Part shown: one piece after another, positions 1 to 64,000 of the stretch
Position numbering within the stretch: position 1 is the stretch's first letter
How the letters are laid out: each line of letters opens with the position of its first letter
IMG/VR virus record: IMGVR_UViG_3300049198_000021
Coordinates: 32,001 to 96,000 of that record
Reading direction: 5' to 3' (one strand)
Length of the DNA stretch: 64,000 nt
From: a virus
Lineage: Duplodnaviria > Caudoviricetes
Translations under genes and position numbers: made by a program
The notes under the pieces: model-generated
The model's input: the letters and a program-made list of their open reading frames with translations, nothing else
Told to the model about the DNA's origin: nothing
Databases searched by the model: none

Positions 1-712
1 CGTTCCCCGCCCGGTTGGCTTCGGTGTCGATCATGACGATCCCCTTGGCACCCAGACCCTTCGATGCGATCGCGATGTTCTTGTTCGGACCGAACAGCCG
101 GTCGTCGCTGACGTGGCGACGATAGCTGATCCGGGTGAAAGTGCCGTGCAGCTTTTCGGTGACGACAACCGGCTCGCCCGGCTCGAAGAAATCGGGCCAG
201 CGCTGAATCGAGTCGAAGTCGTAGGTCAGTGCGAACTCGGGAATGCCGGCTGCGTCGCCGTTCATTCCCGCCGGGACTGGGGGCTCATACTTCGTGATGC
301 CGAAGAGTTCAGCCACGTCGCTGCCTTCGGTGAAGTAGATGTCGTAGCCTGCCCGATCGATCTCGTCGAACACGCCGAAGTCTTCGTCAGGTGTCGGCAG
401 CGGCCAGACGAGCCCCTGCGAGTAGACGCCCCGCAGGCGGATGATCTTGACGCGATCACCCTGCTTGCCGGCCAGCATACCGGTGTCCTTCTCTTCGTTC
501 CAGTATCCATAGCGCTTGAGCAGGTCGTGAGGGACCACAGCCGCTTCGGGCACGTAGATGATCAGATCGCCGGTTTGGTAGCGGTGGCTCCCGTCCTCGT
601 TCTTGGCTGTGATTGCCCGGTAGCCGAGGATGGTGCAGATCGACAGGCGATCCGCATCGGGATGATCTTCCACCGCGTCGATGCGGCGAACCTTGACTTC
701 GAAGTTGCTCAT
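1..712 (-). CDS. ATP-dependent RNA ligase, DRB0094/Rnl2-like with N-terminal OB-fold (runs off window start)
   Basis: Own translation from ATG at 712: MSNFEVKVRRIDAVEDHPDADRL...LRGVYSQGL...FGITKYEPP...VVVTEKLHGT (ligase motif I, KxHG). GGAGA RBS upstream. Not in the ORF track. Confidence 0.85.
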   Translation of the reverse strand, partial: MSNFEVKVRRIDAVEDHPDADRLSICTILGYRAITAKNEDGSHRYQTGDLIIYVPEAAVVPHDLLKRYGYWNEEKDTGMLAGKQGDRVKIIRLRGVYSQGLVWPLPTPDEDFGVFDEIDRAGYDIYFTEGSDVAELFGITKYEPPVPAGMNGDAAGIPEFALTYDFDSIQRWPDFFEPGEPVVVTEKLHGTFTRISYRRHVSDDRLFGPNKNIAIASKGLGAKGIVMIDTEANRAGN

Positions 713-730
713 GTTGTGTCTCCCTGTTTC

Positions 731-946
731 TCAGTCGTCAGCGTTGACGCGCTCGATGTAGTTGATGATCCCTGCGATCTGGGTGTCCGTCGCATCGAGA
801 ACGACGAACTGGCTATCCAGAATGCCCTTGTCTTCGATGAACCGGATGCCGGCTCGTTGAAGAGCCCGCCGGAACGGACCGCGAATCAACAAGCCGGCAG
901 TTACCGGGAAGCGTGATGTGTCTTCCGGGAAGGTATAGATTTTCAT
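731..946 (-). CDS. hypothetical protein
   Basis: Packed between neighbours in the minus-strand operon. Confidence 0.6.
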   Translation of the reverse strand: MKIYTFPEDTSRFPVTAGLLIRGPFRRALQRAGIRFIEDKGILDSQFVVLDATDTQIAGIINYIERVNADD

Positions 947-947
947 C

Positions 948-1925
948 TCAGGTGGTCAACTGGAAGTGATGAAGCTGGATGACCAGTTCATCGATTCCCA
1001 CCTGATCAGACTTGCCCGGTAGCGGAGAGGCCAGTGCGGCAGCATCCACTTCCTCCACCATCTGTTCGAGGATGGGGGCCACGTCGTTGTAGTTGAACTC
1101 GCCGCGCTTGACGGCCAGAAGGTAGGCGGCGTCCGGGCGGGGAAACGTGATGTGACCGGTCAGCAGCAGTTCCTTGGCCTGCCCGGCGACGCGGATCGCA
1201 TGGCTGATTGCCTTCCAGTCGATGCCTTGGTTGTCCATGGCAGCGCGGGCCCGATCGCCGTAGTTCTCGTAGACCTTCGAATAGATGTCCAGAGCGTTCT
1301 TGATCGAGTTGGTGAATGGCACCTTGCGATCCACCACGTCGAGGTGGAGGATTTCCTTACCGGCTTGGCTCGGGATGTTGATGATCTCCGAGAACTCGTG
1401 AGTCCCGCAGAAGATCGTAAGCTCTGTGGAAAGCTCGCTCAGCTTGGCCGTCGTTCCGTGTTCACGCACAGCGTGATCCAGCATGACGACGAGATCGCGA
1501 CAAGCGGCCATGCGCGAGCCTTTGATGCCATACTTGGCAGCCTGCCGCTGGCAGTAACCGACGAATCCTTTGCACTGCTTGTTGAGCAGCAAGTGCTTGT
1601 TGTCCCGGATCAGTTCCCAGTCGGGGTCCATCTCGACGATTGCCCAATCTGGGGCGAACAGAAGTTCAGTGCCGACGGTATCACCGCTGGTGACCATCTT
1701 GAGGAACTTCTGGAGCGGGAACGACTGATCGTCCACGTCATCCTGCGTGTTCTTCGTGGTGTTGTCGCCGGTTCCCTTGTCGATGACGTTGGGAACACGC
1801 TGGAGCAGGATGTCACGCCCGGAGGGCAGGAACACGCCCTTGAAGTCCAGATCGGACGTTGGGGTGTTGGTGCCGTAGAGGTGCGATCCGTGCTGAATGC
1901 GGAGGAGTGTCTTTGCGGGTTGCAT
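948..1925 (-). CDS. Pol-beta-superfamily nucleotidyltransferase (RlaP / T4 NrdC.11-like)
   Basis: HGSHLYGTNTPTSDLDFKGVF motif (GS...DxD); C-terminal KAISHAIR...LLAVKRG helical domain. Confidence 0.85.
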   Translation of the reverse strand: MQPAKTLLRIQHGSHLYGTNTPTSDLDFKGVFLPSGRDILLQRVPNVIDKGTGDNTTKNTQDDVDDQSFPLQKFLKMVTSGDTVGTELLFAPDWAIVEMDPDWELIRDNKHLLLNKQCKGFVGYCQRQAAKYGIKGSRMAACRDLVVMLDHAVREHGTTAKLSELSTELTIFCGTHEFSEIINIPSQAGKEILHLDVVDRKVPFTNSIKNALDIYSKVYENYGDRARAAMDNQGIDWKAISHAIRVAGQAKELLLTGHITFPRPDAAYLLAVKRGEFNYNDVAPILEQMVEEVDAAALASPLPGKSDQVGIDELVIQLHHFQLTT

Positions 1926-2104
1926 CAGCGAATGGGTTCCTTGTATTGGGCGACGGTCACCTTGAGGACGCCGCCATCGTTGTCATAGACGAAAAAGGTC
2001 GCTGCATCGGCTTCGACCTTGACCTCGCTGGTGTCCGTTATCGCGGCACGCTGTGCGGTCTTGTTACGAAAAGCCCGTGCAAGGCTGCTGGGTGTGACGC
2101 TCAT
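1925..2104 (-). CDS. hypothetical protein (59 aa)
   Basis: Own translation MSVTPSSLARAF...QYKEPIR; start/stop overlaps with both neighbours. Confidence 0.6.
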   Translation of the reverse strand: MSVTPSSLARAFRNKTAQRAAITDTSEVKVEADAATFFVYDNDGGVLKVTVAQYKEPIR

Positions 2105-2661
2105 GCGGCTTTCTTCATGTCAGGGACGTTCTTCATCCGGCGGGTCGGCCATTGGTTGAAGGGCTTACCCAGCTTCGAGTAGTTGACGATCTGCTGGGTT
2201 TTCCATGCCTGAACTTCCCCGTCCGGCTTGGTGACAACCAGCGTCGAGTATCCCCACACATGGTTGCCGTGCAGTTTCGCGTTTTTCACCTCGCCGATCT
2301 TTTTGACCAGCTTGATCACGAATGAATCGTAGTCGGCTGCCGCCCATTCCATGCGCTGTTCGATGAAGCGCTTGGCCTTATCTTCGTCGATAACCACGAA
2401 GTAGGGTTCGTTGCTCCGATAGCTGGGGCGGTGATCCGGGTGGGCCTTGGTAACCGAGTGGAACTCGTTGTAGCGCATCCGGGAAGTGGCGTAGGTCATC
2501 CCGTAAGACGAGTGCTTCGGATAAGGGGCGGCTTGGTTGATGTCGCCTCCAGCCGCTTCCAGATCGGAACGTATGCGTTCGATGTCCCGTTCGGCCGTTT
2601 CCTTGGCACGAGCGATGGCATCTTTCTTGAGCGGCAAGACGGCTTTTTCGATGGGGTTCAT
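2101..2661 (-). CDS. hypothetical phage protein
   Basis: GGAGA RBS, first gene after a class-2 promoter. Confidence 0.75.
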   Translation of the reverse strand: MNPIEKAVLPLKKDAIARAKETAERDIERIRSDLEAAGGDINQAAPYPKHSSYGMTYATSRMRYNEFHSVTKAHPDHRPSYRSNEPYFVVIDEDKAKRFIEQRMEWAAADYDSFVIKLVKKIGEVKNAKLHGNHVWGYSTLVVTKPDGEVQAWKTQQIVNYSKLGKPFNQWPTRRMKNVPDMKKAA

Positions 2662-2696
2662 GTGTCTGTCTCCTGTGATTCGTTGTCGATGACCGG

Positions 2697-2725
2697 CAAT
2701 TAGGACAAATCTTCCGGTTCGTCAA
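2697..2725 (-). promoter_or_regulatory. class-2 phage promoter, copy 1 of 10
   Basis: TTGACG-AACCGGAAGATTTGTCC-TAATTG, 17-bp spacer with conserved CCGGAAGAWT core. Confidence 0.75.
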
Positions 2726-2735
2726 CCGCTTTTTA

Positions 2736-2996
2736 TCAACCAGCGACTGAGTGAACAGCGGCGGGGAATATGAGACTAGCGGTGCTTCCGGCCCCGGCAT
2801 CATCTACGGCACTGCCGTAGTCGCAGTTGCTCTTATCCATCAAGCGGTCGATTTCCGAATCCTTCGTCCGATCATAGATCGTCACATCAGGATCGCCGAT
2901 GGTATAGAACCCGAGGCGATTACTGGGGCAGGAATCAAGGACGGTCTGCACGTCCTTTATCCATTTCAATTCGGCCTTTGTGAGCTTCATGGTCAT
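2736..2996 (-). CDS. hypothetical protein
   Basis: ORF track; coupled to upstream gene. Confidence 0.65.
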   Translation of the reverse strand: MTMKLTKAELKWIKDVQTVLDSCPSNRLGFYTIGDPDVTIYDRTKDSEIDRLMDKSNCDYGSAVDDAGAGSTASLIFPAAVHSVAG

Positions 2997-3271
2997 CAGT
3001 CCGTCGCCCAGTCATCGAACCGGTCGTAGGCTGCTTGCGCCGCTTCCCAGATTTCCTTGTCGAGCCCATCCAGCGTCTCTTGCAGGAACGGGCAGTCAGG
3101 GCCGCCGGGGCCGGCTTCCGCCTGCATCTCGTCGAACATCGTCTGTGCGTTCTGGATGTGGATTTCGTAGCCCGGCTTCCCGTTTGCCGTCATGAAACGC
3201 AGAGCTTGGGCGGTCGCCGGGCAGGTGTAGGGATTGGCCGGCTTGCGGAGACGGTTGACGTTGCAGATCAT
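2996..3271 (-). CDS. hypothetical protein
   Basis: ORF track; start moved to the ATG after GGAGG. Confidence 0.6.
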   Translation of the reverse strand: MICNVNRLRKPANPYTCPATAQALRFMTANGKPGYEIHIQNAQTMFDEMQAEAGPGGPDCPFLQETLDGLDKEIWEAAQAAYDRFDDWATD

Positions 3272-3282
3272 CGAGCCCTCCA

Positions 3283-3639
3283 TCACAGAAGCCAGAAGTG
3301 CCAGATAGCGGCACTCCCCCACGCCATGGTGAAGAAGGTGAAGTAGGCAAGCAATGCGCCGATGCCGCGATAGTAGGCCGGCCGTCCTTCGTCGTCGGGC
3401 GTTTTATGGATACCGAAGCTGGCCTTGAGCAGACCGACGATCAGGAAGACACCGATCGAGGTGTGCTTGGTGATCATTACCAAGCCGGCCGGGACCGCGA
3501 ACCAGCCCCAGATTTCCCGCAAAACGAACGCTCCGTAATAGACGCTCAAGAATGAGAGCGCCCCGAAGATCGCCCACATGACGGCCTTCCCGAGGATTTC
3601 CGCGACGAGCGTCGTGGTGTCGTAATCGAGCTTCTTCAT
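3283..3639 (-). CDS. membrane protein
   Basis: Three hydrophobic segments. Confidence 0.7.
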   Translation of the reverse strand: MKKLDYDTTTLVAEILGKAVMWAIFGALSFLSVYYGAFVLREIWGWFAVPAGLVMITKHTSIGVFLIVGLLKASFGIHKTPDDEGRPAYYRGIGALLAYFTFFTMAWGSAAIWHFWLL

Positions 3640-3935
3640 GCTGCATCTCCATCGCGGAAGCCAAGCAGGCCCCGCTCAAAGAAAACACCGGTAACGTAGT
3701 CTTCCGGCGAATTTCCTTCGAGGAAGAGTTCGTAGGCGAGATCGAGGGAGAACCCATCGGTCTCCTGATCACCGTCGAGGCCCTGTTCGATGGTGGTCAC
3801 ACCCGCATCGACCAAAAGGTCAACGGCGCGTTCCATGAAATCGGCGTAAGCCTTATCATCAGCCGACTGGCCGCCCATTTCGTATTCGTGTTCGCGGCGA
3901 GCAAGCTCGGCGTCAGTGTGATCGTTGTCGAACAT
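3636..3935 (-). CDS. acidic hypothetical protein
   Basis: GGAGG RBS, follows a class-2 promoter. Confidence 0.7.
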   Translation of the reverse strand: MFDNDHTDAELARREHEYEMGGQSADDKAYADFMERAVDLLVDAGVTTIEQGLDGDQETDGFSLDLAYELFLEGNSPEDYVTGVFFERGLLGFRDGDAA

Positions 3936-3965
3936 TTTGCCTCCAATTCGTTGTTGATGCGAATC

Positions 3966-3994
3966 GGATTAGGATAAATCTTCCGGCTCGTCAA
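3966..3994 (-). promoter_or_regulatory. class-2 promoter copy
   Basis: TTGACG-AGCCGGAAGATTTATCC-TAATCC. Confidence 0.7.
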
Positions 3995-3997
3995 ACA

Positions 3998-4318
3998 CTA
4001 TTTCAGCTTGGCGAGAAGATTTTCCAACCAGTCCGCCAGTTGATCGTAGGTCGAGGTTCCCATCCGGGAACCCAGCGGCTCACCCTTGTCGAACAAGATC
4101 ATGGTAGGTGTTTGACGGACTTGATAAGTGCGCGTGATGTTGGGGTTCTTCTCCACGTCGATGTCTACGAGAAGGACTTCCTCGTAGTCGTCAGCGAGTT
4201 GATCGAGAAGCGGGTCGAGCATGGCCGAAGGGCCGCAGAAGGAAGCCTTGAAGACCAGCATGACCGGTCCCTTGGTTTCCTTCAACGCCTGTTCGAACGT
4301 GTTGTCGTCGATCTTCAT
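3998..4318 (-). CDS. thioredoxin-like protein with CxxS (FCGPS) site
   Basis: MKIDDNTFEQ...FKASFCGPS...VDIDVE...YQVRQTPTMILF: thioredoxin pattern including cis-Pro. Confidence 0.85.
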   Translation of the reverse strand: MKIDDNTFEQALKETKGPVMLVFKASFCGPSAMLDPLLDQLADDYEEVLLVDIDVEKNPNITRTYQVRQTPTMILFDKGEPLGSRMGTSTYDQLADWLENLLAKLK

Positions 4319-4319
4319 A

Positions 4320-4868
4320 TCAGCGCGGCGAGAAGTTGCTGGGCATCCGGCAAGCGCCGCGAGATTCCTTGATCGCCTGCGACGGCTTTGCCTTCGGCTG
4401 GCCCGGCGTGTAGGGCTTGGTGACTTCCACGAAGGCCGCATCGACGAAGTAGCCTTCCGGCATCTTCTTTTCCTTCGCATCCCACTTGGGATCGATGCTG
4501 ACCTGAATGGCCCCGTAGAGCGGCACATGGATGATGGTCACCGTCCCGGTCAATCCGTGGATAAGCGACTTGCACTCGTCACCCAGCTTGGTGTGAAGGT
4601 CCGCAGGGACTTCATCAGGCCGATGCCGGTCGGGTAGCGACTCGACCAGTTCGAGTCGGTTTCCGTCAAGCGTGTAAAATTCCCCCGGCTTGTTCCCTTC
4701 GGGAGCAAGTTCCAATGCGAAACGATCGCACCCCGTCATGTGATAGAAACGGGCGGTCGCGATACCTTCAAGGCCATTGATCTTGTCGCGCACCTTGTCG
4801 CCGAGGCGGAAAGGCCACGTCAGCGAGCCGGGCTGCTGGATGATGGGTTTATCGCTGTTCTTCGCCAT
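4320..4868 (-). CDS. hypothetical protein with two internal repeats (SH3/KOW-like)
   Basis: LGDKVRDKINGLEGIAT versus LGDECKSLIHGLTGTVT; GGAGA RBS. Confidence 0.7.
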   Translation of the reverse strand: MAKNSDKPIIQQPGSLTWPFRLGDKVRDKINGLEGIATARFYHMTGCDRFALELAPEGNKPGEFYTLDGNRLELVESLPDRHRPDEVPADLHTKLGDECKSLIHGLTGTVTIIHVPLYGAIQVSIDPKWDAKEKKMPEGYFVDAAFVEVTKPYTPGQPKAKPSQAIKESRGACRMPSNFSPR

Positions 4869-4879
4869 GAGTTGTCTCC

Positions 4880-5236
4880 TTAAAGATTGGTTCCGAGTTC
4901 AAGAATATCTTCCGGGACTTCGTAATCATCCCATGCTTTGTTGATATTCCCTGCGTTGTCTGTTTCGTCAAGCGCAAAAGCCATACCAGCCTCAAACCCG
5001 CTTCGGAAAGCGTGTTCACCAGTGCCAACGAGAAGATCGGAAACCCGTCCGCTGTTTGCGAACATATCCTGATCACCGACAGGGACAATTGCGATGCCGT
5101 CCAGTGGGATAGCCACGGTGTTCTTCCCATCAAAGTGGGTGATCATGTGACCGGGGTATCCCGCTTGTTCGAGCGCGACTGCGATGTATTCCCACGCCGC
5201 GAGGGGGACTGGTAAATAGGCGACAGTGTTGGTCAT
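4880..5236 (-). CDS. hypothetical protein
   Basis: ORF track; ATGA overlap. Confidence 0.6.
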   Translation of the reverse strand: MTNTVAYLPVPLAAWEYIAVALEQAGYPGHMITHFDGKNTVAIPLDGIAIVPVGDQDMFANSGRVSDLLVGTGEHAFRSGFEAGMAFALDETDNAGNINKAWDDYEVPEDILELGTNL

Positions 5237-5469
5237 TGAGCCCGTTCTTTCTTCCATAGATACCAAGCATATTGCCGGGCTTCTGCTGGCATTTTCATCA
5301 GCGCTGCGATGCGTAGCTCTTGTTCCCGCCGGAACAGAGCCGGGAGTCTTTCTAGGATTCCCTGCTCAATCCGGATTTGATCATCGAGTCGTTCAACTTG
5401 GCGCTTGGCGGCGTGAGGGCAATCGGCTGTTGGGCCGGTCCCGCTTGTCATGAACTCTGGTCTCTTCAT
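5233..5469 (-). CDS. hypothetical protein
   Basis: ORF track; coupled. Confidence 0.55.
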   Translation of the reverse strand: MKRPEFMTSGTGPTADCPHAAKRQVERLDDQIRIEQGILERLPALFRREQELRIAALMKMPAEARQYAWYLWKKERAQ

Positions 5470-6350
5470 CAGTAGTAGCTCCGCAAGAACTCGCGCTGAG
5501 GGTCGCTTAGTCCTTTTGCAACCCGCGCTGTGCTGTGTCCTCGAAGCTCCCGGTTGATTCGTTCCTCACTCCGCCCTCGTAATTCACGGGCCTTGTGTTG
5601 GGCTGCCCGGAAATCTTTCCGAGAGACCTGAATGGTCCGATCATCAAGAACCAGAAGAGCAATCGGGTGGGGATCACCGAAGCGCTGTAGTATCAACCCC
5701 TCGTCGAAACCCATATCGTTATAGATCAGGTATTCAACAAGTTGTTGAAAATCCGTGTCAGGTGAAATCTCCTCAGGGAGAGGGGCGGGGTCGTGCATCC
5801 AGAATGGCTGCCCGGATGCCCGTGCTTTATCCCAGTCAGGGTTCAGCCAGAAGGCGCTCGGATGCTTCTTGAAGGCTTCCAGACGCGCCCGGTCTTCGTC
5901 CCAGTCCGTTGTCTCAGGACGAAGGACATGCTCTGGCTTTGGTTCGGGCTTCGGTGGTGTCCGTTCATTGTAGAACCAGATCACGGATTCACTCACACCT
6001 TCCGGGTTCGCCCATCGGCCGGGGCTCTTTTTCCCAGCATAATTATAGGACGCATATTTGTAGTCGATCGACCAATGTGTGTAGACCCCAGTGAACTTCT
6101 TCCGGATTTCCCGGTCAAGTCCCGCCGGGCCACCGGTGGCGAGCGCCGAACGAATCTCATAGCGAGCCATTCGCGCACTCGCCTTGAGATCGAGTTCGGT
6201 CTTTCGCATCCGGAAGATGTCACCAATCGTCGGCTGGCCGCTTGCCCGTCGATCCGGTGTGATCACACGAAGGGTCCAGATTGCTTCGGCAATCACGTAG
6301 GCGGACAGAAGAGCCACGCATCCATAGATAACCATAGCCAGCGTCGTCAT
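5469..6350 (-). CDS. membrane-anchored hypothetical protein
   Basis: N-terminal TM segment; ATGA overlap with kinase gene. Confidence 0.65.
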   Translation of the reverse strand: MTTLAMVIYGCVALLSAYVIAEAIWTLRVITPDRRASGQPTIGDIFRMRKTELDLKASARMARYEIRSALATGGPAGLDREIRKKFTGVYTHWSIDYKYASYNYAGKKSPGRWANPEGVSESVIWFYNERTPPKPEPKPEHVLRPETTDWDEDRARLEAFKKHPSAFWLNPDWDKARASGQPFWMHDPAPLPEEISPDTDFQQLVEYLIYNDMGFDEGLILQRFGDPHPIALLVLDDRTIQVSRKDFRAAQHKARELRGRSEERINRELRGHSTARVAKGLSDPQREFLRSYY

Positions 6351-6814
6351 ACGTAGAGCCGATCGAAATCGGAGTTCTTCCACCACGCCTTGGGGTCTTC
6401 GAACTCGGCGATCTTTTCCAGCAAAATCTCTTCCGGAACGCGGTGTGCGTGCGGCCGGATGCGATTGCAGGTCAGTAGGAACTCAGCCGACCGTTCGATG
6501 ATCATCAGCTTCACATCCTGACGCTGCGAGATCGCGTAGTAGATGAACGGCTGGACGGCCTCGTAGACAAGGCCCGTGTCGGTCACTGCCCACTCAGGGG
6601 TCGGCCACTTCTCCATGGCACTGAGCATGGTGTGCGTGATGATCTGCGAGCGCTGGTCACGAGGCATCGCGCTCTCGTGGTAGGCTCGCCGGCTTCCCCA
6701 CAGAGCTTCCCGGAAGCGGTCACGCTCCAGACGCAGGTAGTTCTCCGGGAGATGCTTGTCAGCCCAAGTGGACTTACCAGCGCCGGGGCAACCGATGGTG
6801 ATGAACAAACTCAT
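6347..6814 (-). CDS. stand-alone polynucleotide-kinase-type P-loop kinase (T4 PNK kinase domain-like)
   Basis: GCPGAGKST Walker A, RDRFR motif, RNxxR-like lid CNRIR; no phosphatase domain. Confidence 0.75.
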   Translation of the reverse strand: MSLFITIGCPGAGKSTWADKHLPENYLRLERDRFREALWGSRRAYHESAMPRDQRSQIITHTMLSAMEKWPTPEWAVTDTGLVYEAVQPFIYYAISQRQDVKLMIIERSAEFLLTCNRIRPHAHRVPEEILLEKIAEFEDPKAWWKNSDFDRLYV

Positions 6815-7506
6815 TCGCCATTGCTCCCTTCGAGGCTGAGGACGATCGGGTCAGTCGGACCGGCGAGGGCTTCCACACCGGCACGCTGGATCAGGTTCTG
6901 GATGTAGCCGTGGATTTCGACCTTGGCTCTCTCAGTCTCGGCTTCCATGTGTTCGCCGAACTGATCGACCACGAAAGGAGCAGACGAATTGATCTTGGCC
7001 TTGGCTGTTCGAGCCCGGCTAACCAGATCGTCGATCTTCTTCTTCGACAGCCCGCTTGCCAGCAAGGCTTCTTCGAGTTCATCCAGAGCGCCCAGAGCTT
7101 CGTCGAAGTCTTTCTGGAACTCTTTGCCGAACTGATCGGCCCGGCTCTTGGGATTCGGCAACATCGGCAAACGCCCCTTGCCTGCGATCCATTCAAGGGT
7201 GCAAGGCACGCCGCTGCCGTTGTTGAGCGACGATACGAAGGTTGCCCACTGTGCCTCAGAAAGCGCGATCTGAATCAACTGCTCCCGCTCGAAGTGCCAG
7301 TCACGCGACAGGTCGCGGTTCAATTCGCTGGCCTTGATCGTGATGTTGATGAAACCGTTGTGGGTGAAGTCCGAACCATATAGGTTCGTATGTCCATTCA
7401 CCCGGCTGGCGCTGATCTGCCCGAACGCGGGGTGTGTCGTGACGGTCCGCTCTTTGCCTCCAAAGCCGTCGGCCGGCTTGGTGATGGGTTCTTCGACGTT
7501 GCTCAT
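6811..7506 (-). CDS. hypothetical phage protein
   Basis: ORF track; start MSNVEE. Confidence 0.7.
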   Translation of the reverse strand: MSNVEEPITKPADGFGGKERTVTTHPAFGQISASRVNGHTNLYGSDFTHNGFINITIKASELNRDLSRDWHFEREQLIQIALSEAQWATFVSSLNNGSGVPCTLEWIAGKGRLPMLPNPKSRADQFGKEFQKDFDEALGALDELEEALLASGLSKKKIDDLVSRARTAKAKINSSAPFVVDQFGEHMEAETERAKVEIHGYIQNLIQRAGVEALAGPTDPIVLSLEGSNGE

Positions 7507-7508
7507 GT

Positions 7509-7805
7509 TCAACCAACCATCTCCGGGAGTTTGTAGGTGTGGGCGATCAGCCAGCGGCGAAGCTCGACGAATGCCTGATCCTTCGACTGGTAGGTGAGAC
7601 CGACATTGATGATCTTGGTGTCCGCCTTGTTGGCCGGGATCGCCCGGACCTGCTTCGTCCACTTGTCGGTGGAGATGCTGCCAATAACGGTGTCGCTCGC
7701 GTCCTTGATGATCTGGAAGCGCTGCACACCATCCTTGGTCTCAGTTATGGTCACCGGGATTCCGAGGATGAGGCGCTTGAAGGTCATTTCCTTGATACCA
7801 GCCAT
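7509..7805 (-). CDS. hypothetical protein
   Basis: GGAGA RBS after class-2 promoter. Confidence 0.7.
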   Translation of the reverse strand: MAGIKEMTFKRLILGIPVTITETKDGVQRFQIIKDASDTVIGSISTDKWTKQVRAIPANKADTKIINVGLTYQSKDQAFVELRRWLIAHTYKLPEMVG

Positions 7806-7838
7806 TTGTCTTGTCTCCGATTCGTTGTTGATGACAAA

Positions 7839-7867
7839 CGAATAGGAAGATTCGTCCGGCTGGTCAA
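7839..7867 (-). promoter_or_regulatory. class-2 promoter copy
   Basis: TTGACC-AGCCGGACGAATCTTCC-TATTCG. Confidence 0.65.
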
Positions 7868-7870
7868 GCG

Positions 7871-8188
7871 CTATTTTAAGACATCAGTGGGATGCCAACC
7901 TCGGCTCGGAAGCTTACGATCGGGCCAGACTACTTCGGGGCCAGACAACCACCGCCACTGGACATTACCTGTCTCTTGCACCTTACCATCTGCACGCAGA
8001 GGATGCGACGTATGGTTATGATAGTAGCCGCCGATGATGTAGGGCTCGCCCCAAGCGTCGTAGTGGACTTGGGTGGTCCAGAACTTCGCAGGAATCTGTA
8101 GTCCCCGGACTTGGACAAAAGTCTTTTCCGTTGCAAGCGACCGACGGGTTTCACCGCCGAATAGGAGTCTTTCGAAGAACTTCATCAT
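7871..8188 (-). CDS. hypothetical protein
   Basis: ORF track; coupled. Confidence 0.6.
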   Translation of the reverse strand: MMKFFERLLFGGETRRSLATEKTFVQVRGLQIPAKFWTTQVHYDAWGEPYIIGGYYHNHTSHPLRADGKVQETGNVQWRWLSGPEVVWPDRKLPSRGWHPTDVLK

Positions 8189-8433
8189 GAGTCATCCCCT
8201 TCTTCGTGGCAGCAATCTTCACATTTCCACTCATCGTGGTCGGCACACATCTCGCTGATCTCGAACCACCACTCACAGCCTTCGCAGCAGAAGACCAGCG
8301 AATCGATCCCGTAGCAAAACTCGGAATCCAGTTCCGCATCCTCCATCTCGTGGCGCTCTAAGATGGCCGCCAATGACATACACGTCCCTTGGAGTTCGTA
8401 GGCGATGTCTTCGGAGGTCTTCGCCCAAGTCAC
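8185..8433 (-). CDS. acidic Cys-rich (Zn-binding) protein
   Basis: CEGC...CEDC pairs. Confidence 0.65.
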   Translation of the reverse strand: MTWAKTSEDIAYELQGTCMSLAAILERHEMEDAELDSEFCYGIDSLVFCCEGCEWWFEISEMCADHDEWKCEDCCHEEGDDS

Positions 8434-8675
8434 TTACGAAGCTCCTTCTTGGTCTTCCGAAAACGGGCGGGGAGGTTGGGCAAAGCCTTGTAGAGATCGG
8501 TCTCCTTGCAGTGCTTGCAGGTCACCTGCTCACGATAAAGGGCGTTGGCGTGGTGGCTTGGCGCACCACACGCCACCTGAGTGGTGAACGGGATCAGGAC
8601 GTGGCACTTAGGGCGAAACTTCTTCACGGCCAACCACCTTCCATATACCAGTGACGCAGCGCTAGAGCGTCCCAT
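8430..8675 (-). CDS. hypothetical protein (start uncertain)
   Basis: H...ACG...VTCKHC pattern. Confidence 0.5.
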   Translation of the reverse strand: MGRSSAASLVYGRWLAVKKFRPKCHVLIPFTTQVACGAPSHHANALYREQVTCKHCKETDLYKALPNLPARFRKTKKELRK

Positions 8676-9115
8676 GCCGCGTTGTGCTGGACCGCTCCGG
8701 GCAATGTGGTCGGATACACATCGAGATGGCGCAGACAGACCAGATGGGTTTCGTTCCCCATCGGGACACCGGTGCCGGGTCCGGTGATGAACAAGTTCAT
8801 CAGGTCGGCGATGTCGCTCATCCAGTCAGCGTAGATCGTAGGCATGGCCCCATCGTCGTAGATGATGTCAGAGATCGCCGCGCCCCACTCGCTCGTCGGC
8901 ATGTGATACAAGATCGTCTGGGGTGGGACCGCATAGAGGATCGGCAAGACGTTCGCTTCCACCCACGGATCGAGCGTCTTCGACATGATCAGGTCGTTGA
9001 GCTTTTCGTCGTCGATGAAGTAGATGGTCTTCCCGTCTTGGCGCGTGATGGCGGCCGAGATGAGATCACCTCCGAAGCCGTTGAACTCAGTGTCGAAGAA
9101 AAAGCGCTTGTTCAT
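8624..9115 (-). CDS. DEDDh 3'-5' exo(ribo)nuclease-like protein
   Basis: FFDTEFN (Exo I), ADWMSD, HNAAWDA (Exo III). Confidence 0.75.
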   Translation of the reverse strand: MNKRFFFDTEFNGFGGDLISAAITRQDGKTIYFIDDEKLNDLIMSKTLDPWVEANVLPILYAVPPQTILYHMPTSEWGAAISDIIYDDGAMPTIYADWMSDIADLMNLFITGPGTGVPMGNETHLVCLRHLDVYPTTLPGAVQHNAAWDALALRHWYMEGGWP

Positions 9116-9116
9116 T

Positions 9117-9605
9117 TCATTCCTCCAGATCGATCAGGCTCATCCAGACGGTAAGGTCGGCTGCTCGGTCGTCAAAAAATAGTCGATAGCTCGAAATCGG
9201 ACTATCCTCATCAACGCGCTCAACGCGCATTGTCGGGCTAGTAAACCGCCGGGCAATGAAGGCATGAGCCTTCTCGATGTTGAGGCAAACAGCTTCCGTA
9301 TTCTCCGGACCGACGTTCTCCCCATCATCGAAGATGGTCGAGACCAACACCACTTGCTTGCGTCCATCCTGCATCAGCACATGGTCTGGGAAGTCCATGA
9401 ACGTGAAGCCGCAGGGATCGGAGTAGAGGGTGATCGGATCATCTTCCACGGCGGCGCGGGCGGCCCCGAAAATGGCAGCACGCTGGAGCCCGGCGATGAA
9501 GCCTTCCCGTTCTTCGGGCATCATGACACAGATCGTCCCATGCTCGCGTTCCCAATCGGCGATCGCTTGGAGAAGCGGGCGGCCGTATCGATCGAGGTTC
9601 GTCAT
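9117..9605 (-). CDS. hypothetical protein
   Basis: ORF track; coupled. Confidence 0.6.
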   Translation of the reverse strand: MTNLDRYGRPLLQAIADWEREHGTICVMMPEEREGFIAGLQRAAIFGAARAAVEDDPITLYSDPCGFTFMDFPDHVLMQDGRKQVVLVSTIFDDGENVGPENTEAVCLNIEKAHAFIARRFTSPTMRVERVDEDSPISSYRLFFDDRAADLTVWMSLIDLEE

Positions 9606-9937
9606 GCTACCTTCTTTCTGCGATCATGATGCATGTCAACGTAAGCGGTGACCAGAATCCATTCGTCTGGATCGGTGATACCGGTCGGGTAGCTGACGCT
9701 GAACCGATAGTCATACTTGCCGGTCAGGGCACCGTGCTTGAGGCGATCGACGATCTGCTGCTTTCGGGATTCCCGACATTCGACGACGACGGCGAGGTAG
9801 GTGCCGTTGCGCCACTGGATCGTGATGTCCACCATGAATGGTTCCAACAGGATGGAGACCGCGTGATGTAGCTTGGAAAGCTCCCCGTGGATGTCCAAAA
9901 GGGGAACCTTCTGGGCGCTGGTGTATCGGTCGGTCAT
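9602..9937 (-). CDS. hypothetical protein
   Basis: ORF track. Confidence 0.55.
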   Translation of the reverse strand: MTDRYTSAQKVPLLDIHGELSKLHHAVSILLEPFMVDITIQWRNGTYLAVVVECRESRKQQIVDRLKHGALTGKYDYRFSVSYPTGITDPDEWILVTAYVDMHHDRRKKVA

Positions 9938-9941
9938 ACCA

Positions 9942-10277
9942 TCAGGTCCCCAACGCCCGGCCACGGTTAGCCATCATGTAGACCAGAGCGTCGGCGTTCT
10001 TTTCGGTTTCGCGGATGGTCTTCATCGTGTTCTGGGCGATCAGGATCAGTTCCTCGCGGATCGCAAGCAAGTCCTCAGTGGTTGGCTCACCTGCGATGAA
10101 CATGAATCGATCGACCTTCCGGAAGCTCGGCTCACCCCAGCTACCATCCGGCTGGAGAGCAGCGACTTGCAGACGATGTTCGGTGGCCTTGACCACTTTC
10201 ACCACGGTGTAGTGATAGTTCATGGCTCTGTGATCGATGATCCCGAGATCGCCAGCGGTTGGGTTGATCTTAGGCAT
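9942..10277 (-). CDS. hypothetical protein
   Basis: ORF track; TGATG coupling. Confidence 0.6.
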   Translation of the reverse strand: MPKINPTAGDLGIIDHRAMNYHYTVVKVVKATEHRLQVAALQPDGSWGEPSFRKVDRFMFIAGEPTTEDLLAIREELILIAQNTMKTIRETEKNADALVYMMANRGRALGT

Positions 10278-10420
10278 CAGGCAGCCGCCTCCCAATCAGC
10301 CGCGTGCCGGCGAAGGATCGCGGCAATCTCGGTGTTGTCGAGGACGTGTGCCACAGCGTCGGCCGCCGCGTCCACGGCGTCTTCGAAATGCTGGGCGAAG
10401 AGTTCCTTGTCGGTCGCCAT
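10277..10420 (-). CDS. hypothetical protein (47 aa)
   Basis: Own translation MATDKELFAQHF...; coupled at both ends. Confidence 0.55.
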   Translation of the reverse strand: MATDKELFAQHFEDAVDAAADAVAHVLDNTEIAAILRRHAADWEAAA

Positions 10421-10743
10421 CAGAGTCCCCGTCCCTTGATCTCAGCCGCAGCCAGCTTCTTGGCTCGCCGGGTAAGCTGGTATTCGATCTCGCGTTCGAG
10501 GATCGCGGCGAACTTCTCGTCAATGATGCGTCGAGTTTGGTTGGCGATTTCGTCGCCACAGATGAGTTCGTCGATCTGTTGCTCGATCGCCATATAGCCG
10601 ACACCCTTGGGCTGCTGCCAGTAGGAGCCGTTGTGGAAATGCTTTTCGATCGCGGCGCGGGCGGCGGACTCGGCCTTTTCTCGGGCAGTCTTGAGAGCAA
10701 GTGCCCGGATCGCGTCCATATCGATATTGATGTCGAGGTTCAT
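10420..10743 (-). CDS. hypothetical protein
   Basis: ORF track; GAGG RBS. Confidence 0.65.
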   Translation of the reverse strand: MNLDINIDMDAIRALALKTAREKAESAARAAIEKHFHNGSYWQQPKGVGYMAIEQQIDELICGDEIANQTRRIIDEKFAAILEREIEYQLTRRAKKLAAAEIKGRGL

Positions 10744-10943
10744 GTCTGTTCCTCAGGCCACGTAATCGGCGATTTCGCGCCAAATACCGTTGCGACGAAC
10801 TGCGATCAGGAAGCAGCAACCTGCTTCTCGCATGGCACGAGCCATCTCGAAGGCCAGCTTGCGGCTGAACCCTGTGTAGCTGTAGGGTGCGTCAGAAATG
10901 ACTCGATACATTTGGTTGTCTCCGATTCGTTGTTGATGCGAAT

Positions 10944-10972
10944 CGGATAGGACAAATCTTCCTAGTCGTCAA
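10944..10972 (-). promoter_or_regulatory. class-2 promoter copy
   Basis: TTGACG-ACTAGGAAGATTTGTCC-TATCCG. Confidence 0.7.
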
Positions 10973-11460
10973 CCGGTTTCGTTGAGAACGACGCCTTGCA
11001 GGGTGAGTGTGATGATCTGGTCAGTGAGATCAGACAGGTAGTCTCCCCGTCCTTGCACCGAAACATCTTTGACGATGTAGCACTGCCCCTCGAAGGAAAC
11101 AGTCTCACGGTTATAGAACAAGTCCTGCACTTGGCTGTCCATGTCTATGACATCCACAACAGCTATCCGTTCATGCATCATCCGCTGTTTGCGAATTGAT
11201 ACATCAGAGGAGACAATACCAAGACGCTCGATCTTGAACATCCCCTCGTGTGCTGCCGAAGCTCCTTCGGTTCGTCGATCGTTAGCTGCCTCGACTTCAA
11301 GATATGCGCCGTAAAGCTCGTCTCGGGTCATGGTTAGTTTTTGACGCAACTTGCGTCGGAAAAGAATCACATCGAAGAACCGACGCCAGCGTGTGTCTCC
11401 CAAATCAGGGGGAGCTACCGGGCGAGGCGTAACGACGATTGGTTGGTGTCTCAGCATCAT
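10969..11460 (-). CDS. hypothetical protein
   Basis: ORF track. Confidence 0.55.
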   Translation of the reverse strand: MMLRHQPIVVTPRPVAPPDLGDTRWRRFFDVILFRRKLRQKLTMTRDELYGAYLEVEAANDRRTEGASAAHEGMFKIERLGIVSSDVSIRKQRMMHERIAVVDVIDMDSQVQDLFYNRETVSFEGQCYIVKDVSVQGRGDYLSDLTDQIITLTLQGVVLNETG

Positions 11461-11915
11461 TCTTCCCACGTCCGCTTCTTATCCGCTTCTTCCTGCTCAT
11501 CAGCCCACGCCACAGCGTTGCTGATCAGAAGCTCCAGCGTCTCACCGAAGATCAGTTTGTGGTAGGTGTGTCCCCACGAGAAAGAGGCGGAGTTGTCCGA
11601 GGTGTAGGTCAGGACCGGAGTCGAGAACACACCGAGGAAGCCTGAGACTCCCATGCGGTGAGCCGACGCCGACAGCATGTCCATGGCTTCGGAAAAGTCG
11701 CTACCGTCGTGACCGCAGAAGAGCATGTCCAGTTCTTCCTCGCCCCAGTTCTTGAGCAATTCAGCCAACGGCCCCGGTAAGTCTTCGGGCTTGTCCGCCA
11801 TCATGTCGATCGTGTCGGCCAAGTCCTCACCGCCATTCCACGCCGGGAACAACCACATCTTGTCCAGACGCAGGTTGTTCTCGAACAATTCGTCAGTCGC
11901 CTTCATCGGTGTCAT
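11457..11915 (-). CDS. acidic hypothetical protein
   Basis: ORF track; TAATG coupling. Confidence 0.65.
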   Translation of the reverse strand: MTPMKATDELFENNLRLDKMWLFPAWNGGEDLADTIDMMADKPEDLPGPLAELLKNWGEEELDMLFCGHDGSDFSEAMDMLSASAHRMGVSGFLGVFSTPVLTYTSDNSASFSWGHTYHKLIFGETLELLISNAVAWADEQEEADKKRTWEE

Positions 11916-12139
11916 TAGTTGTTCTCCCGGAGTTCCCAAAGTTGCCGCGTCCCAGCCTCGCAAAGTCCTTCGCGATCCATCGCTCCGTGTGATGCACCGT
12001 AGGGGCTGATCTTTCGAAAAGCCTCCGGGTGGCCGCAGTAGAGATCGCTGTCAGGTTCCCAACCGCAGTGCCGGCACTTCGTGCAGTGCTTCTGCTCAAT
12101 GGCTTCCCGGTTCCAGCGCTCGGTTGGTGTCTCGCTCAT
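11915..12139 (-). CDS. Cys-rich small protein
   Basis: CxxCxxC...C pattern. Confidence 0.6.
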   Translation of the reverse strand: MSETPTERWNREAIEQKHCTKCRHCGWEPDSDLYCGHPEAFRKISPYGASHGAMDREGLCEAGTRQLWELRENN

Positions 12140-12408
12140 GTGCGCTTCACCGGTGCCAATCCGGCGCTCACCATCCCCGCCAGCCAGATGGCGACTTCGG
12201 AATCATGGAGGGCAGACTCCAGCGCGATCCGATCAAACTCGTGGCCGTTCGGTCCCGCCAGTTCGTCGGCGTGGACAGCGATCGATGCCAGCTTACAGAG
12301 AAGTGCCGGTGGTGGGTTGAGAATGTCCATATCAGCGGTCATATTGGCTCTCGACAGGGTTTCCGAAGCGATCCTCGCTTTGCGGTCGGCTGCTGCTGTT
12401 GCTGTCAT
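12136..12408 (-). CDS. hypothetical protein
   Basis: ORF track. Confidence 0.55.
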   Translation of the reverse strand: MTATAAADRKARIASETLSRANMTADMDILNPPPALLCKLASIAVHADELAGPNGHEFDRIALESALHDSEVAIWLAGMVSAGLAPVKRT

Positions 12409-12604
12409 ACATCGGCGGCCCTAGGTCGATCTGGTGGGATGCCATCGAGTTTAGGCCCCCTGCAATCGTGAAGTGATCAGCCGCTTCCCGGAGCCATTTG
12501 GAATCCCGGTCGCACGGTTTGCTGTTTTGATGCATCTGAGCAAGGGAAGCTCCCCGCTGCTGGTGATACCGAGCAAGTGCCCGGAGTTCGCTAGGATTGC
12601 TCAT
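12332..12604 (-). CDS. hypothetical protein
   Basis: GGAGA RBS before MSNPSEL. Confidence 0.5.
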   Translation of the reverse strand: MSNPSELRALARYHQQRGASLAQMHQNSKPCDRDSKWLREAADHFTIAGGLNSMASHQIDLGPPMYDSNSSSRPQSEDRFGNPVESQYDR

Positions 12605-12808
12605 CGGATAGTCTCCCAAAGCCAATCTCCGTAGAGCTTGCGATCCAACAGGACGGCAAAGATCAAGCCGAAAAAGAAGCAGAGGATAGTGGCAAGGGTC
12701 AGGCTCATGTCCGTTTCTCCCACAACCAATCTCCATATACCTTACGATCCATCAGCAAGCCGAACGAAACAGCCCCTGCGAGAGACAAGATAATAATGAA
12801 CAATCCGT

Positions 12809-13309
12809 TCATGAGAAGAACCCCTTGAGGCCGGAGCCCGACTTGCGAGGCTCCTTCTTGCAGCTATAGGGGTCTGCCAGTCGTGCTGTCATCGTGAAGC
12901 CACGAGCCGTCTTGGCGAAACGCAGGGTTGCCCGCGTGATGTGCCAGCCGGCTGGGTTGGTGGACTTCTTGTCGGGTTGGATGTGATGGATGCAGAACAG
13001 GCCGAAGTTCCACCGACGTTCCATTGACCAGTCCGGATTCAACTGGTTGTAGTGATAGACGCACCACCCCCGGCCCGGACGGTCAGCGAACAAGCGGACG
13101 TGGCCGGCGACTTGGCGCTGATTGTCTGACTTGTAGAACAGGTGAGGGATGCGGGTGATCTTGAATTGAGAACCACGGCTCAGAGGATCAGGCGTCATAC
13201 GTTGGATGCCGAAATGCTCGCGGATCATGGCGAAGCCATCGAAGCCTTCCTTGAAGTCACGAACTGGTTCCTTGAGACCGCCGTCGTCGGGATATTTGTG
13301 CTTCATGGT
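12809..13309 (-). CDS. hypothetical protein
   Basis: GGAG RBS before MKHKY. Confidence 0.65.
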   Translation of the reverse strand, partial: TMKHKYPDDGGLKEPVRDFKEGFDGFAMIREHFGIQRMTPDPLSRGSQFKITRIPHLFYKSDNQRQVAGHVRLFADRPGRGWCVYHYNQLNPDWSMERRWNFGLFCIHHIQPDKKSTNPAGWHITRATLRFAKTARGFTMTARLADPYSCKKEPRKSGSGLKGFFS

Positions 13310-13370
13310 AAACTCCGAGATAAGGGCTGGGGTGATCAGGGGCGTGGAAGACCACGCCCCTGACAATCGG

Positions 13371-13973
13371 TTACTGGCGCTGTGCCACCACGCTGGTTTC
13401 CTTGGCGTCGGTGACCTTCGCCGGGTCCACGTCGCCGGGGCACGGGATGGAAACCGCCGAGGCCGGCAGCTTGTTCGGGGTTGTCACCACGTCGGGCTCG
13501 ATCAGCGCCGTGCGGGCCTTACCAGTCAGCGGGTCCACGATGTTGACGATCGTCGCCGCACCGCTCTCGGGCATGAAGAGGCCGTTGGGTTCCGGCTGTG
13601 CCTGCTCGAAGATGCCAACTTCATCAGCGTAGCCTTCGCTGTGCATACGGATGCGCTGCGGATAGGTCGGGGACGTGAACTGGGTGCCGAGGCTGACGCC
13701 GTAGCCGACGGCCTGACCGAGGCACACGAAGCGACCGTCGATCGCCTGAGTGTAGACGTAGACGAGGGTCGTCTGGTCCATATCCTCGTAGGCATTCTTG
13801 AGGAGCTTACGCTGAGCGTAGTTGGCGATGCGGGGCATCCCGATCTCGCGATCGGCCGTGTCCATGGCGGTGCGGGTTGCGTCTGCCTGACGGGTTGCCG
13901 CCGGGTTGGTATCGGTGCGGCCGCAGGCGGAGAGCGAAAGGGCGAGAGCCCCAATCATGATAAGCTTCTTCAT
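13371..13973 (-). CDS. lipoprotein
   Basis: MKK + hydrophobic core + LSAC lipobox. Confidence 0.8.
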   Translation of the reverse strand: MKKLIMIGALALSLSACGRTDTNPAATRQADATRTAMDTADREIGMPRIANYAQRKLLKNAYEDMDQTTLVYVYTQAIDGRFVCLGQAVGYGVSLGTQFTSPTYPQRIRMHSEGYADEVGIFEQAQPEPNGLFMPESGAATIVNIVDPLTGKARTALIEPDVVTTPNKLPASAVSIPCPGDVDPAKVTDAKETSVVAQRQ

Positions 13974-13977
13974 GGTG

Positions 13978-14313
13978 TCAGTTTCCGATCTGCGCGGTGC
14001 AGCGCTGGTTGGGAGGCGTGAGATCGCCTTCGTAGGTGTCGAGGGTGGTTGCGATCAGGTCTTCCAGCGCCTTGCGGGCCGGGCCTTCGGTGGTGGCGAG
14101 ATCACGGCAATAGCGGGCGATGTCGCGATTGATGCCTTGTTGGTATTGCCGGCTGTTGTCGGCCACCTGTGCGGCGGTCTCGGCGTCGAACTTCTGTGCT
14201 TCGCGGTTGACCACCTTGCCGGCTGCGAGGAGCGGGAGCAAGAACGCCCAAGCGAGTGCGATCGTGAGCGCCGCGAGAGCCAGTCCCCCGATCAGTTTTC
14301 CATATTCTTTCAT
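13978..14313 (-). CDS. membrane-anchored protein, paired with the lipoprotein
   Basis: N-terminal TM helix, periplasmic Cys pair; GGAGA RBS. Confidence 0.75.
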   Translation of the reverse strand: MKEYGKLIGGLALAALTIALAWAFLLPLLAAGKVVNREAQKFDAETAAQVADNSRQYQQGINRDIARYCRDLATTEGPARKALEDLIATTLDTYEGDLTPPNQRCTAQIGN

Positions 14314-14357
14314 GTGTTGTCGTCTCCTTGTTGCTTTGCCCTCAATGGGTGCCGAAT

Positions 14358-14386
14358 CGATTAGGACGATTCTTCCGGCTCGTCAA
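14358..14386 (-). promoter_or_regulatory. class-2 promoter copy
   Basis: TTGACG-AGCCGGAAGAATCGTCC-TAATCG. Confidence 0.7.
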
Positions 14387-14582
14387 GCGAGAATGACAGT
14401 GAAGAGTAGTAAGACCGTCCGTCTCGGACTTGCTTGGTGATCTCACCCTCCTGCACCATCTCCAACAATGGGCTCGCCAGTCCTTCACCGCCTCTCAGCG
14501 CAATGTCGGGATAGGTAGCCTCGCCTCCCATGTGCTTTAGGATGGTCCGGATAGCCCGGCGATCGCGCTGGTTCTGGTTCAT
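14361..14582 (-). CDS. small possible winged-helix protein
   Basis: ATYPDIA...LLEMVQEGEITKQVRDGRSYYS. Confidence 0.5.
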   Translation of the reverse strand: MNQNQRDRRAIRTILKHMGGEATYPDIALRGGEGLASPLLEMVQEGEITKQVRDGRSYYSSLSFSLDEPEESS

Positions 14583-14938
14583 TGCTCCTCCGGTAAGCCA
14601 GCCATGAACAGGAGATTCCCGATGATGTGTTTGCGAAGCAACTCGACCGGACCAAGCTGGGACTTGGTAAGTCCCCACGGCTGGATCGTCTTGATCATCT
14701 CAATGGCGGCCAAGATAGTCGCTTCGTCGATCGAAGCGTTCGCCAAATACTCCTCAGCCTGTTTGTTCAGATCATCGGTTCCACAGTTGCAGAAGGGTTT
14801 CGGAAGTTCCTCGTCTTCGTCTTCTTCGTCGATCCAGTATTCTCGTTCGAGATTATCTTGGCCGAACTCCGGGTCGAGGTAGCACCCTTCGTCGTGCGCG
14901 ATCGGATAAGCCGCTGCGATGAGATGCCGGGCGATCAT
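14579..14938 (-). CDS. acidic hypothetical protein
   Basis: ORF track; coupled. Confidence 0.6.
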   Translation of the reverse strand: MIARHLIAAAYPIAHDEGCYLDPEFGQDNLEREYWIDEEDEDEELPKPFCNCGTDDLNKQAEEYLANASIDEATILAAIEMIKTIQPWGLTKSQLGPVELLRKHIIGNLLFMAGLPEEQ

Positions 14939-15249
14939 CAGAGTGCCGCAATCATCTTTTGGACGAACACTTCGTATTCGCCTCGGCCGTAATCTAGCAC
15001 TTCAATGAAGTCCTCGTCAGAATCATCCTCGTCGATCTTACCGGGAATGCAGTGGTGTTGGATCAGGACGCCGGCGAGGACGCTGAACCACCCTGAGTTT
15101 CCGAACGGGTATTTTCCAGAGAAGCTTTCGTTCCGTTCCCACAGCGTGGAAAGCTGGAGCTTGAAGTAATCCCGGATCGTCATCATCGATCCGGAATCGC
15201 CGTCGTAGAACTTAAGATCGAGTGCGTCAGCAGGTTGCAGTGCCATCAT
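14938..15249 (-). CDS. hypothetical phage protein
   Basis: ORF track. Confidence 0.65.
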   Translation of the reverse strand: MMALQPADALDLKFYDGDSGSMMTIRDYFKLQLSTLWERNESFSGKYPFGNSGWFSVLAGVLIQHHCIPGKIDEDDSDEDFIEVLDYGRGEYEVFVQKMIAAL

Positions 15250-15259
15250 TAAAATCCCC

Positions 15260-15502
15260 TTAAATCAACCAAGAGAAGACCTCTTGCGACCAATAGAGCG
15301 GCCAGAACACGCCACACGGAAGAGCTAACAAGACCGTAAGGTCTGCTCCGTTTGCTGCAATGATTTCTTCGGCATTCGCTGTGTAGCCGAATGTCAGTAA
15401 TGCTATGACGCAATACCACTTGACCTTCGCGGCGAAGGACATGGCGGCGGTGCTGTAATTGGCATCGTAACGAAACCAATTCACCACGTCACGAATCAGC
15501 AT
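15260..15502 (-). CDS. membrane protein (paralogue of 15489-15809)
   Basis: Shared TFG...GVFWPLYW. Confidence 0.65.
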   Translation of the reverse strand: MLIRDVVNWFRYDANYSTAAMSFAAKVKWYCVIALLTFGYTANAEEIIAANGADLTVLLALPCGVFWPLYWSQEVFSWLI

Positions 15503-15809
15503 CGTCCATGCCCTCCCAAGTCCAATAAAGCGGCCAGAATACTCCGGCCATTGCTGATTCCACCGATGTGCCGATACGGTTTACTTCTTTAGGGAGCCCA
15601 TGCTTCTCTTCATAGTAGCTCGGATAATCCATGACCGGATAATTCGAAGCGCAATGCCCGAACGTGTAGACCCCAACAAGAGGGTAAAGCCACCACAGAT
15701 ACACCCGCTTCTCCCAGAGATCGCGGCGGCTGTAGAAGCGCTGGTGCGATCGTTCGTCGCCAACGGTTGGCGTGCCAACCAACCAGTTCCAGATTTCCCG
15801 GATGATCAT
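15489..15809 (-). CDS. membrane protein (paralogue of 15260-15502)
   Basis: Shared TFG...GVFWPLYW. Confidence 0.65.
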   Translation of the reverse strand: MIIREIWNWLVGTPTVGDERSHQRFYSRRDLWEKRVYLWWLYPLVGVYTFGHCASNYPVMDYPSYYEEKHGLPKEVNRIGTSVESAMAGVFWPLYWTWEGMDDADS

Positions 15810-16093
15810 ACGGTCTCCTCAGACACGATACCACAATCTTCGACTTCGACATCGTTTCGGATGAGCTTGATCCCCATCTCGTTGGCTGGGCCGTAGCCTT
15901 CGATGAACTCGTTGGGGTTGAACTCCAGATCGATCACCCCGCGAGCTTGGAGTTGAGCGATATGCTCGACGTGTTCCACCAGATCGTGGAACGGGAAGAA
16001 GCTCGCACGGAACTCTTCCATGAACTGCTCATCGAATTTCGTCTCATCCACCGAAATGCGGATGGTCTGGACGACGTGGGTATCATAAATCAT
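15806..16093 (-). CDS. hypothetical protein
   Basis: ORF track; coupled. Confidence 0.65.
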   Translation of the reverse strand: MIYDTHVVQTIRISVDETKFDEQFMEEFRASFFPFHDLVEHVEHIAQLQARGVIDLEFNPNEFIEGYGPANEMGIKLIRNDVEVEDCGIVSEETV

Positions 16094-16296
16094 CAGTAAC
16101 CATCCTTTTCTCGTTCGTAACCAGCAGGTTCGATGTAAACATCTTCCTTGGCGATTTCCTCACCATGGAAAGTCAGTTTGACTTCCAAACGGTTCTCAGG
16201 GGAAGACCAACTCCACCCGTGGAATGTAAGGTCCAGCTTGAGCCCTTCCATGAGTTCTCTCACGGTCAGGGGTGTGTCAAGGTCGCTCTCAGTCAT
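16093..16296 (-). CDS. hypothetical protein
   Basis: ORF track; coupled. Confidence 0.6.
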   Translation of the reverse strand: MTESDLDTPLTVRELMEGLKLDLTFHGWSWSSPENRLEVKLTFHGEEIAKEDVYIEPAGYEREKDGY

Positions 16297-16708
16297 GTAA
16301 GTAGCGCTCCCCTTTCAGAACTTCGGCGACGTGTTCGGTGAACGCCTTGGCGTGGCGATACATCGAAAAGAAGATCGATGGAACCCGGTCTGCATTCTCC
16401 ACCGGTGGGTATCCCCAACCGGGACAGTTTTCGTCGAGCCAACCGATCCAGTAAGGACGGAGACGATACATCGTCTTGTGAATCTTGAAGTCGCCCAGCG
16501 TCCCGTCAGGGACCTTGATAGGATCGAACAGCAACTGCTCAGCGGTCGATCGGATGCCGGCGTGGAGCGATGAGTAGTGGTCGTAATATAGCTCGGAAAC
16601 CCCCACGATGCAGGAGAAATACCGCATATCGCCGTCTTCATCCCGGTAGAAAAAGGTATTCCCTCGGCCGATCGTCATGCCGTGTGGTTTCTTGATATAC
16701 TGGCTCAT
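16289..16708 (-). CDS. hypothetical protein
   Basis: ORF track; coupled. Confidence 0.6.
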   Translation of the reverse strand: MSQYIKKPHGMTIGRGNTFFYRDEDGDMRYFSCIVGVSELYYDHYSSLHAGIRSTAEQLLFDPIKVPDGTLGDFKIHKTMYRLRPYWIGWLDENCPGWGYPPVENADRVPSIFFSMYRHAKAFTEHVAEVLKGERYLHD

Positions 16709-17094
16709 GAAATCATGCCCACCACATCCACGATCGCGTCCATTTGCTCGATCTCATCGGCATTAAAACCGCCCGCTGATTTGCTATCAGTTGCATCTTT
16801 CCCATCGGTGAGCCAAGCGCACGTCTGGTCCAGAGTGTCGATAGCCATACGAAAGGCGTGCGGGGATTTTTCACACAGCATGATGTAGAACGCCTTTCGA
16901 TCGATTTTCTTGAGCTTGGCGGCTCTATTTATGATCTTCCAGACCAACCAAGCGTTGAATCCTCGCGGCTGTATCAACCCTTTGTCCATTACGAACGCTG
17001 AGAAGAATATCTTCTGACGATCCGAGAGAGATGTTATCTTCAACTTCAAAAGTTCAAGAGAAAAGGGATCGGTATAGTCGGTTGCGGGATTCAT
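16705..17094 (-). CDS. hypothetical protein
   Basis: ORF track; ATGA overlap; locally AT-richer. Confidence 0.55.
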   Translation of the reverse strand: MNPATDYTDPFSLELLKLKITSLSDRQKIFFSAFVMDKGLIQPRGFNAWLVWKIINRAAKLKKIDRKAFYIMLCEKSPHAFRMAIDTLDQTCAWLTDGKDATDSKSAGGFNADEIEQMDAIVDVVGMIS

Positions 17095-17199
17095 TCGCTT
17101 TTTCCAAACTCTTCTTCGAGCCAACGCTCCAGCCGGAGTTCCGCCAGATAGTCAGCAGTCTTCGCATTGAAGCGATCGAGATAGGACTCTGGTGGGAAA

Positions 17200-17631
17200 T
17201 TACTCACCAGTAAGAGCCTTATTGATCGCCCGGCGGGCGGCTTCCCACTCGGGCGGGTCCTTCCACTCCGGCTTACCGCCTTCGTCATCGGCCCACATGG
17301 CACCACATTGGTCGCAGATTTCCCAGAGAACACCGCCCCGGTGCGTATCTTCGTGCTGACAGGTGTTGCCTTCATCTCGCCGGAGAAGGCCCACCAATGC
17401 GTCGAGGAGTTCACGGGATGCCGCCATGAGGCGAGCATCGCCTTCCGCATTGGGTCCGGGGATGATCCCCTCACAACCGACCACACATTCTTTTTCGGAC
17501 ACAATGTCCCAGCCGGCGAGATATTCTTCACCCTCGTCGAAGGCTTCCATCCAATACCGGTTCTCCACCGGTCGCATGTCTGGCGTAGCCCGCCACGGCC
17601 CGTCAGTGATGGGTAGACGCTCAGCAGCCAT
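17200..17631 (-). CDS. hypothetical phage protein (TxGPW...DARLMAAS family)
   Basis: GGAGA RBS; motif shared with 28588-28986. Confidence 0.65.
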   Translation of the reverse strand: MAAERLPITDGPWRATPDMRPVENRYWMEAFDEGEEYLAGWDIVSEKECVVGCEGIIPGPNAEGDARLMAASRELLDALVGLLRRDEGNTCQHEDTHRGGVLWEICDQCGAMWADDEGGKPEWKDPPEWEAARRAINKALTGE

Positions 17632-17884
17632 GACTATCTCCTTCATCCGGTGAGAGTCCGCAAAAGGCACAGATACCGGCGAATACCAACCACGCCACCA
17701 CGATAGGGCCCAAGATCAGGAGACACGGGCCCCACATGATCGTGAACATGATCAGAGTCCCGACAGGGCTCTCGCCCGGTCCCCAGAGCTTGAGGATGAT
17801 CAGACCCATGACAAGACCCAGACCCAGATACACCGGGAAGAAGAGCGGATGGCTCATCATCGGATCGAGATATTCATGCAGCAT
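17621..17884 (-). CDS. membrane protein
   Basis: Two to three TM segments. Confidence 0.6.
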   Translation of the reverse strand: MLHEYLDPMMSHPLFFPVYLGLGLVMGLIILKLWGPGESPVGTLIMFTIMWGPCLLILGPIVVAWLVFAGICAFCGLSPDEGDSHGC

Positions 17885-18140
17885 CGTTTTGTCCGTTCTG
17901 GAAGAGCAAGGTGTCGCCGTCAATTCGGTTTCCGTCACGGTCCTTGACGCTGTAAGCGCCGGCGCGGGTGTCGAGGAACAAGGTGACATACTTGCACCGG
18001 GTGTTGCGCGTCCACGTCCAGCGGCCGGTGTTCACGTCAGCGACCCACTTCGCGATGACATCCATCGGGACCAGATAGCGATCCGGAAGGCCATCACCGT
18101 AACCGGTATCGCATTCGAAGCTGGGTCCGCGATCGGGCAT
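17874..18140 (-). CDS. hypothetical protein
   Basis: ORF track; coupled. Confidence 0.6.
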   Translation of the reverse strand: MPDRGPSFECDTGYGDGLPDRYLVPMDVIAKWVADVNTGRWTWTRNTRCKYVTLFLDTRAGAYSVKDRDGNRIDGDTLLFQNGQNDAA

Positions 18141-18355
18141 CAGATATTCCCCATCAATTCGCCGATCACGCCGCAGGTGGCGACTACGATCGTGCCGATG
18201 ACCACAACAAGCGTCCAGAACTTGGCCCAGCGCTTCTGCTCCCAGAGATATTGTGCATCATCAGCGATCTCCTTCAACGAGATCGTCATGATCCCGATCA
18301 AAGAGAGGACAGTGAAGATTTTGACACCGGCGAGCCATGTCTCAGGGTTGCTCAT
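18140..18355 (-). CDS. two-TM membrane protein
   Basis: Hydrophobicity. Confidence 0.6.
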   Translation of the reverse strand: MSNPETWLAGVKIFTVLSLIGIMTISLKEIADDAQYLWEQKRWAKFWTLVVVIGTIVVATCGVIGELMGNI

Positions 18356-19044
18356 TCGGATTCCCCTGCGACAGATGCGATACGATCAAGGCCGATCGCG
18401 ATCTCGCAGACCAAGAGGTCGGGGCCGAAGTCTTCCCGGATCGAGCAGGACGCCATTTCGGTCCACTTATCCCCACGCAGTGCTTCGATGTCGAGCGTGC
18501 TTTGGCTGTAGGACGGCAGCCGATCGCTTGCGATCACCCGCGTCTCCGTCTTGCAGAAGCGCTCGATCTCCCGCTGAACATCAGGGATCAGGGCGGCCCG
18601 ATAATCAGCCTTGGAATCGGCCCGGTAGATGGCCTGAAACTCAAGCTGCCAGAACGAATTGAACCGCAGCTTGGCGGCGCTGGCACCGTCATTGGTTTCG
18701 CGGCGTGCGCTGATACCAGCCTGCCAGACGCACAGGGGCATCTTACCGCCCAGATGACGGGCATAGGCATAGCTGCTCGGCGTCGTCTCGGCGCGCAAGC
18801 ACAGGGGTTCACCACCACGGATGTCGTTCGTGATGAAGATGTCATTGTCATCGTAGGCCGCGCTGATCTGCGAGCGAGGGTGAAGGATCGGGCCTTCGCA
18901 GCGAGCGAAGCGCCATGCCGGATTGACAGCCAGCAAGCGGCGCTTGATGACGTTAGTCACCCGCGCTTGGAATGCCTCACGTAATTCGATCTCGTCCTCA
19001 GACCAGAAGCGCAGGCCGCCGAGTTTGAACAGGGCTTCGCTCAT
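18352..19044 (-). CDS. class II aminoacyl-tRNA synthetase-like catalytic core (GlyRS/ProRS-like), no anticodon domain
   Basis: LRAETT, motif 2 QAGISARRE...LRFNSFWQLEFQ, EMASCSIR, motif 3 EIAIGLDR; only 230 aa. Confidence 0.75.
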   Translation of the reverse strand: MSEALFKLGGLRFWSEDEIELREAFQARVTNVIKRRLLAVNPAWRFARCEGPILHPRSQISAAYDDNDIFITNDIRGGEPLCLRAETTPSSYAYARHLGGKMPLCVWQAGISARRETNDGASAAKLRFNSFWQLEFQAIYRADSKADYRAALIPDVQREIERFCKTETRVIASDRLPSYSQSTLDIEALRGDKWTEMASCSIREDFGPDLLVCEIAIGLDRIASVAGESE

Positions 19045-19045
19045 C

Positions 19046-19240
19046 TCAGAGGTCCCAGATCGCGGCGACGATAGTGGTGACGAATGCGATAATCCCGATC
19101 AGAATGCAGCCGCCGCCGATGATAGCATACCAGTCATTTTTGTCGCTGTAGCGGCCGTAATTCGCCTCATCCAGCTTTGCCATGCAGTAGCCGATTGCGC
19201 CGAAGATGACGGCAATGGTCGCGGCGATCTTGAGAATCAT
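19046..19240 (-). CDS. two-TM membrane protein
   Basis: GGAGA RBS after class-2 promoter. Confidence 0.65.
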   Translation of the reverse strand: MILKIAATIAVIFGAIGYCMAKLDEANYGRYSDKNDWYAIIGGGCILIGIIAFVTTIVAAIWDL

Positions 19241-19268
19241 ATTAGCTGTCTCCTGTTGTTGTCAGAAT

Positions 19269-19297
19269 GGCGTAGGATGATTCTTCCGGATCGTCAA
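19269..19297 (-). promoter_or_regulatory. class-2 promoter copy
   Basis: TTGACG-ATCCGGAAGAATCATCC-TACGCC. Confidence 0.7.
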
Positions 19298-19300
19298 CAG

Positions 19301-19519
19301 CTATTCTTTGAGGTATTCCGCCATCAGCGCCATGGCAGCATTCCATGTCTTCGACGCGCCTTGGGCTACCCCGTTGATGTAGAAGACGTAGGCACCACCC
19401 GGCTGGCGTGTGATGATGATTTCTTTGTCCCCCACCTTCATCTCCAGAAGCAGCCCTCGGCGTCCTGTGATGTGGATCGCATCGGGGATGGGGATGCTTG
19501 GGTCTCCGTAACGTGGCAT
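19301..19519 (-). CDS. hypothetical protein
   Basis: GGAG RBS. Confidence 0.6.
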   Translation of the reverse strand: MPRYGDPSIPIPDAIHITGRRGLLLEMKVGDKEIIITRQPGGAYVFYINGVAQGASKTWNAAMALMAEYLKE

Positions 19520-19530
19520 GTAGGCTCCTA

Positions 19531-19896
19531 TCAGTGTGGGTCGAAGACCTTGACGCCGTTTAGCTGGAAGAACTCATCCACCTCATGGGTTTCGCATTTG
19601 ATGATCTGCGATCGGAGCCATCGTGTCCAATCATAATCAGAATAAGCGATCTTATCCAAGGTGTATTCGGCTCGTAGTGTGATCATCCGATCAGATGTTG
19701 GATTATCCGCATCTATCGCATCCATTTTGATCGTCAGATAAATATACTGACTATCTTCATCAAATATGAACTGCCAGCCCGGCTTGTAGGTGAAGTTGTC
19801 CAGAAGGTCTTTCAGTGAATGCTTCTCGTCTGGCTCTCTGTGCGCTAAATTGGCTAGGCTGTAATGCTCAAAGCCTTCATAGTATGTCATCGCCAT
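19531..19896 (-). CDS. hypothetical protein
   Basis: ORF track; HEVDEFF motif. Confidence 0.6.
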   Translation of the reverse strand: MAMTYYEGFEHYSLANLAHREPDEKHSLKDLLDNFTYKPGWQFIFDEDSQYIYLTIKMDAIDADNPTSDRMITLRAEYTLDKIAYSDYDWTRWLRSQIIKCETHEVDEFFQLNGVKVFDPH

Positions 19897-19903
19897 GACA
19901 GGT

Positions 19904-20320
19904 TCACTCTTCCGTGTCCGGTCCTTCGAACAGGACATTCATGAAGGGCGAACGCCCGATCGTCAGCATGTCGCGGGCGTGGTCGAGAGCCTGTTCGCGC
20001 GTTAGGCCGGCTGTCACCAGTTCGTCGTCGCTGGCGTCAATATAGAAGTGAGCCGCCCGCAAAGCGTGCATGGCTTCCGTAAAGCCAGACGAGAACAACG
20101 CGATCTCACCAGCCCGCTCGCGTGCTTTGGTGCGCCATTCATCCCGTTCATCGATCAGCCGCTGCCGGTCACTCAGAAGCTCTTCGATCAGCTTCGCGGC
20201 ATCCAAACCGTCCGGGTTGATCAGGTATTTTTCGTTGCCTTTGAATCCTTTACGCGAGACGTAGCGGTGGCTCGTCGTCGTCAGGCGGGTCAGTAGGGCG
20301 TCGATTTGGCGGGGGTGCAT
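19904..20320 (-). CDS. hypothetical protein
   Basis: AAGGA RBS before MHPRQ. Confidence 0.6.
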   Translation of the reverse strand: MHPRQIDALLTRLTTTSHRYVSRKGFKGNEKYLINPDGLDAAKLIEELLSDRQRLIDERDEWRTKARERAGEIALFSSGFTEAMHALRAAHFYIDASDDELVTAGLTREQALDHARDMLTIGRSPFMNVLFEGPDTEE

Positions 20321-20336
20321 GTAGGTGTTCCTTCTG

Positions 20337-21578
20337 TCAACGGGGGAGGATAATGCGAGAATCGTCGAAATATCGGCGAAGCGCCGGCGGGATCGTGATG
20401 CACCCATCCTCGTGCTGGTAGTTCTCGATGATAGCCGCGACGGTGCGGCCGACGGCCAGCCCAGACGCGTTGAGAGTGTGGACGAACTTCGCCTTATCCT
20501 TGTGGTGTTCCTTGTAACGCGTGTTCATGCGGCGCGCTTGGAAGTCCCCGCAATTCGAGCAGGATGCCACTTCCACCCAACGCTTCATGCCGGGGAACCA
20601 GACCTCCAGATCATAGGTGATCGCCGCGCCGAAGCCCGTCTCTTCCTCGCTCAGAAGGACTATCCGATACGGGAGTTCCAGCTTGTCCAAGATCGAGATC
20701 GCCGAGCCACGAAGGAAGTCATGCTCAGCGGCGCTGTCTTCGGGGCGTGTGATGCTGACCAGTTCGACCTTCTCGAACTGGTGTTGACGCAGTAGGCCGG
20801 TCGCGTCCCGGCCCAGCGATCCCACTTCCGAACGGAAGCACTGGGTAAGAGCCACCATGCGGATCGGAAGCTCTTCCCCATTGAGGATACGGTCGGCGAC
20901 GCTCGCCACCAACGGCACCTCACCAGTCGGAATCAACCAACCGCCCGGCACCTTGAAGCTGTCCTCAGCGAACTTGGGAAGCTTGTCAGTCCCAAACATG
21001 GCGTCCTCATTGACGATCACAGGTGGGATGCATTCGATGAAGCCGCCCACGCTGATATGGGTATCAAGCATGAACTGCCCCACGGCCCGGTGCAGCCGGG
21101 CCATGTCACCACGCAGGAAGGGGAACCGCGATCCGGCCAGCGCCGCACCAGTCTCCGGTTCGAAGCCGATCTTTGCGCCTAGTGTGGCGTGATCCTTGGG
21201 TTCGAAGAACGGAATCGTGGGCTCGTAAAGGGTCGCCTGATTGTCCACCGGGACGAACTTGTCGAGAATGTTGGGAAGCTCGCACAGAAGCTGGTTGAGG
21301 TCCCCTTCGTAGATCGCTATGTGTTCTTCTTCGCGTTTGATCTTCTCGTTGAGTTCCCGCACCTTCGCTTTGGCGATTTCCGCCCAGTCCGATCCGCCTT
21401 TGCCGATTTCCTTACTGATCCGATTTCGGTCGGAGAGGAGTTCTTGTGCGCGTGCCTTGTGATGCCGAACGTATTCGTCCAGCGACAAGATTTCAGCCGA
21501 CACAGGAGGAAGCCCGCGTCGCGCCATCTGGCGATCGAACTCAGCCGGGTCCGCCCGAATCATACGGATGTCGTGCAT
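20337..21578 (-). CDS. serS: seryl-tRNA synthetase
   Basis: N-terminal coiled-coil arm MHDIRMIR..., LIPTGEVPL, FRSE...GLLRQHQFEKVELV, TYDLEVW, SCSNCGDFQARR, HTLNASGLAVGR. Confidence 0.95.
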   Translation of the reverse strand: MHDIRMIRADPAEFDRQMARRGLPPVSAEILSLDEYVRHHKARAQELLSDRNRISKEIGKGGSDWAEIAKAKVRELNEKIKREEEHIAIYEGDLNQLLCELPNILDKFVPVDNQATLYEPTIPFFEPKDHATLGAKIGFEPETGAALAGSRFPFLRGDMARLHRAVGQFMLDTHISVGGFIECIPPVIVNEDAMFGTDKLPKFAEDSFKVPGGWLIPTGEVPLVASVADRILNGEELPIRMVALTQCFRSEVGSLGRDATGLLRQHQFEKVELVSITRPEDSAAEHDFLRGSAISILDKLELPYRIVLLSEEETGFGAAITYDLEVWFPGMKRWVEVASCSNCGDFQARRMNTRYKEHHKDKAKFVHTLNASGLAVGRTVAAIIENYQHEDGCITIPPALRRYFDDSRIILPR

Positions 21579-21859
21579 TACCAGATGTTCCGTCCGAGGG
21601 GATTGTGTTCGAAGACGTGCCAGATGTAAGCCCCATCATGGATCGTGCCATGATAGTGGTGCGTGTTGGGGACATCTTCACCAGTGGCGAAAATTTCAAA
21701 CGTTCGGTCGGTCACTTCTCCGCCGTGTTGTGCGGTCAATGCCCAGAGGCAGTGATTTCCATTTGGATCGAGACCGACGTGCATGATCTGGCAGCCAACC
21801 GGCATCTGGATAGTGGTCAGGGTTTCCAACCGGTGCTTGAGGATGCGATGAGGAATCAT
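21578..21859 (-). CDS. conserved-looking phage protein
   Basis: CLWAL...FATG...YHGT...WHVFE. Confidence 0.65.
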   Translation of the reverse strand: MIPHRILKHRLETLTTIQMPVGCQIMHVGLDPNGNHCLWALTAQHGGEVTDRTFEIFATGEDVPNTHHYHGTIHDGAYIWHVFEHNPLGRNIW

Positions 21860-21862
21860 TAT

Positions 21863-22123
21863 TTACCCTTCCCAGTCAACGATGTCGTAACCCGTCTCCG
21901 GGTCTTCCCATTCCACCCATTCACCGTCCTCGAAGACTTCGAGGCCGCCGGCGTTGGCGTAGTCAGGCTTGATGTTGTTGTTGTATTGAAACAGATCGTA
22001 GCGCGCTAGGGCTTCGATCATCTTGACGGCTTCCTCAGGGCTCTCCACAGGGACGTGGAAAGACTTCATCGGCACCTGAGGGCACCACCAGACGCGGAGA
22101 TCGCCGTGCTTAGGGTCGGTCAT
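21863..22123 (-). CDS. P22 gp17-like anti-exclusion protein
   Basis: LRVWWCPQVPMKSFHVPVESPEE...ALARYDLFQYNNNIKPDYANAGGL, near-verbatim to the P22 gp17 core as recalled. Confidence 0.75.
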   Translation of the reverse strand: MTDPKHGDLRVWWCPQVPMKSFHVPVESPEEAVKMIEALARYDLFQYNNNIKPDYANAGGLEVFEDGEWVEWEDPETGYDIVDWEG

Positions 22124-22365
22124 GCCAAGGACTCCGCATAGGCCCGGATCGCCGCGCCTTCTCGGGTAAGGGCGAACTCCTTGTAGCGTTCACCCTGACG
22201 CATCTTGACCAGCGCCGGACGACGCCCGTTGGCCTTGGTAAGCCGGATCGCACACGCCTCAGCGCAGCCAAGGATGCAATAGGTATCATCCAGACCCGCG
22301 ATGGTCGAGATTTGTGCCCGGCTCAGCTTGCCATAGATCGCCGAAGTTTCCAGAAGATGATACAT
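22120..22365 (-). CDS. hypothetical protein
   Basis: AAGGA RBS before MYHLL. Confidence 0.55.
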   Translation of the reverse strand: MYHLLETSAIYGKLSRAQISTIAGLDDTYCILGCAEACAIRLTKANGRRPALVKMRQGERYKEFALTREGAAIRAYAESLA

Positions 22366-22491
22366 CAGAACGTCCTTACCAGATTTGATCGAGCTTAGAG
22401 GCGGCGATGCCAACGAACACGCCAAGAACATACCAAGCGAAGATGTGGCCTCGCGTTGTGTGGACGATCTCGCCGGACCAGTCGAAGATGT

Positions 22492-22794
22492 TCATAGTTC
22501 CTCCATCAGCTTCTGACGCACCCACGCGAGGCGCTTCGGGTTTTCATGCATCAACCCATCGTCACCTTCCTGCCAGTAGTCGATCTCGTAGTTGAAGGGC
22601 GTGTCGCAGTCGTTTTCAAACTGCTCTTTCAACAGATCACGAAGCTCGTAATATAGCTTTACCGAGCGTTTTTCAGCATGATAGCACAACCCAAAATGCC
22701 GGCAGAAGCCACCTTCGGAGGGTTTTCCGGGTGTGGCCCCGCTGGTAGCCCAGTTGTGCCAGTCGGCGAGGAAGGTGCTGAGAGCGGGGCTCAT
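22492..22794 (-). CDS. hypothetical phage protein
   Basis: ORF track. Confidence 0.65.
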   Translation of the reverse strand: MSPALSTFLADWHNWATSGATPGKPSEGGFCRHFGLCYHAEKRSVKLYYELRDLLKEQFENDCDTPFNYEIDYWQEGDDGLMHENPKRLAWVRQKLMEEL

Positions 22795-22801
22795 GTTGCG
22801 A

Positions 22802-23254
22802 TTACTTCGACTTGAAGCCGCCGCCCGACGAAGGACGGTAAGCCGGCGCGGAGGGGCGATAGGTGGAAGGCTTGTAGGACGAAGACGACGGCTTGTAGGA
22901 CGACGACTTGGCGGCGTTCTGGCGCTGCTGTTGTTGCTGACGACGAAGTTCGACCTTCTGACGCTCGATCTTCACCTTCAAGCGCTTGATTTCCTGCGAC
23001 TGCGAGCCATACTTGTTCGCCATGCTGGGATGGTAGCTGCCCCGGTAGCCCGGATCGCGGTAGATGTAGCTCTGGCCGGACGAGTTGCTGCCGATCATGT
23101 AACCCACCATACCGTAGAGCAGGTAGTCATTCACGTTCCCACCGGCGTCGGACCAGTTGCGGCATTCGGTCGGATTCGAGGCGGACGCGCATTCGTCTTG
23201 GATGCTGCAAGCGGAGAGAGCGGCACAGGCTGCGAGGGCAATCAACTTCTTCAT
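22802..23254 (-). CDS. lipoprotein with Ser/Tyr/Lys low-complexity tail
   Basis: LSAC lipobox; SSSYKP repeats. Confidence 0.75.
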   Translation of the reverse strand: MKKLIALAACAALSACSIQDECASASNPTECRNWSDAGGNVNDYLLYGMVGYMIGSNSSGQSYIYRDPGYRGSYHPSMANKYGSQSQEIKRLKVKIERQKVELRRQQQQQRQNAAKSSSYKPSSSSYKPSTYRPSAPAYRPSSGGGFKSK

Positions 23255-23281
23255 GGGTGTCTCCTTAGATTGGACCTTGAT

Positions 23282-23558
23282 TCAGGTGGTGATTTCTTCG
23301 AGGGCCGGCACGCCAAACTTGCCTTCCATCTTCATGACGATGAACTTCTGGCCGGGGTGTTTGATCGCCAGCCGCTCAGCTTCCGCCATGGCGAGTTCGC
23401 GGGTCGGGTGGTAGAACTGGGGTCGGCGACCGAACTTGGTCCAGACGCAGTAGGTGCCGATCTCTTCAAAAGGCGGCGCGGGGCGGGGAGGTGTTGATCT
23501 CGTTGGCGGTCACAGTGCCGGGTTCGTCACTGGTCATAAGGTCAGCCATCAGATTCAT
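23282..23558 (-). CDS. small gene interrupted by a +1 frameshift (TTT TGA)
   Basis: Frame A MNLMADLM...PRAAF* meets frame +1 EEIGTYCVWTKFGRRPQFYHPTRELAMAEAERLA... at 23466-23471. Confidence 0.45.
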
Positions 23559-23839
23559 AGGTTGAACTCCTTTTGAGGGTTGTCGATTTCAGCGAGAAAA
23601 GCCTTGATAGCAGTCGCAATCCCTTTGACTCGGGGAATATCGATCAAGTCACCATCGCGTTCGGCCCGCTCGATTTCTTCTTGGAAGAGTTCGAGCCCGT
23701 GGCGCTTGACCAGAACGTATCCGGCGGCCCGGTCAGAGTCAGCAACGGCTTGTGCCAGACCACGCTCGAAACCGGGGGCGATGTCTTCGAACGCAAAAAC
23801 GATAGCAGCGGCCCGCCGGTGGTTGATCTCGTCGTTCAT
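23555..23839 (-). CDS. hypothetical protein
   Basis: ORF track; start MNDEIN. Confidence 0.6.
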   Translation of the reverse strand: MNDEINHRRAAAIVFAFEDIAPGFERGLAQAVADSDRAAGYVLVKRHGLELFQEEIERAERDGDLIDIPRVKGIATAIKAFLAEIDNPQKEFNL

Positions 23840-23841
23840 GG

Positions 23842-24129
23842 TCAGAACTTCCGATCGGCATTGATGAGCGAGACCTTGGTGCCCGGCTGGAGCAGGGCAG
23901 CCGCGTGTTCGCCCACCTCGCAGACGCGGACCAAGCCGCCAACTTCGACGAGGACTGTAGTCCGTTTGATTACGATGTCGGGGCCACGGAAGCCGGGGCG
24001 GATCTCGGTCCAATCGGCCGCGTCCTTGATGATGCCCGATTCCTTGGGTGTCATGCACTTCTCGACCGGGACAGGCTCAGCGCAAGCGGACAGGCCGAGG
24101 AGCGCCGACAGGATGGCGAGCTTCTTCAT
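23842..24129 (-). CDS. lipoprotein
   Basis: LSAC lipobox. Confidence 0.7.
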   Translation of the reverse strand: MKKLAILSALLGLSACAEPVPVEKCMTPKESGIIKDAADWTEIRPGFRGPDIVIKRTTVLVEVGGLVRVCEVGEHAAALLQPGTKVSLINADRKF

Positions 24130-24428
24130 GCGACTTCCTTCTTGATGTATTTGTCGGCGATCGCAACGAGATCGTCCCAGCGGCTTTGGTCGAACGCAGC
24201 CTGCATTGCGATTGCGTCCACATATTGATCGTCCGGGATTTCCAGAACCCCTTCCTTTTTCAAAGAAACCACAGAGGCGAACAGCCGGTAGTTGCGTTCG
24301 TCCCGCGTCATCAGCGTGCCGATGATGCAGGGCGCGGCGTTGCTACACGTCCCCAGCGCCGGGGCGCATTCGTCGAGATGGGCTTGGGTTAGGTCGCGAA
24401 GATCGATCTTGATCGTAGGCTTGCTCAT
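24126..24428 (-). CDS. paralogue family A member 1
   Basis: IKIDLRDLT...APCIIG...MQAAFD...WD. Confidence 0.7.
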   Translation of the reverse strand: MSKPTIKIDLRDLTQAHLDECAPALGTCSNAAPCIIGTLMTRDERNYRLFASVVSLKKEGVLEIPDDQYVDAIAMQAAFDQSRWDDLVAIADKYIKKEVA

Positions 24429-24817
24429 GCGCCTTCCCCCGTGTTGGGGATCATGTCGTCCAGAGCGCGGCACATCTGCCGGACAGGACACCGATCGATT
24501 TCGCCCTTCATGGCCCGGCCCTGTTCGATCAGGCGGTCCGGCTCCAGTTGGGCGCGGATGTTCTGGATCATGGTGATAGGGACAAGCACCATCCCACTCG
24601 CTACCTTAACCTGCTCGAAAGCCGTCCAGTCACGATAATGTGTGATGCACATGGTAGGGTTGTTCGGCCAATCCTTCCAAACGTAAGAAGAAGCATGTTC
24701 AGAGCGCCGTTCAGTTGAACCATCGCCCCATTTGATCTCCACATCGTGTCCTTTAGGGACCGGGCAATTTCCGGAGCCGTCGTGTGGTAGCCAAGCAGGC
24801 TCGGTCTTGGTCGTCAT
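24425..24817 (-). CDS. paralogue family B member (WxxHxGxxCPV)
   Basis: GGAGA RBS after class-2 promoter. Confidence 0.65.
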   Translation of the reverse strand: MTTKTEPAWLPHDGSGNCPVPKGHDVEIKWGDGSTERRSEHASSYVWKDWPNNPTMCITHYRDWTAFEQVKVASGMVLVPITMIQNIRAQLEPDRLIEQGRAMKGEIDRCPVRQMCRALDDMIPNTGEGA

Positions 24818-24844
24818 TAACTGTCTCCCTGTTGTTGTGCGAAT

Positions 24845-24873
24845 CGAATAGGACGTTTCTTCCGGTTAGGCAA
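24845..24873 (-). promoter_or_regulatory. class-2 promoter copy
   Basis: TTGCCT-AACCGGAAGAAACGTCC-TATTCG. Confidence 0.6.
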
Positions 24874-24896
24874 GCGCCATTTTCACTGACCCGGTG

Positions 24897-25184
24897 TTAT
24901 TCTGAGGATACCGGCAGGGGCCGTGGTTCACCGATCAACCAGAAACACCGGGTGATGCGGGGCCGTCCCCGGCTGTCGTGACCATGGATGCGCGTCTTGC
25001 GAAACAGATCAGGAGCCTGCTCGCAGGAGTTGATGGCTGCTTGGATGCGATCCAGCGGGTGGACATGCTTGGTGCCGTGCTGGCAGGCCGCCTCTGCTAG
25101 GACGCCATCGCCCCACACCACGGACTCAACTCCGTCGGCGATCAGCAGGTGCGCCACCCGATCGGCGATCCGCACCTTAGCCAC
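24897..25184 (-). CDS. hypothetical protein
   Basis: ORF track. Confidence 0.55.
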   Translation of the reverse strand: MAKVRIADRVAHLLIADGVESVVWGDGVLAEAACQHGTKHVHPLDRIQAAINSCEQAPDLFRKTRIHGHDSRGRPRITRCFWLIGEPRPLPVSSE

Positions 25185-25389
25185 GCGGTTTCACCAGTCG
25201 CAGACCGTCGAGGAGCCCATCAGCGTCCGACGAGATGTTATCCGCCCAGTCGCTCAAGCGCATCTGGTCGATCGGTTCAGGAGCCAAGGCTTCGGTGTCC
25301 ATCATCTCATCCATCAGGCGTTCAGCGCTGCGCTTGATCGTCTCGGCGCGTTGCCGCCATGAGCGTAGCTGGTTGGGCGTGATGCTCAT
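25177..25389 (-). CDS. hypothetical protein
   Basis: ORF track; coupled. Confidence 0.6.
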   Translation of the reverse strand: MSITPNQLRSWRQRAETIKRSAERLMDEMMDTEALAPEPIDQMRLSDWADNISSDADGLLDGLRLVKPRG

Positions 25390-25760
25390 TGAGCCATCTC
25401 GGCGTCGGCCAGTTCAAGGAACTTCTCGAAGAACTTCGGAGCCAGATCGTCGTAGTCCGGTCGGTTGTCGAAGACCGGGAAGCCGATTGCGGTGTCCATG
25501 TGAGAGGTCATCGCCTGCGTGGCATCGTGGACCTTCATCTGGATGTCATACATATCGTCGCGATCTTCCAGTCCGTAATCCCAGCCGAGGCCCAGTCGGA
25601 CCTTGACGTAGATTTCCGAAAGCTCAAGATGGCGCTGTGCCTTCTCGAAGCCGTCTAGCCGGCCTTGGGTGTTGGACATGAGATAGCGGTGGATGTGAAA
25701 CCGCATGAGTTGCCACAAGGCTCGCTTGTTCTCGGCGCGAAGCTGCTCGATCTCGGTCAT
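25386..25760 (-). CDS. hypothetical protein
   Basis: ORF track; coupled. Confidence 0.65.
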   Translation of the reverse strand: MTEIEQLRAENKRALWQLMRFHIHRYLMSNTQGRLDGFEKAQRHLELSEIYVKVRLGLGWDYGLEDRDDMYDIQMKVHDATQAMTSHMDTAIGFPVFDNRPDYDDLAPKFFEKFLELADAEMAQ

Positions 25761-26296
25761 GGCTTCTGTCCATTCGTGATCCGGGCAGACTGCATATCGT
25801 ATGCGAGCAGCGTCAGCTTGTCAGCAAGACCAACCGCATCCGCCGGGTCAGTGAAAGCCAGCCACCATTCCGGTGCGCCACGGCTGGCTTCCCAAGCTTC
25901 CTCAGGAGTCTTTCCGTCGGACTCCTGATAGCCGTCGCGGCAGCCGCGAATGACGATGGTGGAGGCTTCGGCCGAAACCGCCGATCCGATCAGGATGACG
26001 CCCCCGCCAAAGGGGATGATGTGTGGTCGCACTTCGGGCTCGGTCTTGGCGGTCCGCTTCTTACGGGAAGCGGCTTCCTCGATCCGGGCCAAAAGACCCT
26101 CCGCCGCGTCGATGCGCGTCTGTTCACTCACCGTCAGGTTTTCGTGATCGGCAACCGGGAGCAGCCGATACATGGCATTCATCAGATCAGCCACCAGCTT
26201 GTTGCTGGCAGCCAGTTCCTGTTGGAGGCGGCCCGCTTCATGCAAGGCGGCAAGAAGCTCGCCGGCAAGCTGGTCATCAGTGTTCGGTGTGTTCAT
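25757..26296 (-). CDS. hypothetical protein
   Basis: ORF track; coupled. Confidence 0.65.
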   Translation of the reverse strand: MNTPNTDDQLAGELLAALHEAGRLQQELAASNKLVADLMNAMYRLLPVADHENLTVSEQTRIDAAEGLLARIEEAASRKKRTAKTEPEVRPHIIPFGGGVILIGSAVSAEASTIVIRGCRDGYQESDGKTPEEAWEASRGAPEWWLAFTDPADAVGLADKLTLLAYDMQSARITNGQKP

Positions 26297-26580
26297 CCTT
26301 CACCCCCTGAGATCGTGGTGCGGGCGATGGTGGCCGCCGCACAGTAGCCTTCCAGCCAGTCGAGTGAGCGCGTCTGGCCGTTCATGCCGCGATTGAGGGC
26401 ATCATCCAGTCGTTCGGTGATCTGGCTGTTCATGGTAGTGATGATTTTGGAGACCTGCTCCATGTCAGCACGAGCCATCTTGGCATCTTCGAAGGATGCA
26501 TATGAGCCCAGCCAGATACCGTTGTCATCGACAAGATCGTAGAAGCCGAACTTCTTGTCATGATTGATGTGGATGATCAA
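26293..26580 (-). CDS. hypothetical protein
   Basis: TTG start after GGAGA RBS and class-2 promoter. Confidence 0.6.
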   Translation of the reverse strand: MIIHINHDKKFGFYDLVDDNGIWLGSYASFEDAKMARADMEQVSKIITTMNSQITERLDDALNRGMNGQTRSLDWLEGYCAAATIARTTISGGEG

Positions 26581-26613
26581 AGTGCTGTCTCCTGATTCGT
26601 TGTTCATGCGAAT

Positions 26614-26642
26614 CGGTTAGGACGAATCTTCCGGTTCGTCAA
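26614..26642 (-). promoter_or_regulatory. class-2 promoter copy
   Basis: TTGACG-AACCGGAAGATTCGTCC-TAACCG. Confidence 0.7.
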
Positions 26643-26912
26643 TCAGTATTCGAACGACTCGTCCCACTCGTCATTGATCCCACAAATCTTGACCTGATCC
26701 CAGAGCAATTCTCGTGAGTATTCAGTTGTGTATTTCAATAGCTCGCAACGTGCGTGGTCGTCGGGAAGCGCACGGAAGTGCGGACATTTCTTGACCGGCA
26801 TTCGGCCGTTATCATCGAAGTCACCAAGGCGGGTATAGCAATACCACCCTTTGGGTATTTCATTGCGCTGTTCGTCGGTCAGCGCCGCGACTATGCGCTC
26901 TTCCTCAGTCAT
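26643..26912 (-). CDS. Cys-rich hypothetical protein
   Basis: IPKGWYCY...CPH...LLWDQVKICGIN. Confidence 0.65.
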   Translation of the reverse strand: MTEEERIVAALTDEQRNEIPKGWYCYTRLGDFDDNGRMPVKKCPHFRALPDDHARCELLKYTTEYSRELLWDQVKICGINDEWDESFEY

Positions 26913-27537
26913 TTTGTTCTCGTTTCATGTTCGCCGCTTTGTCTTCGGCTTCCATGGATTCCACGGCGTCCTTCATGATGGCGATCGTGACCTTACGGTA
27001 GTCCGAGAAGGTCCGGCTGTAGCCTTTACGCTCGTCGTCAGTCAGCGCCCAGCGGACGGACATACGCACGGTGACCTCGTTACCGCTGAACGTGCTATCC
27101 ATCGTCCGCATTGCCGAATGCTTGTTGACCACCCGGTTCCAGCGCTTCTGAAAATCGAATTGGCGATCGGTCCACTTGTAGCGTTCGCGGACTTGCCGGG
27201 GCGGCATGAAGGACAGGCCGACATTGGTCCACCAACAAAGCGAACCGTCTTCGAGGCTTTCGATCAGGTAGCGTCGGCTGTATCTGTTACCATCTTCGAT
27301 CTCTCGCAGCCAGCCGATCTGCCACTTCGACGGCATGGCGGATTCGAGGATCACCAGATCGCCGACTACAGCGTCGCGGGTGCTGTCATATCCGGCTGGT
27401 GTGAAGCCGTTGAGTGATGGCGAGTTCTTACCGTATTCGGCGTCGGGTTCCCAGTTGCGCGTGATGTAGAACGACAGGATGTCGCTCATGATCAGGGTCC
27501 GGGCCCGGTTGCGATCGAACGGACGCGGCTTGCTCAT
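26905..27537 (-). CDS. hypothetical protein
   Basis: ORF track; coupled. Confidence 0.7.
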   Translation of the reverse strand: MSKPRPFDRNRARTLIMSDILSFYITRNWEPDAEYGKNSPSLNGFTPAGYDSTRDAVVGDLVILESAMPSKWQIGWLREIEDGNRYSRRYLIESLEDGSLCWWTNVGLSFMPPRQVRERYKWTDRQFDFQKRWNRVVNKHSAMRTMDSTFSGNEVTVRMSVRWALTDDERKGYSRTFSDYRKVTIAIMKDAVESMEAEDKAANMKREQND

Positions 27538-27857
27538 GCAATGTCCTTTCTGAAACGATCAGCAATTTCAAGGACTTCATCCCAGTATGAGAGATCGAAA
27601 GCATTCTGCATTTCACGAGCAGCTTCATGCTGCTCGGCTGGGAGGATGATGAACCCTTGGTTGATCAGGTTTCCGATGTTGTCTTGAACACCACACCCCT
27701 CAGGGTCAGCCATCTCAGCCAGCCACTTACGTCGCGCCGGGGGAACCAAAGAGCCGATGATGCAAGGTGCAGCATAGTCACACAACTTCATATGTGGTTT
27801 GGCCTCTTCCAGCTTCTCGGCCGTCAGGTCGCGCAGGTCGATCTTGATGTAGCTCAT
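27534..27857 (-). CDS. paralogue family A member 2
   Basis: IKIDLRDLT...APCIIG...MQNAFD...WD. Confidence 0.7.
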   Translation of the reverse strand: MSYIKIDLRDLTAEKLEEAKPHMKLCDYAAPCIIGSLVPPARRKWLAEMADPEGCGVQDNIGNLINQGFIILPAEQHEAAREMQNAFDLSYWDEVLEIADRFRKDIA

Positions 27858-28273
27858 GCCGGGGCTCCCACCGGTGGTGTGTAGCTCAGGTCGTAGCTCC
27901 GGGCGAGATCGATTGCCCCCAGTTCCATACCGTCCAAGAAGTCTCGGACATCCAGTTCGGTTGGGCGGGCCGGTGAGTCGTGTAGGTTGGTCTGTGCGTC
28001 GCACAAGAAGTCGAGGAGCTTATCATCGACATCGAAGCCGAGTTCGTCGTAGATCGAACTCAAGGAGTGGCGCTCCAGTGTCGGATTATACTGGTCGTCA
28101 GGGATCAAGGCACCGACAGCACACGCGCATCCATCGTCCCCGCGATAGGCGCACACCAAGCGCCCATCGTCAATCACCATTTGCGAGGGCTTACCTTGCC
28201 GACGAAGGTGGTTCACCATCGCGTCGAAGGCTTCCTGCAAGGTGTAGCTGGTGATCGGTTTGGCGGCGGGCAT
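27854..28273 (-). CDS. hypothetical phage protein
   Basis: CAYRGDDGCACAVGALIPD; GGAGA RBS. Confidence 0.7.
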   Translation of the reverse strand: MPAAKPITSYTLQEAFDAMVNHLRRQGKPSQMVIDDGRLVCAYRGDDGCACAVGALIPDDQYNPTLERHSLSSIYDELGFDVDDKLLDFLCDAQTNLHDSPARPTELDVRDFLDGMELGAIDLARSYDLSYTPPVGAPA

Positions 28274-28304
28274 CGGCTGGTCTCCATGTAATTGCTGTTC
28301 GAAT

Positions 28305-28333
28305 CAGGTAGGACAAATCTTCCTAGTCGTCAA
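28305..28333 (-). promoter_or_regulatory. class-2 promoter copy
   Basis: TTGACG-ACTAGGAAGATTTGTCC-TACCTG. Confidence 0.7.
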
Positions 28334-28587
28334 CCGCAATCTTGACTTCACGCTGGTGCGGATAGTAGAAGCAGTGATGCTCTCCGTGGACCACCGTGAA
28401 GGGTCCCTCGTAGAAGGCCACGTCGGAGTGAGTGACATCCACCCGACCGCAGGTGCAAGCTATTTGGCGCACGGGTCGAGCGGTCCGCCCATAGGCCAGC
28501 CGCAGCACATGACGGTCTTCGTCCAGCTACGCTTGGTCTTCTTACAGCTACGGCATTGCCGTAGTGGTGCCTTAGGTTTCTTGGTTG

Positions 28588-28986
28588 TCATGGTAGGCCA
28601 ACAGCTTCCTTTGCTATCCGTCGGCAGTCTTCCCGTGATAGCTCTAAGCCGCGCATGGCGATCAATACCAAAGCTTCCTGTAGCTTCGCGGTGATGACAC
28701 TCAACTCTTGTGTTTGCTCGAACCACAGGAGCGCTTCGGCGGCGTTCTTGTGTTTCTCTTCCATCTGCAAGCCGATGGCTTTTTTCAACCGCTCGATCTC
28801 AGCGGCTGGGTCTTTCATTCCCACACACGCATTGACGCAAGCGACGATCCGGGCCGCGTTGGCTTCGGAACAGATCGGGTCGCGGCACCAGTTATCCCGC
28901 AAGCAGCCGTCGTAGAAGACGCGCTCGATGTTGTCCGGCTGGTTGGGATCGAGCCGCCACGGCTCCTTGGTATGGGGCTTGGTCAC
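28588..28986 (-). CDS. hypothetical phage protein (HTxEPW...ANAARIVACVN)
   Basis: ORF track. Confidence 0.65.
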   Translation of the reverse strand: MTKPHTKEPWRLDPNQPDNIERVFYDGCLRDNWCRDPICSEANAARIVACVNACVGMKDPAAEIERLKKAIGLQMEEKHKNAAEALLWFEQTQELSVITAKLQEALVLIAMRGLELSREDCRRIAKEAVGLP

Positions 28987-29219
28987 AGCATCGGTTCCTT
29001 GTTGCCGATCCCATTGATCATGTAGCCCAGCGCGGTCGATCCGGCGGCGTCGTTAAGGTTAAGGCGGCTGTCGGCGACGCGCTTGTCCAGTCGCTCGATC
29101 GTCTTGAGCAAGGCGGCGGATTGCATGATGTCGCCACAGTTCAAGGCGAGACGCTGCATCGCCAAGACGTGCTTCGCGATCTCGTCGAGGTGGTTGTTCC
29201 AGTCGGGCGTGACGCTCAC
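28983..29219 (-). CDS. hypothetical protein
   Basis: ORF track; coupled. Confidence 0.55.
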   Translation of the reverse strand: MSVTPDWNNHLDEIAKHVLAMQRLALNCGDIMQSAALLKTIERLDKRVADSRLNLNDAAGSTALGYMINGIGNKEPML

Positions 29220-29380
29220 GACACGCTCTCGTAGAAGGCCAAGGCGCGGGCGGCCTTCTCGGCAACATCACCGGGGCTGGTTCCGTGGATGGCGAAGGCC
29301 GGGTTGGCGTCTCGCACTGCAAGGAACGTGCCATCAGGGGCGGAAAGGATGCGAAATAGTTCGTTGGGCGTGATGGTCAT
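29216..29380 (-). CDS. hypothetical protein (54 aa)
   Basis: Own translation MTITPNELF...; overlaps at both ends. Confidence 0.5.
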   Translation of the reverse strand: MTITPNELFRILSAPDGTFLAVRDANPAFAIHGTSPGDVAEKAARALAFYESVS

Positions 29381-29964
29381 TTCGTCGTGTCCTGAACCAG
29401 ATTGGTGAAACGGTCGTGAACTGCCACGGCGATCTCGTAGGGCGTGATGTCGTTGCCGGAGTTCACCGTGTTGGCGATCAGCTTCTCCAGTTCCAAGAGC
29501 GTGGGTTTTTCCGGGGGAGCTTGGGTGGTGTAGGTTCCTGCACCTATTTCCTCGGCTGCATTCTCCAGACTGGTGAAGTAGCCGGCCCAGTAGCGTCGCC
29601 AGAACACGTCGCCCATGTCCGGCTTCAACTCTTCGTCGCGGCAGGCTTCCTTGGCCTTACCAGCCGTGAAGAGAAGCCACGCCACTATGTTCTTCTGCGT
29701 CACCGATTCTGCTCGCTTGAAGCCGGCGCGGAAGCCGTTCATGTAAGGAACCCGCGTGGCGTAGGTCGAGAACTCGCACGTCTCCATGGCCTTCGCCAGT
29801 TCATCCTCCACCAGTGAGGGAGGCTTCGGGTCGGGAGCAATCAAGCCACGAGCGCGCCACCGCTCCAGTTCTTCTTCGACGAAGACGGCCGGCGCGTTGA
29901 CCTTCGCCAACAGAGCGCGGAACTCATCAGCAGTGATCTTGGTGGGCGGCGGCGTCTGGTTCAT
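29377..29964 (-). CDS. paralogue family C member 1
   Basis: Similar to 30163-30606 (RGLI...LV..ELAKA...NGFR.GF.RA). Confidence 0.65.
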   Translation of the reverse strand: MNQTPPPTKITADEFRALLAKVNAPAVFVEEELERWRARGLIAPDPKPPSLVEDELAKAMETCEFSTYATRVPYMNGFRAGFKRAESVTQKNIVAWLLFTAGKAKEACRDEELKPDMGDVFWRRYWAGYFTSLENAAEEIGAGTYTTQAPPEKPTLLELEKLIANTVNSGNDITPYEIAVAVHDRFTNLVQDTTK

Positions 29965-30170
29965 TCGACAAGTTCCTCGCGGATGATTTGGGTGAGGTGG
30001 CCGATCATGGCGAACAGAGTTCGTTCGAGGCCGGGGGTCAAGAGATAGCTGCTCGATTTGGCGGCTTCTTCTATTGCCGAGAGGCGCGTGATGATCCGGT
30101 GACGCTTTTGAGCCGCCAAGAAAGCCTCGCTTTGCGTGTCGATGGTGTAGGTTTCTAGCTCATCAATCAT
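29961..30170 (-). CDS. hypothetical protein
   Basis: ORF track. Confidence 0.55.
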   Translation of the reverse strand: MIDELETYTIDTQSEAFLAAQKRHRIITRLSAIEEAAKSSSYLLTPGLERTLFAMIGHLTQIIREELVE

Positions 30171-30606
30171 TGACCAGCTCCATCAGAGCAGTGTGGAGAC
30201 GGGTGACGAATGCTTCACCCATGTCTCGGGATGTATCGCCTGCCTCGTAATCGAAATCGCTTTGTTCGATCATATCGGCTTCATCGAGCGAAGCTACCAC
30301 AGCCGCCCACACCTTTCCCCGTGTCAGCGCCGGGCGTTCGGCTGGTGTGATCTCCAGCGCACGATCGAAACCCTTACGGAACCCATTGGACCAAGGGATG
30401 CGGTTGCGCTCGTCTTGAAACACAGCACCTTCAATGGCTTTTGCGAGTTCGCTATCCACCAACGGGACAGGCTCGGGCTCCGGCTCAATCAGGCCGCGTT
30501 CTCGGAGATCGTTAAGGACCTTCTTCCGCATGTTCGGATAGGCCCAATCGTCCATAGCCTTCAAGAACTCAGCCTCAGTCAGTGGAGTGGTGTTTGTGGT
30601 GGACAT
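30163..30606 (-). CDS. paralogue family C member 2
   Basis: Similar to 29377-29964. Confidence 0.65.
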   Translation of the reverse strand: MSTTNTTPLTEAEFLKAMDDWAYPNMRKKVLNDLRERGLIEPEPEPVPLVDSELAKAIEGAVFQDERNRIPWSNGFRKGFDRALEITPAERPALTRGKVWAAVVASLDEADMIEQSDFDYEAGDTSRDMGEAFVTRLHTALMELVND

Positions 30607-31055
30607 TAGCTTCCGCCTCCGTGGTCAATGATATGTTGGGCTTGTTTGAGGGCGTCTTGATTGACTTCCCGATGGAGTTGCCCTTCCATTCGCAGGCGGC
30701 GCTTGGGATCGATCTGGCGGCAGAACTCCACAGCTTCCTTCACCGCAGAGTCGTTCGGGTAATCACCAGCCGCGTAGAGAAGCAGGCTATCGATGTGCCG
30801 CCACGCCTCGTGTTTCAAACGGTCGTTGTCCCGTTCAAGAGACATTCCACGGTCGGTAGCCAGCCCAGCGGTCTCAGCCAACCACGCATTGCGTTCCAGC
30901 AGCGGTGCTTTGATGTCCTCTTCGAACTGTGCGAAGACTTCGGCCGTCGTCCGGAAACCCTTACGCTCGCGGATCGTCTTGGCGACGCCGTGTTGGTTAA
31001 GGAACTCGTAGAACTTGGCGGCAGCTTCGATGGCGGCTGGCGACGGGGTGATCAT
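30606..31055 (-). CDS. hypothetical protein
   Basis: ORF track; coupled. Confidence 0.6.
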   Translation of the reverse strand: MITPSPAAIEAAAKFYEFLNQHGVAKTIRERKGFRTTAEVFAQFEEDIKAPLLERNAWLAETAGLATDRGMSLERDNDRLKHEAWRHIDSLLLYAAGDYPNDSAVKEAVEFCRQIDPKRRLRMEGQLHREVNQDALKQAQHIIDHGGGS

Positions 31056-31366
31056 GCTTCGGTCTTCATGTATTTGTTGGCGATCGACAGGACGCCATCC
31101 CAGTCGGCGGAATCAAAGTATTCTTGGATGTCGCCTGCATCTTCCAACTGCTCGGGCGGGATGTCGAAGACGCCCTGCTCGGCGAAGTATCGCACGCAGT
31201 CCTGCGATGCCGTCTCAGCCAGCCCGGCCACGAAGTAGCGCTCGGTCTCGGTCATCAAAGCGCCGATGACGCAAGGGGCGGAATAGAGGCACTTCCCCAA
31301 CTCGGGATCGCATTGCGCCAGCAGTTCCGGGGTGAGGTTGTTGAGGTCGATCTTGATCTTTGTCAT
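31052..31366 (-). CDS. paralogue family A member 3
   Basis: IKIDLNNLT...APCVIG...IQEYFD...WD. Confidence 0.7.
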   Translation of the reverse strand: MTKIKIDLNNLTPELLAQCDPELGKCLYSAPCVIGALMTETERYFVAGLAETASQDCVRYFAEQGVFDIPPEQLEDAGDIQEYFDSADWDGVLSIANKYMKTEA

Positions 31367-31584
31367 GGGCTTCTTTCTCTTTTACGATCCCAGTCGGACC
31401 AGTTGCAATACGAGATCACATCATCCCATGAGATATGATCAGCTTGAATTTGTTCGATACGTGATCGGTCGGTGAACAATCCGAACAACCACTTACGTTC
31501 TTTGATAACACTCACCTGATCGGTTGGTGTGACAGGGCAATTAGGTCCGCTGTGTTTCTTCCACTCAGGTCCCACCATTTTCAT
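31363..31584 (-). CDS. paralogue family B member
   Basis: WKKHSGPNCPV. Confidence 0.55.
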   Translation of the reverse strand: MKMVGPEWKKHSGPNCPVTPTDQVSVIKERKWLFGLFTDRSRIEQIQADHISWDDVISYCNWSDWDRKRERSP

Positions 31585-31816
31585 CCTCCACCGGCTCGGG
31601 CATGTAGGCGATGATCTTGGCCGGGAGTTTGCCCGGTTGGTTGGGTCCGCGCTTCCCGGTCCATCGGGCACTCACCCACGAATCCGCCCGCCAGATGTGT
31701 GCCGGCCAGACAGAGCCGTCAGCCAGCATCACCGCAGGGCGTGTGTGACCGGGCACCGGGCAAGGGCCGAGTGTGTGTTCGGTCCAACCATCAGGGATGG
31801 GGTTGGGGTTGTTCAC
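31565..31816 (-). CDS. paralogue family B member
   Basis: WTEHTLGPCPV. Confidence 0.6.
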   Translation of the reverse strand: MNNPNPIPDGWTEHTLGPCPVPGHTRPAVMLADGSVWPAHIWRADSWVSARWTGKRGPNQPGKLPAKIIAYMPEPVEDENGGT

Positions 31817-32229
31817 ACAGGATCGCTTGCGAACATATAAGGTGTTGCACCATGTCGCTGCTCGAAATCATCTTCCGGAAGACCGTGGTCGAGGAGATAA
31901 CGGATGCGCTTGGCGGCACCATGCGGGGTGTTATCCACCACGGTCCACTGGCTATCAAAGCACCACGCCCATTCCTCGGGCGCGAGTTGGAAAGCCTTCT
32001 CCCCATAATCTGTCCACCAAACCGTTCCTTCATCCGCCGGGATACCAGCAGCAGGGCCGTGACCGACCGCGCACGCGATCGTGCCGCAGGAGCCGGCGAG
32101 AGGGGCTTGGTTAATGAAGAAGTGAGCGCGATCAACGGACTGCATATAGGCACTCATCCCGAAGTGCCGATAATCAGCCGGCAAGCCTTCAAGGTAGGTG
32201 GCGAGCTTGTCGAGGTTGGTCCGGTTCAT
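31813..32229 (-). CDS. tandem paralogue D1
   Basis: CGTIACAVGHGPAAGIP...VDNTPHGAAKRIRYLLDHGLPED. Confidence 0.75.
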   Translation of the reverse strand: MNRTNLDKLATYLEGLPADYRHFGMSAYMQSVDRAHFFINQAPLAGSCGTIACAVGHGPAAGIPADEGTVWWTDYGEKAFQLAPEEWAWCFDSQWTVVDNTPHGAAKRIRYLLDHGLPEDDFEQRHGATPYMFASDPV

Positions 32230-32645
32230 GCTGCTTCTTCCTGTGCGAACAGATAGGGCGCGTCACCATACATTTGATATTCCGCGTCTTCCGGAAGTCC
32301 GTGATCCAGCAGATAACGAATGCGCTTGGCAGCCCCGTGCGGGGTGTTGTCCACGTTCACCCACAAACCAGCGAAGCACCAATCGTTCTCGCAGCCTTTC
32401 AGTTCGAACACGCGGCGGGCATAATCAGTCCACCACTCTTCTTCCAGCTTAGCTGGAATACCAGCCGCCGGTCCGTGTCCAACGGCGCAAGCAACCGTGC
32501 CACAGGCCCCGGCGAACGGCGCACCGCTGGCGTAGTTGAACAGACGGTCATCCTTCATGACGTAGACGTTCATGTTGAAGTGCTGATAGTCAGCCGGGAG
32601 CCCTTCGAGGTAGGCGGCGAGGGTTTCGAGGTTGTCACGATTCAT
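32226..32645 (-). CDS. tandem paralogue D2
   Basis: Highly similar to D1; GGAGA RBS. Confidence 0.75.
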   Translation of the reverse strand: MNRDNLETLAAYLEGLPADYQHFNMNVYVMKDDRLFNYASGAPFAGACGTVACAVGHGPAAGIPAKLEEEWWTDYARRVFELKGCENDWCFAGLWVNVDNTPHGAAKRIRYLLDHGLPEDAEYQMYGDAPYLFAQEEAA

Positions 32646-32672
32646 GGCTGTCTCCTGTTGCTGTGTCAGAAT

Positions 32673-32701
32673 GGCGTAGGATGATTCTTCCGGGTCGTCA
32701 A
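32673..32701 (-). promoter_or_regulatory. class-2 promoter copy
   Basis: TTGACG-ACCCGGAAGAATCATCC-TACGCC. Confidence 0.7.
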
Positions 32702-32702
32702 T

Positions 32703-33734
32703 CTATAAATCGACCCGTTCACCACGCAGCGTGCGCTCGGTGATATTGAGGGCGTGTTCTTCCGCGCCCCAGATGGAAACGAAGGTGGCGATCGACAGGG
32801 AGAGTTCTCGATTGTCGGACGTATCATCCATGGCGGCCAGCTTGCGGTTGAAGTCCAGCGCCGCTTTCTCCTCAGCCGTGCTGGGCATGAACTCGCCGCC
32901 CGCCTGCAAGCGCCCGGCCTTGGCATAGGTCTTCTTGCGATACCCAGCCATGACGGGCTTGTTGTATTTGGGGACATAGAGGTAGAAGGGCCGCTTGATC
33001 GAGGTGTCCACGTTGTTCGGATCGAACATGATGTTGACGTTGGCGGTGCGCGCCACACAGGGCTCGTCCTCTTGCCAGAAGATGCGCTCTTCCTCGTCGG
33101 CTTCATAATAGAGGTTGAGGGCGAAATCCTCTGCTGCCTGCCACGTCGGAAACACCCGGACATCACCGTCGGGATCGCGAATCGGCTCCTTCCATACAAG
33201 GACAGCACATTCACCTTTAGTGTGATTAAAGCGTGCCTGTGTGGGAGCCGCCCCGTTAGCTTTACGCCGCCCTACGGGTGCAGTCTCGCCCGGTAGGGAG
33301 ACGCATTGCCAGACCTGAGCGATCGGATTGGCCCGGATACAGTCGAAATGGGTGATCGCGAAGGGCGGGAGAGCCTTTGGCTTGGGCTTCGGCAGGACGC
33401 GATACTCTTTCGGAAGCTGATCCGGCTGTATGCTGGATGTCGGCGACACAGTGGGCGGGTTGAAGAATGCCTTGTTCTCAGGGTAAGCCTTGAGGTGCTT
33501 GCGAGTCGCACGGATCGCGAGCAGGATGGCTCCTTCCATGGTAGGTGCATAACGCTTGAGCGAGGAACGCAGGCGCTTATGTGCGGCAACCACCCAGCGC
33601 ATAGGGTGATCATCGTCCGGATGGGCCGGACGGACCAAGTGGATACCATCACTCCACACTCGTGCAGGGGTCTTATTGGATAGAGAGCCACGGCCGGCCA
33701 TCACGCGTTCTCCTATATAGGTGCATGATGTCAT
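32703..33734 (-). CDS. hypothetical protein (343 aa; start may be 33701)
   Basis: Long ORF, first gene of the leftward arm. Confidence 0.65.
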   Translation of the reverse strand: MTSCTYIGERVMAGRGSLSNKTPARVWSDGIHLVRPAHPDDDHPMRWVVAAHKRLRSSLKRYAPTMEGAILLAIRATRKHLKAYPENKAFFNPPTVSPTSSIQPDQLPKEYRVLPKPKPKALPPFAITHFDCIRANPIAQVWQCVSLPGETAPVGRRKANGAAPTQARFNHTKGECAVLVWKEPIRDPDGDVRVFPTWQAAEDFALNLYYEADEEERIFWQEDEPCVARTANVNIMFDPNNVDTSIKRPFYLYVPKYNKPVMAGYRKKTYAKAGRLQAGGEFMPSTAEEKAALDFNRKLAAMDDTSDNRELSLSIATFVSIWGAEEHALNITERTLRGERVDL

Positions 33735-34240
33735 TATGCCGAGACGACCGACGAGTCAAGATGGCGATGGGATGCTATCGCATTGCTCCGCAGAAAACAT
33801 CAAAAAGTGTCGATAAAAGAAAATGCCGATATATCAAGATGGTAGTGATGTCGTGATGCCTTTTTGCGTTTTAACAAGGAAATGTGATGTGAAATAGGCG
33901 TCATGGAAATGGACCGAGGCGTGAAATCGTTGGGTTGTCGTGATGGGCGTGATGCAGAGGACGTGATGGCGTGATGGAAGAGGGTGTGATGGTGAGTTGG
34001 GCGTGATGAGGGTGTGTTTGGGGTCGTTTTTTACATCGATTTCTTTTTGTCGAAAATAACATTCCTTAATGTTCTCAACAGTTTGTCGCGATCCTGATTT
34101 TTAGCAATAGTTTCTCCAAAATCCCCCGGTGAATCGGCGGTGTCTGGCGGAGCCTCTGTCTGGGCTGTCAGTCCGGTGGTGTGTTCTCCTGTTTATCTAT
34201 TTTATTTATTAAAAGTATATAATATACATACACAGGGGGC
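33735..34240. repeat. non-coding region with GTGATG iteron-like repeats and an AT-rich tract
   Basis: About 10 GTGATG/GATG units at 33840-34010; AT tract at 34192-34230; lies at the strand switch. Confidence 0.6.
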
Positions 34241-34431
34241 TTGACCGGCTGAGACCCGCAGAGATCAGCCGTTTTTGAGCAATTCGACTTTCCGAGATAT
34301 TTCTCAAACTTTTTCGAACCTCAATGTTTTCAACACCTTATTCAATCTGTCCCGATCACCGACATTCTGGCTTGACACCGCGCTCATTCTGACTGATCAT
34401 TGGGCTTCAAAACGAGCCAAGGAGTCGCTCA

Positions 34432-34779
34432 ATGACGCTTACTGGATACCGGCTGGCCGGCACCGCCAAGACTGCCCCGCCAGACTACATTCCCTCACTG
34501 ATCGGGATCGATCCTCAACAGGTAGGTCCGGCCGCTACCGATACCTACTTCGAGCAGATCAGCCTCCCCGCCACCGCCATTAACCTTAACACCGCCGCGT
34601 TAACGCGCTGGGTGTCCTACGACAGTTTGCCGCTGGATCACCGGGACCCAATCGTCGCAGTAAAGGGGGTGGGTGCTGACTTCTACATCCCACTGAGCGA
34701 ACTGGTGGAGATGACCGAGCAATACGGCACCCCGTCTGGTAAGCTGATCGTCGATGGGCTCTTGAAGCTGGTGCGCTGA
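34432..34779 (+). CDS. hypothetical protein
   Basis: AAGGAG RBS; first gene of the rightward operon. Confidence 0.7.
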   Translation: MTLTGYRLAGTAKTAPPDYIPSLIGIDPQQVGPAATDTYFEQISLPATAINLNTAALTRWVSYDSLPLDHRDPIVAVKGVGADFYIPLSELVEMTEQYGTPSGKLIVDGLLKLVR

Positions 34780-35108
34780 TGGAGACGCTTTCCATCACTG
34801 ACCTGATCCGGATCGCGAACGAGGCCCAAGTCCTCCAGCGTATGTCGATCGATCGAACAACGCGGGTGGTGGTGGATCACATCCCAGCACGCTCCAGCAT
34901 GTCGATCGCTCGCGAACCGGGCGAGGATGATAAACTGGAAGCTTACGTCCCAGAAGTCATCACCATCACATACACCTTGGCGGATGCGATGTTCGGGGGT
35001 TCGATCTACGTCGCCCTGACATGCGGCAACCGCGTTATCGTCCACCCCTTCCTCTGGAGCGGTTATGAACACCTCGGCACCGTCAGCATCGCCATCTCGC
35101 AACATTAA
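34779..35108 (+). CDS. hypothetical protein
   Basis: TGATG coupling. Confidence 0.6.
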   Translation: METLSITDLIRIANEAQVLQRMSIDRTTRVVVDHIPARSSMSIAREPGEDDKLEAYVPEVITITYTLADAMFGGSIYVALTCGNRVIVHPFLWSGYEHLGTVSIAISQH

Positions 35109-35160
35109 GATCGAAACCGAACGAACGGCCCTCCGCCAATTGTTCTGGAAGGAAGATGTC

Positions 35161-35442
35161 ATGGCCCTAATGCGGGCCGGGAACTACGACACTTTCCAGA
35201 TCAACATCCCGCACAGCATGTCGGCACAGGAACTCATGGAGATGGTCTTCGGCTCTGGGCCGATCGAACGTCTCCCCGACGATCATGTCACCTTCATGCT
35301 CTCGACGTTCAACATCGGCGATGAGATGTGGGGCGGGATCGCGGCTGGTCTCAACTTCGACGCACCTCTGCGGATCATCGAACCGTTTCACATACCTGAT
35401 CGGACCGTCGCTGGTATCCCGCTCTTCAAGGAAGAACTCTGA
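35161..35442 (+). CDS. hypothetical protein
   Basis: AGGA RBS before MALMR. Confidence 0.6.
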   Translation: MALMRAGNYDTFQINIPHSMSAQELMEMVFGSGPIERLPDDHVTFMLSTFNIGDEMWGGIAAGLNFDAPLRIIEPFHIPDRTVAGIPLFKEEL

Positions 35443-35829
35443 ATGTTCTCATTCCCGGTGACCGTCCCGGTCCGCAAAAACGAATCGATCTTCCCCATCA
35501 TCGTCAGTGTGAATTGCGATGATGTGCTGGTTGTCAAGCCCCTACTTGACAAAGAACCACCTTTTGGTGTAGAGTCTGCTTCTTCTGACATGATACCCCT
35601 CACGGAGATATTGTTTCAGGACGGGCGGAAGCTGCCTGTCTTGGAAAATCACGAAATCATCTGTGGCTATCTCGACGCTTACCTTGCGCTCGAAGAGTTC
35701 TACACCGACCCTATGTTCGTTTGCGAAGAGGAAGTGGTGGAGGATATGGCCGACAGAGGGGATAATGTCGTTCCTCTGTTCGGCTCCAGAAAACCATGCG
35801 ATACATCGGAGGGATCGACCCCGGATTAA
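35443..35829 (+). CDS. acidic hypothetical protein
   Basis: ORF track. Confidence 0.6.
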   Translation: MFSFPVTVPVRKNESIFPIIVSVNCDDVLVVKPLLDKEPPFGVESASSDMIPLTEILFQDGRKLPVLENHEIICGYLDAYLALEEFYTDPMFVCEEEVVEDMADRGDNVVPLFGSRKPCDTSEGSTPD

Positions 35830-36332
35830 CCGGGGCTTTAGCGGTCCTCGACTTCCAAGACTTCCTCCTGCATTTGTGGGACACACCCGTCAACATCACA
35901 AAGGTTGGCGGCAAGCTCCGCAAACGCTGCGACCCGTCCGCTTTCGCGGATGCAATGGCGCACTTCCCCCTCGACTACGCTACAATCGAAAACGTCCAGT
36001 CCCTACCCAGCGACGGTCACGTCGGTGCCTTCACCTTTGGTAAGGTTACCGGGATCGCGATTGGTGTAGCGGCTGGTCTTGACATCCCACTCGCCTCGGT
36101 CGCCCCCGCGAAGTGGAAGATGCAAATGCAGGTGCCGGCCGACAAGAAGGCTGCCAAGCACAGGGCGTCCCAACTCTTCCCTCATTGCACGTCCGGCTGG
36201 TCCCGAGAAATGGACCATGGCCGGGCCGAAGCTGCAATCATCGCGCTCTACACCGCGATCGTCGCCGGGCTCCAGCCCACCCAACCCTTCCAACTTGGTC
36301 TCATCAACGGGACCTTACCTAAACGGAAATAG
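35796..36332 (+). CDS. RuvC-like Holliday junction resolvase
   Basis: GIDPGLTGA, IENV, AFTFG, PAKWK, HGRAEAAIIA catalytic pattern. Confidence 0.85.
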   Translation: MRYIGGIDPGLTGALAVLDFQDFLLHLWDTPVNITKVGGKLRKRCDPSAFADAMAHFPLDYATIENVQSLPSDGHVGAFTFGKVTGIAIGVAAGLDIPLASVAPAKWKMQMQVPADKKAAKHRASQLFPHCTSGWSREMDHGRAEAAIIALYTAIVAGLQPTQPFQLGLINGTLPKRK

Positions 36333-36335
36333 GCC

Positions 36336-36914
36336 ATGTCCCGAAATGAAAGAAACCCCGACAAACCCCAAGGCTATCTGAACAAGAAGCAGGAACTCTT
36401 CTGCAAGTTCATGGCCGAAGGTTGCAACCAACTGGATGCCTACACGAACGCTGGTTACGAACCATCATCGGCCAACGCCTCGACCATGGCGAACAAGCCG
36501 CTGATCAAAGCCCGGATCGAAGAACTGAAACAACAGGCGGAACGCCGCGAGCTTGAGTTTCAGGTCATGCGCCGCGAAGCTGCTGGTGCCCCGGAGAAAC
36601 TGGTGGAGGTCGCTGAGTGGACCATGCAACGCGTCATGGACATGATGGCTGAGAACGTCAAGCTAGCACAGATCGCTGGGGAATACCGAGCAGCCAACGA
36701 AACCTTCAAGATGATGGGCGAAGCCCTCAATATGTTCAACAAGGCAAAAGCAGATGCAGATCAAAGAAACACGTCGGGAGCGAAAAACACGCTTGCTCTC
36801 ATCGAGCAAGTCACTAACGTCTTTACAGAGGCGAGTGGAGGAAGCGATCCATCAGAACACAACGCTCTCCGACCAAGACTGGCACGCGCTGGTAACGCTG
36901 ACGCAATCGACTGA
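36336..36914 (+). CDS. terS: terminase small subunit
   Basis: LNKKQELFC...DAYTNAGY...IKARIEEL HTH pattern; directly upstream of terL. Confidence 0.8.
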   Translation: MSRNERNPDKPQGYLNKKQELFCKFMAEGCNQLDAYTNAGYEPSSANASTMANKPLIKARIEELKQQAERRELEFQVMRREAAGAPEKLVEVAEWTMQRVMDMMAENVKLAQIAGEYRAANETFKMMGEALNMFNKAKADADQRNTSGAKNTLALIEQVTNVFTEASGGSDPSEHNALRPRLARAGNADAID

Positions 36915-38487
36915 TCTCGATCTCCAGATCGAACTTCTTGAACAAGTCGTTGAACAGGTCAACGATCTTCTCGAAGAGGTCTGGATCGAACTTGCCCGCG
37001 AAAGCTACCATGACTTCTACGAGTTCATGGAGCGGGAAAATCAGTATGAAATGAGCCCGCACCAGAAGCTGATCGGCGACCTTCTCATGTCGTCGGCCAG
37101 TAAGGAAACCATGCGGTTCATGCTTTCGCTCCCACCGGGCCACTGTAAGTCCACCCATTCGTCCCACTACTTCCCGGCGTGGTGGTTCGGTAAGATCGGG
37201 ACCAAGCAGCGCTTCCTTCAAGCAGGGCACAGTCAGGACTTCGTTGCCAAGGAAATCGGCGCGAAGGTCCGGCAAATAATCCAGTCCGAAGACTACCAAC
37301 GTATCTTCCCCGATGTCGTTATCAAGCACGACATGCGGGCGATGGACTATTGGGCTCTCACAAACGGACGCGGGAAATACGTGGGGAAAGGGGCCGGGCA
37401 GGGTATTTCCGGTTTCCGTGGAAACTACGGCATGGTCGATGACCCCTACAAAAGCCGCAAGGATGCTGAAAGCCCAACAATTCGCGACAGCGTTTTCAAA
37501 TGGTATTCCGATGACTTTTCAACGCGTTTGCTCCCCGGCAGCCCTTTAGGCATTATTATGACGCGGTGGCACTCTGATGACCTTTGCGGACGGATCACCG
37601 AACGCGAGGAAAAAGAGGCTCGCGAAGAGTCAGAAAAGTTGGAAGCATCACTATCGAAACAACTCGTTGAAAAACTTGAGGAACAGCAAGGAAACAACAA
37701 AAAATACCGATTTGAGATCATTAACCTTCCCGCAATTTGTGAAAGTGAAGACGATCCTCTAGGTCGGGCGGTCGGAGAAGCACTTTGGCCTGAGTTATTT
37801 ACGCTCGACGCGCTGGAAAATCTCAAAGCTGACATGACTCCTTCGTCATGGAACTCGCTCTACCAAGGGACCCCTATGGACGTGAGCGGGGGTGCCGTCG
37901 AATCGGCATGGTTCCAGCGCTACGACCGGGCTCCCAGCCGAGGCGACGCCGAGAAGGGATTGAAGAACGAAGTCCGGCGCTGCGTGGTTTCAGTGGACGC
38001 GGCCAACACCGCGAAGGAGCGATCCGACTTCACGGTCATCACGGTCTGGTATGAAGACTTCAACAAACGCCACTATCTGATCGACGTGATCCGGAAACAG
38101 ATGGAATTTACCGAAATGTCGGCCGAGATCGCCCGCGTCTGCAAGCGATACAACGCCGATGCGCTGCTGGTCGAAGCGAAGGGCAACGGCTTGGCCTACT
38201 GCCAGTTGAAGAAGGACGGCGGCGCTCCGGCTCCGCTGATCGCGATCGAAGTCGGTATCTCGACCAAGGAGTTCCGCTTCGACGAAGTGACTCCCATGAT
38301 CGAAGCCGGGTCTGTCTTCCTCCCGAACCAAGCCACATGGCTCGCCGACTACGAGAAGGAACTGGTCGCGTTCCCGAACGGCAAGCGAGATGACCAAGTG
38401 GACAGCACCTCGCAGTATCTGAAATGGGCGCGGCAGAAGGGCCGGCGCGGAACGAAAAAGCTGGGCGGCACCGGAAACCGGCGTTAA
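36754..38487 (+). CDS. terL: terminase large subunit (start may be GTG 36835)
   Basis: PPGHCKS Walker A, MVDDPYK Walker B, MTRWH coupling motif, nuclease VSVDAA...SDFT...DDQVDS. Confidence 0.95.
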   Translation: MQIKETRRERKTRLLSSSKSLTSLQRRVEEAIHQNTTLSDQDWHALVTLTQSTDLDLQIELLEQVVEQVNDLLEEVWIELARESYHDFYEFMERENQYEMSPHQKLIGDLLMSSASKETMRFMLSLPPGHCKSTHSSHYFPAWWFGKIGTKQRFLQAGHSQDFVAKEIGAKVRQIIQSEDYQRIFPDVVIKHDMRAMDYWALTNGRGKYVGKGAGQGISGFRGNYGMVDDPYKSRKDAESPTIRDSVFKWYSDDFSTRLLPGSPLGIIMTRWHSDDLCGRITEREEKEAREESEKLEASLSKQLVEKLEEQQGNNKKYRFEIINLPAICESEDDPLGRAVGEALWPELFTLDALENLKADMTPSSWNSLYQGTPMDVSGGAVESAWFQRYDRAPSRGDAEKGLKNEVRRCVVSVDAANTAKERSDFTVITVWYEDFNKRHYLIDVIRKQMEFTEMSAEIARVCKRYNADALLVEAKGNGLAYCQLKKDGGAPAPLIAIEVGISTKEFRFDEVTPMIEAGSVFLPNQATWLADYEKELVAFPNGKRDDQVDSTSQYLKWARQKGRRGTKKLGGTGNRR

Positions 38488-38680
38488 CCTTAACAAAGGC
38501 CAAATTTGGCCCGTTAACCATATTCGTTAAGGTTAACGGGCCACCTCAGGACCATTAACCATTTCCGTTAAGGTTAACGAAACGAGGATTCCGGCCGTTA
38601 ACCATATTCGTTAAGGTTAACGGATTCCCTCCACGCGTTAACCTTAACAAACTCCACCACTTCGTTAACCTTAACAGGGG
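38484..38680. repeat. dense cluster of GTTAAC / TTAACCTTAAC / TTAACCAT units
   Basis: More than 12 TTAA half-sites, including duplicated CGTTAACCATATTCGTTAAGGTTAAC. Confidence 0.8.
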
Positions 38681-38865
38681 ACCCATTGCTCCACGGCTCT
38701 GGGTCCCTTCGTTTGCGTCCAGCCGGGACCCGAGCCCACAGATCACCGGCCGGGACCCGAGCCCACAGATCACCGGCCGGGACCCTGACGCTCAGAACAC
38801 AGGCCGGGGTCCCTTTTTCTACGACCTCCGGGACCCTACGCGTCAGGCCATAGGCCGGGGTCTCG
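38677..38865. repeat. GGGACCC-containing tandem and inverted repeats
   Basis: CCGGGACCCGAGCCCACAGATCACCGG x2 plus further GGGACCC/GGGTCCC. Confidence 0.75.
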
Positions 38866-39254
38866 ATTTACGATTTCCTCCACCCCAGCACCAGCCGCTC
38901 AGACAGCCTTCAAGCCTGTTTGCTCCATATCTTGGGCACTAACCCCGATAAGGCTCAAGATAACGAGCAGTCGGCACCAGCCGAAGCTCACCGATCGCCG
39001 GCTCCCATCACGCCCAACTCCCACCACCCCAACCAGACGCCCCGCCGTAGAGCCGGATCGACCACTGACTCTTTTCGCGTTTTTACGATGAACTTTCGCG
39101 TTTTTACCGTGGAGTAAGTCGTTGATATATCTCATGGTAGCATCTAAACTTCCAGTCTACCCGATAAGCAAGTTAACTCAAGCCCTGCCGGCCGAGGTGG
39201 AGCCCGGATCGAGACCCGACAGTATGGATGACGGTCATTTTGACTACCAGCCGC

Positions 39255-39375
39255 CTAAACTTGCGAAAGAATCGCGTTTTGGAAGATAATTTTCGCCGAA
39301 AATCGGCTATAAATGCCTGAAAATGCTCATTTTTCGTTAAAATGTCGGTGAAAATCGACCGATTCAGCCAAAATG
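39255..39375. other. helically phased A/T tracts (predicted bent DNA)
   Basis: Tracts at about 39257, 39266, 39277, 39289, 39299, 39311, 39320, 39330, 39339, 39351 (about 10.4-bp period). Confidence 0.6.
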
Positions 39376-39504
39376 GCGGTGAATCCAAGCCGTTTTAATC
39401 CCGCTCAGCGACATTCTGGCTGATCCAGTGATCACCGAGCCCGGCTAAGCCTGTTGGACGCTCCAGCGGCTCCCAGCTTCGGCTCAGCCATGATCGATCG
39501 ACTT

Positions 39505-39667
39505 TATGGATCGAGGCCATTTTGCTTTCGTATGGATCGAGGCCATTTTATGGATCGATCTCGTTTTATGGATCGAGGTCATTTTGCCTTGCTATGGATC
39601 GAGGTCATTTTGCCGGCCGTATGGATCGAGGCCATTTTGCCCTGCTATGGATCGAGGCCATTTTGCC
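39505..39667 (+). repeat. tandem repeat TATGGATCGAGGYCATTTTGC x7
   Basis: Seen directly; one copy is degenerate; 0-6-bp linkers. Confidence 0.9.
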
Positions 39668-40058
39668 TACGCGGCGCGTGACCCCTCCCGGAGGCCCCTT
39701 CCGCGCCGGTCCCGGTAAGGTTAACGGCCCATTAACCTTTCTCCACCAGTAAGGTTAACGAAATCGGTCAATTTGTTAAGGTTAACAGCGCGTTAAGGTT
39801 AACAAACCCCTAATTTACTGCTCGTTAACCTTAACGAATATGGTTAACGGGCCATTAACCATGTTTGTTAACGTTAACGACTCGTTAAGGTTAATATGCG
39901 GAGCGATTTCGTTAAGGTTAACAGATTCGGGGCATCCGTTAACGTTAACGAGGTCTCCCCTCCCCGTTAACCATTGATCTGGAAAAAGTGCTTGACCGAA
40001 TCGGTTGCTTCTGCGACTCAGGATGCACGGCGAATCACCGCCGCTTGGAGACGACCTA

Positions 40059-40304
40059 ATGCCTTTGAAACCCGCCGCCGCTCTCAGCAAGGATAAGCTG
40101 GGCGCAAGCCACCCCGCCGCCCTCCAGCACCGGCACTTCGCCGTCATCGCTGGAATCCTCGCCAACCTCGACCGGGACAGCCTCGGCTTGACGCAAGGGC
40201 AGCACCTCAACATCTGCCAAGACTTCGCGTCCGAACTCTCCGGAACAAACCCGAAATTCGACGAGCGTCGATTCATGGTCGCTTGCGGGTTCGCGGCCCC
40301 CTGA
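40059..40304 (+). CDS. cassette gene, hypothetical
   Basis: GGAGA RBS; HF..IA...NPKFDERRFMVAC. Confidence 0.75.
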   Translation: MPLKPAAALSKDKLGASHPAALQHRHFAVIAGILANLDRDSLGLTQGQHLNICQDFASELSGTNPKFDERRFMVACGFAAP

Positions 40305-40402
40305 TGGGGTGTCTCGACGCTATCGCCCGGTTCTTTCTGGGCGTCTTTCTGTTGATCCTTGCAACTGGGCTGGCCGCGTGCCAGCCCCTTTTCTTACGGT
40401 AA
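40304..40402 (+). CDS. 32-aa lipobox micro-peptide
   Basis: MGCLDAIARFFLGVFLLILATGLAACQPLFLR; TGATG coupling; two paralogues. Confidence 0.55.
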   Translation: MGCLDAIARFFLGVFLLILATGLAACQPLFLR

Positions 40403-40568
40403 CCAGCCGTTAAGGTTAACGCGGCGGGTAATTCGTTAAGGTTAACGCGGCGGGGTAATTCGTTAAGGTTAACGCGCCGGTTGAAATCGTTAACCATCAA
40501 AGTGGAAAAGTGCTTGACCGAATCGGTTGGACCACCTAGACCCGAATCACCAACAACGGAGACAGACC
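40399..40568 (+). promoter_or_regulatory. representative cassette promoter: GTAA-N7-TTAA, TTAACCAT, A-tract, TTGACC-N17-TAGACC, two GANTC, RBS
   Basis: Direct reading; 17-bp spacer GAATCGGTTGGACCACC. Confidence 0.85.
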
Positions 40569-40820
40569 ATGAAACTGCAAGAAATTAGCACCACCGAGGT
40601 GGATGAATCGTGCCTCGACGACGACGGGAAGGTTCCTTACATCGCCTTGCATTGTGCAGCGACGGAAGCTGACGCGGCGTTCGTTATCGCACAAACGACC
40701 GACGGCTACGACGGACGCAGCGATTGGCGCTGGATTCGCCTCCCGAACGGCGATCTGATCCTTGGCGTGTTCCCGCAAGGCGACACCTATCTGCAATTCG
40801 CCGACACCATTGGCATTTAA
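40569..40820 (+). CDS. cassette gene, acidic hypothetical
   Basis: Module RBS. Confidence 0.75.
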   Translation: MKLQEISTTEVDESCLDDDGKVPYIALHCAATEADAAFVIAQTTDGYDGRSDWRWIRLPNGDLILGVFPQGDTYLQFADTIGI

Positions 40821-40834
40821 GGGGAGGCAAGTAA

Positions 40835-41203
40835 ATGAACCGCTATTTTTACGACCCGGCGACCGCCTCGTGGGGCTCGGCTGACGACCTCGAAATCTTC
40901 GAACTCGACGACCAGAACATGGACGCCGACGAAATCGAACAGGCGCTGTGCGACGCCTCGCACGTCGGGGCCGGGCTCGGCCTGAAATACCTGCTCGACC
41001 GCCGGGCCAAGAATGAGCCCTACCGCCGGGAGAACATCGGGATTCGCGCCGTGAAGGACAACGGCAAGACCGAATGGGAAGTGGTGGAGGACGACGCCGA
41101 CGCCGACGCCTTCGAACTTTACCGGCATGACACCGGGACGCTTGTCGAAGTTTGCGCCACCCGCGAAGACGCTACCGAATACTGGGAAGCGATCACCACC
41201 TAA
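40835..41203 (+). CDS. cassette gene, acidic hypothetical
   Basis: GGAGG RBS. Confidence 0.75.
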   Translation: MNRYFYDPATASWGSADDLEIFELDDQNMDADEIEQALCDASHVGAGLGLKYLLDRRAKNEPYRRENIGIRAVKDNGKTEWEVVEDDADADAFELYRHDTGTLVEVCATREDATEYWEAITT

Positions 41204-41208
41204 GGATT

Positions 41209-41234
41209 GGCGGGCTTCGGCCCGCCTTTCTTTT
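41209..41234 (+). terminator. intrinsic terminator (representative; similar hairpins close most cassettes)
   Basis: GGCGGGC-TTCG-GCCCGCC followed by TTTCTTTT. Confidence 0.85.
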
Positions 41235-41464
41235 ACCGGTAACTATTCGTTAAGGTTAACAGATTGGCTTTAGACGTTAACCATTAAAGTGGAAAAATTA
41301 GTCGAAATAGTGCTTGACCGAATCAGCGAATCATCCTAGACCAAATATCGGAATGACCCCTCCGGCGGGCCGCTCGATGACGGGGCGGATGGGGAGGAGG
41401 CGATGGGATAATCCGAAAGGATGAAGCCCACGTTAGCCCGCCAAATTGTAACAGGAGACAGACC

Positions 41465-41842
41465 ATGCAAACCATCTGGCAATTCGAAACCAAGAACTTC
41501 ACCGTCCGAATGTCTTGCGACTACGATCAGGACACCACAGACCTTTCGTGGGATGACACCGGCGAAGTCGCTGAAAAGCTGGCAAGCGGTGAATGGGCCT
41601 GCTATACCTTCCACGCCGAAGTTATCGAAAACTCCACCGTTAACACCATCGGGGAAGACTACCTCGGCGGTTCTATCTATGCCAACCCGGAAGACTTCCG
41701 GGACCATGTGGGGCTCGCAATCAAGAGCCGCGAAGATGGGCGCAACTATGGCAGCTACTTCACGGACATGATCCGCGAAGCGATCCGCGAGGCTCGCAAG
41801 ACCTACGCCGAACAGCGCCCGCGCCTTCGCGTTCCAGCCTAA
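41465..41842 (+). CDS. cassette gene, hypothetical
   Basis: Module RBS. Confidence 0.8.
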   Translation: MQTIWQFETKNFTVRMSCDYDQDTTDLSWDDTGEVAEKLASGEWACYTFHAEVIENSTVNTIGEDYLGGSIYANPEDFRDHVGLAIKSREDGRNYGSYFTDMIREAIREARKTYAEQRPRLRVPA

Positions 41843-42023
41843 GGGAGAGGGGCCTAGCGCCCCTCTTTCTTCGCCGGTAACTATTCGTTAAGGTTAACGC
41901 ATCGGGGTAATTCGTTAACCATCAAAGTGGAAAAAGTGCTTGACCGAATCACTTGAGACACCTAGAAACGAATCAGCAATGCAGGGAGCGACTCGCACCG
42001 GGCAGCTACAACGGAGATAGGCC

Positions 42024-42413
42024 ATGCCGCAAATTTTGATCGAATACACGAAGACGGAAGTCACCCGCGAACGGGTGTGGATCGAAGCCGACTCGCCCGC
42101 TGAGGCGTTGCGGGTTGTCGAGGAATATGAATTTGACAATTCGGACGCCTACGAAGTCGATTCGCTGCGCTGGGAAATCAGCGATGCTTCTGTGCATGAG
42201 GTGGAGCCCGTGGAAGTGGAAGTGCTTGTGCGCCTCCCCGTCGCCATCACATGCGAGCGCGACAACGTGGAGACCGTGGTCCACCGCGTGGCGACCGTCG
42301 CCGAAGCCGAAGAGTGGATTGCCGTGGGTCTTGCCGACGGGTTCCTTGACGAAGACGACGTGGAACAGGGCACCTACGGAATCGATGCCCCTGAGGAGAT
42401 GATAAACCCATGA
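42024..42413 (+). CDS. cassette gene, very acidic
   Basis: Module RBS. Confidence 0.75.
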   Translation: MPQILIEYTKTEVTRERVWIEADSPAEALRVVEEYEFDNSDAYEVDSLRWEISDASVHEVEPVEVEVLVRLPVAITCERDNVETVVHRVATVAEAEEWIAVGLADGFLDEDDVEQGTYGIDAPEEMINP

Positions 42414-42670
42414 CCATCATGCGCCCATTCGTGAACATAAACGGCACCAGCCGGGCCGCTCTTGTCGATCAGCGCCGCGCCGCGATGGAAGCCGTCCGGC
42501 TTGCCATGACGGCCCTGCAAGAGACCTGCCCGCATGGCCGCGACTACATCGGCGATCCGGCCCGCTTCGACCATGACCGGGGCGTCTATAACCGGCGGTT
42601 CGCCAAGCTGGACGAATTGCACAACGACTTGCTGGACGAAGCGTTAGCGATTCAGAATGGAGGGGCTTAG
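42410..42670 (+). CDS. cassette gene, hypothetical
   Basis: ATGA coupling; NGTS...PHGRDY. Confidence 0.75.
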   Translation: MTIMRPFVNINGTSRAALVDQRRAAMEAVRLAMTALQETCPHGRDYIGDPARFDHDRGVYNRRFAKLDELHNDLLDEALAIQNGGA

Positions 42671-42804
42671 GCCCCTCTATTTTTACCAGTAACTCGGCGT
42701 TAAGGTTAACACCACAGAGATCGGCCTTAACCATTAAAGTGGAAAAAGTGTTTGACCGAATCGCTTGTTTGTCATAGAACGAATCATCACAACGGAGACA
42801 GACC

Positions 42805-43134
42805 ATGAAAGACTTGCTTGACCGCTGCCTCGCCCGTCCGGGTAAAAACTTCGGAGCGGGCTATGGCTTCGCCCTCGCCTATCTGGACGACAAGATGAAC
42901 CCCGCTCACTTGCGGGACGCCGCTTGTCACATGGTCGGCAAGGCATACGGTCCCCACGGCTGGGCCGCTGCCCGTAAGAGCCCTGATCTGGCGTCATTCG
43001 TGCTGGCATACAGCGAAGCGGAATGCTTCGAAGACTTCGCAATCGAAGCGGCACAACTGCTGCTGGAATGGGGAATGCGTGGCGATCCGGACGCCGCCGC
43101 CGCGCTTCGCCTTTGCGGCCATCCGGGTTATTGA
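42805..43134 (+). CDS. cassette gene, hypothetical
   Basis: Module RBS. Confidence 0.75.
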   Translation: MKDLLDRCLARPGKNFGAGYGFALAYLDDKMNPAHLRDAACHMVGKAYGPHGWAAARKSPDLASFVLAYSEAECFEDFAIEAAQLLLEWGMRGDPDAAAALRLCGHPGY

Positions 43135-43281
43135 GGGAGGGGCTTCGGCCCCTTTCTTTTTATTCCTAACACATCGTTAAGGTTAACGCGCCGCCATTCT
43201 CCGTTAACCACTGGGATGGAGAAAGTGCTTGCTCGAATCACTTGATTGGTCTAGGGTGAAACTATCAAGAGGAGATTGCCC

Positions 43282-43515
43282 ATGAAAAACTTGCTCAAGG
43301 AATACCACCAAGCTGCTGACAGGGAAATCCAACGCTGGCCCGGCGTTGCGATTATCGAACGCAGGATCGGCAAACACGCCCGGCTGAGTCTGGAGTTTCA
43401 GGGCCGCAGGCGCTTTGTGATTCACCCGGCCTCACCCAGCGACGTTCGGGGAGTCCATCGCCACGTTCAGGATATTAAGCGCGTCCTGACTGAATTAGGT
43501 GCGAACCGGGTCTAA
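43282..43515 (+). CDS. cassette gene, possible HicA-like fold
   Basis: GKHARL...SPSDVRG...IKR pattern; AGGAG RBS. Confidence 0.5.
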   Translation: MKNLLKEYHQAADREIQRWPGVAIIERRIGKHARLSLEFQGRRRFVIHPASPSDVRGVHRHVQDIKRVLTELGANRV

Positions 43516-43597
43516 AAATAAGTGGAAAAAGTGATTGACCGAATCACTCTAACCGCCTAGACACGAATCACCGCAATCAAGCGGACGGAGACAGACT

Positions 43598-43954
43598 ATG
43601 AAAAACCTCGAAACCCGTATGAATAAGGGCCGGGACGGCTGGCAGGCAAAGACGGAAATCCCTCTCGAAGGGATCAGCATCACGGACGGCGACAAGGTGA
43701 AGCCGGCGATCCTGACGATCAGCACCCGCAAGCATTCGCGTGGCGGCCTCTCCACCGGTTGCAGCGTCGCCTTCCGCGACGGTAACTTCATGACGCACCG
43801 CGTCTATACCGACTTCAACGTCGCCTATACCCGCGACCCGAACGCTCGCTGCACCGAAAAGGCAATCGAGCGGATGCACTCCGAGGCGCTGGCGGACATT
43901 GCCACGATCGAATCAGCGGTTCGCGACCACTACGCCGCGCTCGAAGCGGAATAA
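43598..43954 (+). CDS. cassette gene (paralogue of 44115-44510)
   Basis: W.A.T..PL...ST.K.SRG.L...R.TEK.....H.E.L. Confidence 0.8.
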   Translation: MKNLETRMNKGRDGWQAKTEIPLEGISITDGDKVKPAILTISTRKHSRGGLSTGCSVAFRDGNFMTHRVYTDFNVAYTRDPNARCTEKAIERMHSEALADIATIESAVRDHYAALEAE

Positions 43955-44114
43955 GGGAAGGCGGGGAAACCCGCCTTTTCTTTTGCCCTTAGCCCGGTGT
44001 TAACCTTAACAAATCGGCCGCATTCGTTAACCATCAAAGTGGAAAAAGTGCTTGACCGAATCGCTTGTTCAACCTAGACACGAATCACCGCAATCAAGCG
44101 GACGGAGACAGACT

Positions 44115-44510
44115 ATGAACGAGACCACCGTCAAAAAAGACCACTGGGGTAAGTGGATTGCTGAAACCCGCACCCCGCTTCCCGGCATTCGCAGCATGAG
44201 CGCCACGAACAACGAAGAGCGCAACGAACCCGCCGCCTTGCTTGTCAGCACCTACAAGGACTCGCGTGGCGATCTGGTCAGCAACGCAATCGTGATCTTC
44301 ATCACGGACAGCGGCCACCGCACCGCAATCGGCGGCCCGACCGGCGACTACAGCCGCACCATCCGCCGCGAACGCGGCGCACGCGTCACCGAGAAGAAGC
44401 TTCGCAGCTATCACGCCGAATCGCTCGGCTATATCCCGCAGGTCGTCGCTGATCTGGCGAACCACTACAATCAGGGCGACCCGCTCGCCGAACGGGCGAA
44501 GGCGGCCTAA
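44115..44510 (+). CDS. cassette gene (paralogue of 43598-43954)
   Basis: Same motifs; identical leader. Confidence 0.8.
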   Translation: MNETTVKKDHWGKWIAETRTPLPGIRSMSATNNEERNEPAALLVSTYKDSRGDLVSNAIVIFITDSGHRTAIGGPTGDYSRTIRRERGARVTEKKLRSYHAESLGYIPQVVADLANHYNQGDPLAERAKAA

Positions 44511-44674
44511 AAAGACTGGCGGGCTCCGGCCCGCCTTTCTTTTGCCGGTAACCAACCGTTAAGGTTAACGCGACGAGATAATTAGTTAACCATTAAAGTG
44601 GAAAAAGTGCTTGACCGAATCAGCGAGTCACCTTATCAACGAATCACCGCAATCAAGCGGACGGAGACAAGACC

Positions 44675-45025
44675 ATGTGCAACATCGGCGGGCAGATTGG
44701 CCCCTTCATGTATAACCCGGCCTGCAAGCCGGTTGAACGCAAGGTCGGCAAGGTGACGTTCCTTGTCGGCATCGCGACCGCCTACAACGCGTTCGGCCTG
44801 ATTGGCACCGAACACAACGGCATCTTCATTCTCGACGACACGAACATGACCGTCGTCATGGACCGTCACAGCGAAGGCTCGGCTGGTGGCTTCGGCCCCT
44901 ACGGCTCGCAAGTCGCTGAGCGTGACCGCCTGCTCGCCCTGAGCGACGCGGACTTCCTCGCCTTCATTCGCAGCAACCCCCGCTTCCGTGGTGTGGACCT
45001 ACCGAACGTGGGGAAGGCCGCATGA
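44675..45025 (+). CDS. cassette gene, hypothetical
   Basis: Module RBS. Confidence 0.75.
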   Translation: MCNIGGQIGPFMYNPACKPVERKVGKVTFLVGIATAYNAFGLIGTEHNGIFILDDTNMTVVMDRHSEGSAGGFGPYGSQVAERDRLLALSDADFLAFIRSNPRFRGVDLPNVGKAA

Positions 45026-45324
45026 TCGACCGGGACAAGTTTCTCGCCATGCTCGACACACTGGAGTGTCGCGGCCTCATCAACGCACCAACAGCCTATT
45101 CAGGACGGGGAATGTATGGAAAGCGTTGCATCGCCCTGACTGGGGATTCGGTCAGCGAATGGGGCCTCGCAATCCAAATGGCGGCCATTGCCGACGAATA
45201 CGACGTGACGCCCTACGACCTGCCTGAGCCCTCGACCGATTCGATGGGACGGGGCATCGTCCTCTATTGGCGGGGCCTCGAATGGCCGGAAGACCGCCGC
45301 GATCCGGACGAAGACGAATACTAA
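45022..45324 (+). CDS. cassette gene, hypothetical
   Basis: YSGRGMYGKRC...DSMGRG; ATGA coupling. Confidence 0.75.
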   Translation: MIDRDKFLAMLDTLECRGLINAPTAYSGRGMYGKRCIALTGDSVSEWGLAIQMAAIADEYDVTPYDLPEPSTDSMGRGIVLYWRGLEWPEDRRDPDEDEY

Positions 45325-45474
45325 GGGAAGGCGGGGCAACCCGCCTTTTCTTTTGCCCTTAGCCCGGTGTTAACCTTAACAAATCGGATCAAGTAGTTAA
45401 CCATCAAAGTGGAAAAAGTGCTTGACCGAATCGCTTGTGCAACCTAGAACCGAATCACCAACAGGAGACAGACC

Positions 45475-45783
45475 ATGCGAATCAGTCACATTGAAATGAC
45501 CATCACCCTCGAAGACGGCCAGACCGTGCAGGGCCTTATCAGCCCGGAAGGCGAATCGCGCTGGGGCAATGACATTCCCCACCTCGCCGCCGCCGTGATA
45601 CCCATGGAAGCCATGGCCGCCGCCTTGCAGGAAAACGACGCGTGGGAACGCGAAGAAGAAGACGAAGACGAATACCACGGCGAATGCGGCCAGTGCGAAG
45701 GCACCGGCACAATCGAAGGCGGGCTTGGCGGTGATGGGGACGACGAAGAATGCCCTGTCTGTGACGGAAGCGGGGAACTCTGA
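45475..45783 (+). CDS. acidic protein with DnaJ-type CxxCxGxG zinc finger
   Basis: CGQCEGTG...CPVCDGSG. Confidence 0.75.
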   Translation: MRISHIEMTITLEDGQTVQGLISPEGESRWGNDIPHLAAAVIPMEAMAAALQENDAWEREEEDEDEYHGECGQCEGTGTIEGGLGGDGDDEECPVCDGSGEL

Positions 45784-46025
45784 TGCACAAGACCCCGCCC
45801 GCAATCGACACCAGCGTTACCGTCCAACTCTGGACGCCCGGCGGCTTGATTGTCAGCATCCCCGCCGGGTTCATTACGTCCGATCCCGTCCGGGCTTCGC
45901 TCGACAAGCGGACGCAAGAAGGCGACACACACGCGGCAATCACCATGGCCCGGCACACCGGCCTAGACGTAACCATCCGCCGGGAAACCCAGACCACCGT
46001 TCGCGCCTCCGATCTGGAGGCGTGA
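45783..46025 (+). CDS. cassette gene, hypothetical
   Basis: TGATG coupling. Confidence 0.6.
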   Translation: MHKTPPAIDTSVTVQLWTPGGLIVSIPAGFITSDPVRASLDKRTQEGDTHAAITMARHTGLDVTIRRETQTTVRASDLEA

Positions 46026-46151
46026 GCGCCCGTTTACCAGCCGTTAACCTTAACAAATTGAACTAACTTGTTAACCGCTGATCTGGAAAAAGTGCTTGAC
46101 CAAATGCAACGGCTCGCCTAGAAACGAATCAGTTGAAACGGAGACAAGACC

Positions 46152-46709
46152 ATGTTTGATGCACTCGACCAGAAGACTTTCATCCTTTGCGGGCTCGCAA
46201 TCGAAGCGGCGGCGGATGACGACGAATCAATCGACAAGCGCGACCCGTCAAAGCTGGAATATCAGCGCGGCTCCGAAGTCACCGGGGTGGCATGGCTGAG
46301 CGGCTATGACTCACGGGGTGACGCCCCGCCTTGCCTGCAAAAGGTGATCGACTCGCACTATGACGCGCAAAACGCCGAATGGAAGCGGCAATATCCGGAC
46401 CGCCCCGATCTGCACCTTTGCGTGGATTATGCCGACGCCCTCCCCTACGCTGGGGAAGCTGAGGAATGGCTGGACGCCGTGCTGAGCGGCCCGGACGGGC
46501 GCGGGGAAGCCGCCTATCTGCAAATCGAAGTCACTTTCGACGACGATACGGTTCAATGGTGGGCGCGCTTTACCGATGAAATCAACGCCCCGCTATCCGA
46601 AGGCGGGCGCGGCGAAATGGACGCCGAAGCGTTCCTTGCGCTGGACGACGACGCGCTGGAAACGCTCGCAAAGGAGATTGCCGAGTCGGCTTATGACTAC
46701 GGCGCTTGA
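46152..46709 (+). CDS. cassette gene, acidic
   Basis: Module RBS. Confidence 0.8.
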   Translation: MFDALDQKTFILCGLAIEAAADDDESIDKRDPSKLEYQRGSEVTGVAWLSGYDSRGDAPPCLQKVIDSHYDAQNAEWKRQYPDRPDLHLCVDYADALPYAGEAEEWLDAVLSGPDGRGEAAYLQIEVTFDDDTVQWWARFTDEINAPLSEGGRGEMDAEAFLALDDDALETLAKEIAESAYDYGA

Positions 46710-46850
46710 AGACTGGCGGGCTCCGGCCCGCCTTTCTTTTGCCGGTAACCAGCCGTTAACCTTAACAAGTCGTTACCACTAGGTGGAAAAAGTGATTGAC
46801 CGAATCGGTTGTGTCTCCTAGAAACGAATCAGTTGAAACGGAGACCGACC

Positions 46851-47147
46851 ATGAGCATCACATACCACACCACCCTGCCCGCTTGGGAACACGGTGAACT
46901 CGATGAAAGAGGCTGCCTACGCCCGACGAAAGGTAAGCTGATCTGGAGCAATACCAACCCGCCTCCGGCGATTGGCGACCGCGTTCGCATCCGCGTCAAC
47001 GGCATCGGCATGGCGACCGTGGAGTCCTACTTCGAACAGGAAGGCTATCTCGGCATCCTGACGACCGTTGACGCTTGGCCGACGTTCTTCGCCAAGCAGA
47101 ACGGCGAGGACCGCTCCTGCCACGCGTTCGGCGCTGAAATCGCTTAA
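46851..47147 (+). CDS. cassette gene, hypothetical
   Basis: Module RBS. Confidence 0.75.
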   Translation: MSITYHTTLPAWEHGELDERGCLRPTKGKLIWSNTNPPPAIGDRVRIRVNGIGMATVESYFEQEGYLGILTTVDAWPTFFAKQNGEDRSCHAFGAEIA

Positions 47148-47309
47148 AGACTGGCGGGCTCCGGCCCGCCTTTCTTTTGCCGGTAACCAGCCGTTAACCT
47201 TAACAAATCGGCCTAAGTTGTTAACCATCAAAGTGGAAAAACTACTTGACCGAATCGGCTGGAACGCATAGAAACGAATCACCGCAATCAAGCGGTTGGA
47301 GACCTGACC

Positions 47310-47732
47310 ATGCCTAAGTGGCAATACACCGGCGATATGTCGCTTGAATATGGCGGCTTCTACTGGAAAGACGAGGGTGATCCCGAGTCGGTGGAAGCCC
47401 TCAAGGTCACCCCTTGCAGCGACGCGGGCGGCCCCGACAACCTGTTCCACGTCGAATCGGGAACGGTCTACATGAACCCCGAACGCCTCGAATCGGCACT
47501 GGATGTCATCGGGCTCACGCCTGAAACGGCAAGCCGGGATGATGTGATCTACGCGTTCCAAGCCTATTCAGGACTGGACCGGGACGCCTACGGCGGCGAG
47601 CGGGTGATTCGCATCGGTCCGGATGAATCCGACTACATGCGCCGGTCCGGCGGGTGGAACCCGGAACCCGACGTAATCCTGCGCGCTGGGACCGATCTTC
47701 GCAAGTGGATTGAACGCAACTGGCTGGATTAG
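47310..47732 (+). CDS. cassette gene, hypothetical
   Basis: Module RBS. Confidence 0.8.
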   Translation: MPKWQYTGDMSLEYGGFYWKDEGDPESVEALKVTPCSDAGGPDNLFHVESGTVYMNPERLESALDVIGLTPETASRDDVIYAFQAYSGLDRDAYGGERVIRIGPDESDYMRRSGGWNPEPDVILRAGTDLRKWIERNWLD

Positions 47733-47864
47733 GTTAGGGGCTTAGGCCCCTTTCCTTTCCCGGTAACCTGCCGTTAACCTTAACAATCGGTTACCATTAA
47801 GTGGAAAAAGTGCTTGACCGAATCGGTTGTCTAACCTAGAACGAATCATCTAAGGAGACAGACC

Positions 47865-48200
47865 ATGAAACCTAAAGACATTGCCGTCGATTATTACAGA
47901 CAAACCCGCACCTATCATTGGCTTCCCCTTGACCCCACAAAAGCCGACTACGGCGCATCGTGGGGATTGCGGGGACCGCAAGGCACCACCTATCTGCTGA
48001 TCGCCGATCAATCCTATCCGGATTGGACACATCGCTTGGTTGCTATCGGGCAATACTCTGGACTCTATAACATGGAGACCGGGCGCGGCTCGGATGAGAT
48101 CGCCCGCGACATCGCATCCATCCTGAAAGCACACCCCGGCAATCTCGATATTGACCGCAAGATCAAGAAGGCTGACTTCGATTCGTGGGTGCTGGTATGA
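47865..48200 (+). CDS. cassette gene, hypothetical
   Basis: Module RBS. Confidence 0.75.
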   Translation: MKPKDIAVDYYRQTRTYHWLPLDPTKADYGASWGLRGPQGTTYLLIADQSYPDWTHRLVAIGQYSGLYNMETGRGSDEIARDIASILKAHPGNLDIDRKIKKADFDSWVLV

Positions 48201-48388
48201 CCACCGCCCTATTCCCCGCCCATTGGGGACCGCAAGGCCGGTTCTATCATCGCTCAAACGGGACGGCCTACGGACCTTCCCAACCGGGCGAAACGTTGGA
48301 GCAATACAAGGCCCGGATCAAAAACGCCTATGGCAACTTGCGGGGCGTTACGTTCCACGACGCAAACGAGGAGAGCCCCGGCGAATAG
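48197..48388 (+). CDS. cassette gene, hypothetical
   Basis: ATGA coupling. Confidence 0.6.
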   Translation: MTTALFPAHWGPQGRFYHRSNGTAYGPSQPGETLEQYKARIKNAYGNLRGVTFHDANEESPGE

Positions 48389-48508
48389 CCGGGACGATCC
48401 CGGTAACCAGCCGTTAACCTTAACAAGTCGTTACCACTAGGTGGAAAAAGTGCTTGACCGAATCGCTTGTGTTGCTTAGAAACGAATCAGTTGAAACGGA
48501 GACAGACC

Positions 48509-49009
48509 ATGCCAGACGCACGCGACTACACCGCCTTCCACGAAGTGGACGATGCAACATATGGGCGGGAAGCCCTACGCAAAGCCGACTTTGCCGCTTG
48601 CCCTATCCTCGCTGATTTCATCGCCACCATGCTGCAAGACTTGCAGTATCGGGAAGCGGATGAAGCTTGCGAGGAAGAGCGGGAAGAGGGCGACACCGGC
48701 ACCATCTACACCCTTGAAGAGGGTGTCTATCAGCGTTGCAAGACCCTCTGCGAAGAGTTCATGGAACGCAACGCAACGCACATCGCCGAAGCGCTTGATC
48801 TGGAACCGGGCTCCGATGGACTCCGCTATACCAGCAATCACATCACGCACGAACGAATCGGCTCAACGTTCTACATGCTACTTGTCGGGCACGGGGTTAG
48901 CTTCACCGATGATGGCAACGCCCCTTGCCTCGAAGCCTTGAACGCAGACACCCGATGCGAGCGCGGCGCTGAGTTCTACTTTGACGGGGAGCGCGTCTAT
49001 TACTGCTAA
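48509..49009 (+). CDS. cassette gene, acidic
   Basis: Module RBS. Confidence 0.8.
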   Translation: MPDARDYTAFHEVDDATYGREALRKADFAACPILADFIATMLQDLQYREADEACEEEREEGDTGTIYTLEEGVYQRCKTLCEEFMERNATHIAEALDLEPGSDGLRYTSNHITHERIGSTFYMLLVGHGVSFTDDGNAPCLEALNADTRCERGAEFYFDGERVYYC

Positions 49010-49160
49010 GGGAAGGCGGGGCAACCCGCCTTTTCCTTACCGGTAACCGATCGTTAAGGTTAACACACCAACCGATCTTGTTAACCATCAAAGTGAAAAA
49101 AGTGCTTGACCGAATCACTTGGCTGTCCTAGAAACGAATCACCAACAACGGAGACAGACC

Positions 49161-49400
49161 ATGCAGACCGCAGTTCAACGCCTTAACGAAGCCGCTAAGA
49201 CCTCATTCATGAAGCCGCAGTGCTTCAAGGGTGGTGAGATTCAGGAAGCTATCATGGAAGCTGGCCTCGATCTCGAAGACGACAAGGTTTATGCCCGCCT
49301 GTCGGCAAACGGCTATCTGGATTGCACCGATTGGAGCGGCCCTTACGATAGCGTGGAAGAGGCGGCGGAAGGCTTGCTTTCCCTATACTTCGAAGATTAA
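49161..49400 (+). CDS. cassette gene, hypothetical
   Basis: YARLSANGYLDCTDW; module RBS. Confidence 0.75.
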   Translation: MQTAVQRLNEAAKTSFMKPQCFKGGEIQEAIMEAGLDLEDDKVYARLSANGYLDCTDWSGPYDSVEEAAEGLLSLYFED

Positions 49401-49722
49401 GGAGAGCTTGACGTGGTGCAAATGAACGAAACAGCAATCCAAGCGCCGCGCTATGACGGGCGAATCATCCGGGCGATTAACGGCGGAACCGTCAAGGTAG
49501 GTGGCGGATGGGACCCGGAACGACCGCGACGACTCGACTTCGACACCATGCCTTGTGTGTGGGTGTGAGGGGCTTCGGCCCCTCTCTTTTTGTCTGGTAA
49601 CCAGCCGTTAACCTTAACAGCGCGGTAACTAAATGGAAAAACTTCTGGACGAATTGGCTTGCGAATCGCTGGCGACTCACCTAGGAAGAGTTCAGCGCAA
49701 TTCCGCGCTTGGAGACGACCAA

Positions 49723-50157
49723 ATGTCATCACCTTTCCTCCCGTCGGTGCAAGAGCAACTGCAATCGCGCCGCGACGAATCCGAAACCGAGTTCGCTGTG
49801 ACCCACATCGATACTTGCCTTTCCTCATTCCTGAATGACCACCACAATCGCGATGGCGAATTGCTGCTGGGCGTTTTCGTGGATGGTAACGCCACTGTCG
49901 GGCAAGTGCTGGACGGCTTGCGCGACGAATATCGCCAGATCGCCTACGAGATGGGCGAGAATCGGCTGGGCTTCGATTACGACGCCGGCTTGGCTGCCAT
50001 CGATTCGGTGATCGCCGAGAACGACGATAATCGTGACAAGCCGTTTGACGCTTCGCTGGACGTTCTGGGCGAAGACGACGATTGCAGCGAATCGTGCCAA
50101 GCGTGGTTCCTCATCCACTGGGACGTTCCGGAAGAGGAGGACGGCTCATCGGATTGA
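49723..50157 (+). CDS. cassette gene, very acidic
   Basis: Module RBS. Confidence 0.75.
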   Translation: MSSPFLPSVQEQLQSRRDESETEFAVTHIDTCLSSFLNDHHNRDGELLLGVFVDGNATVGQVLDGLRDEYRQIAYEMGENRLGFDYDAGLAAIDSVIAENDDNRDKPFDASLDVLGEDDDCSESCQAWFLIHWDVPEEEDGSSD

Positions 50158-50246
50158 TGGATGCGGTTGTCCGCTTAATCGTTGGAGTTCTTTTCCTGAT
50201 CCTTGCAACTGGGCTGGCCGCGTGCCAGCCCCTTTTCTTTGGGTAA
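50157..50246 (+). CDS. 29-aa lipobox micro-peptide
   Basis: MDAVVRLIVGVLFLILATGLAACQPLFFG; TGATG coupling. Confidence 0.55.
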   Translation: MDAVVRLIVGVLFLILATGLAACQPLFFG

Positions 50247-50347
50247 CCATTCGTTAAGGTTAACAATACGTGGAGCCCGGTGGAAAAAGTGCTTGACCGA
50301 ATCGCTTGCGTCACCTAGGAACGAATCAGTTGAAACGGAGACAGACC

Positions 50348-50605
50348 ATGAAGCCGCATCCATCTCTTGAAGTAACCCGCCCGGATGAAGTCGCCGAGTG
50401 TTGGGAAGGTATCTACGAAGTTCCCGGTCTTTATCAGGCGCTGTGGGGTTGCGTGGGTGATTACAAGGCCCCTTCGCCGGAAGTATCGGAAGAGCCCTGC
50501 CACGGCATGGATTCGGTGGCTGACTTCTGGGATCGGTTCTCGGACGATCACAAGGCGGCGCTCAATGCAGCCGCCGAGGCGCAAGACGCGCTCTGGGGAG
50601 AATGA
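50348..50605 (+). CDS. cassette gene, acidic
   Basis: Module RBS. Confidence 0.75.
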   Translation: MKPHPSLEVTRPDEVAECWEGIYEVPGLYQALWGCVGDYKAPSPEVSEEPCHGMDSVADFWDRFSDDHKAALNAAAEAQDALWGE

Positions 50606-50856
50606 CCATGAAGATTTTCGTTATCACCGACACCGACTGCAACGGGGAAGACCGGAGCCTTATCGTGGCGGCTCGCGACACCGAAGGAGCCCGCCAAGAG
50701 TGGCAGGCATACTACGAGATCGAAGACGATGACGAAGACGGCACCATGCCCGACCGCATCTTCAAGACCGAATTGATGCTACCACCCGGTTACAATCAGC
50801 CCTTCCCGCTGGGATGGCACAACGACCATATGCATCAGGTCGCCGGGTTGCTTTGA
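50602..50856 (+). CDS. cassette gene, acidic
   Basis: ATGA coupling. Confidence 0.7.
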   Translation: MTMKIFVITDTDCNGEDRSLIVAARDTEGARQEWQAYYEIEDDDEDGTMPDRIFKTELMLPPGYNQPFPLGWHNDHMHQVAGLL

Positions 50857-51012
50857 GGGGAGGGGCTTAGGCCCCTCTCTTTTTACCTGTAACCCTTCGT
50901 TAAGGTTAACAGCCCGACAAGCTCTGGAAAAATAAATGGAGAAAGTGCTTGCGCGAATCGAATCACTGGCCTATTACCGAATCACCGGCACGGAGCCGGA
51001 AGGAGAAAGACC

Positions 51013-51459
51013 ATGCAAGACGCCTCAATTTTCAAGCGCCGTGAAACGACCTTCAACGGTGGCGAATCGACCACTGGGACATTCATCCCCAAGCAGACCG
51101 TCACGATCGGGCGGTGTGTTGACGAAAACGAAGACATCTGGACCGTTACGGACGTGAACGGCAAAACCCACCGGGTTGATGGATGCGAGTTGCACCCGCA
51201 CCCGGAAGCCGCGCTGACCAACATCGAGTTCATGAATCTGGTCATGACGTGGTGCAAGACCCCGTTGATGCACGCCTTCATCTTTCAGGCGCTGGATCAA
51301 TACGCCAAGGCTGTCGTCAAGGCAGACGTGGCGACGCTCGAAACCCCGTTCATCGCCGGGGCGGCGTGGCAGGAAACGGCCCGTGAATATATGGGCTTCG
51401 CTGTCGCCCGTGAATACGTGGAGAAAGAGCGCCACAAGGAATTGACTCCGGCCGATTGA
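51013..51459 (+). CDS. cassette gene, hypothetical
   Basis: AGGAG RBS. Confidence 0.75.
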   Translation: MQDASIFKRRETTFNGGESTTGTFIPKQTVTIGRCVDENEDIWTVTDVNGKTHRVDGCELHPHPEAALTNIEFMNLVMTWCKTPLMHAFIFQALDQYAKAVVKADVATLETPFIAGAAWQETAREYMGFAVAREYVEKERHKELTPAD

Positions 51460-51638
51460 GCCTTCGGGCTCTCGGCAGAGGGGCAGGGTTTGGTCGCCCT
51501 GCCCCTCACCTTTTTCTGGTAGGGACCCGTTAACCTTAACAAATAGGGCCGGGTTGTTAACTCTGAAAGTGGAGAAAGTGCTTGACCGAATCACTTGCTT
51601 CGGGCAGAAACGAATCACCACAACCGGAGATAGACCAA

Positions 51639-52055
51639 ATGGACGTTTATGTTTTCCAAGCCGCGCTGATCTGCGACACTTGCGGCACGCTCTACAAGCA
51701 AGGCACGGACCGCCCGGCTCACGTCGATGAAAGCGACGAGTCCAGCTACGACTCGGACGATTGGCCCAAAGGCCCTTACGGGGATGGCGGCGGTGAGGCT
51801 GATAGCCCCTGCCACTGCGATCACTGCGGGGTGTTCCTCGACAATCCCTTGACCGGCGACGGGGAGACCTATGTCCGCGACGCTTTCCGGGAGTTCGTGG
51901 AGACCGGGCGGGGAAGCCTCGAAGTTCTCGCCGAGTGGAAAGCGGCCTATGACTGGGTGTGGTCGGACTTCGAGTCCATCACCCTCGAAGGGATGCGAGA
52001 GGAAGGTATCACCGATATTTGCGAGCGCCGCGCCGCGTCCCTCGAAGCGGCCTAA
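51639..52055 (+). CDS. cassette gene, acidic Zn-finger
   Basis: CDTC...CDHC; module RBS. Confidence 0.8.
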   Translation: MDVYVFQAALICDTCGTLYKQGTDRPAHVDESDESSYDSDDWPKGPYGDGGGEADSPCHCDHCGVFLDNPLTGDGETYVRDAFREFVETGRGSLEVLAEWKAAYDWVWSDFESITLEGMREEGITDICERRAASLEAA

Positions 52056-52168
52056 TGGGTTGCCTTGACGCAATCGCCCGCGCCCTTCTGGGTGTGCTAC
52101 TGCTGATCATGGCTGCCGGGGTTGCGTCATGCACCCCGGCATTTTTATTTCTGGTAACGGTTCGTTAA
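52055..52168 (+). CDS. 37-aa lipobox micro-peptide
   Basis: MGCLDAIARALLGVLLLIMAAGVASCTPAFLFLVTVR; TAATG coupling. Confidence 0.55.
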   Translation: MGCLDAIARALLGVLLLIMAAGVASCTPAFLFLVTVR

Positions 52169-52276
52169 CCTTAACGAATACATTCACCTTGTTAACCATC
52201 TTTGAAGTGGAAAAAGTGCTTGACCAAATCACTTGCACCGCCTAGAAACGAATCACCAACAACGGAGACAAACCAA

Positions 52277-52696
52277 ATGAGCGAACATGCAATCAGCAAT
52301 GCAAGGGGCTGGCTCTCGACAATCGCGGGCGCTATCGCCGCAAGTCATGCACTTGAGCAAGGCGACGAGTCGGCTGAGTTCGACGGCGAAACCTTCACGG
52401 ATGCCGAGGACGTTCTGCAACGGATTCACGAAATGCCGCTTTCCGTGGAAGTGCGCGGGGCTTGGCATTCTCCGGGCGACGACGAAGCCACCAAACCTGA
52501 CGAGTTCCGGATTCTGCTCTCGACCGGCGGCCCTGCTCTCCAACTGGTGGGCGATCTGGACGAACACGGCCAACCATCGGAGCCGCGCTTGCAGTGGCAG
52601 GACTGGGGCACGCCGTGGACCACCTACCACGACACAAGCGAGGAAGAAGACGAAGCCTTGCAGATTTTTGCAGGCTGCTTCTACTTCGGCGAATGA
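52277..52696 (+). CDS. cassette gene, acidic
   Basis: ILLSTGGPA...QDWGTPW; module RBS. Confidence 0.8.
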   Translation: MSEHAISNARGWLSTIAGAIAASHALEQGDESAEFDGETFTDAEDVLQRIHEMPLSVEVRGAWHSPGDDEATKPDEFRILLSTGGPALQLVGDLDEHGQPSEPRLQWQDWGTPWTTYHDTSEEEDEALQIFAGCFYFGE

Positions 52697-52864
52697 ACAG
52701 GGAGGGGCTTAGGCCCCTCTCTTTTTGTCTGGTAACCAGTCGTTAAGGTTAACAGAATCGGCCGATCGCATTAACCATGTGTGCAGGTGGAAAAACTTGT
52801 TGACCTAATCCGTGGAATGTGCGAATCACAAGTCACGGCGAATCAACGCCGACGGAGACAGACA

Positions 52865-52996
52865 GTGCGAATCATCTACAAGGAAAAAGCAGACGGAAGC
52901 CTCAAGCGCGTTGATCGCGCCGACAAGCTGGAACGCCGCAAGGCCCGCCGCAACAAGGCTGAGCGCCAGCGCTTCGCCTTCGCTCACAACGCCTAA
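52865..52996 (+). CDS. cassette gene, small basic peptide
   Basis: GTG start after module RBS; Arg/Lys-rich. Confidence 0.55.
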   Translation: MRIIYKEKADGSLKRVDRADKLERRKARRNKAERQRFAFAHNA

Positions 52997-53007
52997 GGGG
53001 CTCGACC

Positions 53008-53646
53008 ATGCCGACCGAAAAAACCATCACGCTCTACACCTATGATGAATTGAGCGAGACCGCCAAAGACACCGCCCGTCAATGGTGGCTGGAAGGGCGC
53101 GACTCGACCGATTATCACGGGGTAACCGAAGACTTCGCCACAATCGTCAAGCTGATGGGCTTCGACTTGACGACTCACAGCGTGCGGCTGATGAATGGCA
53201 GCACGCGGGAAGAGCCTAACATCTGGTGGAGCCTCGGCTATTGTCAAAGCGACTTCGCAGGCTTCGAAGCCCGTTACAGCTACGCCAAGGGCGGCGCGGC
53301 TGCTGTCAAGGACTACGCCCCCAAGGACGAGACCTTGCACGCAATCGCCGCTTCGCTGCAAGAAATGCAGAAGCGCAACTTCTGGCAAATCAGCGCCAAG
53401 ATTCGGTTTGACGACCGGCGCGGCTATGACATCGCCGAAGTTCTCAAGGACGGCTGCTATATGTATGGCAGCGACGCCGAAGACGACGCCGAGTCGGTGA
53501 TCCGGGAAGCGTGCAAGGACCTTTCAAGCTGGCTCTATGCCCGACTCCGGGAAGAGGACGAATATCTCTCCAGCGATGAACACGTTGCCGACGCTATGGA
53601 AGCGAACGGCTACACCTTCCGGGAAGACGGAACGCGGGAAGACTGA
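53008..53646 (+). CDS. cassette gene, conserved mobile-element protein
   Basis: LYTYDELSETAK..AR.W...EYLSSDE.V...EANGYTF..DG; family often loosely labelled antitoxin, function unproven. Confidence 0.7.
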   Translation: MPTEKTITLYTYDELSETAKDTARQWWLEGRDSTDYHGVTEDFATIVKLMGFDLTTHSVRLMNGSTREEPNIWWSLGYCQSDFAGFEARYSYAKGGAAAVKDYAPKDETLHAIAASLQEMQKRNFWQISAKIRFDDRRGYDIAEVLKDGCYMYGSDAEDDAESVIREACKDLSSWLYARLREEDEYLSSDEHVADAMEANGYTFREDGTRED

Positions 53647-53809
53647 AAGGGACCCGGCGGCTCTGAGAAGTGCCGCCGGGTTTCTCTTTTTGGGTAACTG
53701 GTTGTTAAGGTTAACGCCGGGTTACCAGAGGTGGAAATAGTGCTTGACCGAATCACTGGAAAATGCGAATCAGGGGTTACCGGAAGAGACCGGAAACAGG
53801 AGACAGACC

Positions 53810-54118
53810 ATGAAGACAATCTTTGAAATCCCCACCAGCGGTGACGACATGACCATGCCGGGCGGGATCGCCCTTCGCTTCAACGAAAGCCGGAACGAGT
53901 TTGTGGTTCACAACTACAGCACTGACCGGGCAACCGGAACCGAGCGCAACTATTTTCAGGGAAGCTATTTCTGCTCTGAGAGCCAAAGCCTCGCTACGAA
54001 ATTCTCGGAAGCCTTGAGCGAGTTCCATTACCGCGTTGAAAAGGCTTCGCGCTATCAGACCGGCGGTTCGCTCGACATGGAAACGCTGCTGGGCTTGTCG
54101 GCAGGTATACCCGCATAA
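53810..54118 (+). CDS. cassette gene, hypothetical
   Basis: Module RBS. Confidence 0.75.
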   Translation: MKTIFEIPTSGDDMTMPGGIALRFNESRNEFVVHNYSTDRATGTERNYFQGSYFCSESQSLATKFSEALSEFHYRVEKASRYQTGGSLDMETLLGLSAGIPA

Positions 54119-54206
54119 CACCGGGACCCGGCACCCTGAGAACAGGGGCCGGGTTTCCAAACACCGGCGGGACCCGGCCCACTGAGAACAGGGGCCGGGT
54201 TTCCAA
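54119..54206 (+). repeat. tandem duplicated hairpin with CTGAGAACA loop
   Basis: GGGACCCGGC..CTGAGAACAGGGGCCGGGTTTCCAA x2. Confidence 0.75.
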
Positions 54207-54336
54207 TTCTGGTAACCAATCGTTAAGGTTAACAGAGCGGCCGAATGGGTTAACCATCAAAGTGGAAAAAGTGCTTGACCGAATCACTGGGAACGGGCAA
54301 ACGAATCAGGCGCACTCAAGCGCCGGAGACAAACCA

Positions 54337-54621
54337 ATGCCCAAACTATACAACGCGGACATCAGCATCACCGCGACCGCATACGTGATCGCTGAGAACG
54401 AAGACGAAGCACGGGAAAAGATCAGCGCCCTTCAAGGCAGCTACATCGAATTTTCCGACCGCAGCCAGCAAGTGGCAGACGACCTGTTCGTGACCGGCGA
54501 AACCTATGGCCCTGACATGCCGGAACTGTCGCTGAGCCCTGCCATGACCATCAATCACAGCGCGACGCGCCCCTACGTTTGTCTGGTCGAAGAACTGGGC
54601 GAAGAAGAGGAAGAAGCCTGA
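54337..54621 (+). CDS. cassette gene, acidic
   Basis: Module RBS. Confidence 0.75.
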   Translation: MPKLYNADISITATAYVIAENEDEAREKISALQGSYIEFSDRSQQVADDLFVTGETYGPDMPELSLSPAMTINHSATRPYVCLVEELGEEEEEA

Positions 54622-54893
54622 TGCACGAATCCAATCAAGCCCGGATCGACTGGGCAAAGAACGCCCTCGATACCTTCACCATCGAAACCTACGGCGGACG
54701 GCCTTATTCGACACTTGAAGCGCAATGCGCTGATTGCGAAGAAGGCGACGGGGACGACTACACAGCCGTGCAAGACCTTATCGGCGATTTGCTCCATGTG
54801 GCCCACGAACGGGGCTGGAACACCGCTGAGATCATTCGGCGGGCGGAAGCAAACTTCGTCTATGAAGCTGCGCCAGATTATCAAGGCGACTAA
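54621..54893 (+). CDS. cassette gene, helical (DLIGDLLH motif)
   Basis: TGATG coupling. Confidence 0.7.
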   Translation: MHESNQARIDWAKNALDTFTIETYGGRPYSTLEAQCADCEEGDGDDYTAVQDLIGDLLHVAHERGWNTAEIIRRAEANFVYEAAPDYQGD

Positions 54894-55249
54894 ACCGGGA
54901 GGGGCTTCGGCCCCTCTTTGGATCGCATTCATTTTGGATCGCCACCGCTTTGGACCGGGCCGATTTTGGATCGGGCCGGTTTTGGTTTTGGACCGTTTCG
55001 ATTTTCATGATCGCCGCCATTTTGAAGGCAGCGCGACCGGGCCGAATCAGTTGATCAAGCGTTAACCAAACCGACCGGAACCGATGGTTAACAAAACTGA
55101 TCATTCTGTTAAGGTTAACGAAATCGTGGAAATCGTTAACAAATATGGTTAACAAAATACCCCTATTTGTTAACCATCAAAATGGAAAAAGTGCTTGACC
55201 GAATCAGCGAATCGCCCTAGAAACGAATCACCAACAACGGAGACAGACC

Positions 55250-55576
55250 ATGCTTTCACTGGATCAATACACTGGCCGCCACGAAGCCGCCGCCGTTCGC
55301 CGCCTGATCGGGCACGCCCTCGCACAAGACTGGACGGTGAGCGTCAATGACGGGGAAGAATGGACCGTCAAGAAATCCCGCGACAGCGACGAAATTCTGG
55401 CGGCGCTCGCCACAACCGGCGAAGACACCCTGAAATTCCGCGACCCGGAAGGCAAGGCCGTCGGGACTATGTATCTGGTTTATCAGGGCGGCGACAACCC
55501 CGGCGACGAAGTTGTTTGCGACTACAGCGACAACGAATCGATGGATTATCTCTACCGCCGGACATTCCCGGCTTGA
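55250..55576 (+). CDS. cassette gene, hypothetical
   Basis: Module RBS. Confidence 0.8.
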   Translation: MLSLDQYTGRHEAAAVRRLIGHALAQDWTVSVNDGEEWTVKKSRDSDEILAALATTGEDTLKFRDPEGKAVGTMYLVYQGGDNPGDEVVCDYSDNESMDYLYRRTFPA

Positions 55577-55751
55577 CAACGGGCGGGGAGGGAAAACCCT
55601 CCCCGTTGCCGATTCGTTCCATGGTTAACGGAATCGGAGGATTTGTTAAGGTTAACGAATGGGTTAAAGTTGTTAACCATCAAAGTGGAAATAGTGCTTG
55701 ACCGAATCGCCTATGCCGACTAGAAACGAATCAGTTGAAACGGAGACAGCA

Positions 55752-55904
55752 ATGGCGAAAAACTGGGAAGCGTTCTTTGCAGCGATGAGCGATTCCGATC
55801 TACTATCGGCACAGCTTACTTGGGGCCGTGAGGGGGAGGACAGCGAAAACTTGGAAGCTTGGGCTGCCGTGAATCAGGAAGTTTTCGAACGGGGTTTGGA
55901 GTAG
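55752..55904 (+). CDS. cassette gene, 50-aa acidic
   Basis: Module RBS. Confidence 0.65.
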   Translation: MAKNWEAFFAAMSDSDLLSAQLTWGREGEDSENLEAWAAVNQEVFERGLE

Positions 55905-55930
55905 GGGCTGCGGCCCCTCTCTTTCTGCTC

Positions 55931-55945
55931 TTAACCCGGCGTTAA
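55931..55945. promoter_or_regulatory. perfect CtrA box TTAA-N7-TTAA (others at 39721, 39782, 39844, 39874, 56326, 58875, 60875)
   Basis: TTAA-CCCGGCG-TTAA matches the established alphaproteobacterial CtrA consensus. Confidence 0.7.
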
Positions 55946-56059
55946 GGTTAACGTAATGAGGTAAATCGTTAACCATAGAAGTGGAAATTAAATGGAAAAA
56001 GTGCTTGACCGAATCAGCGAATCACCTTAGACCGGGATCACCAACAACGGAGACGACCG

Positions 56060-56293
56060 ATGGAACTCGCTGAATACTTCACTTGCCCGGACCGCCCGAC
56101 CTTCCTGCAATTCGGCAAGCTGGTGAATGCCCGCCTCGAATCGCGCTGCGGCCTCGGCATCCTCGACTTGCCGGATCAGGATTATTCCAGCCTTCACGAA
56201 GACTGGGACGGGACCGTCCAGCACGCCTGTGACATCGCAGACGAAATCCTCGAAGAAGAAGGCTTCGGGATGGATGAAGATTACGACTTTTGA
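56060..56293 (+). CDS. cassette gene, very acidic
   Basis: Module RBS. Confidence 0.75.
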   Translation: MELAEYFTCPDRPTFLQFGKLVNARLESRCGLGILDLPDQDYSSLHEDWDGTVQHACDIADEILEEEGFGMDEDYDF

Positions 56294-56460
56294 GAGAAGG
56301 GGCTTCGGCCCCTTTTCTTTTGCCCTTAACTCCGCGTTAAGGTTAACAGATCGGACCACTTTGTTAACCATTAAAATGCAAGCAAGTGGAAAAAGTGCTT
56401 GCACGAATCAGTGGCCTAGGGCAAACGAATCAGGCGACACAGAGCCGCCGGAGACGACCT

Positions 56461-56760
56461 ATGACAACCCTGAGCATCAAGACCGCCCGCCCCGCCGCCA
56501 CCATCCGCGCCGAGCGCATCGCCTACGATCGCATCCCCGCGACGCCCGCCGAGCGCGCCACCGCCCTCGCCCTCCTGATCGACGGGGACGCATGGACCCT
56601 CGCCGAATACGTCGCGTGGATCAACCGCGACGCCGCCACCTTCGCCCTCATGGGTGCGGCTGAGTGGGCCGAGCGCGGCATCACCACCGCTTCCGCCCTT
56701 GGCGACCTTCTGGACGCCGAGAATGAGCGCAACCTGAGAAAAGAGGCCATGTATGGCTAA
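56461..56760 (+). CDS. cassette gene, hypothetical
   Basis: Module RBS. Confidence 0.75.
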   Translation: MTTLSIKTARPAATIRAERIAYDRIPATPAERATALALLIDGDAWTLAEYVAWINRDAATFALMGAAEWAERGITTASALGDLLDAENERNLRKEAMYG

Positions 56761-57157
56761 GAAACTAGCCGCCGCTTATGCGGCTGTCACCGAGGCACAC
56801 AAAGCCCACGAAGACGCCCTAAACGCCGCTGAGGCCGCTTTGACGGATCATGTGGAGCAAATGCTAACCGAACTCGCCAAGCGGTTCCCGCGCCGACGCT
56901 TCTACGCCTCATCAGGGATGGGAAGCCTTTCTATCGAAGTCTATCCCGGACCTAAGCCGCGTTACGCACACCACCCGCGCCAGCCTTACAAATGGTTCTG
57001 GGGCGGAATGTGGGGACCGGATAACACTTGGCGATTCCTGTGGCAGGATTGGGAAGACCTGCTCGATTCGTTCATCAAAGAGACCGGGCAGACCGCTAAC
57101 GATTACGTCAACTTCACCCGTGAACTTGACGTGAGGGGCACACGCTACAAGGATTAA
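56753..57157 (+). CDS. cassette gene, hypothetical
   Basis: GAGG RBS, overlap. Confidence 0.7.
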   Translation: MAKKLAAAYAAVTEAHKAHEDALNAAEAALTDHVEQMLTELAKRFPRRRFYASSGMGSLSIEVYPGPKPRYAHHPRQPYKWFWGGMWGPDNTWRFLWQDWEDLLDSFIKETGQTANDYVNFTRELDVRGTRYKD

Positions 57158-57292
57158 GGGAAGGGCGGACCGCCGCCCTTTTCCTTGTTAGTGGTTCGTT
57201 AAGGTTAACCAATCCTGCCACTTGAGTGGAAAAAGTGCTTGACCGAATCAGTGGAGCCGCCTAGACCGGGCTGACCAACACGGAGATTTTCT

Positions 57293-57544
57293 ATGACCTC
57301 GATTCGCGACCTCGCCCACGCCCGCCACCTCGTCGCCACCGGCGAAGCCGCCGCTCGCATGGCCCGCACCTCGCAGCAGGCCGAAAACCTGCGGATCGCG
57401 TTCGTGGAGCGCTGGGAGGCGCTTGGCGACCTCACCACCTGCGCCGCCATTGATGAAGGCAAATGGCTTGACAGCCAAATCAAGGAACTGGATTGCGACT
57501 GGGGCGACCCTGTATCGCCTGAATGCGAATGGCACCTGCACTAA
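57293..57544 (+). CDS. cassette gene, hypothetical
   Basis: Module RBS. Confidence 0.7.
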   Translation: MTSIRDLAHARHLVATGEAAARMARTSQQAENLRIAFVERWEALGDLTTCAAIDEGKWLDSQIKELDCDWGDPVSPECEWHLH

Positions 57545-57711
57545 GGGCGCGGGCTTCGGCCCGCCTCTTGGCTGGTAACGGTTTGTTAAGGTTAACGCCC
57601 GACCGGAATTTGTTAACCATCAAAATGGAAAGTAAGTGGAAAATTGCTTGACCGAATCGGCTTAGACTGGCACTAACGAATCACCGCAATCAAGCGGACG
57701 GAGACAAGACT

Positions 57712-57798
57712 ATGAGCCGACACCAGAAACGCCGCCTTGCCGCCAAGCGTGCGCGCATCGCCATTCTTTCCTCGTGGATCGCAAAGGGCCGCCGCTAA
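57712..57798 (+). CDS. 28-aa basic peptide
   Basis: MSRHQKRRLAAKRARIAILSSWIAKGRR after module RBS; TAATG coupling. Confidence 0.6.
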   Translation: MSRHQKRRLAAKRARIAILSSWIAKGRR

Positions 57799-58064
57799 TG
57801 GCTGGCTTCTGGGATCGCGTGGACACCCTCGAAATGGTGGAACTCTACGCCGAGGACAACGGGCAGATTGCCAGCGAAGAGGAGCTTTCCAAGCGCTTTG
57901 ACGCCGAAATCCTTCCGCTCGTGCTGGAGCAATACAGCGAGTCCGATACGGTCGCAATCAATGAGGCTTTCAACGATTGGACCGATTCGCTCTGCAAGGA
58001 CGGCGAAATCCACCCGGATCAATACGATTCTTACTGCTACGTTGGGAGGCTGGCAGACGACTAA
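57798..58064 (+). CDS. cassette gene, very acidic
   Basis: EAFNDWTDSLCKDG motif. Confidence 0.75.
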   Translation: MAGFWDRVDTLEMVELYAEDNGQIASEEELSKRFDAEILPLVLEQYSESDTVAINEAFNDWTDSLCKDGEIHPDQYDSYCYVGRLADD

Positions 58065-58173
58065 GGCGAGGGGCTTCGGCCCCTCACCAAACTTTTTTCG
58101 TAATTAGTGGAAAAAGTGCTTGACCGAATCAGTTGGCTCGCCTAGAAACGAATCAACAGCAACGGAGGCAGTC

Positions 58174-58326
58174 ATGCAGATCAACACTTACCACGTTTAC
58201 ATCAACAACACCTTTTCCGGGATCATCTCGGCGGTGTCTTACCGGCAGGCTCTCAAGCGCGCCAAGGCAAAGCATCGCGGCCCGGTTGACGTGATCGGGT
58301 TCGTCTCCGCAAAGGCGAAGGTTTAA
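58174..58326 (+). CDS. cassette gene, small basic
   Basis: GGAGG RBS; resembles the N-terminus of 63030-63302. Confidence 0.65.
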   Translation: MQINTYHVYINNTFSGIISAVSYRQALKRAKAKHRGPVDVIGFVSAKAKV

Positions 58327-58488
58327 GGGGAGGGGCTTCGGCCCCTCTTTCTTTTTGCCTGTTACGATCTGTTAACCTTAACAAATATGGTTAACAAATT
58401 AACGTTTGGCGTTAACCATTAAAGTGGAAAAAGTGCTTGACCGAAGCAGTGACTCGTGTGAAAACGAATCATCAATCGGAGACAGATC

Positions 58489-58668
58489 ATGAAGAATCGC
58501 AACACCCTTGACGCCCGTTACAGCATCCGCCTCGAATGGTGCGGACACGCCACGCAACAATGGGTCGCCCGCTTCTGTGGTGATTGGCTGGGCTGCGATG
58601 CAACCCGCTCGGGCGCTGAGGAAATCGCCCGGCTTTATGAGCGCGACCGCTGGGCGGTGGCGGCATGA
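58489..58668 (+). CDS. cassette gene (59 aa)
   Basis: Own translation MKNRNTLDARYSIRLEWCG... Confidence 0.7.
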   Translation: MKNRNTLDARYSIRLEWCGHATQQWVARFCGDWLGCDATRSGAEEIARLYERDRWAVAA

Positions 58669-58841
58669 AACCGAAACACCCTTGCAGCGTAAAGCGCGAC
58701 GCAATTTTTCTGGCCGCTGTAAAGCATCCCTTCACCCGGTGGAACGAACACACAGGCGAACAACAAGCCAGATTTATCAAGCAGGCCACGCATATCCGGG
58801 AGCATCTGCGGGATTACGAACCGGGAGCATTCATCGACTAG
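58665..58841 (+). CDS. cassette gene (58 aa)
   Basis: ATGA coupling; followed by terminator. Confidence 0.55.
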   Translation: MKPKHPCSVKRDAIFLAAVKHPFTRWNEHTGEQQARFIKQATHIREHLRDYEPGAFID

Positions 58842-58990
58842 CAAGAGGCGGGAGCGATCCCGCCTTTCGCATTGTTAACCCAGTGTTAAGGTTAACATAT
58901 TGGTCTAAGTTGTTAACCATCAAAGTGGAAAAAGTGATTGACCGAATCAGCAAATCGGCCTAGACCCGAATCATCAACCGGAGACAGATC

Positions 58991-59119
58991 ATGCAAAACA
59001 TCCGCAAGAACCCCATCGCCGCCTCGCTCGCCAGCGCCCACCTCGTCCCTCGCAAGGTTCGCGCTCGCAAGGGCAAGGGCTCTTTCCGCCGCAACCCGAA
59101 ACACCGGGGCGCGGCGTGA
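58991..59119 (+). CDS. ArfA-like (alternative ribosome-rescue factor A) peptide, 42 aa
   Basis: MQNIRKNPIAASLASAHLVPRKVRARKGKGSFRRNPKHRGAA; KGKGS(Y/F)xRxxKH signature; module RBS; missing from ORF track. Confidence 0.7.
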   Translation: MQNIRKNPIAASLASAHLVPRKVRARKGKGSFRRNPKHRGAA

Positions 59120-59460
59120 GCGACCGCATCCGCCCCGTGGTTTTCGACTCGGCCCAGATCGAGCCCTTTGCCGCTCGCATCATCGGCATAGCCGCTTCGC
59201 AATTCTGTCGCCTCAAGGAGCGCGAGAAAGAGACCGGAGAGAAGTCGGACCCCTTCGACATGGAAGACGCTCTGATGCACCTCTGGTGGGCTCTCAAGGG
59301 GCTTGACCACATCGCAATAGCGTTGCGCGGCGGCAGGGATTGCGACGACCCGTCTGGCGTTCATTTTTCCATGGTGATGAACGCAGAACACGCCCGGATT
59401 CGCCGCCTTATCATGGAAGAACTCGGAGTCGATCCCGGATCACACCCGCGCTGGAAATGA
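59116..59460 (+). CDS. cassette gene, hypothetical
   Basis: GTGA coupling. Confidence 0.65.
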   Translation: MSDRIRPVVFDSAQIEPFAARIIGIAASQFCRLKEREKETGEKSDPFDMEDALMHLWWALKGLDHIAIALRGGRDCDDPSGVHFSMVMNAEHARIRRLIMEELGVDPGSHPRWK

Positions 59461-59613
59461 GGGGCTTCGGCCCCTCTTTCTTTTCTGGTAACCGTTCGTT
59501 AACCTTAATAAACGGCCCGAAATCGTTAACCATCAAAGTGGAAAAAGTGCTTGACCGAATCAGCGAATCGGCCCATACCCGAATCACCGCAACCAAGCGG
59601 ACGGAGACAGTCA

Positions 59614-59904
59614 ATGCAGACCAACGATCCCAGCGCCGTCACCCACCACAACGGAGGCACCACCTTCACCGGCGACGCCATCCACCTCTACCGCGCCGTG
59701 ACCCTCAAGGGCGCTCTCAAGCTGCACCGCGATTGCGGCATGATCCCGACTCGCGGCATGACCATCACAAAGATGTTCGCCATCGCCCAGCAGATCACCG
59801 GCAAGAAGTATAAGCGCGGCGGCCATGATGCGGCCATCACCGACCTGACCGCGTGGATCGAAGCCGCCAAGGCATCCATGCCGATCATCGACGAGCGGAC
59901 CTGA
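59614..59904 (+). CDS. cassette gene, hypothetical
   Basis: Module RBS; ITGKKYKRG. Confidence 0.75.
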   Translation: MQTNDPSAVTHHNGGTTFTGDAIHLYRAVTLKGALKLHRDCGMIPTRGMTITKMFAIAQQITGKKYKRGGHDAAITDLTAWIEAAKASMPIIDERT

Positions 59905-60132
59905 AAGGAGATTGGTTAACGGGGAAGCCCTCCCCGTTAACCATATTTCCGGCTGGTAACCAGTCGTTAAGGTTAACAGCGCCGCAGCATTCCTTAACCA
60001 TCAAAGTGGAAAGTAAGTGGAAAAAGTGGTTGCACGAATCAGCGAATCGGTCTAGACCCGAATCACCGGGCGGCACCTACTGACTGGCAGAGCAGCGGCA
60101 AGGCTCGCCCGGTAAACAACAGGAGACAGACC

Positions 60133-60294
60133 ATGTTCGAAGTGATCACTACGCTCCGCACCTTCTATGTGCAGGCTGACACTTTCAACCTCGCCGTCCT
60201 CTCGGCTTATCAATTCATTCTGGACGACGAATCGATCCTCGGCATCAAGACCGACGGACCTGCAACGTTCATCATCGTGGAGATCGCAGCATGA
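60133..60294 (+). CDS. cassette gene (53 aa)
   Basis: Own translation MFEVITTLRTFYV... Confidence 0.65.
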   Translation: MFEVITTLRTFYVQADTFNLAVLSAYQFILDDESILGIKTDGPATFIIVEIAA

Positions 60295-60509
60295 TCAGCA
60301 AGAAAGACGCAATCGCCAAGGCAATCGCGGCTGGAGCCTCGCAAGAGGAAATCGACCGCCAAGCCGCAAACTACGTCCGCCAAGTGGGCAGCGTGCCTTT
60401 CAACAACATGATTCGCGCCCTTAACCTAGGCCCGTGGCTCAACACGGTTGACGACTGGACCCCGCTGGCAGCAGCCCTGACCGCGAGGGGATTGGCGCGA
60501 AAGCGCTAA
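60291..60509 (+). CDS. cassette gene, hypothetical
   Basis: ATGA coupling. Confidence 0.7.
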   Translation: MISKKDAIAKAIAAGASQEEIDRQAANYVRQVGSVPFNNMIRALNLGPWLNTVDDWTPLAAALTARGLARKR

Positions 60510-60629
60510 TTCCTTAACGGAATAGGGGAATTTGTTAAGGTTAACCCGAATTAAGAATAAAGTGGAAAAAGTGCTTGACCGAATCGGTTAACCATCCTAG
60601 AAACGAATCAACAGCAACGGAGACACACC

Positions 60630-60842
60630 ATGAAGATCAAGATCAAGACCACCGCCCGCTACACCGCCAAGCGCAAGGCTGCTATCATCGCCGACGTGGA
60701 CAACGGCACTACCACCCTCGAAGAGGTTTGCAGCCTGCACAACATCACAAGCGAAGAGTTCGACGGCTGGCGCAAGTCGCTGGACCGCTCGGGACAGCAG
60801 GGGCTTCGGATCACCCGGCTGCAACACTACCGGGCAGCATAA
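60630..60842 (+). CDS. sciP: SciP-like CtrA inhibitory protein (DUF1153)
   Basis: RYTAKRKAAII..V.NG...LEEVC....ITSEEF..W...LDR.G..GLRITRLQHYR aligns gaplessly with recalled SciP RWVxRRKAEVV..V.GG...LEEAC....LTxEEF..W...IDRHG..GLRxTRxQxYR. Confidence 0.85.
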   Translation: MKIKIKTTARYTAKRKAAIIADVDNGTTTLEEVCSLHNITSEEFDGWRKSLDRSGQQGLRITRLQHYRAA

Positions 60843-60972
60843 GGGAAGGGGCTTCGGCTCTTTTTCTTTTGCCTTTAACCCAGTGTTAAGGTTAACAAGT
60901 CAACTGAATTAGTTAACTAATTAGCTGGAAAAAGTGCTTGACCGAATCAGCGAATCGGCCTAGACCCAAGCC

Positions 60973-61140
60973 ATGGAAATGACCCTTTCAGAAATCCGCC
61001 ACAAGCGTGACCGGGCAATCGTTCAGCGCCGACTCGGCGAGGAACGCCGCCGCCACGTTAACCAATGCGTCGCCGACATCATCGCACAAGGAAAGATGGA
61101 AGAGCGCCGCCAGACCACCCGACGGGAGGAAGACCAATGA
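60973..61140 (+). CDS. cassette gene (55 aa), possibly leaderless
   Basis: ATG 6 nt after the TAGACC -10 hexamer; no RBS. Confidence 0.5.
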   Translation: MEMTLSEIRHKRDRAIVQRRLGEERRRHVNQCVADIIAQGKMEERRQTTRREEDQ

Positions 61141-61337
61141 CAGACCGCCGATTCGTAATTGTCGAAAACGCCGGATATGAAGGCGAGCAAGACATCACCC
61201 ACTTTCTCACCTTGCGGGAGGCATTCGCCTATCAGCGCGGCCATTATGAGCCGGACGAGATCGAAGAATTGCACGTCGATATTCGCCAAGACTGGACGGA
61301 CGAAAACGGCGATTTTCATCAGGAATATGTCTATTAG
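61137..61337 (+). CDS. cassette gene, acidic
   Basis: GGAGG RBS; ATGA coupling. Confidence 0.7.
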   Translation: MTDRRFVIVENAGYEGEQDITHFLTLREAFAYQRGHYEPDEIEELHVDIRQDWTDENGDFHQEYVY

Positions 61338-61404
61338 GTGGAAAAAGTGCTTGACCGAATCGGTGGCCTATGCGAAAACGAATCATCGAAACGGAGACAA
61401 GCAA

Positions 61405-61599
61405 ATGACCACCATCCTGATCCTCGCCGCCGCCGCCCTGATCTTCGCCACCGTGGCATTTTTCAAGGCCCGCGCCGAACTCGCCGCTCACGCCGCCGAA
61501 CAGGCAAGCAAGCATATCCCCAACCCCACCATCTACAGCGGCCCGCGCTTCACCGCACATGGCCGGGAAATCCAACAGACCGGACGGCGGATCATCTGA
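61405..61599 (+). CDS. cassette gene, single-TM protein
   Basis: MTTILILAAAALIFATVAFF. Confidence 0.7.
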   Translation: MTTILILAAAALIFATVAFFKARAELAAHAAEQASKHIPNPTIYSGPRFTAHGREIQQTGRRII

Positions 61600-61755
61600 G
61601 AAAGGGGCGGGAGAAATCCCGCCCTTTTCTTTGGCCGGTAACCGGGTGTTAAGGTTAATAAAACGGTGAAATTCGTTAATCATCAAAGTGGAAAAAGTGC
61701 TTGACCGAATCGGTTGGCGAGTTTAGACCCGAATCATTGGAAACGGAGACAGACC

Positions 61756-61953
61756 ATGAGCAAGCCCACCGAACAAGCAATCGCCGCCGACCTCGACCTT
61801 TGCGACATGATCCTTGCATTCGGAACGCCCGCCGCCAAGCGAAAGGCCCGCGCCCACCGCAAGGCTTGTTTCGCAGAAATCGCCCGGATGAACGCCGAGG
61901 CCGGGACTGACAAACTGAGCGATGATGAATTGCTCGCTGAATTGATGGCCTGA
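61756..61953 (+). CDS. cassette gene, hypothetical
   Basis: Module RBS; LSDDELLAEL tail. Confidence 0.75.
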   Translation: MSKPTEQAIAADLDLCDMILAFGTPAAKRKARAHRKACFAEIARMNAEAGTDKLSDDELLAELMA

Positions 61954-62141
61954 TAGGAACCGGCCCCTGACAACAGGGGCCGGGACCCTAATTCACTGAG
62001 AACAAGGGCCGGGCTCTAAAATCGTAAATTCAGGTTAACCTTAACAGATCGGTCGAAATCGTTAACTATTAAAGTGGAAAAAGTGCTTGACCGAATCGTT
62101 TGGCGCGTTTAGACCCGAATCATTGAAAACGGAGACAGACC

Positions 62142-62417
62142 ATGGAAAGATTCGAACTGACGGGCTCGGGCATCAGCGACGGGCAGAATCCGGAAAAACT
62201 GCTTGCTGCCGCGAAAAAGTGCGGCCTTCGGAATCCCCGACTCGCCTATCACTACGGCTGGTCCAATCAGCCGAAAACGATTCGTTTCAGCGCCGAAAAC
62301 TGGGAAGCTGCCGATAAGGTCGCCGATCTGGTGCGAACCGAGTTTTACCCGGAAAACGCCGAGGGCCGTTTGTGCCCGATGATTCGGGCCTATCCGGTAA
62401 AAGCCCCAGAAGCCTGA
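62142..62417 (+). CDS. cassette gene, hypothetical
   Basis: Module RBS. Confidence 0.75.
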   Translation: MERFELTGSGISDGQNPEKLLAAAKKCGLRNPRLAYHYGWSNQPKTIRFSAENWEAADKVADLVRTEFYPENAEGRLCPMIRAYPVKAPEA

Positions 62418-62590
62418 TCCCGGAAAAGCCCGATTCGCCGAATCGGGCTTTTTCCTTTTTCGGTAACCCTGCGTTAACCTTAATAAAACGGCGAAAATCG
62501 TTAACCCTAAAAATCGGCCTTTCTGGAAAAAGTGCTTGACCGAATCGGCCTTTTCTGGAAAAACCGGACCACCGCAAAGGGAGAAAAGAC

Positions 62591-62746
62591 ATGATCAGCA
62601 TGGAAGCGATTATTGGGGGCCTTATTTCGGGGTTCGCTGTGCGCCTCTATGGTGCAGGGCTTGCTCTCTATGTGGGCCTGTCTGCAAGCGACCTTATCAG
62701 CAGCACCTATGGGAGCGTGGCTGCTACCCTAGCCACCCTGCCCTAG
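62591..62746 (+). CDS. 51-aa hydrophobic peptide
   Basis: Own translation MISMEAIIGGLISGFAVRLYGAGLALYVGLSASDLISSTYGSVAATLATLP; GGAGA RBS. Confidence 0.55.
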   Translation: MISMEAIIGGLISGFAVRLYGAGLALYVGLSASDLISSTYGSVAATLATLP

Positions 62747-63029
62747 CCCACTCTGCCCTACCTAGGGCTGTGTGTGCGCTGCGCTCGGCTGCTATGGATT
62801 GGGGTCATTTTGCGTATGTGCGTGCGCGTGTGTGTGTGTGCGACTGACTGCCAGCGTGGCTGCCCTCGCCTGCCAGCGTGGCTGTCACCCTCCCAGCCCA
62901 TAGGGCATGGGCTGCCCTTCCCCTGCCCTAGCAGGTGGAAAAACAAACTCACAAACAAATGGATTTTGTTATTGATTTGGTAACGAATCGATGCGATAAG
63001 GGGACATCGAAAGCGAACGGAGAAACAAC

Positions 63030-63302
63030 ATGACCAACCTGATCCCCACCTTCCGCGTCTATAAGAACAAGGTCCTTGTCGGCACCGTGTCGGCCACGAC
63101 TGAACAGCAGGCACATGCCCGCGCATATGGCAAGTATGGCCGTTGCGAAGTCATGAAGGCTGACATGGAGCGCCGCCTTAGCACTGCGGGCCGTGTGGAG
63201 CGCGCTGACAGCAGCTTCACCCATGGCCGTAGCCCCTACCCCACCCCCGGCTTTGAGGCACGCCGCGCCGCTGAAATCGCCCGCTGGAAAGCGGGCGAAT
63301 AA
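63030..63302 (+). CDS. last cassette gene, hypothetical
   Basis: GGAGA RBS. Confidence 0.7.
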   Translation: MTNLIPTFRVYKNKVLVGTVSATTEQQAHARAYGKYGRCEVMKADMERRLSTAGRVERADSSFTHGRSPYPTPGFEARRAAEIARWKAGE

Positions 63303-63409
63303 GCCCACCTTAACAAACGTTAACCTAAACAAAGGGCGAGTCGAGCGATCGACTCGCCCTATTGATTCGCGAATCGATTCGGTTCGAATCACTACCTTGC
63401 GAAAAAATA

Positions 63410-63965
63410 AGACCCCCTAGGGGACCCAAAGGGGTTTACCCCCACCTGAAAAATCCGGCCCTCTTAGCTCCTACATGAATCAAAAAAGGTAGACATTCTC
63501 ATATAGCTGTGCTAGTATCCCTGTCCATGATCAACTAAGATCATGCAGCAAGTGGAGGGGGACCCAACGACCCTCCCATCACGCCCAACTCTCAATAAAA
63601 CCACCCGTATATTATATATTTTTTCATCACGCCCACTAAAGCTTTGATCCTCTCATCACTCCCATCTCGGCAAACCGGCGAACCGGCAAACCGATAAACG
63701 GACGAACCGACGATCTGGCATCGCCTCTAGCAGGCAAAGCCTCTAGCTGACAAACGGCTGCTTGATGATATGTATTTTTGCGACCCACCGGGGGACCCAA
63801 AGGAGGGGGACCCATCGCCGGGGGACCAACGAAGTTCTCGCCGCATAGCGGGGACCCAATGGCGTTACACCGCCATTATTACGTGACAGTGATGCGCCTT
63901 AGCTGTGATGCAGTGGTGTCTTCCTGACGGATGCCTATCTTCCCCACCAAAATGATTGGACCCAA
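63410..63965. repeat. non-coding region with GGGGACCCA repeats, CATCACGCCC repeats and an AT tract
   Basis: GGACC(C)A near 63420, 63558, 63790, 63806, 63821, 63850, 63958; CATCACGCCC at 63577 and 63625. Confidence 0.7.
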
Positions 63966-64000
63966 GACTCGTGGCCCACAAGAAGAAGCAGATTTTCTTT

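Follow-up and report, generated by a model that had tools for sequence, protein, structure and literature searches.

The 64,000-nucleotide stretch of viral DNA analyzed here (the window) carries 42 copies of one composite regulatory module, 40 canonical and 2 divergent, all on the + strand between positions 39,981 and 63,029. Taken together, the evidence makes it likely that this array is a hyperplastic region of early genes in a PhiCbK-like siphovirus, in which cassettes would be exchanged by homologous recombination between modules and promoters would be controlled by host regulators. The 176.5-kb genome is related to the Erythrobacter phages XM05 and L02 and to Sphingobium phage Lacusarx, all PhiCbK-like siphoviruses, and each of these carries the same array at the corresponding location, flanked by the large terminase gene on one side and phoH/portal on the other.

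Anatomy of the array and its module

A preliminary description of this DNA had counted about 41 to 42 cassettes sharing one module, in agreement with the number obtained here, and had held their cargo to be mostly unrelated. A motif scan with the 22-nt promoter core found 39 copies at ≤3 mismatches and 40 at ≤4, all on the + strand from 39,981 to 62,546, with a chance expectation of 0; beyond the array, the core was found just once more in the entire genome. The modules take up 34% of the array and fill all of its intergenic gaps. The module order starts with a GC-rich hairpin and T-rich tail, followed by GGTAACC, the 12-mer GTTAA-SS-TTAAC (in either orientation), about 15 nt, and GTTAACCAT. 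An A-tract then leads to the −35 element (TTGACC), a 17-nt spacer, and a TAGAAA-type −10, after which come CGAATCA, a short leader, GGAGAC, and ATG (see module 13 in Table 1). The −10 resembles what we take to be the alphaproteobacterial type. An E. coli-type identity was rejected, as a TTGACA/TATAAT scan detected none of the modules.

Every module serves one or two small genes. ORF calling yielded 57 ORFs plus one of 28 codons (∼58 in all, ∼1.4 per module), and tblastx of cargo against cargo returned only three weak paralogue pairs, consistent with the earlier claim. Pfam or named-family matches were obtained for only 2 of the 57 cargo proteins (one SciP-like, one ArfA-like), the Pfam scan leaving 55 without a match. 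The cassette-35 protein matched Pfam DUF1153 (E = 3.5e−20) and was 45% identical over 66 amino acids to SciP from a Sphingomonadaceae genome. Against the NCBIfam profile "CtrA inhibitor SciP" it covered positions 28 to 90 of 90, with ∼24 N-terminal residues missing, and scored 68.2 bits; the curated cutoff is 100, and full-length SciP membership was rejected. These matches mark it as a putative divergent, N-terminally shortened SciP relative, and its gene is kept in XM05 and two other related genomes (G001 and G002). The ArfA match (Pfam, E = 3e−07) was tied to the cassette-32 ORF through a KGKGS-type motif, not by a per-protein scan. Many of the orphan proteins of the array are strongly acidic.

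On the left, the array is anchored by a 577-amino-acid ORF. A search with this ORF returned 24 related viral loci, and its homologues are annotated as terminase large subunit in XM05, L02, and Lacusarx. The first box-only cluster is also present behind the terminase gene of XM05 and L02. Tandem iterons stand at the left edge and one further copy, the only other in the genome, at the right edge; this arrangement recurs in G001, G004, G002, and XM05.

Table 1. Positions of the array, its example module, and flanking features in the window
Feature	Positions	Strand	Remarks
Large terminase gene, 577-aa ORF	36,754-38,487	+	Anchors the array on its left in all relatives
First box-only cluster	38,483-38,675	.	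Six 12-mers interleaved with TTAACCAT words
Iterons	39,505-39,668	+	Six to seven in tandem, ∼20 nt each; left edge of array
Second box cluster	39,714-39,949	.	Eight 12-mers; directly upstream of first promoter
Perfect ATGGTTAA-N7-TTAACCAT palindrome	39,840-39,862		Within second box cluster
Forty canonical modules and cassettes	39,981-62,590	+	−35 starts from 39,992 to 62,536; mean spacing ∼580 nt
Module 13 (worked example)	47,153-47,312	+	
Module 13, hairpin	47,153-47,170		
Module 13, T tail	47,171-47,180		
Module 13, GGTAACC	47,182-47,188		
Module 13, 12-mer	47,193-47,204		
Module 13, GTTAACCAT	47,220-47,228		
Module 13, A-tract	47,229-47,245		
Module 13, −35	47,246-47,251		
Module 13, first GANTC	47,252-47,256		
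Module 13, −10	47,269-47,274		
Module 13, CGAATCA	47,275-47,281		
Module 13, GGAGAC	47,298-47,303		
Module 13, ATG	47,310		
Divergent module 41	49,567-49,722	+	Terminator, GGTAACC, and 12-mer normal; −35 weak
Gene behind module 41	49,723-50,157		
Cassette 32 cargo	58,991-59,119	+	42-aa basic peptide; ArfA (alternative ribosome-rescue factor A) family match
Structured 5′ leader of cassette 34	60,058-60,130	+	Conserved; invariant core of ∼30 nt inside variable stem
Cassette 35 cargo	60,630-60,842	+	70-aa SciP-family (DUF1153) helix-turn-helix protein
Lone iteron copy	62,794-62,813	+	Right edge of array
Divergent module 42 and last gene	62,930-63,302	+	Module ∼62,930-63,029; gene 63,030-63,302; right end of the finding

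Regulator words and proposed promoter control

Judged by motif, the TTAA boxes of the modules are CtrA/SciP-type words (SciP motif from PMC4083442), and each promoter carries two copies of the heptamer preferred by GcrA/CcrM (CGAATCA/TGATTCG; GcrA motif from PMC4647560), which flank the −10. The 25-kb array region, 14% of the genome, holds 48 of the 49 genome copies of the 12-mer, 42 of 43 copies of KTAA-N7-TTAAS, 33 of 35 copies of TTAACCAT, 8 of 9 copies of TTAA-N7-TTAA, and 67 of 97 copies of TGATTCG. Enrichment of GTTAACCAT in host-family genomes was only ∼1.5-fold. The GANTC sites of the modules lie at about −27 and −3, unlike those of GcrA targets, which lie at −20 and +2 to +30 (PMC4647560), and in one relative (L029) the heptamer is flipped at the same module position. 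The phage genome encodes neither GcrA nor a CtrA-type regulator nor a CcrM-type methylase; genes for GcrA and SciP are present in the host family.

The presence of these words in each module suggests that expression depends on the state of the host and is not unconditional. In the mechanism we propose, host RNA polymerase would read the module promoters, and binding of host CtrA to the (G/T)TAA-N7-TTAA and TTAACCAT words ahead of the −35 would stimulate them. GcrA possibly helps at the two methylatable words around the −10, and the phage's own SciP-like product may shut the promoters off later.

The boxes might instead be operators for a phage-encoded regulator (for example, the SciP-like protein) that switches the array off, and not host CtrA sites. 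The 12-mer is specific to the phage, occurring 6 times in 81 Sphingomonadaceae genomes versus ∼55 times for a reversed control, and it is not a host word; its TTAA-N2-TTAA spacing also differs from CtrA spacing. The GTAA/TTAA-N7-TTAA and TTAACCAT words, however, are of the CtrA/SciP type, and a study of PhiCbK-like phages (PMC9437464) reports CtrA sites in their terminal repeats, including that of Lacusarx, which has the boxes found here and was flagged by a CtrA matrix. The same study reports CtrA binding and promoter activation for PhiCbK gp5 and gp18, in the homologous region. Large box-only clusters ahead of the array and a SciP-family protein encoded within it would suit a phage operator, and this alternative, although somewhat doubtful, has to be taken seriously. 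It is also compatible with control by host CtrA, since CtrA could activate the array and a phage factor could silence it.

Cassette exchange among relatives

The preliminary description had further proposed that recombination between modules adds, deletes, and reorders genes. XM05 has 30 to 31 modules, and four other related genomes have 32 (G002), 29 (G003), and 26 to 27 (G001 and G004); L02 and Lacusarx have boxes as found here and a diverged promoter. Gene order is not fixed: near relatives keep it apart from gaps, and more distant ones have it scrambled. Relative to this array, G001 is collinear with 15 absences, G002 shows two local swaps, and the first half is scrambled in XM05 and G003. 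The unit of variation is the cassette, and 11 of 40 cassettes are common to all five genomes compared. Alignment to G002 covered 59% of the array versus 78% of the remaining genome.

The clearest junction comes from G001 and G004, which are 99.95% identical over 20.3 kb and whose sole structural difference is one 762-bp cassette. The crossover falls inside a module, in AAAGTGGAAAAA, where a 12-nt identical run lies within a 22-nt stretch with one mismatch. The short form, without this cassette, was found in three other samples, and one contig stops exactly at the junction. A number of modules each combine parts of two modules of a relative. Relative to the window, module 2 of G004 is a chimera with its crossover at GGTAAC/12-mer, module 20 of G004 has its crossover within the 15 nt formed by ribosome site and ATG, and module 21 has its crossover at the terminator tail. 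Cassettes 2 and 3 are swapped in G002, with both flanks flush to a module. Among matched cargo flanks, 87 of 105 stop ≤25 nt from a module border, and 78 of 121 alignment ends fall in modules, which make up 34% of the array (binomial P = 1.3e−11). At the level of these alignments, the comparisons show that the modules are where relatives differ and that the junctions are chimeric modules. The proposal of recombination between modules was largely borne out, as whole cassettes have been deleted, replaced, and transposed; the part that did not hold is one end of a deletion at module 17 of G004, which lies inside a gene, outside any module.

Modules also resemble each other within a genome. In G003, 27 of 29 modules have T at −7, including modules that precede orthologous cargo, versus A in 128 of 129 modules of four other genomes. 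Such lineage-specific changes show, as far as aligned modules can, that modules evolve in concert and are homogenized within a genome.

General homologous recombination, by the phage or the host, could act on the 100 to 170 nt over which modules are nearly identical. Through unequal crossing-over, the cassettes between two modules would be added or removed, and coinfecting relatives could swap cassettes by exchange. A gene landing between two modules would be insulated by a terminator and would gain the common promoter and ribosome site. It is unlikely that modules are instead kept merely as strong promoters and terminators, with illegitimate recombination and selection that spares genes producing the junctions. 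Since modules fill all of the intergenic space, junctions must fall there for genes to survive; the G004 deletion end within a gene and a module-free region (24 to 32 kb of the window) that is more variable than the array also fit such a view. Selection sparing genes is, however, difficult to reconcile with scarless in-register chimeras in runs of 12 to 15 identical bases, with base changes spread to nearly all modules of a lineage, or with the reassortment of terminator and leader types among modules, all of which argue for the modules as recombination substrates.

The modules could also be parts of long transcripts, in which a few promoters give read-through RNAs and the hairpins serve as RNA-stability or processing elements and not as terminators. 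All array genes face one direction, five modules lack a hairpin (it is present upstream of 36 of 41), and T tails are weak at several hairpins. We nevertheless hold this to be quite improbable, because forty near-consensus −35/−10 pairs, each with a spacer of exactly 17 nt, have persisted in relatives <80% identical in DNA, and because most hairpins are flanked by A-rich and T-rich stretches, as intrinsic terminators are, with a clear T tail in at least 25.

Relation to known systems and position in the genome

The preliminary description had called the array integrase-free and integron-like. The first term holds for the array and not for the genome, which has one tyrosine recombinase gene (genome positions 169,554 to 170,126, 75 kb from the array); no serine recombinase was found in the genome. 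The second was not upheld. The array resembles integrons as an ordered, one-way series of small unrelated cassettes gained and lost as units, but it lacks an adjacent integrase, attI/attC, and a fixed crossover, and each cassette has a promoter and terminator; integron membership was rejected. Crossovers at different points of the module (A-tract, GGTAAC/box, ribosome site-start, and terminator tail) point to homologous exchange as in the T4-type cassettes described below, not to integron-like site-specific recombination. A dedicated recombinase that recognizes the 12-mer or the hairpins is very improbable: the 12-mer is nearly palindromic, used in both orientations, and nearly absent from host genomes, but only one of the four mapped crossover points adjoins it, three modules lack boxes entirely, and the sole candidate enzyme is encoded far from an array whose cassettes, unlike those of integrons, have their own promoters.

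The precedent that had been invoked, the promoter-early stem-loop (PeSL) cassettes of T4-type myoviruses (Arbiol et al. 2010, PMC2839356; Comeau et al. 2014, PMC4122927), is apt, with composite elements, orphan cargo, and a chimeric element left after exchange (PMC2839356). PeSLs are likewise composite elements of at least ∼100 nt, ordered as stem-loop terminator, AT-rich tract, −35, −10, and ribosome site. Orphan genes lie between them, in a hyperplastic region that varies more than the core genome. What distinguishes close relatives is their set of cassettes, with a single chimeric element left behind, and the crossover point is not constant along the element. The array differs in belonging to a PhiCbK-like siphovirus of Sphingomonadales, another family with unrelated sequences, in its alphaproteobacterial-type −10 versus an E. 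coli-type sigma-70 consensus, in its unbroken one-way 23-kb run of 42 elements where PeSLs are scattered, and in its extra CtrA/SciP boxes, two GANTC heptamers, and shared leader and ribosome site. For PeSLs, mini-circles and activity of promoters and terminators are reported; the present elements are known from sequence only. Given the siphovirus background and the lack of TTGACA/TATAAT matches, the array is best classed as a PeSL analogue, not a member.

The terminal repeats of PhiCbK-like phages ("lytic deferment," Mascolo et al. 2022, PMC9437464) belong to the same supergroup and lie just after the large terminase gene; they contain many small genes annotated without function, with CtrA-type words concentrated in the intergenic gaps, and relatives show site turnover and rearrangements. 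The passages of that paper covered here make no mention of module-mediated cassette exchange, the GANTC pair, or a phage SciP homologue. The PhiCbK repeat has ∼20 genes, five repeated promoter motifs, and five annotated terminators in 10 kb, in contrast to a full module per one or two genes here. It starts at the terminase gene, and GGGACCC repeats and 12-mers are common to PhiCbK and this genome. By these comparisons the array corresponds in position to the CtrA-site-rich terminal repeat of PhiCbK and, given this match, probably enters the cell ahead of the rest of the genome.

The array also recalls the pre-early (first-step-transfer) region of phage T5, touched on in PMC3556154, where small host-takeover genes with strong host-type promoters lie in the terminal repeat at the leading end. 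T5 is not known to have the one-module-per-gene design.

Tentatively, the array may be a plug-and-play platform for early expression within an iteron-bracketed candidate terminal repeat, in which an inserted gene inherits a complete control circuit. It would fire only in CtrA-active (motile, infectable) cells, receive a GcrA boost at methylated heptamers, and be shut off collectively by the phage SciP homologue and perhaps also by an anti-ribosome-site RNA. In that case, the same repeated 170 nt would serve both to sense the host cell cycle and to shuffle genes.

To our knowledge, promoter-terminator cassettes driving modular shuffling have so far been known only for T4-type myoviruses. Recurrence of this logic in an unrelated family of siphoviruses suggests a general route by which large lytic phages renew their early-gene arsenal; the present array shows it in a denser and cleaner form, with a natural deletion captured between near-identical genomes. 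The ∼58 presumably early orphan proteins provide a ready list for host-takeover and anti-defense screens, and the 42 natural variants of one promoter are a resource on CtrA, SciP, and GcrA/CcrM control in Sphingomonadales.

One leader, that of cassette 34, is structured. It had no match in Rfam, and its homologues precede different genes in XM05, L02, L025, G002, and G004.

Architecture of the cassette array and its occurrence in relatives

The source record is a 176.5-kb IMG/VR virus genome rated complete, and the window covers its bases 32,001-96,000. Window scanning recovered 39 to 40 copies of a 22-nt promoter core, all on the plus strand, where the chance expectation is none; the remaining genome holds one further copy. 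Two divergent modules raised the total to 42. The preliminary description of an array in which each cassette of one or two cargo genes carries its own copy of a shared control module was borne out in full, with 42 modules, 57 cargo ORFs, and one additional ORF of 28 codons.

When copies were aligned on the -35 element, the module was approximately 170 nt long and comprised, in order, (i) a GC-rich hairpin followed by a T-rich tail; (ii) GGTAACC; (iii) the 12-mer GTTAA-SS-TTAAC, which occurs in both orientations; (iv) GTTAACCAT, ∼15 nt after the 12-mer; (v) an A-tract and then TTGACC (-35); (vi) a -10 element of the TAGAAA type at a 17-nt spacer from -35; (vii) CGAATCA; and (viii) a leader of one of a few types, GGAGAC, and an ATG 5 to 6 nt further on. 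Terminator types and leader types were freely reassorted among the modules of the window.

DNA and large terminase comparisons showed kinship with the Erythrobacter phages XM05 and vB_EliS-L02 (L02) and the Sphingobium phage Lacusarx, a group of PhiCbK-like siphoviruses (PMC9127768). The same kind of array lies in all three between the terminase gene and phoH/portal. Modules numbered 31 in XM05 and 32, 29, and 26 to 27 in the related phage sequences G002, G003, and G001/G004, respectively; in L02, Lacusarx, and a further sequence (L027), the promoter core has diverged and the boxes and layout are kept. The array is a real, very regular cassette array resembling the promoter-early stem-loop (PeSL) cassettes of T4-type phages, in a new phage lineage.

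Comparison of cargo with cargo by tblastx gave three weak pairs and no others. Matches to named families were limited to SciP-like and ArfA-like proteins, the former a shortened SciP-family protein (DUF1153) encoded by cassette 35, and all 17 PHROG matches were to families of unknown function. A search for other phages carrying the cargo of cassette 11 found none. Many cargo products are small and strongly acidic; the host-takeover and anti-defense roles proposed earlier are plausible candidates.

Coordinates of array features, flanking elements, and related sites
Feature	Sequence	Position	Remark
Variable segment	Window	24-32 kb	11-22% of length aligns to G002; more variable than array; without modules
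GGGACCC-containing repeats	Window	38700-38870	Terminase gene to array
Iterons, left	Window	39505-39668	6-7 copies, ∼20 nt
Perfect palindrome	Window	39,840-39,862	Two TTAACCAT half-sites
Promoter core copies	Window	39,981-62,546	
Cargo ORF	Window	41,465-41,842	Preferred to 41,421-41,771, dropped as a frame of odd composition
Divergent module	Window	49,567-49,722	
Words similar to GGGACCC repeats	Window	53.7, 54.2, and 62.0 kb	Inside modules
28-codon ORF	Window	57712-57798	Very basic; starts at module's ATG; one-base overlap with next gene start (TAATG)
ArfA-like gene (cassette 32)	Window	58991-59119	42-aa basic peptide; ribosome-rescue family
Structured leader	Window	60058-60130	∼30-nt invariant core in stem of varying sequence
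Iteron, right	Window	62794-62813	One copy, same orientation
Divergent module	Window	∼62,930-63,029	
TGTCTCC	Genome	101,528	In 101200-101570; window end + 5.2 kb
Tyrosine recombinase match	Genome	169554-170126	Phage_integrase; 210-aa open frame, outside window
GGGGACCCT repeats	PhiCbK (L044)	877-981	Four; place equivalent to GGGACCC repeats
Structured leader homologue	L009	18648-18720	
Structured leader homologue	L010	17316-17392	
Structured leader homologue	L025	10352-10432	
Structured leader homologue	L039	876-948	
Structured leader homologue	L042	4965-5037	
TTAACCAT-N20-TTGAC	G023	C1:1336458	Sphingomonadaceae; GATTC between
TTAACCAT-N20-TTGAC	G027	C3:118224	Sphingomonadaceae; GATTC between
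TTAACCAT-N20-TTGAC	G029	C8:38454	Sphingomonadaceae; GATTC between

Cassette exchange and the position of junctions

Cassette order was not fixed across relatives, and junctions between rearranged segments were tied to modules, both as expected from the shuffling that had been proposed. Order was collinear with G001 apart from 15 absences, differed from G002 by two local swaps, and was scrambled in the first half relative to XM05 and G003; 11 of 40 cassettes were common to all five genomes. Alignment to G002 covered 59% of the array, compared with 78% of the genome outside it.

A recent event separates G001 and G004, contigs from different samples that were 99.95% identical over 20.3 kb and differed structurally by nothing but a 762-bp cassette, which G004 has and G001 lacks. 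The form without it is a perfect chimera, with the crossover in AAAGTGGAAAAA just upstream of -35; this short form recurred in three further contigs, and one contig terminates exactly at the junction. Deletion is the likelier direction, since G002, G003, and XM05 also have this cassette, a homologue of window cassette 3. Relative to the window, G004 modules 2, 20, and 21 are chimeras with crossovers at GGTAAC/12-mer, within the 15 nt made up of ribosome site and ATG, and at the terminator tail, respectively; module 5 is a three-way mosaic, and at module 17 a single deletion runs from the promoter spacer to the inside of a gene. Cassettes 2 and 3 are reversed in order in G002, with both flanks flush to a module. 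Among matched cargo flanks, 87 of 105 ended ≤25 nt from a module border, and 78 of 121 alignment ends fell inside modules, which make up 34% of the array (P = 1.3e-11). These sequence comparisons are direct comparative evidence for shuffling mediated by modules.

An integron-like reaction, as the preliminary description had suggested, was not borne out: crossover points vary within the module, so the reaction is not site specific, and mechanistically the array is no analogue of an integron. The variable crossover points instead indicate general homologous exchange between modules, as proposed for PeSLs (PMC2839356). Because modules fill all of the intergenic space, selection alone would also favor junctions in them; however, the chimeras are scarless and in register, and the modules evolve in concert, which argues for homology-driven events. 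Position -7 is T in 27 of 29 G003 modules, also ahead of orthologous cargo, versus A in 128 of 129 modules from the remaining four genomes, and spacers are alike within a genome, not between orthologues. The genome encodes one tyrosine recombinase, 75 kb from the array, an unexpected find in view of the lytic lifestyle described for L02, a relative in culture.

Putative host regulatory words in the modules

Words of the CtrA/SciP type were concentrated in the 25-kb array region, which holds 8 of 9 genome copies of TTAA-N7-TTAA, 42 of 43 of KTAA-N7-TTAAS, and 33 of 35 of TTAACCAT; the SciP word from ChIP is (G/A)TTAACCAT(A/G) (PMC4083442). Mascolo et al. reported that CtrA sites cluster in the terminal repeats of phages resembling PhiCbK, including Lacusarx, and that the activity of two PhiCbK repeat promoters is CtrA dependent (PMC9437464). 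The PhiCbK terminal repeat begins in the terminase gene (PMC3556154) and shares with the array region the GGGACCC repeats, 12-mers, and a GGTAAC-N-GTTAAC promoter word. These publications favor reading the words as CtrA sites, and the array promoters are probably wired to CtrA.

In every promoter, GANTC directly follows -35, and CGAATCA directly follows -10. Its reverse complement, TGATTCG, is the reported GcrA consensus (PMC4647560), and L029, a relative, carries the word in inverted orientation at this position, as would fit a protein site on double-stranded DNA. However, the GANTC positions are somewhat unlike those of Caulobacter GcrA targets (PMC4647560), and a link of the array promoters to GcrA is possible but rather doubtful. 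Searches of the phage genome for GcrA, OmpR-type CtrA, and a CcrM-type methylase found none; control of this kind has to rely on the host's own proteins, and genomes sampled from the probable host family encode GcrA and SciP.

Counting against host regulation, the 12-mer was rejected as a host regulatory word, and GTTAACCAT was enriched only ∼1.5-fold in host-family genomes. The composite box1-spacer-box2 word gave 8 matches in 596 Gb of bacterial genomes, none of which points to a common host promoter design. One match, a 2468-nt contig of a Bryobacterales MAG (L055, JAYVXT010000122.1) with three such modules, is almost certainly a wrongly binned fragment of a related phage array. TTAACCAT-N20-TTGAC, found in three Sphingomonadaceae genomes (reversed control, 0; phage spacing, 17 N), may represent a conserved host CtrA-type promoter.

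Flanking repeats and leaders

Iterons bracket the array and are found nowhere else in the 176-kb genome; the bracket is also present in G001, G004, G002, and XM05. The iterons could mark the ends of a terminal repeat, form an origin, or act as a pause signal during DNA entry. The Lacusarx record lists no repeat feature in the parts at 1-14,000 and 116,500-130,138.

The structured leader gave no family match, nor did any other part of the window, in an Rfam search; it precedes different genes in different phages. Beyond the window, TGTCTCC is a 7-nt complement of the GGAGACA ribosome site shared across the array.

Follow-up and report, generated by a model that had tools for sequence, protein, structure and literature searches.

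The arrangement of the genes behind the large terminase (TerL) gene in the phage genome segment considered here (the window, a stretch of 64 kb) raises the question of which protein reads the TTAAC-type words repeated in front of them, and which signal those genes might follow. We consider it probable that the words are sites for host CtrA~P and that the array, which is predicted to be early, fires with host CtrA activity. The homology and gene order of the phage indicate that it is a relative of phiCbK and Lacusarx, with the Erythrobacter phages XM05 and vB_EliS-L02 (L02) as the nearest cultured relatives; its TerL is 91% identical to that of XM05, 70% to that of Lacusarx, 69% to that of L02 and 39% to that of phiCbK (tblastn). 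The source phage is uncultured, and its relatives suggest a host of the Erythrobacter/Erythrobacteraceae type. The phiCbK terminal repeat begins within the 3' end of TerL, and the TerL-then-array order in the window is syntenic with it. The 24-kb stretch behind TerL probably represents an early region of the terminal-repeat type in a phiCbK/Lacusarx-like siphophage infecting an Erythrobacteraceae-type host.

The array is made up of near-identical terminator-promoter units with one or two small ORFan genes apiece, and a GC-rich hairpin with a T-run precedes most of the promoters. A promoter census recovered 40 copies of the core GTGGAAAAAGTGCTTGACCGAATC. Among the 20 largest first genes, the SciP-like gene discussed below was the only one with a function-assigning Pfam match. 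The approximately 40 standard cassettes can be read as a terminator, a box module, an A-tract, a promoter, a ribosome-binding site and a gene, in that order. The box module, (G)GTAAC-N6-GTTAA(GG/CC)TTAAC followed after about 15 nt by GTTAACCAT, would lead into an A-tract resembling an UP element and a putative sigma-70 promoter of the host (TTGACC and CTAGAA about 17 nt apart), and then into a small ORFan gene with a strong ribosome-binding site. A scan for E. coli-type promoters misses the cassette core because its -10 lacks the final T.

Table. Features of the TerL-proximal region and of representative cassettes (window coordinates)
Feature	Position	Strand	Remarks
Large terminase gene (TerL)	36754..38487	+	tblastn; left anchor of the array, basis of the synteny with the phiCbK terminal repeat
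Box cluster 1	38483..38675	.	six 12-mers, three TTAACCAT; without promoter core
Gap region between clusters	38678..39668	.	candidate origin/packaging region
Gap region, GGGACCC repeats	38678-38836		
Gap region, two AT-rich patches	39081-39380		39-40% GC
Gap region, 6-7 iterons	39506-39664		ATGGATCGAGGCCATTTT
Box cluster 2	39714..39974	.	about nine 12-mer-type boxes, three TTAACCAT; runs into first cassette promoter
Cassette promoter array, 40 copies	39992..62560	+	first TTGACC 39992, last 62536
Example cassette, terminator hairpin of preceding unit	41847..41865	+	
Example cassette, N7 dyad (boxes A, B)	41877..41891	+	GTAAC-N5-GTTAA
Example cassette, 12-mer (boxes B, C)	41887..41898	.	GTTAAGGTTAAC
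Example cassette, box D	41915..41922	+	TTAACCAT; 25 nt before TTGACC, 21 nt after box C
Example cassette, core	41927..41967	+	promoter by consensus only
Example core, A-tract	within 41927..41967	+	GTGGAAAAAGTGC; UP-element-like
Example core, -35	41940-41945	+	TTGACC, then GAATC 41946-41950
Example core, -10-like	41962-41967	+	CTAGAA; consensus only
Example cassette, second conserved CGAATC (GANTC)	41970..41974	+	at presumed start site
Short-form cassette, two head-to-head dyads	46745..46776	.	GTAA-N7-TTAA-CC-TTAA-N7-TTAC
SciP-like (DUF1153) cassette	60575..60842	+	gene 60630-60842, 70 aa

Inspection of the individual units shows that an exact TTAACCAT is present at 22 of the 40 promoters and starts exactly 25 nt before TTGACC in 15 of these. 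In the short-form cassettes the dyad pair substitutes for both the 12-mer and TTAACCAT (further copies at 47763-47794, 48403-48434 and 53694-53725). An earlier note on this DNA had described a dyad with a fixed seven-nucleotide spacing, and its quoted examples are all present (GTAACCAGCCGTTAA at 40399, GTAACTATTCGTTAA at 41239 and 41877, TTAACTCCGCGTTAA at 56326); on the + strand of the array, KTAA-Nx-TTAA counts are 31 for N7 against one each for N6 and N8, bearing out the fixed spacing. The other peaks, at N2 (54), N13 (33), N17 (39) and N23 (43), result from the composite box layout. The supposedly variable N7 is actually C-N5-G (KTAAC-N5-GTTAA), and the statement that the dyad lies upstream of most promoters is right for 26 of 40, usually with GTAA as one half, the near-invariant element being instead the 12-mer GTTAA(GG/CC)TTAAC, found within 115 bp upstream in 37 of 40 (center GG in 23, CC in 15 and CG in one of 39 box-anchored promoters). 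Further, the boxes begin not at 39715, as the same note had it, but 1.2 kb earlier, at 38483, in two dense promoter-less clusters.

Relative to dinucleotide shuffles of the 64-kb window, both strands counted, the box words KTAA-N7-TTAA, TTAACCAT and GTTAA(GG/CC)TTAAC occur at 40 to 400 times chance expectation (45 versus 0.63, 33 versus 0.85 and, for GTTAAGGTTAAC with at most one mismatch, 58 versus 0.13), these counts being non-independent and inflated as the cassettes are paralogous. The words are restricted to the 24 kb downstream of the TerL gene, with 46 of the 47 exact 12-mers of the whole 176.5-kb genome falling at window positions 38483-62045. The same paralogy, along with the placement of about 40 near-identical units beside unrelated ORFan genes and the conservation of long runs without obvious function, would also fit a 110-bp unit that is mainly a recombination or shuffling module maintained by gene conversion, in which the TTAAC words are non-regulatory passengers. 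The model for such a module would be the promoter-early stem-loop (PeSL) cassettes reportedly found in T4-type phages by Arbiol and co-workers in 2010. These likewise repeat a terminator hairpin together with a host-type early promoter, next to small novel genes in a plastic part of the genome; however, they belong to a different phage group and are not known to include a transcription-factor box module, making this a resemblance only. We judge the passenger reading to be decidedly improbable, given that the boxes are conserved within the units whereas N5, N15 and the spacers are free to change. Moreover, three promoters retain the core with the boxes absent, and the core and box modules are therefore separable. 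The distances from the 12-mer to the -35 in four phages fall into classes of 41/53/64/76/88, about one helical turn apart (best-fitting period 11.75 bp with R = 0.68, but only p = 0.07 when each repeated value is counted a single time). Recombination and regulatory roles can, in any case, coexist.

The box module also outlives the promoter that it accompanies. It is common to XM05, L02, Lacusarx, CcrBL9, CcrSC and about 28 metagenomic phage contigs, and it persists across Caulobacter and Sphingomonadales phages despite differing core promoters; in the terminal repeats of CcrBL9 and CcrSC the same composite stands ahead of promoters with quite different cores, which again argues against mere passengers. 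In the Citromicrobium phage RXM, 25 of 27 GTTAAC words adjoin TerL.

On the host side, a 3.1-Mb Sphingomonadaceae genome encodes a CtrA equivalog (417 bits) adjoining sciP. GTTAACCAT has only seven copies in this genome, all intergenic and oriented towards the next gene, at the ctrA and cheA promoters and at five other genes, one of them being a full TTAA-N7-TTAACCAT. This rarity and placement make host CtrA the likely reader. The phage cassettes share with the host CtrA promoters the TTAA-N7-TTAAC and TTAACCAT words and an 11-bp half-site period, and the 8-mer TTAACCAT is said to have been assigned as a CtrA word by Laub and co-workers in 2002. In contrast, host CtrA sites are single and near the start codon, whereas each phage cassette has a stack of three or four half-sites lying 60-100 bp upstream. 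Likewise, the phage-rich TTAA-N2-TTAA 12-mer has a single occurrence in the Sphingomonadaceae genome and hence represents a phage-style arrangement rather than a typical host site. Conservation of CtrA sites across Alphaproteobacteria has been documented (PMC2877005).

Direct experimental precedent comes from phiCbK, in whose terminal repeat Mascolo et al. 2022 demonstrated CtrA binding and CtrA-dependent activation: TTAAC-N6-GTTAAC dyads are bound by purified CtrA alone in EMSA, and reporters require CtrA (PMC9437464). We find TTAACGGTTTGTTAAC upstream of the 5th and 18th genes of that repeat, as well as three GTAACCTTTTGTTAA, and the GTAAC-N6-GTTAA form is present three times in the repeat; by gene order, we take these two promoters to be those of gp005 and gp018, the tested probes of which CtrA shifts and activates (PMC9437464). 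The array in the window lies, as in the phiCbK-like phages, directly behind a TerL that is 39-70% identical, and comprises small genes annotated without function on one strand, with the sites intergenic and confined to one region and with the same words (GTAAC-N6-GTTAA and 12-mer-N15-GTTAACCAT). By position and words it resembles the phiCbK terminal repeat, its own status as a terminal repeat being putative. It differs in being more uniform and larger (24 kb and 40 promoters; the phiCbK counterpart covers about 10 kb, and the whole of Lacusarx has 29 predicted sites), so that the unusual scale claimed by the earlier note applies relative to these two phages but not to XM05 and L02, whose arrays are equally large. 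In phiCbK the dyad, by our reading, seems to occupy the -35 position (TTAACA being -35-like), unlike the boxes here, which precede an A-tract and a full TTGACC -35.

Two observations run counter to the CtrA reading, namely that the near-invariant TTAA-N2-TTAA departs from the canonical CtrA dyad and that the canonical N7 dyad is limited to the above-noted 26 promoters. Accordingly, the boxes might be read by another DNA-binding protein, either a phiCbK/Lacusarx-type phage factor or a different host protein, targeting the near-palindrome GTTAA-SS-TTAAC / GGTTAACC, for example in shut-off of the early array, with the CtrA likeness partial or coincidental. Such a protein would account for the 12-mer being the most conserved unit, with a 6-bp half-site spacing and palindromic ends that work in both orientations, and for its near absence from the host-type genome. 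It would also suit the way the arrays track phage lineage: they are found in phiCbK, Lacusarx, Erythrobacter and Citromicrobium phages, while the box cluster is absent from TerL relatives infecting Rhodobacterales, hosts that also possess CtrA. Nevertheless, we regard this as unlikely: the equivalent phiCbK dyads need only purified CtrA for binding and CtrA for activity, TTAACCAT and the N7 dyad are exact CtrA words, GTTAACCAT occurs at ctrA and cheA, and the GG/CC center turns one half into TTAACC, an extended CtrA half-site. Further, no OmpR-type winged helix or other phage winged-helix regulator was found encoded by the phage. The identification of the words as CtrA sites, also proposed by the earlier note, is thus well supported at the sequence level by the words themselves, phiCbK synteny, cross-phage conservation and host use of GTTAACCAT.

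CtrA-type sites gate the Caulobacter origin, and the boxes could in principle serve mainly in replication or packaging, gating a phage origin or marking the terminal-repeat boundary, with the promoter copies being secondary. The densest clusters are promoter-less and flank the iteron-bearing, AT-rich gap behind TerL, the layout of which is kept in XM05, L02 and Lacusarx, as is an equivalent of cluster 1. The gap may indeed be an origin or packaging region. As a general explanation, this is very improbable: box positions are fixed relative to the -35 in 37 promoters, a search of the gap for a DnaA box found none, and the phiCbK sites regulate transcription. A role of this kind may hold for the two clusters, leaving the promoter role unaffected.

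A second set of words in the core promoters, CGAATC (GANTC), lies near known GcrA-box positions and is a further difference from the phiCbK-like system. As in the GcrA/CcrM-dependent methylated sigma-70 promoters of Caulobacter, GANTC is found at the start site as well as between the -35 and the -10, and the opposite strand reads YGATTCG, fitting the GcrA consensus YGAKTCG. With a presumed start, two centers are estimated at about -27 and -19, the reported values being -30±2 and -20±1, whereas a third at about -3 is outside the reported +5 to +30 (PMC9976885). At two of the three positions the N is always A; therefore, CGAATC could be selected for another reason, and the GcrA/CcrM likeness is putative. 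Unlike phiCbK, which has a GcrA homologue, none was found in this phage.

One cassette encodes a protein related to SciP, the small CtrA inhibitory protein (PF06627, DUF1153, E = 3.5e-20, 72 bits; NCBIfam CtrAInhibSciP, NF051866, 68 bits, under the 100-bit equivalog cut-off), and its promoter has TTAACCAT within the -35/-10 spacer (60588-60595). The product is 48% identical to the Sphingomonadaceae chromosomal SciP encoded beside ctrA but is truncated, without the first ~25 residues; a search of 50,697 phage records gave a homologue in XM05 only. The protein might act back on transcription that depends on CtrA.

With positions of about -60 to -100, spacing classes that differ by about 11-12 bp, and a complete -35 and A-tract downstream of them, the boxes suggest that the CtrA of the actual host would most likely act as an upstream, class-I-like activator, in which case the whole early array would follow host CtrA activity. 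The earlier note had inferred sensing of swarmer versus replicative state, which over-reads Caulobacter biology since in Sphingomonadales ctrA is non-essential and governs mainly motility (PMC8116508); what the array senses is more likely to be motility state or the activity of CtrA~P. Its idea of lytic deferment matches, and is not new beside, the published model for phiCbK-like phages whose terminal repeats are dense in CtrA sites, among them Lacusarx, Cp1R7A-A1, CcrBL9 and CcrSC; that model extends to the host genera Sphingobium (Lacusarx) and Mesorhizobium (Cp1R7A-A1) and has no mention of Erythrobacter-type phages (PMC9437464). The present array would hence be a large and tidy new example of a principle already shown in 2022 in related phages.

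The window covers bases 32001-96000 of a 176.5-kb IMG/VR virus record. The DNA downstream of the large terminase (TerL) gene carries 40 copies of a near-identical core promoter, GTGGAAAAAGTGC-TTGACC-GAATC, all on the + strand between 39.9 and 62.5 kb of the window, in cassettes whose typical order of elements is set out in the table. Each cassette contains one or two small genes (28-185 aa). A comparison of the 20 largest first genes with Pfam left 19 without a function-assigning match, the exception being a SciP-like protein; PHROGs matches of the cassette genes were confined to families of unknown function, and an Rfam search of 36-64 kb returned no match. The core resembles an alphaproteobacterial sigma-70 promoter (cTTGAC, ~17 nt, CTAGAA, as against a consensus of CTTGAC-N17-CTATAT), and the A-tract just upstream of it resembles the proximal UP subsite. 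A scan for E. coli-type promoters did not detect the cassette promoters on account of their weak -10 element, which lacks the final T, and hence the promoter call relies on the alphaproteobacterial consensus.

Features of the terminase-proximal array (positions are those of the window; cassette elements in their typical order)
Feature	Order in cassette	Position	Basis
Large terminase (TerL) gene		36754-38487	Sequence identity to relatives
SciP-like (DUF1153) protein, 70 aa		60630-60842 (cassette 60575-60842)	Profile matches
GC-rich hairpin with T-run	1		
GGTAAC-N6-GTTAA(GG or CC)TTAAC	2		
15 nt, then GTTAACCAT	3		
caaa-GTGGAAAAAGTGC	4		
TTGACC-GAATC, ~12 nt, cCTAGAaaCGAATCA	5		
~12 nt, GGAGAcagacc-ATG	6		

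The earlier note had described KTAA-N7-TTAA dyads of fixed spacing upstream of most of these promoters, and each of the examples it quoted was found in the window. The dyads are in great excess over the 64 kb (45 observed as against 0.63 by chance), as are the 8-mer half-site TTAACCAT (33 matches, 0.85 expected) and the 12-mer box GTTAA(GG/CC)TTAAC with at most one mismatch (58 observed, 0.13 by chance). The spacing is likewise fixed, with 31 cases of N7 to one each of N6 and N8; further peaks at N2, N13, N17 and N23 result from the composite layout, in which the 12-mer is followed after ~15 nt by GTTAACCAT. Upstream placement was borne out for most promoters, the 12-mer preceding 37/40, the N7 dyad 26/40 and an exact TTAACCAT 22/40, the last starting exactly 25 nt ahead of TTGACC in 15 of these 22. 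The proposed start of the box region at 39715, on the other hand, has to be moved, as the boxes begin at 38483. Across the whole genome, 46 of 47 exact 12-mers fall at window positions 38483-62045, i.e., in 24 of 176.5 kb.

The boxes are intergenic, in the promoter regions of small genes without an assigned function, and lie at about -60 to -100, upstream of the core and its A-tract and with no overlap with the core. Three promoters (window 43535, 58120 and 61351) have the full core and A-tract with no TTAAC boxes upstream, which indicates that the box and core modules are separable; these cassette promoters can be viewed as natural box-less controls. Additionally, a single diverged copy of the core, ATGGAAAAAGTAGTTGACCAAATC, occurs on the - strand of the 176.5-kb genome (G000:C1:17526), outside the window and distant from the array. 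The upstream half of the N7 dyad is mainly GTAA, while a perfect TTAAC-N6-GTTAA is seen in four cassettes. In four short-form cassettes the 12-mer is followed by N5-GTTACC, which creates two head-to-head dyads (GTAA-N7-TTAA-CC-TTAA-N7-TTAC). The centre of the 12-mer is GG in 23 cases, CC in 15 and CG in one; with a GG or CC centre, one half reads TTAACC, as at the beginning of TTAACCAT, on either the top or the bottom strand. In this phage, the Erythrobacter phages XM05 and vB_EliS-L02 (L02) and the Sphingobium phage Lacusarx, the distances from the 12-mer to the -35 element fall into classes near 41, 53, 64, 76 and 88 bp, with a best period of 11.75 bp (R = 0.68). This period has p < 2e-4 if every count is used and only p = 0.07 if each value is used once, so that helical phasing of the 12-mer relative to the -35 element is no more than suggestive.

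A genome-wide avoidance of TTAA outside the array was considered and discarded: the 108 occurrences compare with 142 expected from trinucleotide frequencies (O/E 0.76), a shortfall that base composition largely explains. The tetranucleotide GTAC is entirely missing from the 176.5-kb genome, where trinucleotide frequencies predict ~320 copies, and CTAG is scarce outside the array (O/E 0.45); the pattern resembles full avoidance of a restriction system specific for GTAC.

By TerL identity the phage is closest to XM05 (91%), followed by Lacusarx (70%), L02 (69%), the Citromicrobium phage RXM (53%) and the Caulobacter phage phiCbK (39%). The gene order RuvC-TerL-array is common to the phiCbK/Lacusarx cluster: in XM05, L02 and Lacusarx the same gap separates TerL from a one-strand array of small genes, and in phiCbK an annotated 10-kb terminal repeat directly follows TerL. 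This shared order identifies the array as the counterpart of the phiCbK-type terminal repeat; the record of the present phage is one linear contig with no end repeats. The paper on L02 presents it as "the first CbK-like phage infecting Erythrobacter" (PMC9127768) and mentions neither CtrA nor the promoters. XM05 and L02 possess 39 and 40 12-mers respectively, nearly all inside their arrays, and in RXM (vB_CbaS-RXM, OL963731.1, 104 kb) 25 of 27 GTTAAC sites lie in the 10 kb adjoining TerL (50-10283), so that RXM has the same kind of array. TerL relatives infecting Ruegeria, Rhodobacter and Microcystis have only 5-8 GTTAAC sites, which are scattered. Further, the composite (12-mer-N14-16-GTTAACCAT) is present in about 28 IMG/VR contigs, two of which are the terminal repeats of the Caulobacter phages CcrBL9 and CcrSC, where it precedes quite different cores (TTGACA/T ... 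CTATGCGA). That the box module has outlasted both replacement of the core promoter and a change in host order points to a conserved reader.

A precedent for such a reader comes from phiCbK-like phages, Lacusarx and Cp1R7A-A1, in which predicted CtrA sites are concentrated in the terminal repeats, where they precede small genes whose function is unknown (Mascolo et al. 2022, PMC9437464). EMSA and reporter experiments in that study addressed phiCbK and Cp1R7A-A1 sites: phiCbK gp005 and gp018 probes were shifted by purified CtrA~P, mutation of the sites abolished the shift, and the two promoters were nearly silent in a ctrA-ts strain, from which it follows that CtrA activates them (PMC9437464). 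For Lacusarx its supplement gives genome totals of CtrA sites, with no per-site predictions (PMC9437464). Inspection of the phiCbK terminal repeat places TTAACGGTTTGTTAAC upstream of its 5th and 18th genes, matched by gene order to gp005 and gp018, and GTAACCTTTTGTTAA, the "G" variant dominant in the present phage, at three further promoters; gp005 and gp018 are absent from the phiCbK time-course tables in which they were sought. The GTAA-form dyad is also shared between the phiCbK terminal repeat and the array, and the phage resembles the phiCbK-type phages of Mascolo et al. (2022) in the concentration of sites in one region, their intergenic placement and its TerL kinship. No phage-encoded CtrA or OmpR-type winged helix protein was found in this phage.

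For the host side, a 3.1-Mb Sphingomonadaceae genome (a MAG), reached through a bacterial match of the composite, serves as a host-type example. It encodes GcrA and a CtrA equivalog (417 bits; cut-off 350 bits), the ctrA gene lying next to a SciP gene (133 bits), on its downstream side and in the same orientation (G001:C6:96726-99980). GTTAACCAT occurs seven times in this genome, in all cases in intergenic DNA and reading towards the next gene. One copy shares the 165-bp sciP-ctrA spacer with GTTAACC and GGTTAAC, another lies ~25 nt before cheA, and one is a full TTAA-N7-TTAACCAT; the genes behind the remaining copies code for a TPR histidine kinase, a TolC-like protein and unknown products. 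Thus, in this host family GTTAACCAT marks ctrA itself and a chemotaxis operon, which is what one would expect if it is a CtrA site. The 12-mer was rejected as a common host site, being present in a single copy, and the stacking of half-sites 6 bp apart is hence a phage habit rather than a host one. The sole 12-mer of this genome (G001:C1:214759-214793) belongs to a complete composite of the phage type (12-mer-N14-GTTAACCAT), situated ~45 nt ahead of the gene for a TolC-like outer-membrane efflux protein. A search for the composite in 596 Gb of bacterial genomes gave five matches. One is the Sphingomonadaceae copy upstream of the TolC-like gene; another, with three copies of the composite, is JAYVXT010000122.1 (2468 bp), a contig from a "Bryobacterales" MAG bin that is probably a mis-binned fragment of a phage of this group. 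The remaining matches, in unrelated bacteria, are presumably due to chance.

The identification of the boxes as CtrA sites, made in the earlier note, thus stands for what are here predicted sites: both CtrA words are present, the synteny is of the phiCbK type, binding has been published for relatives, and a Sphingomonadaceae genome has GTTAACCAT at ctrA and cheA. As a prediction for this phage, the CtrA reading is well supported by sequence, by comparison and by these published experiments on relatives. A CtrA-phage link of this kind was already described in 2022, and the present phage is a very regular new example of it.

Two dense clusters of boxes without promoters (38483-38675 and 39714-39974) flank a 1-kb non-coding gap (38678-39668) that contains GGGACCC repeats, AT-rich GAAAAT repeats and 6-7 iterons, ATGGATCGAGGCCATTTT. 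This layout is conserved in XM05, L02 and Lacusarx, and phiCbK has iterons of its own. The gap may serve as an origin or packaging site, perhaps under the control of CtrA.

A second set of words is found within the core promoters themselves. GANTC is the methylation word of CcrM, and as CGAATC it directly follows the -35 element in 33/39 core promoters and recurs at the presumed start site (~-3) in 26/39; it is additionally present mid-spacer in 8/39, with a variable N. Genome-wide, 33 of 37 matches to TTGAC-N0-1-GANTC are inside the array. On the opposite strand CGAATC becomes YGATTCG, in agreement with YGAKTCG, the consensus for GcrA. Wu et al. (PMC9976885) report GcrA boxes with centres at -20+/-1 and -30+/-2 or in the range from +5 to +30, and the two spacer positions of GANTC have centres at about -27 and -19 as estimated from a presumed start site. 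Among 192 non-identical promoter-like sites on related IMG/VR contigs, whose counts are non-independent, 177 have at least one GANTC (21+/-5 expected) and 174 have at least one match to YGAKTCG on either strand. L02 and Lacusarx retain the GANTC word despite a different -35 context. A related metagenomic phage lineage (L042, i.e., IMGVR_UViG_3300027631_000360, and L060) keeps the 12-mer boxes and carries the word mid-spacer as CGA(A/C)TCG, with a second GANTC after the -10 element, in which all four bases occur at N, followed by GTCAAC. In contrast, phiCbK shows no GANTC excess, and the word adjoining the -35 element is absent from the promoter-like sites of CcrBL9 and CcrSC. The GANTC module is lineage-specific, being present in the Sphingomonadales-type phages and not in phiCbK, CcrBL9 or CcrSC, whereas the CtrA boxes are universal.

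A positional-entropy test for GcrA sites gave no signal (Mascolo et al. 2022, PMC9437464), and in the literature that we searched no phage promoter was described as having GANTC or GcrA boxes. We hold it possible, if somewhat doubtful, that the GANTC words in the core promoters are a real regulatory input. Just as tentatively, the cassettes might be dual-input mimics of host cell-cycle promoters, combining upstream CtrA boxes with CcrM-methylatable GANTC at GcrA-box positions, and with a truncated SciP that would close the CtrA feedback loop. Neither GcrA nor an N6_N4 (CcrM-type) methyltransferase was found encoded by this phage; hence, the methylation state of injected versus newly replicated DNA could recruit the host GcrA-sigma70 holoenzyme. 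Alternatively, this difference in methylation could time the shut-off of the early array.

The SciP-like protein matches Pfam DUF1153 with E = 3.5e-20 (72.4 bits, cut-off 23.5) and the NCBIfam model "CtrA inhibitor SciP" (NF051866) with 68 bits, under its 100-bit cut-off. It is 48% identical to the chromosomal Sphingomonadaceae SciP and lacks the N-terminal ~25 residues. Among 50,697 phage records a homologue was seen only in XM05; the related-loci search recovered no host SciP loci, and a word-based protein search gave only eight phage-type relatives. In its cassette promoter TTAACCAT lies inside the -35/-10 spacer and not upstream, so that the wiring of this cassette departs from that of the others. 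The presence of the gene supports a link between the array and the CtrA circuit. Together, the GANTC/GcrA-type words and the SciP-like gene suggest that this phage interacts with the CtrA-GcrA-CcrM-SciP circuit at three of its parts, which, if true, would be new.

As to mechanism, the position of the boxes outside the core, taken with the activation measured in phiCbK, favours a model in which CtrA~P would assist a weak promoter from upstream; the activating sign, the early timing and the host's identity are all inferred. Sphingomonadales have retained the CckA-ChpT-CtrA relay (PMC2877005), yet they can do without ctrA, which acts chiefly on motility and to some degree on replication (PMC8116508; PMC2877005). 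For this reason the signal read by the array, proposed earlier to be that of a swarmer versus a replicative cell, is better called CtrA activity or motility state.

With these observations the published link between CtrA and phages reaches marine phages of the Erythrobacter type, and does so in an exceptionally tidy form. The ~40 near-identical promoters, with their naturally varying boxes, spacings and orientations, constitute a ready-made mutational series for upstream CtrA half-sites. Further, as Sphingomonadales survive the loss of ctrA, simply deleting this gene in the hosts of XM05 or L02 could put "lytic deferment" to a direct test, an experiment that is impossible in Caulobacter.

Follow-up and report, generated by a model that had tools for sequence, protein, structure and literature searches.

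GcrA-type heptamers at fixed positions in about 60 host-type promoters of a 176-kb phage with an Erythrobacter-type host

Why does a 176-kb phage with an Erythrobacter-type host carry the recognition heptamer of GcrA at fixed spots in about 60 host-type promoters? GcrA is an alphaproteobacterial cofactor that sits on region 2 of sigma70, reads CcrM-methylated YGAKTCG and is recognised for its cell-cycle role on the chromosome. In the stretch of DNA analysed here (the window, 64,000 nucleotides), an nhmmer search with a seed of 21 copies, followed by anchoring on the -35, retrieved an array of 40 near-identical transcription units, all on the plus strand (class 1; 39992-62571; Table 1). The units are built in the order A-tract, CTTGAC, 17-bp spacer, CTAGAA-type -10, short leader, small open reading frame (ORF) and terminator. 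In most of them the ORF lies 16 to 32 nt downstream of the inferred transcription start, and intrinsic terminators are found 3' of the ORFs. In phages XM05 and phiCbK, as seen in their annotated neighbourhoods, the terminase is likewise followed by some 40 small genes and then by the portal. The IMG/VR direct-terminal-repeat record G154 was considered for placing the array at the physical end of the genome and was rejected, since the array is located mid-contig and assembly repeats are not physical ends.

The class-1 core, CTTGAC-N17-CTAGAM, fits the sigma70 type (TTGAC, about 17 bp, TAnnnn). An initial sequence-only reading of this DNA had described sigma70 promoters with a -10 of TAGAAA or TAGACC that lacks the final T, and both points are borne out: the -35 is intact and of the TTGAC type, the spacer is 17 bp, and CAGAAA joins the two hexamers without a final T. 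A scanner based on the E. coli consensus misses the class-1 and class-2 promoters only through this absent T. Such a -10 is ordinary for alphaproteobacterial sigma70 promoters (GCTANAWC in Caulobacter) and represents no special defect; the -35 consensus of Caulobacter is the longer TTGACGS.

The same reading had placed two to three GANTC sites at fixed promoter positions between 39990 and 62550 and had matched them to the GcrA motif. The fixed positions are evident in the 40 class-1 copies (positions relative to +1 refer to starts inferred from the -10 only). Box 1, centred at about -27, starts at +6 from TTG in 36 of 40 promoters and always reads CGAATC; the middle box, at about -19, is found at +14 in 8 of 40, in the form GAATCAGCGAATC; and box 3, at about -3, is found at +28 to +30 in 31 of 40. 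Three class-1 promoters have GANTC at +23. The number of sites per promoter holds for those with two boxes (29) or three (6), but 5 promoters carry only one. Where a promoter has several boxes, they form direct repeats spaced by 8, 16 or 24 bp. The match to the GcrA motif is supported by position, orientation and conservation, with 79 of 81 class-1 heptamers fitting YGAKTCG on one strand. The GcrA consensus TGATTCG (Haakonsen et al. 2015, PMC4647560), read on the opposite strand, is CGAATCA, the sequence of 56 sites.

Counts across the window reveal the same concentration. CGAATC occurs 152 times, against 68 ± 9 in shuffles, and 23 pairs are spaced exactly 24 bp; GANTC of all forms is slightly depleted (293, against 355 ± 18 expected). 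The comparison of promoters with the remaining DNA that had been proposed at the outset gave 36 GANTC per kb in core promoters and 3 to 4.6 per kb elsewhere, measured on fixed 55-bp cores because the greedy ORF map, unreliable inside the array, was dropped. The boxes are not uniquely conserved, as a 13-mer upstream of the -35 (GTGGAAAAAGTGC) is just as invariant.

Box-bearing promoters are more widespread than first reported. On the minus strand, nhmmer with a four-copy seed retrieved 17 promoters of a second class, outside the range originally noted. The core of this class, TTGACG-N17-TAYCYG, is also of the sigma70 type, and its boxes lie at about -19, -4 and +11, corresponding to offsets from TTG of +14 (8 of 17), +28 to +31 (11 of 17) and +44 to +48 (8 of 17). 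The box at +28 to +31 reads YGATTCG on the coding strand and is thus inverted relative to class-1 box 3, so that the class-2 pair forms an inverted repeat, YGATTCG-N9-CGAATCR. A few more box promoters are present in the tRNA region. Class-3 promoters, in the structural-gene arms, contain no GANTC; they have a different upstream element and keep the final T of the -10 more often than the box-bearing promoters.

Table 1. Promoters and associated features in the window
Feature	Position	Strand	Details
Large terminase gene	36754..38487	+	91% identical to XM05 TerL; marks array start
Class-1 -35, TTG starts 1-10	39992, 40514, 41314, 41940, 42752, 43229, 43535, 44052, 44611, 45422	+	
Class-1 -35, TTG starts 11-20	46096, 46796, 47246, 47814, 48454, 49106, 50293, 50949, 51582, 52220	+	
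Class-1 -35, TTG starts 21-30	52800, 53744, 54275, 55195, 55698, 56005, 56399, 57239, 57648, 58120	+	
Class-1 -35, TTG starts 31-40	58437, 58938, 59551, 60030, 60575, 60938, 61351, 61701, 62087, 62536	+	
Typical two-box promoter	41940..41975	+	-35 TTGACC 41940-41945; -10 TAGAAA 41963-41968
Boxes of the promoter at 41940	41945-41951; 41969-41975	+	Box 1 CGAATCA; box 3 CGAATCA (last A = inferred start)
Three-box promoter	55195..55230	+	CGAATC at 55200, 55208, 55224
Example of a cassette-closing intrinsic terminator	47153..47170	+	GGCGGGCTCCGGCCCGCC + T run; identical copies at 44518, 46715
SciP-family (DUF1153) helix-turn-helix protein	60630..60842	+	70 aa, from one class-1 cassette; Pfam PF06627, E = 3.5e-20
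Class-2 span, ten promoters	2676..32701	-	Each about 50 nt leftward from TTG; seven more left of window
Class-2 -35 TTG	2725, 3994, 7867, 10972, 14386, 19297, 24873, 26642, 28333, 32701	-	
Class-2 three-box promoter	26593..26642	-	TTGACG, spacer box GATTC, CCTAAC, CGATTCG, 9 nt, CGAATCA, then GGAGACAG

The same promoters are present in the cultured Erythrobacter phages XM05 (at least 31 copies) and vB_EliS-L02 and in about 15 uncultured IMG/VR contigs. Because the class-1 copies are paralogous, raw counts overstate their independence, and selection is better shown by comparing orthologs. Across 10 orthologous promoter pairs with XM05 (mean protein identity 63%), identity is 90-100% in the -35 and in box 1, 70-90% in box 3 and 20-70% in the spacer. 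These figures bear on the idea that the word has no function and merely hitch-hikes in a duplicated cassette. All copies are clearly homologous and the conservation of the whole cassette is high, as this idea would predict, but it is highly improbable: the boxes were kept while spacer columns diverged, among paralogues as well as orthologues, the word recurs in the non-homologous context of class 2, and where a box has been lost another stands in at a different place in the same promoter. This replacement is visible in the counts: another box is present in 23 of the 38 promoters without box 3, against 31 of the 193 that keep it. Box 1 of L02 shows a 1-bp register shift (centre -28, against -27 here), and the heptamer is inverted at the box-3 position in six relatives' promoters. 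The inverted copies disfavour a role of box 3 at the RNA level, as leader or initiator. The boxes thus move by 1 bp, turn round and replace each other, behaviour that a monomeric reader held by a flexible tether would be expected to allow.

A scan of the composite promoter against 185k bacterial genomes returned only scattered single matches at chance level, plus one 3.7-kb contig of a Roseobacteraceae metagenome-assembled genome (MAG) that carries four promoter copies and is probably mis-binned phage DNA. This chance-level result indicates that the promoter is phage specific and was not taken over from host DNA. A published description of such phage promoters was not found.

The explanation that we prefer, to which we give about an even chance on the strength of the sequence comparisons, is that these promoters use the host's GcrA-loaded sigma70 polymerase, the phage having added one to three GcrA words to them. 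GcrA tethered to polymerase would dock on a box and raise promoter occupancy, and where the -10 is weak it may aid opening; having more than one box may offset partial methylation. Priority would thereby go to the first two gene sets of the phage, through about 57 promoters and the few in the tRNA region, with the structural-gene promoters instead using their own upstream element. XM05 and L02 infect Erythrobacter and carry the same promoters, which points to an alphaproteobacterial host clade. Orthologues of gcrA and ccrM have been located in Sphingomonadales genomes, in which all ctrA promoters carry GANTC (PMC8116508). GcrA was matched in 0 of 151 members of a class-level sample centred on the Roseobacteraceae MAG, a result that is implausible for Alphaproteobacteria and is not read as absence. 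Neither the phage nor five relatives encode GcrA or a CcrM-type methylase, and the phage encodes no Dam-type methylase.

Comparison with Caulobacter reveals both agreement and displacement. Reported GcrA box centres there are at -20 ± 1, -30 ± 2 and +2 to +30, and host GcrA promoters mostly carry just one. The zone around -3 is almost devoid of sites (Haakonsen et al., PMC4647560). With starts inferred, the phage boxes at -19 and +11 fall inside these ranges, the box at -27 is 1 bp outside -30 ± 2, and the box at -3 lies in the near-empty zone. Caulobacter crescentus PcsM has a box at -20 and PmipZ has boxes at +4 and +12 (PMC4647560, PMC5887438, PMC9976885). Measured on the scaffold sequences of PMC9976885, the start of the middle box in the phage is at offset 14 from TTG and that of the PcsM box at 13, on the same strand; the class-2 downstream box has its centre at 46 and the distal PmipZ box at 47. 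The two sets of promoters share a sigma70-type core, the YGAKTCG heptamer (in the phage, the optimum TGATTCG), the use of both orientations and the location of boxes between -35 and -10 and shortly past the start. The phage promoters differ in being non-chromosomal, in having two or three boxes where one is usual, and in occurring as about 57 near-identical copies in one genome. The boxes that dominate, at -27 beside the -35 and at -3 within the discriminator, fall on or past the limits of the reported ranges.

The usual single box of host promoters and the equally invariant 13-mer count against GcrA as the reader, and so do two further observations: the commonest boxes (-27 and -3) are off the positions reported in Caulobacter, and phiCbK, a phage of the organism in which GcrA was defined, is without such promoters. 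These last two would favour binding of the heptamer by another protein, either a phage early or virion protein or a different host factor, acting as an activator or as an early shut-off repressor. The class-2 inverted repeat would suit a dimer, and besides the SciP-family protein the 19 further early array ORFs tested had no match in Pfam, so that such a binder could lie among these 19 of 20 proteins without a known family. We nevertheless consider another binder unlikely, because the first promoters to fire cannot await an activator made by the phage, the direct repeats, single boxes, 1-bp shifts and flips are unlike a rigid oligomeric operator, and the heptamer is identical to the optimum published for GcrA. 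None of the known consensus sites for sigma54, ECF/EcfG, CtrA, LexA, DnaA or IHF matches CGAATCR. Sigma appropriation of the T4 MotA/AsiA middle type, in which the phage supplies an activator and an anti-sigma factor, was rejected on promoter structure, since an intact, near-consensus -35 has the box next to it instead of being replaced by it. No phage sigma (sigma70 region 2), alpha-CTD or sigma-related protein was detected in the phage.

The boxes might also work with no reader at all, through direct contacts with sigma70 or polymerase (an extended -35 and a discriminator) or through N6-methyladenine that eases melting just upstream of the start. Polymerase touches both the region next to the -35, where box 1 lies, and the discriminator, which box 3 occupies. 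This is a decidedly improbable account, given that the 1-bp shift in L02 and the inverted box 3 of the relatives and of class 2 argue against strand-specific polymerase contacts, that polymerase makes no contact at -19 and +11, where extra boxes lie, and that class-3 promoters do well without boxes.

The sequence-only reading had proposed an epigenetic timer, in which methylated infecting DNA is on and replication outruns CcrM, so that unmethylated boxes switch the promoters off; the SciP-like protein of the phage might reinforce it by damping CtrA-dependent ccrM expression. The boxes are indeed CcrM sites with the best GcrA flanks, the phage lacks a methylase of its own, the structural-arm promoters have no boxes and the SciP-family gene lies within the array. 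In Caulobacter, methylation strongly affects GcrA-dependent transcription (PMC4647560). The timer is quite unlikely all the same. With no phage methylase, methylation of virion DNA would depend on the host enzyme, found in Caulobacter only towards the end of the cell cycle, a point that also counts against the preferred GcrA reading. Since the DNA that is packaged has itself been replicated, the host would have to methylate it in a late burst, for which there is no evidence, and a phage SciP that lowers ccrM would oppose that burst. Moreover, the class-2 and tRNA-region promoters share the boxes, which argues against an early-only switch. Similarly doubtful is a full replication-coupled epigenetic programme built from host parts only, in which the box promoters of classes 1 and 2 would fire on methylated incoming DNA by way of GcrA-loaded polymerase and fade with unmethylated copies, SciP would damp ccrM, class 3 would take over and box number would tune sensitivity to partial methylation.

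Other phages provide partial parallels to the preferred use of host GcrA. phiCbK, a related prolate siphovirus, has its genes in the same order and is apparently linked to the host's GcrA circuit, as phiCbK-type Caulobacter phages encode a GcrA homologue, gp222 (Gill 2012, PMC3556154). Its array has no box promoters and only 1.6 GANTC per kb; phiCbK acts in trans through a GcrA-like protein, whereas the present clade is without GcrA and carries cis sites. The early promoter arrays of T4, T5 and T7 (A1-A3) use host polymerase and rely on a near-consensus -10 and UP elements alone. The phage array resembles them in its many tandem strong sigma70 promoters, A-rich upstream elements, small early genes of unknown function and presumed place at one genome end; it differs in a -10 that is weak by E. 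coli standards and in the added cofactor word. Dam-methylation-sensitive promoters include those of Mu mom, P1 cre and IS10. Further methylation-sensitive cases are agn43/OxyR and traJ/Lrp (cited in PMC4647560). Dam systems likewise place an adenine-methylation site inside a promoter and couple expression to replication state, but the site is GATC, not GANTC, and usually a repressor is blocked or permitted at a single promoter, in contrast to a polymerase cofactor at dozens.

If true, the use of host GcrA would mean that viruses turn this cofactor, together with the methylation mark of the host, to their own use in cis, with the optimal site in about 60 promoters. The promoters form a natural set of variants, with one to three boxes, four positions and both orientations, which would help to dissect a tethered monomeric activator at the unstudied positions -27 and -3. 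XM05 and vB_EliS-L02 are in culture with Erythrobacter hosts, which makes the idea directly testable. The success of infection would then be tied to the cell-cycle or methylation state of the host in abundant marine bacteria.

The hexamer CGAATC is over-represented in the window, with 152 occurrences compared with 68 ± 9 expected from shuffles, and GANTC as a whole shows a mild depletion (293 versus 355 ± 18). Twenty-three pairs of CGAATC have a spacing of exactly 24 bp. A profile was made from exact promoter copies, and a search of the genome with it gave approximately 42 matches at 39965-62489, exclusively on the + strand, with just four weak ones in the rest of the genome. Anchoring on the −35 left 40 promoters (class 1), with the consensus GTTAACCATCAAA-GTGGAAAAAGTGC-TTGACC-GAATCR-N11-CC-TAGAAA-CGAATCA, in which the TAGAAA-type −10 lacks the final T, as the sequence-only reading had it. 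The fixed GANTC positions that it described are also present: counted from the TTG of the −35, GANTC starts at +6 in 36 of the 40 promoters, at +14 in 8, at +23 in 3, and at +28 to +30 in 31. One such box occurs in 5 promoters, two in 29, and three in 6, and 79 of the 81 heptamers fit the GcrA motif YGAKTCG. Promoter cores contain 36 GANTC per kb, versus 3 to 4.6 elsewhere. The earlier description is thus correct in all its details. A full-text literature search for GcrA with phage, early promoters, and GANTC found no description of GcrA boxes in phage promoters, and the papers on phiCbK and on L02 do not mention box promoters.

Each class-1 unit consists of the promoter, approximately 16 to 32 nt, a GGAGACAGACC-type ribosome site, a small open reading frame (ORF), and usually an intrinsic terminator. 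The ribosome site is unusual and common to nearly all ORFs of the array (40059-62746, + strand). Pfam returned no family for 19 of the 20 array ORFs tested, the exception being a SciP/DUF1153-family protein. The 13-mer GTGGAAAAAGTGC adjoining the −35 is UP-element-like and as invariant as the boxes. Most cassettes in 39965-62500 are preceded, approximately 25 to 45 nt upstream of the −35, by GTTAACC, GTTAAGGTTAAC, and GTTAACCTTAAC elements, which are TTAAC half-sites in both orientations. Several leaders carry, directly after the inferred start, a hairpin (CCGC-AATCAA-GCGG) that may be a 5′ stabilizer.

The same heptamer is found in 17 minus-strand promoters (class 2), ten of them in the window at 2725-32701, with the consensus TTGACG-N16-CCTAYC-YGATTCG-CATCAACAA-CGAATCR-GGAGACAG. 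All 17 carry at least one box, located at +14 in 8, at +28 to +31 in 11 (inverted relative to class 1), and at +44 to +48 in 8. Boxes are also present in several tRNA-region promoters. GANTC is entirely absent from approximately 10 promoters in the structural-gene arms (class 3), so the boxes are specific to promoter class. The class-3 consensus is CACCGMCATTTTGGC-TTGACA-N17-TAnnnn, with the conserved CACCGMCATTTTGGC directly upstream of TTGACA or, in some promoters, inside the spacer after it; this is possibly a late class with its own activator. In class 2, the spacers hold a palindrome, (C)TAGGA-AGATTTG-TCCTA(C/T), overlapping the −10; it is missing from class 1 and resembles the operator of a dimeric regulator.

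Coordinates of features, in window numbering unless a related phage or the whole record (G000:C1) is named
Feature	Position	Strand	Remark
Large terminase	36754-38487		91% identity to XM05 terminase
SciP/DUF1153-family protein	60630-60842	+	Pfam E = 3.5e-20
Leader hairpins	43570-43597, 44087-44114, 44646-44674, 47281-47309, 57683-57711, 59586-59613		
Class-2 spacer palindrome	10925-10972, 28285-28333	-	also in other class-2 promoters
Class-3 promoters outside the window	G000:C1 ~101146-101200, 108678, 116428, 121941, 125970	+	
Class-3 promoters outside the window	G000:C1 146980, 153346, 157152, 160019	-	
Inverted TGATTCG at box-3 position	L025:2498, L025:3077, L045:96, L045:912, L045:3662, L054:1663		otherwise normal class-1 promoters of related uncultured phages

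The virus record (176.5 kb, rated complete, with the window as its bases 32001-96000) has as its closest named relatives two cultured phages of Erythrobacter, XM05 and vB_EliS-L02 (L02), the latter a CbK-like prolate siphovirus (PMC9127768). The order of terminase, approximately 40 small genes, and portal is common to this phage, XM05, and Caulobacter phage phiCbK, where the terminal repeat at the physical end of the genome makes up the initial 10.3 kb of this stretch. This location fits a presumed early region. In phiCbK 1-30000, the small-gene array has 1.6 GANTC per kb, and the repeated box promoter is absent from the terminase-to-portal stretch; unlike the present phage, phiCbK encodes a GcrA homologue outside the array and yet lacks box promoters within it. 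Four class-1 promoters also lie on a short contig from a Roseobacteraceae MAG bin (CAZFQW010000441.1, 3756 bp), most likely phage DNA mis-binned in a bacterial MAG.

Since the class-1 copies are homologous, their counts are not independent, and the heptamer could simply have hitch-hiked with the cassette. Four lines of evidence argue instead for selection on the boxes, and we regard hitch-hiking as scarcely credible. The paralogous copies show almost the highest possible information content at the A-tract, −35, and boxes and almost none in the spacer. Class-1-type promoters number at least 31 in XM05 and at least 25 in L02, and several are present on each of approximately 15 uncultured IMG/VR contigs. 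Across ten orthologous promoter pairs shared with XM05, whose encoded proteins average 63% identity, the −35 and box 1 (centered at about −27) are 90 to 100% identical and box 3 (about −3) 70 to 90%, compared with 20 to 70% for the spacer. The boxes also act as separable modules: L02 has box 1 moved by one base (TTGACGAATCA) with the register of box 3 unchanged, and 6 of 231 unique promoters have the heptamer inverted at the box-3 position. A box elsewhere (+14, +23, or +40) occurs in 23 of 38 promoters without box 3 versus 31 of 193 with it (Fisher 5e-8, kinship among promoters ignored).

Read on the opposite strand, the phage word CGAATCA becomes TGATTCG, the word bound by GcrA (more broadly YGAKTCK), whose sites lie around −20 and at +2 to +30, with almost none near −10 (Haakonsen et al., PMC4647560); a further position is −30 ± 2 (Wu et al., PMC9976885). 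By offsets taken from the scaffold sequences printed in PMC9976885, the start of the PcsM box (CGAATCC, non-template strand) lies at offset 13 from TTG and that of the phage middle box at 14 on the same strand, and the distal PmipZ box is centered at 47 and the class-2 downstream box at 46. Box 1, at −27 (−28 in L02), sits at the edge of the −30 ± 2 range, and box 3, at about −3 from the predicted start site, falls beyond the reported ranges. Both orientations occur in characterized Caulobacter boxes and in the phage. GcrA is a monomer in which a linker of approximately 60 residues joins the DNA-binding domain to the domain bound to sigma70 region 2 (Wu et al., PMC9976885). The variable placement of the boxes, the apparent sufficiency of a single copy, and the use of both orientations are easier to reconcile with such a tethered protein than with a rigid operator. 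A protein other than GcrA could read the heptamer, and the inverted-repeat layout of class 2 would suit a dimer, but we consider this unlikely.

Six-frame searches of this phage did not find GcrA, CcrM-type (N6_N4) or Dam-type methylase, sigma70 region 2, or alpha-CTD, nor was GcrA or a CcrM-type methylase found in XM05, L02, or three IMG/VR relatives. Because none of these is encoded by the phage, promoter recognition, cofactor, and methyl mark would all need a host source. Orthologues of gcrA and ccrM have been located in Sphingomonadales genomes, with GANTC in all their ctrA promoters (PMC8116508).

With moderate confidence, we propose that the class-1 and class-2 box promoters are host sigma70 promoters tuned for GcrA-loaded holoenzyme, at which the boxes would raise occupancy or opening where the −10 lacks the final T. 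An effect of the boxes on polymerase contacts or melting that needs no reader is quite improbable. The replication-coupled on/off switch of the sequence-only reading would extend the GcrA reading and is doubtful. It would need host methylation of newly made DNA before packaging, and if the phage SciP-family protein lowered ccrM expression, it might even counteract that methylation.
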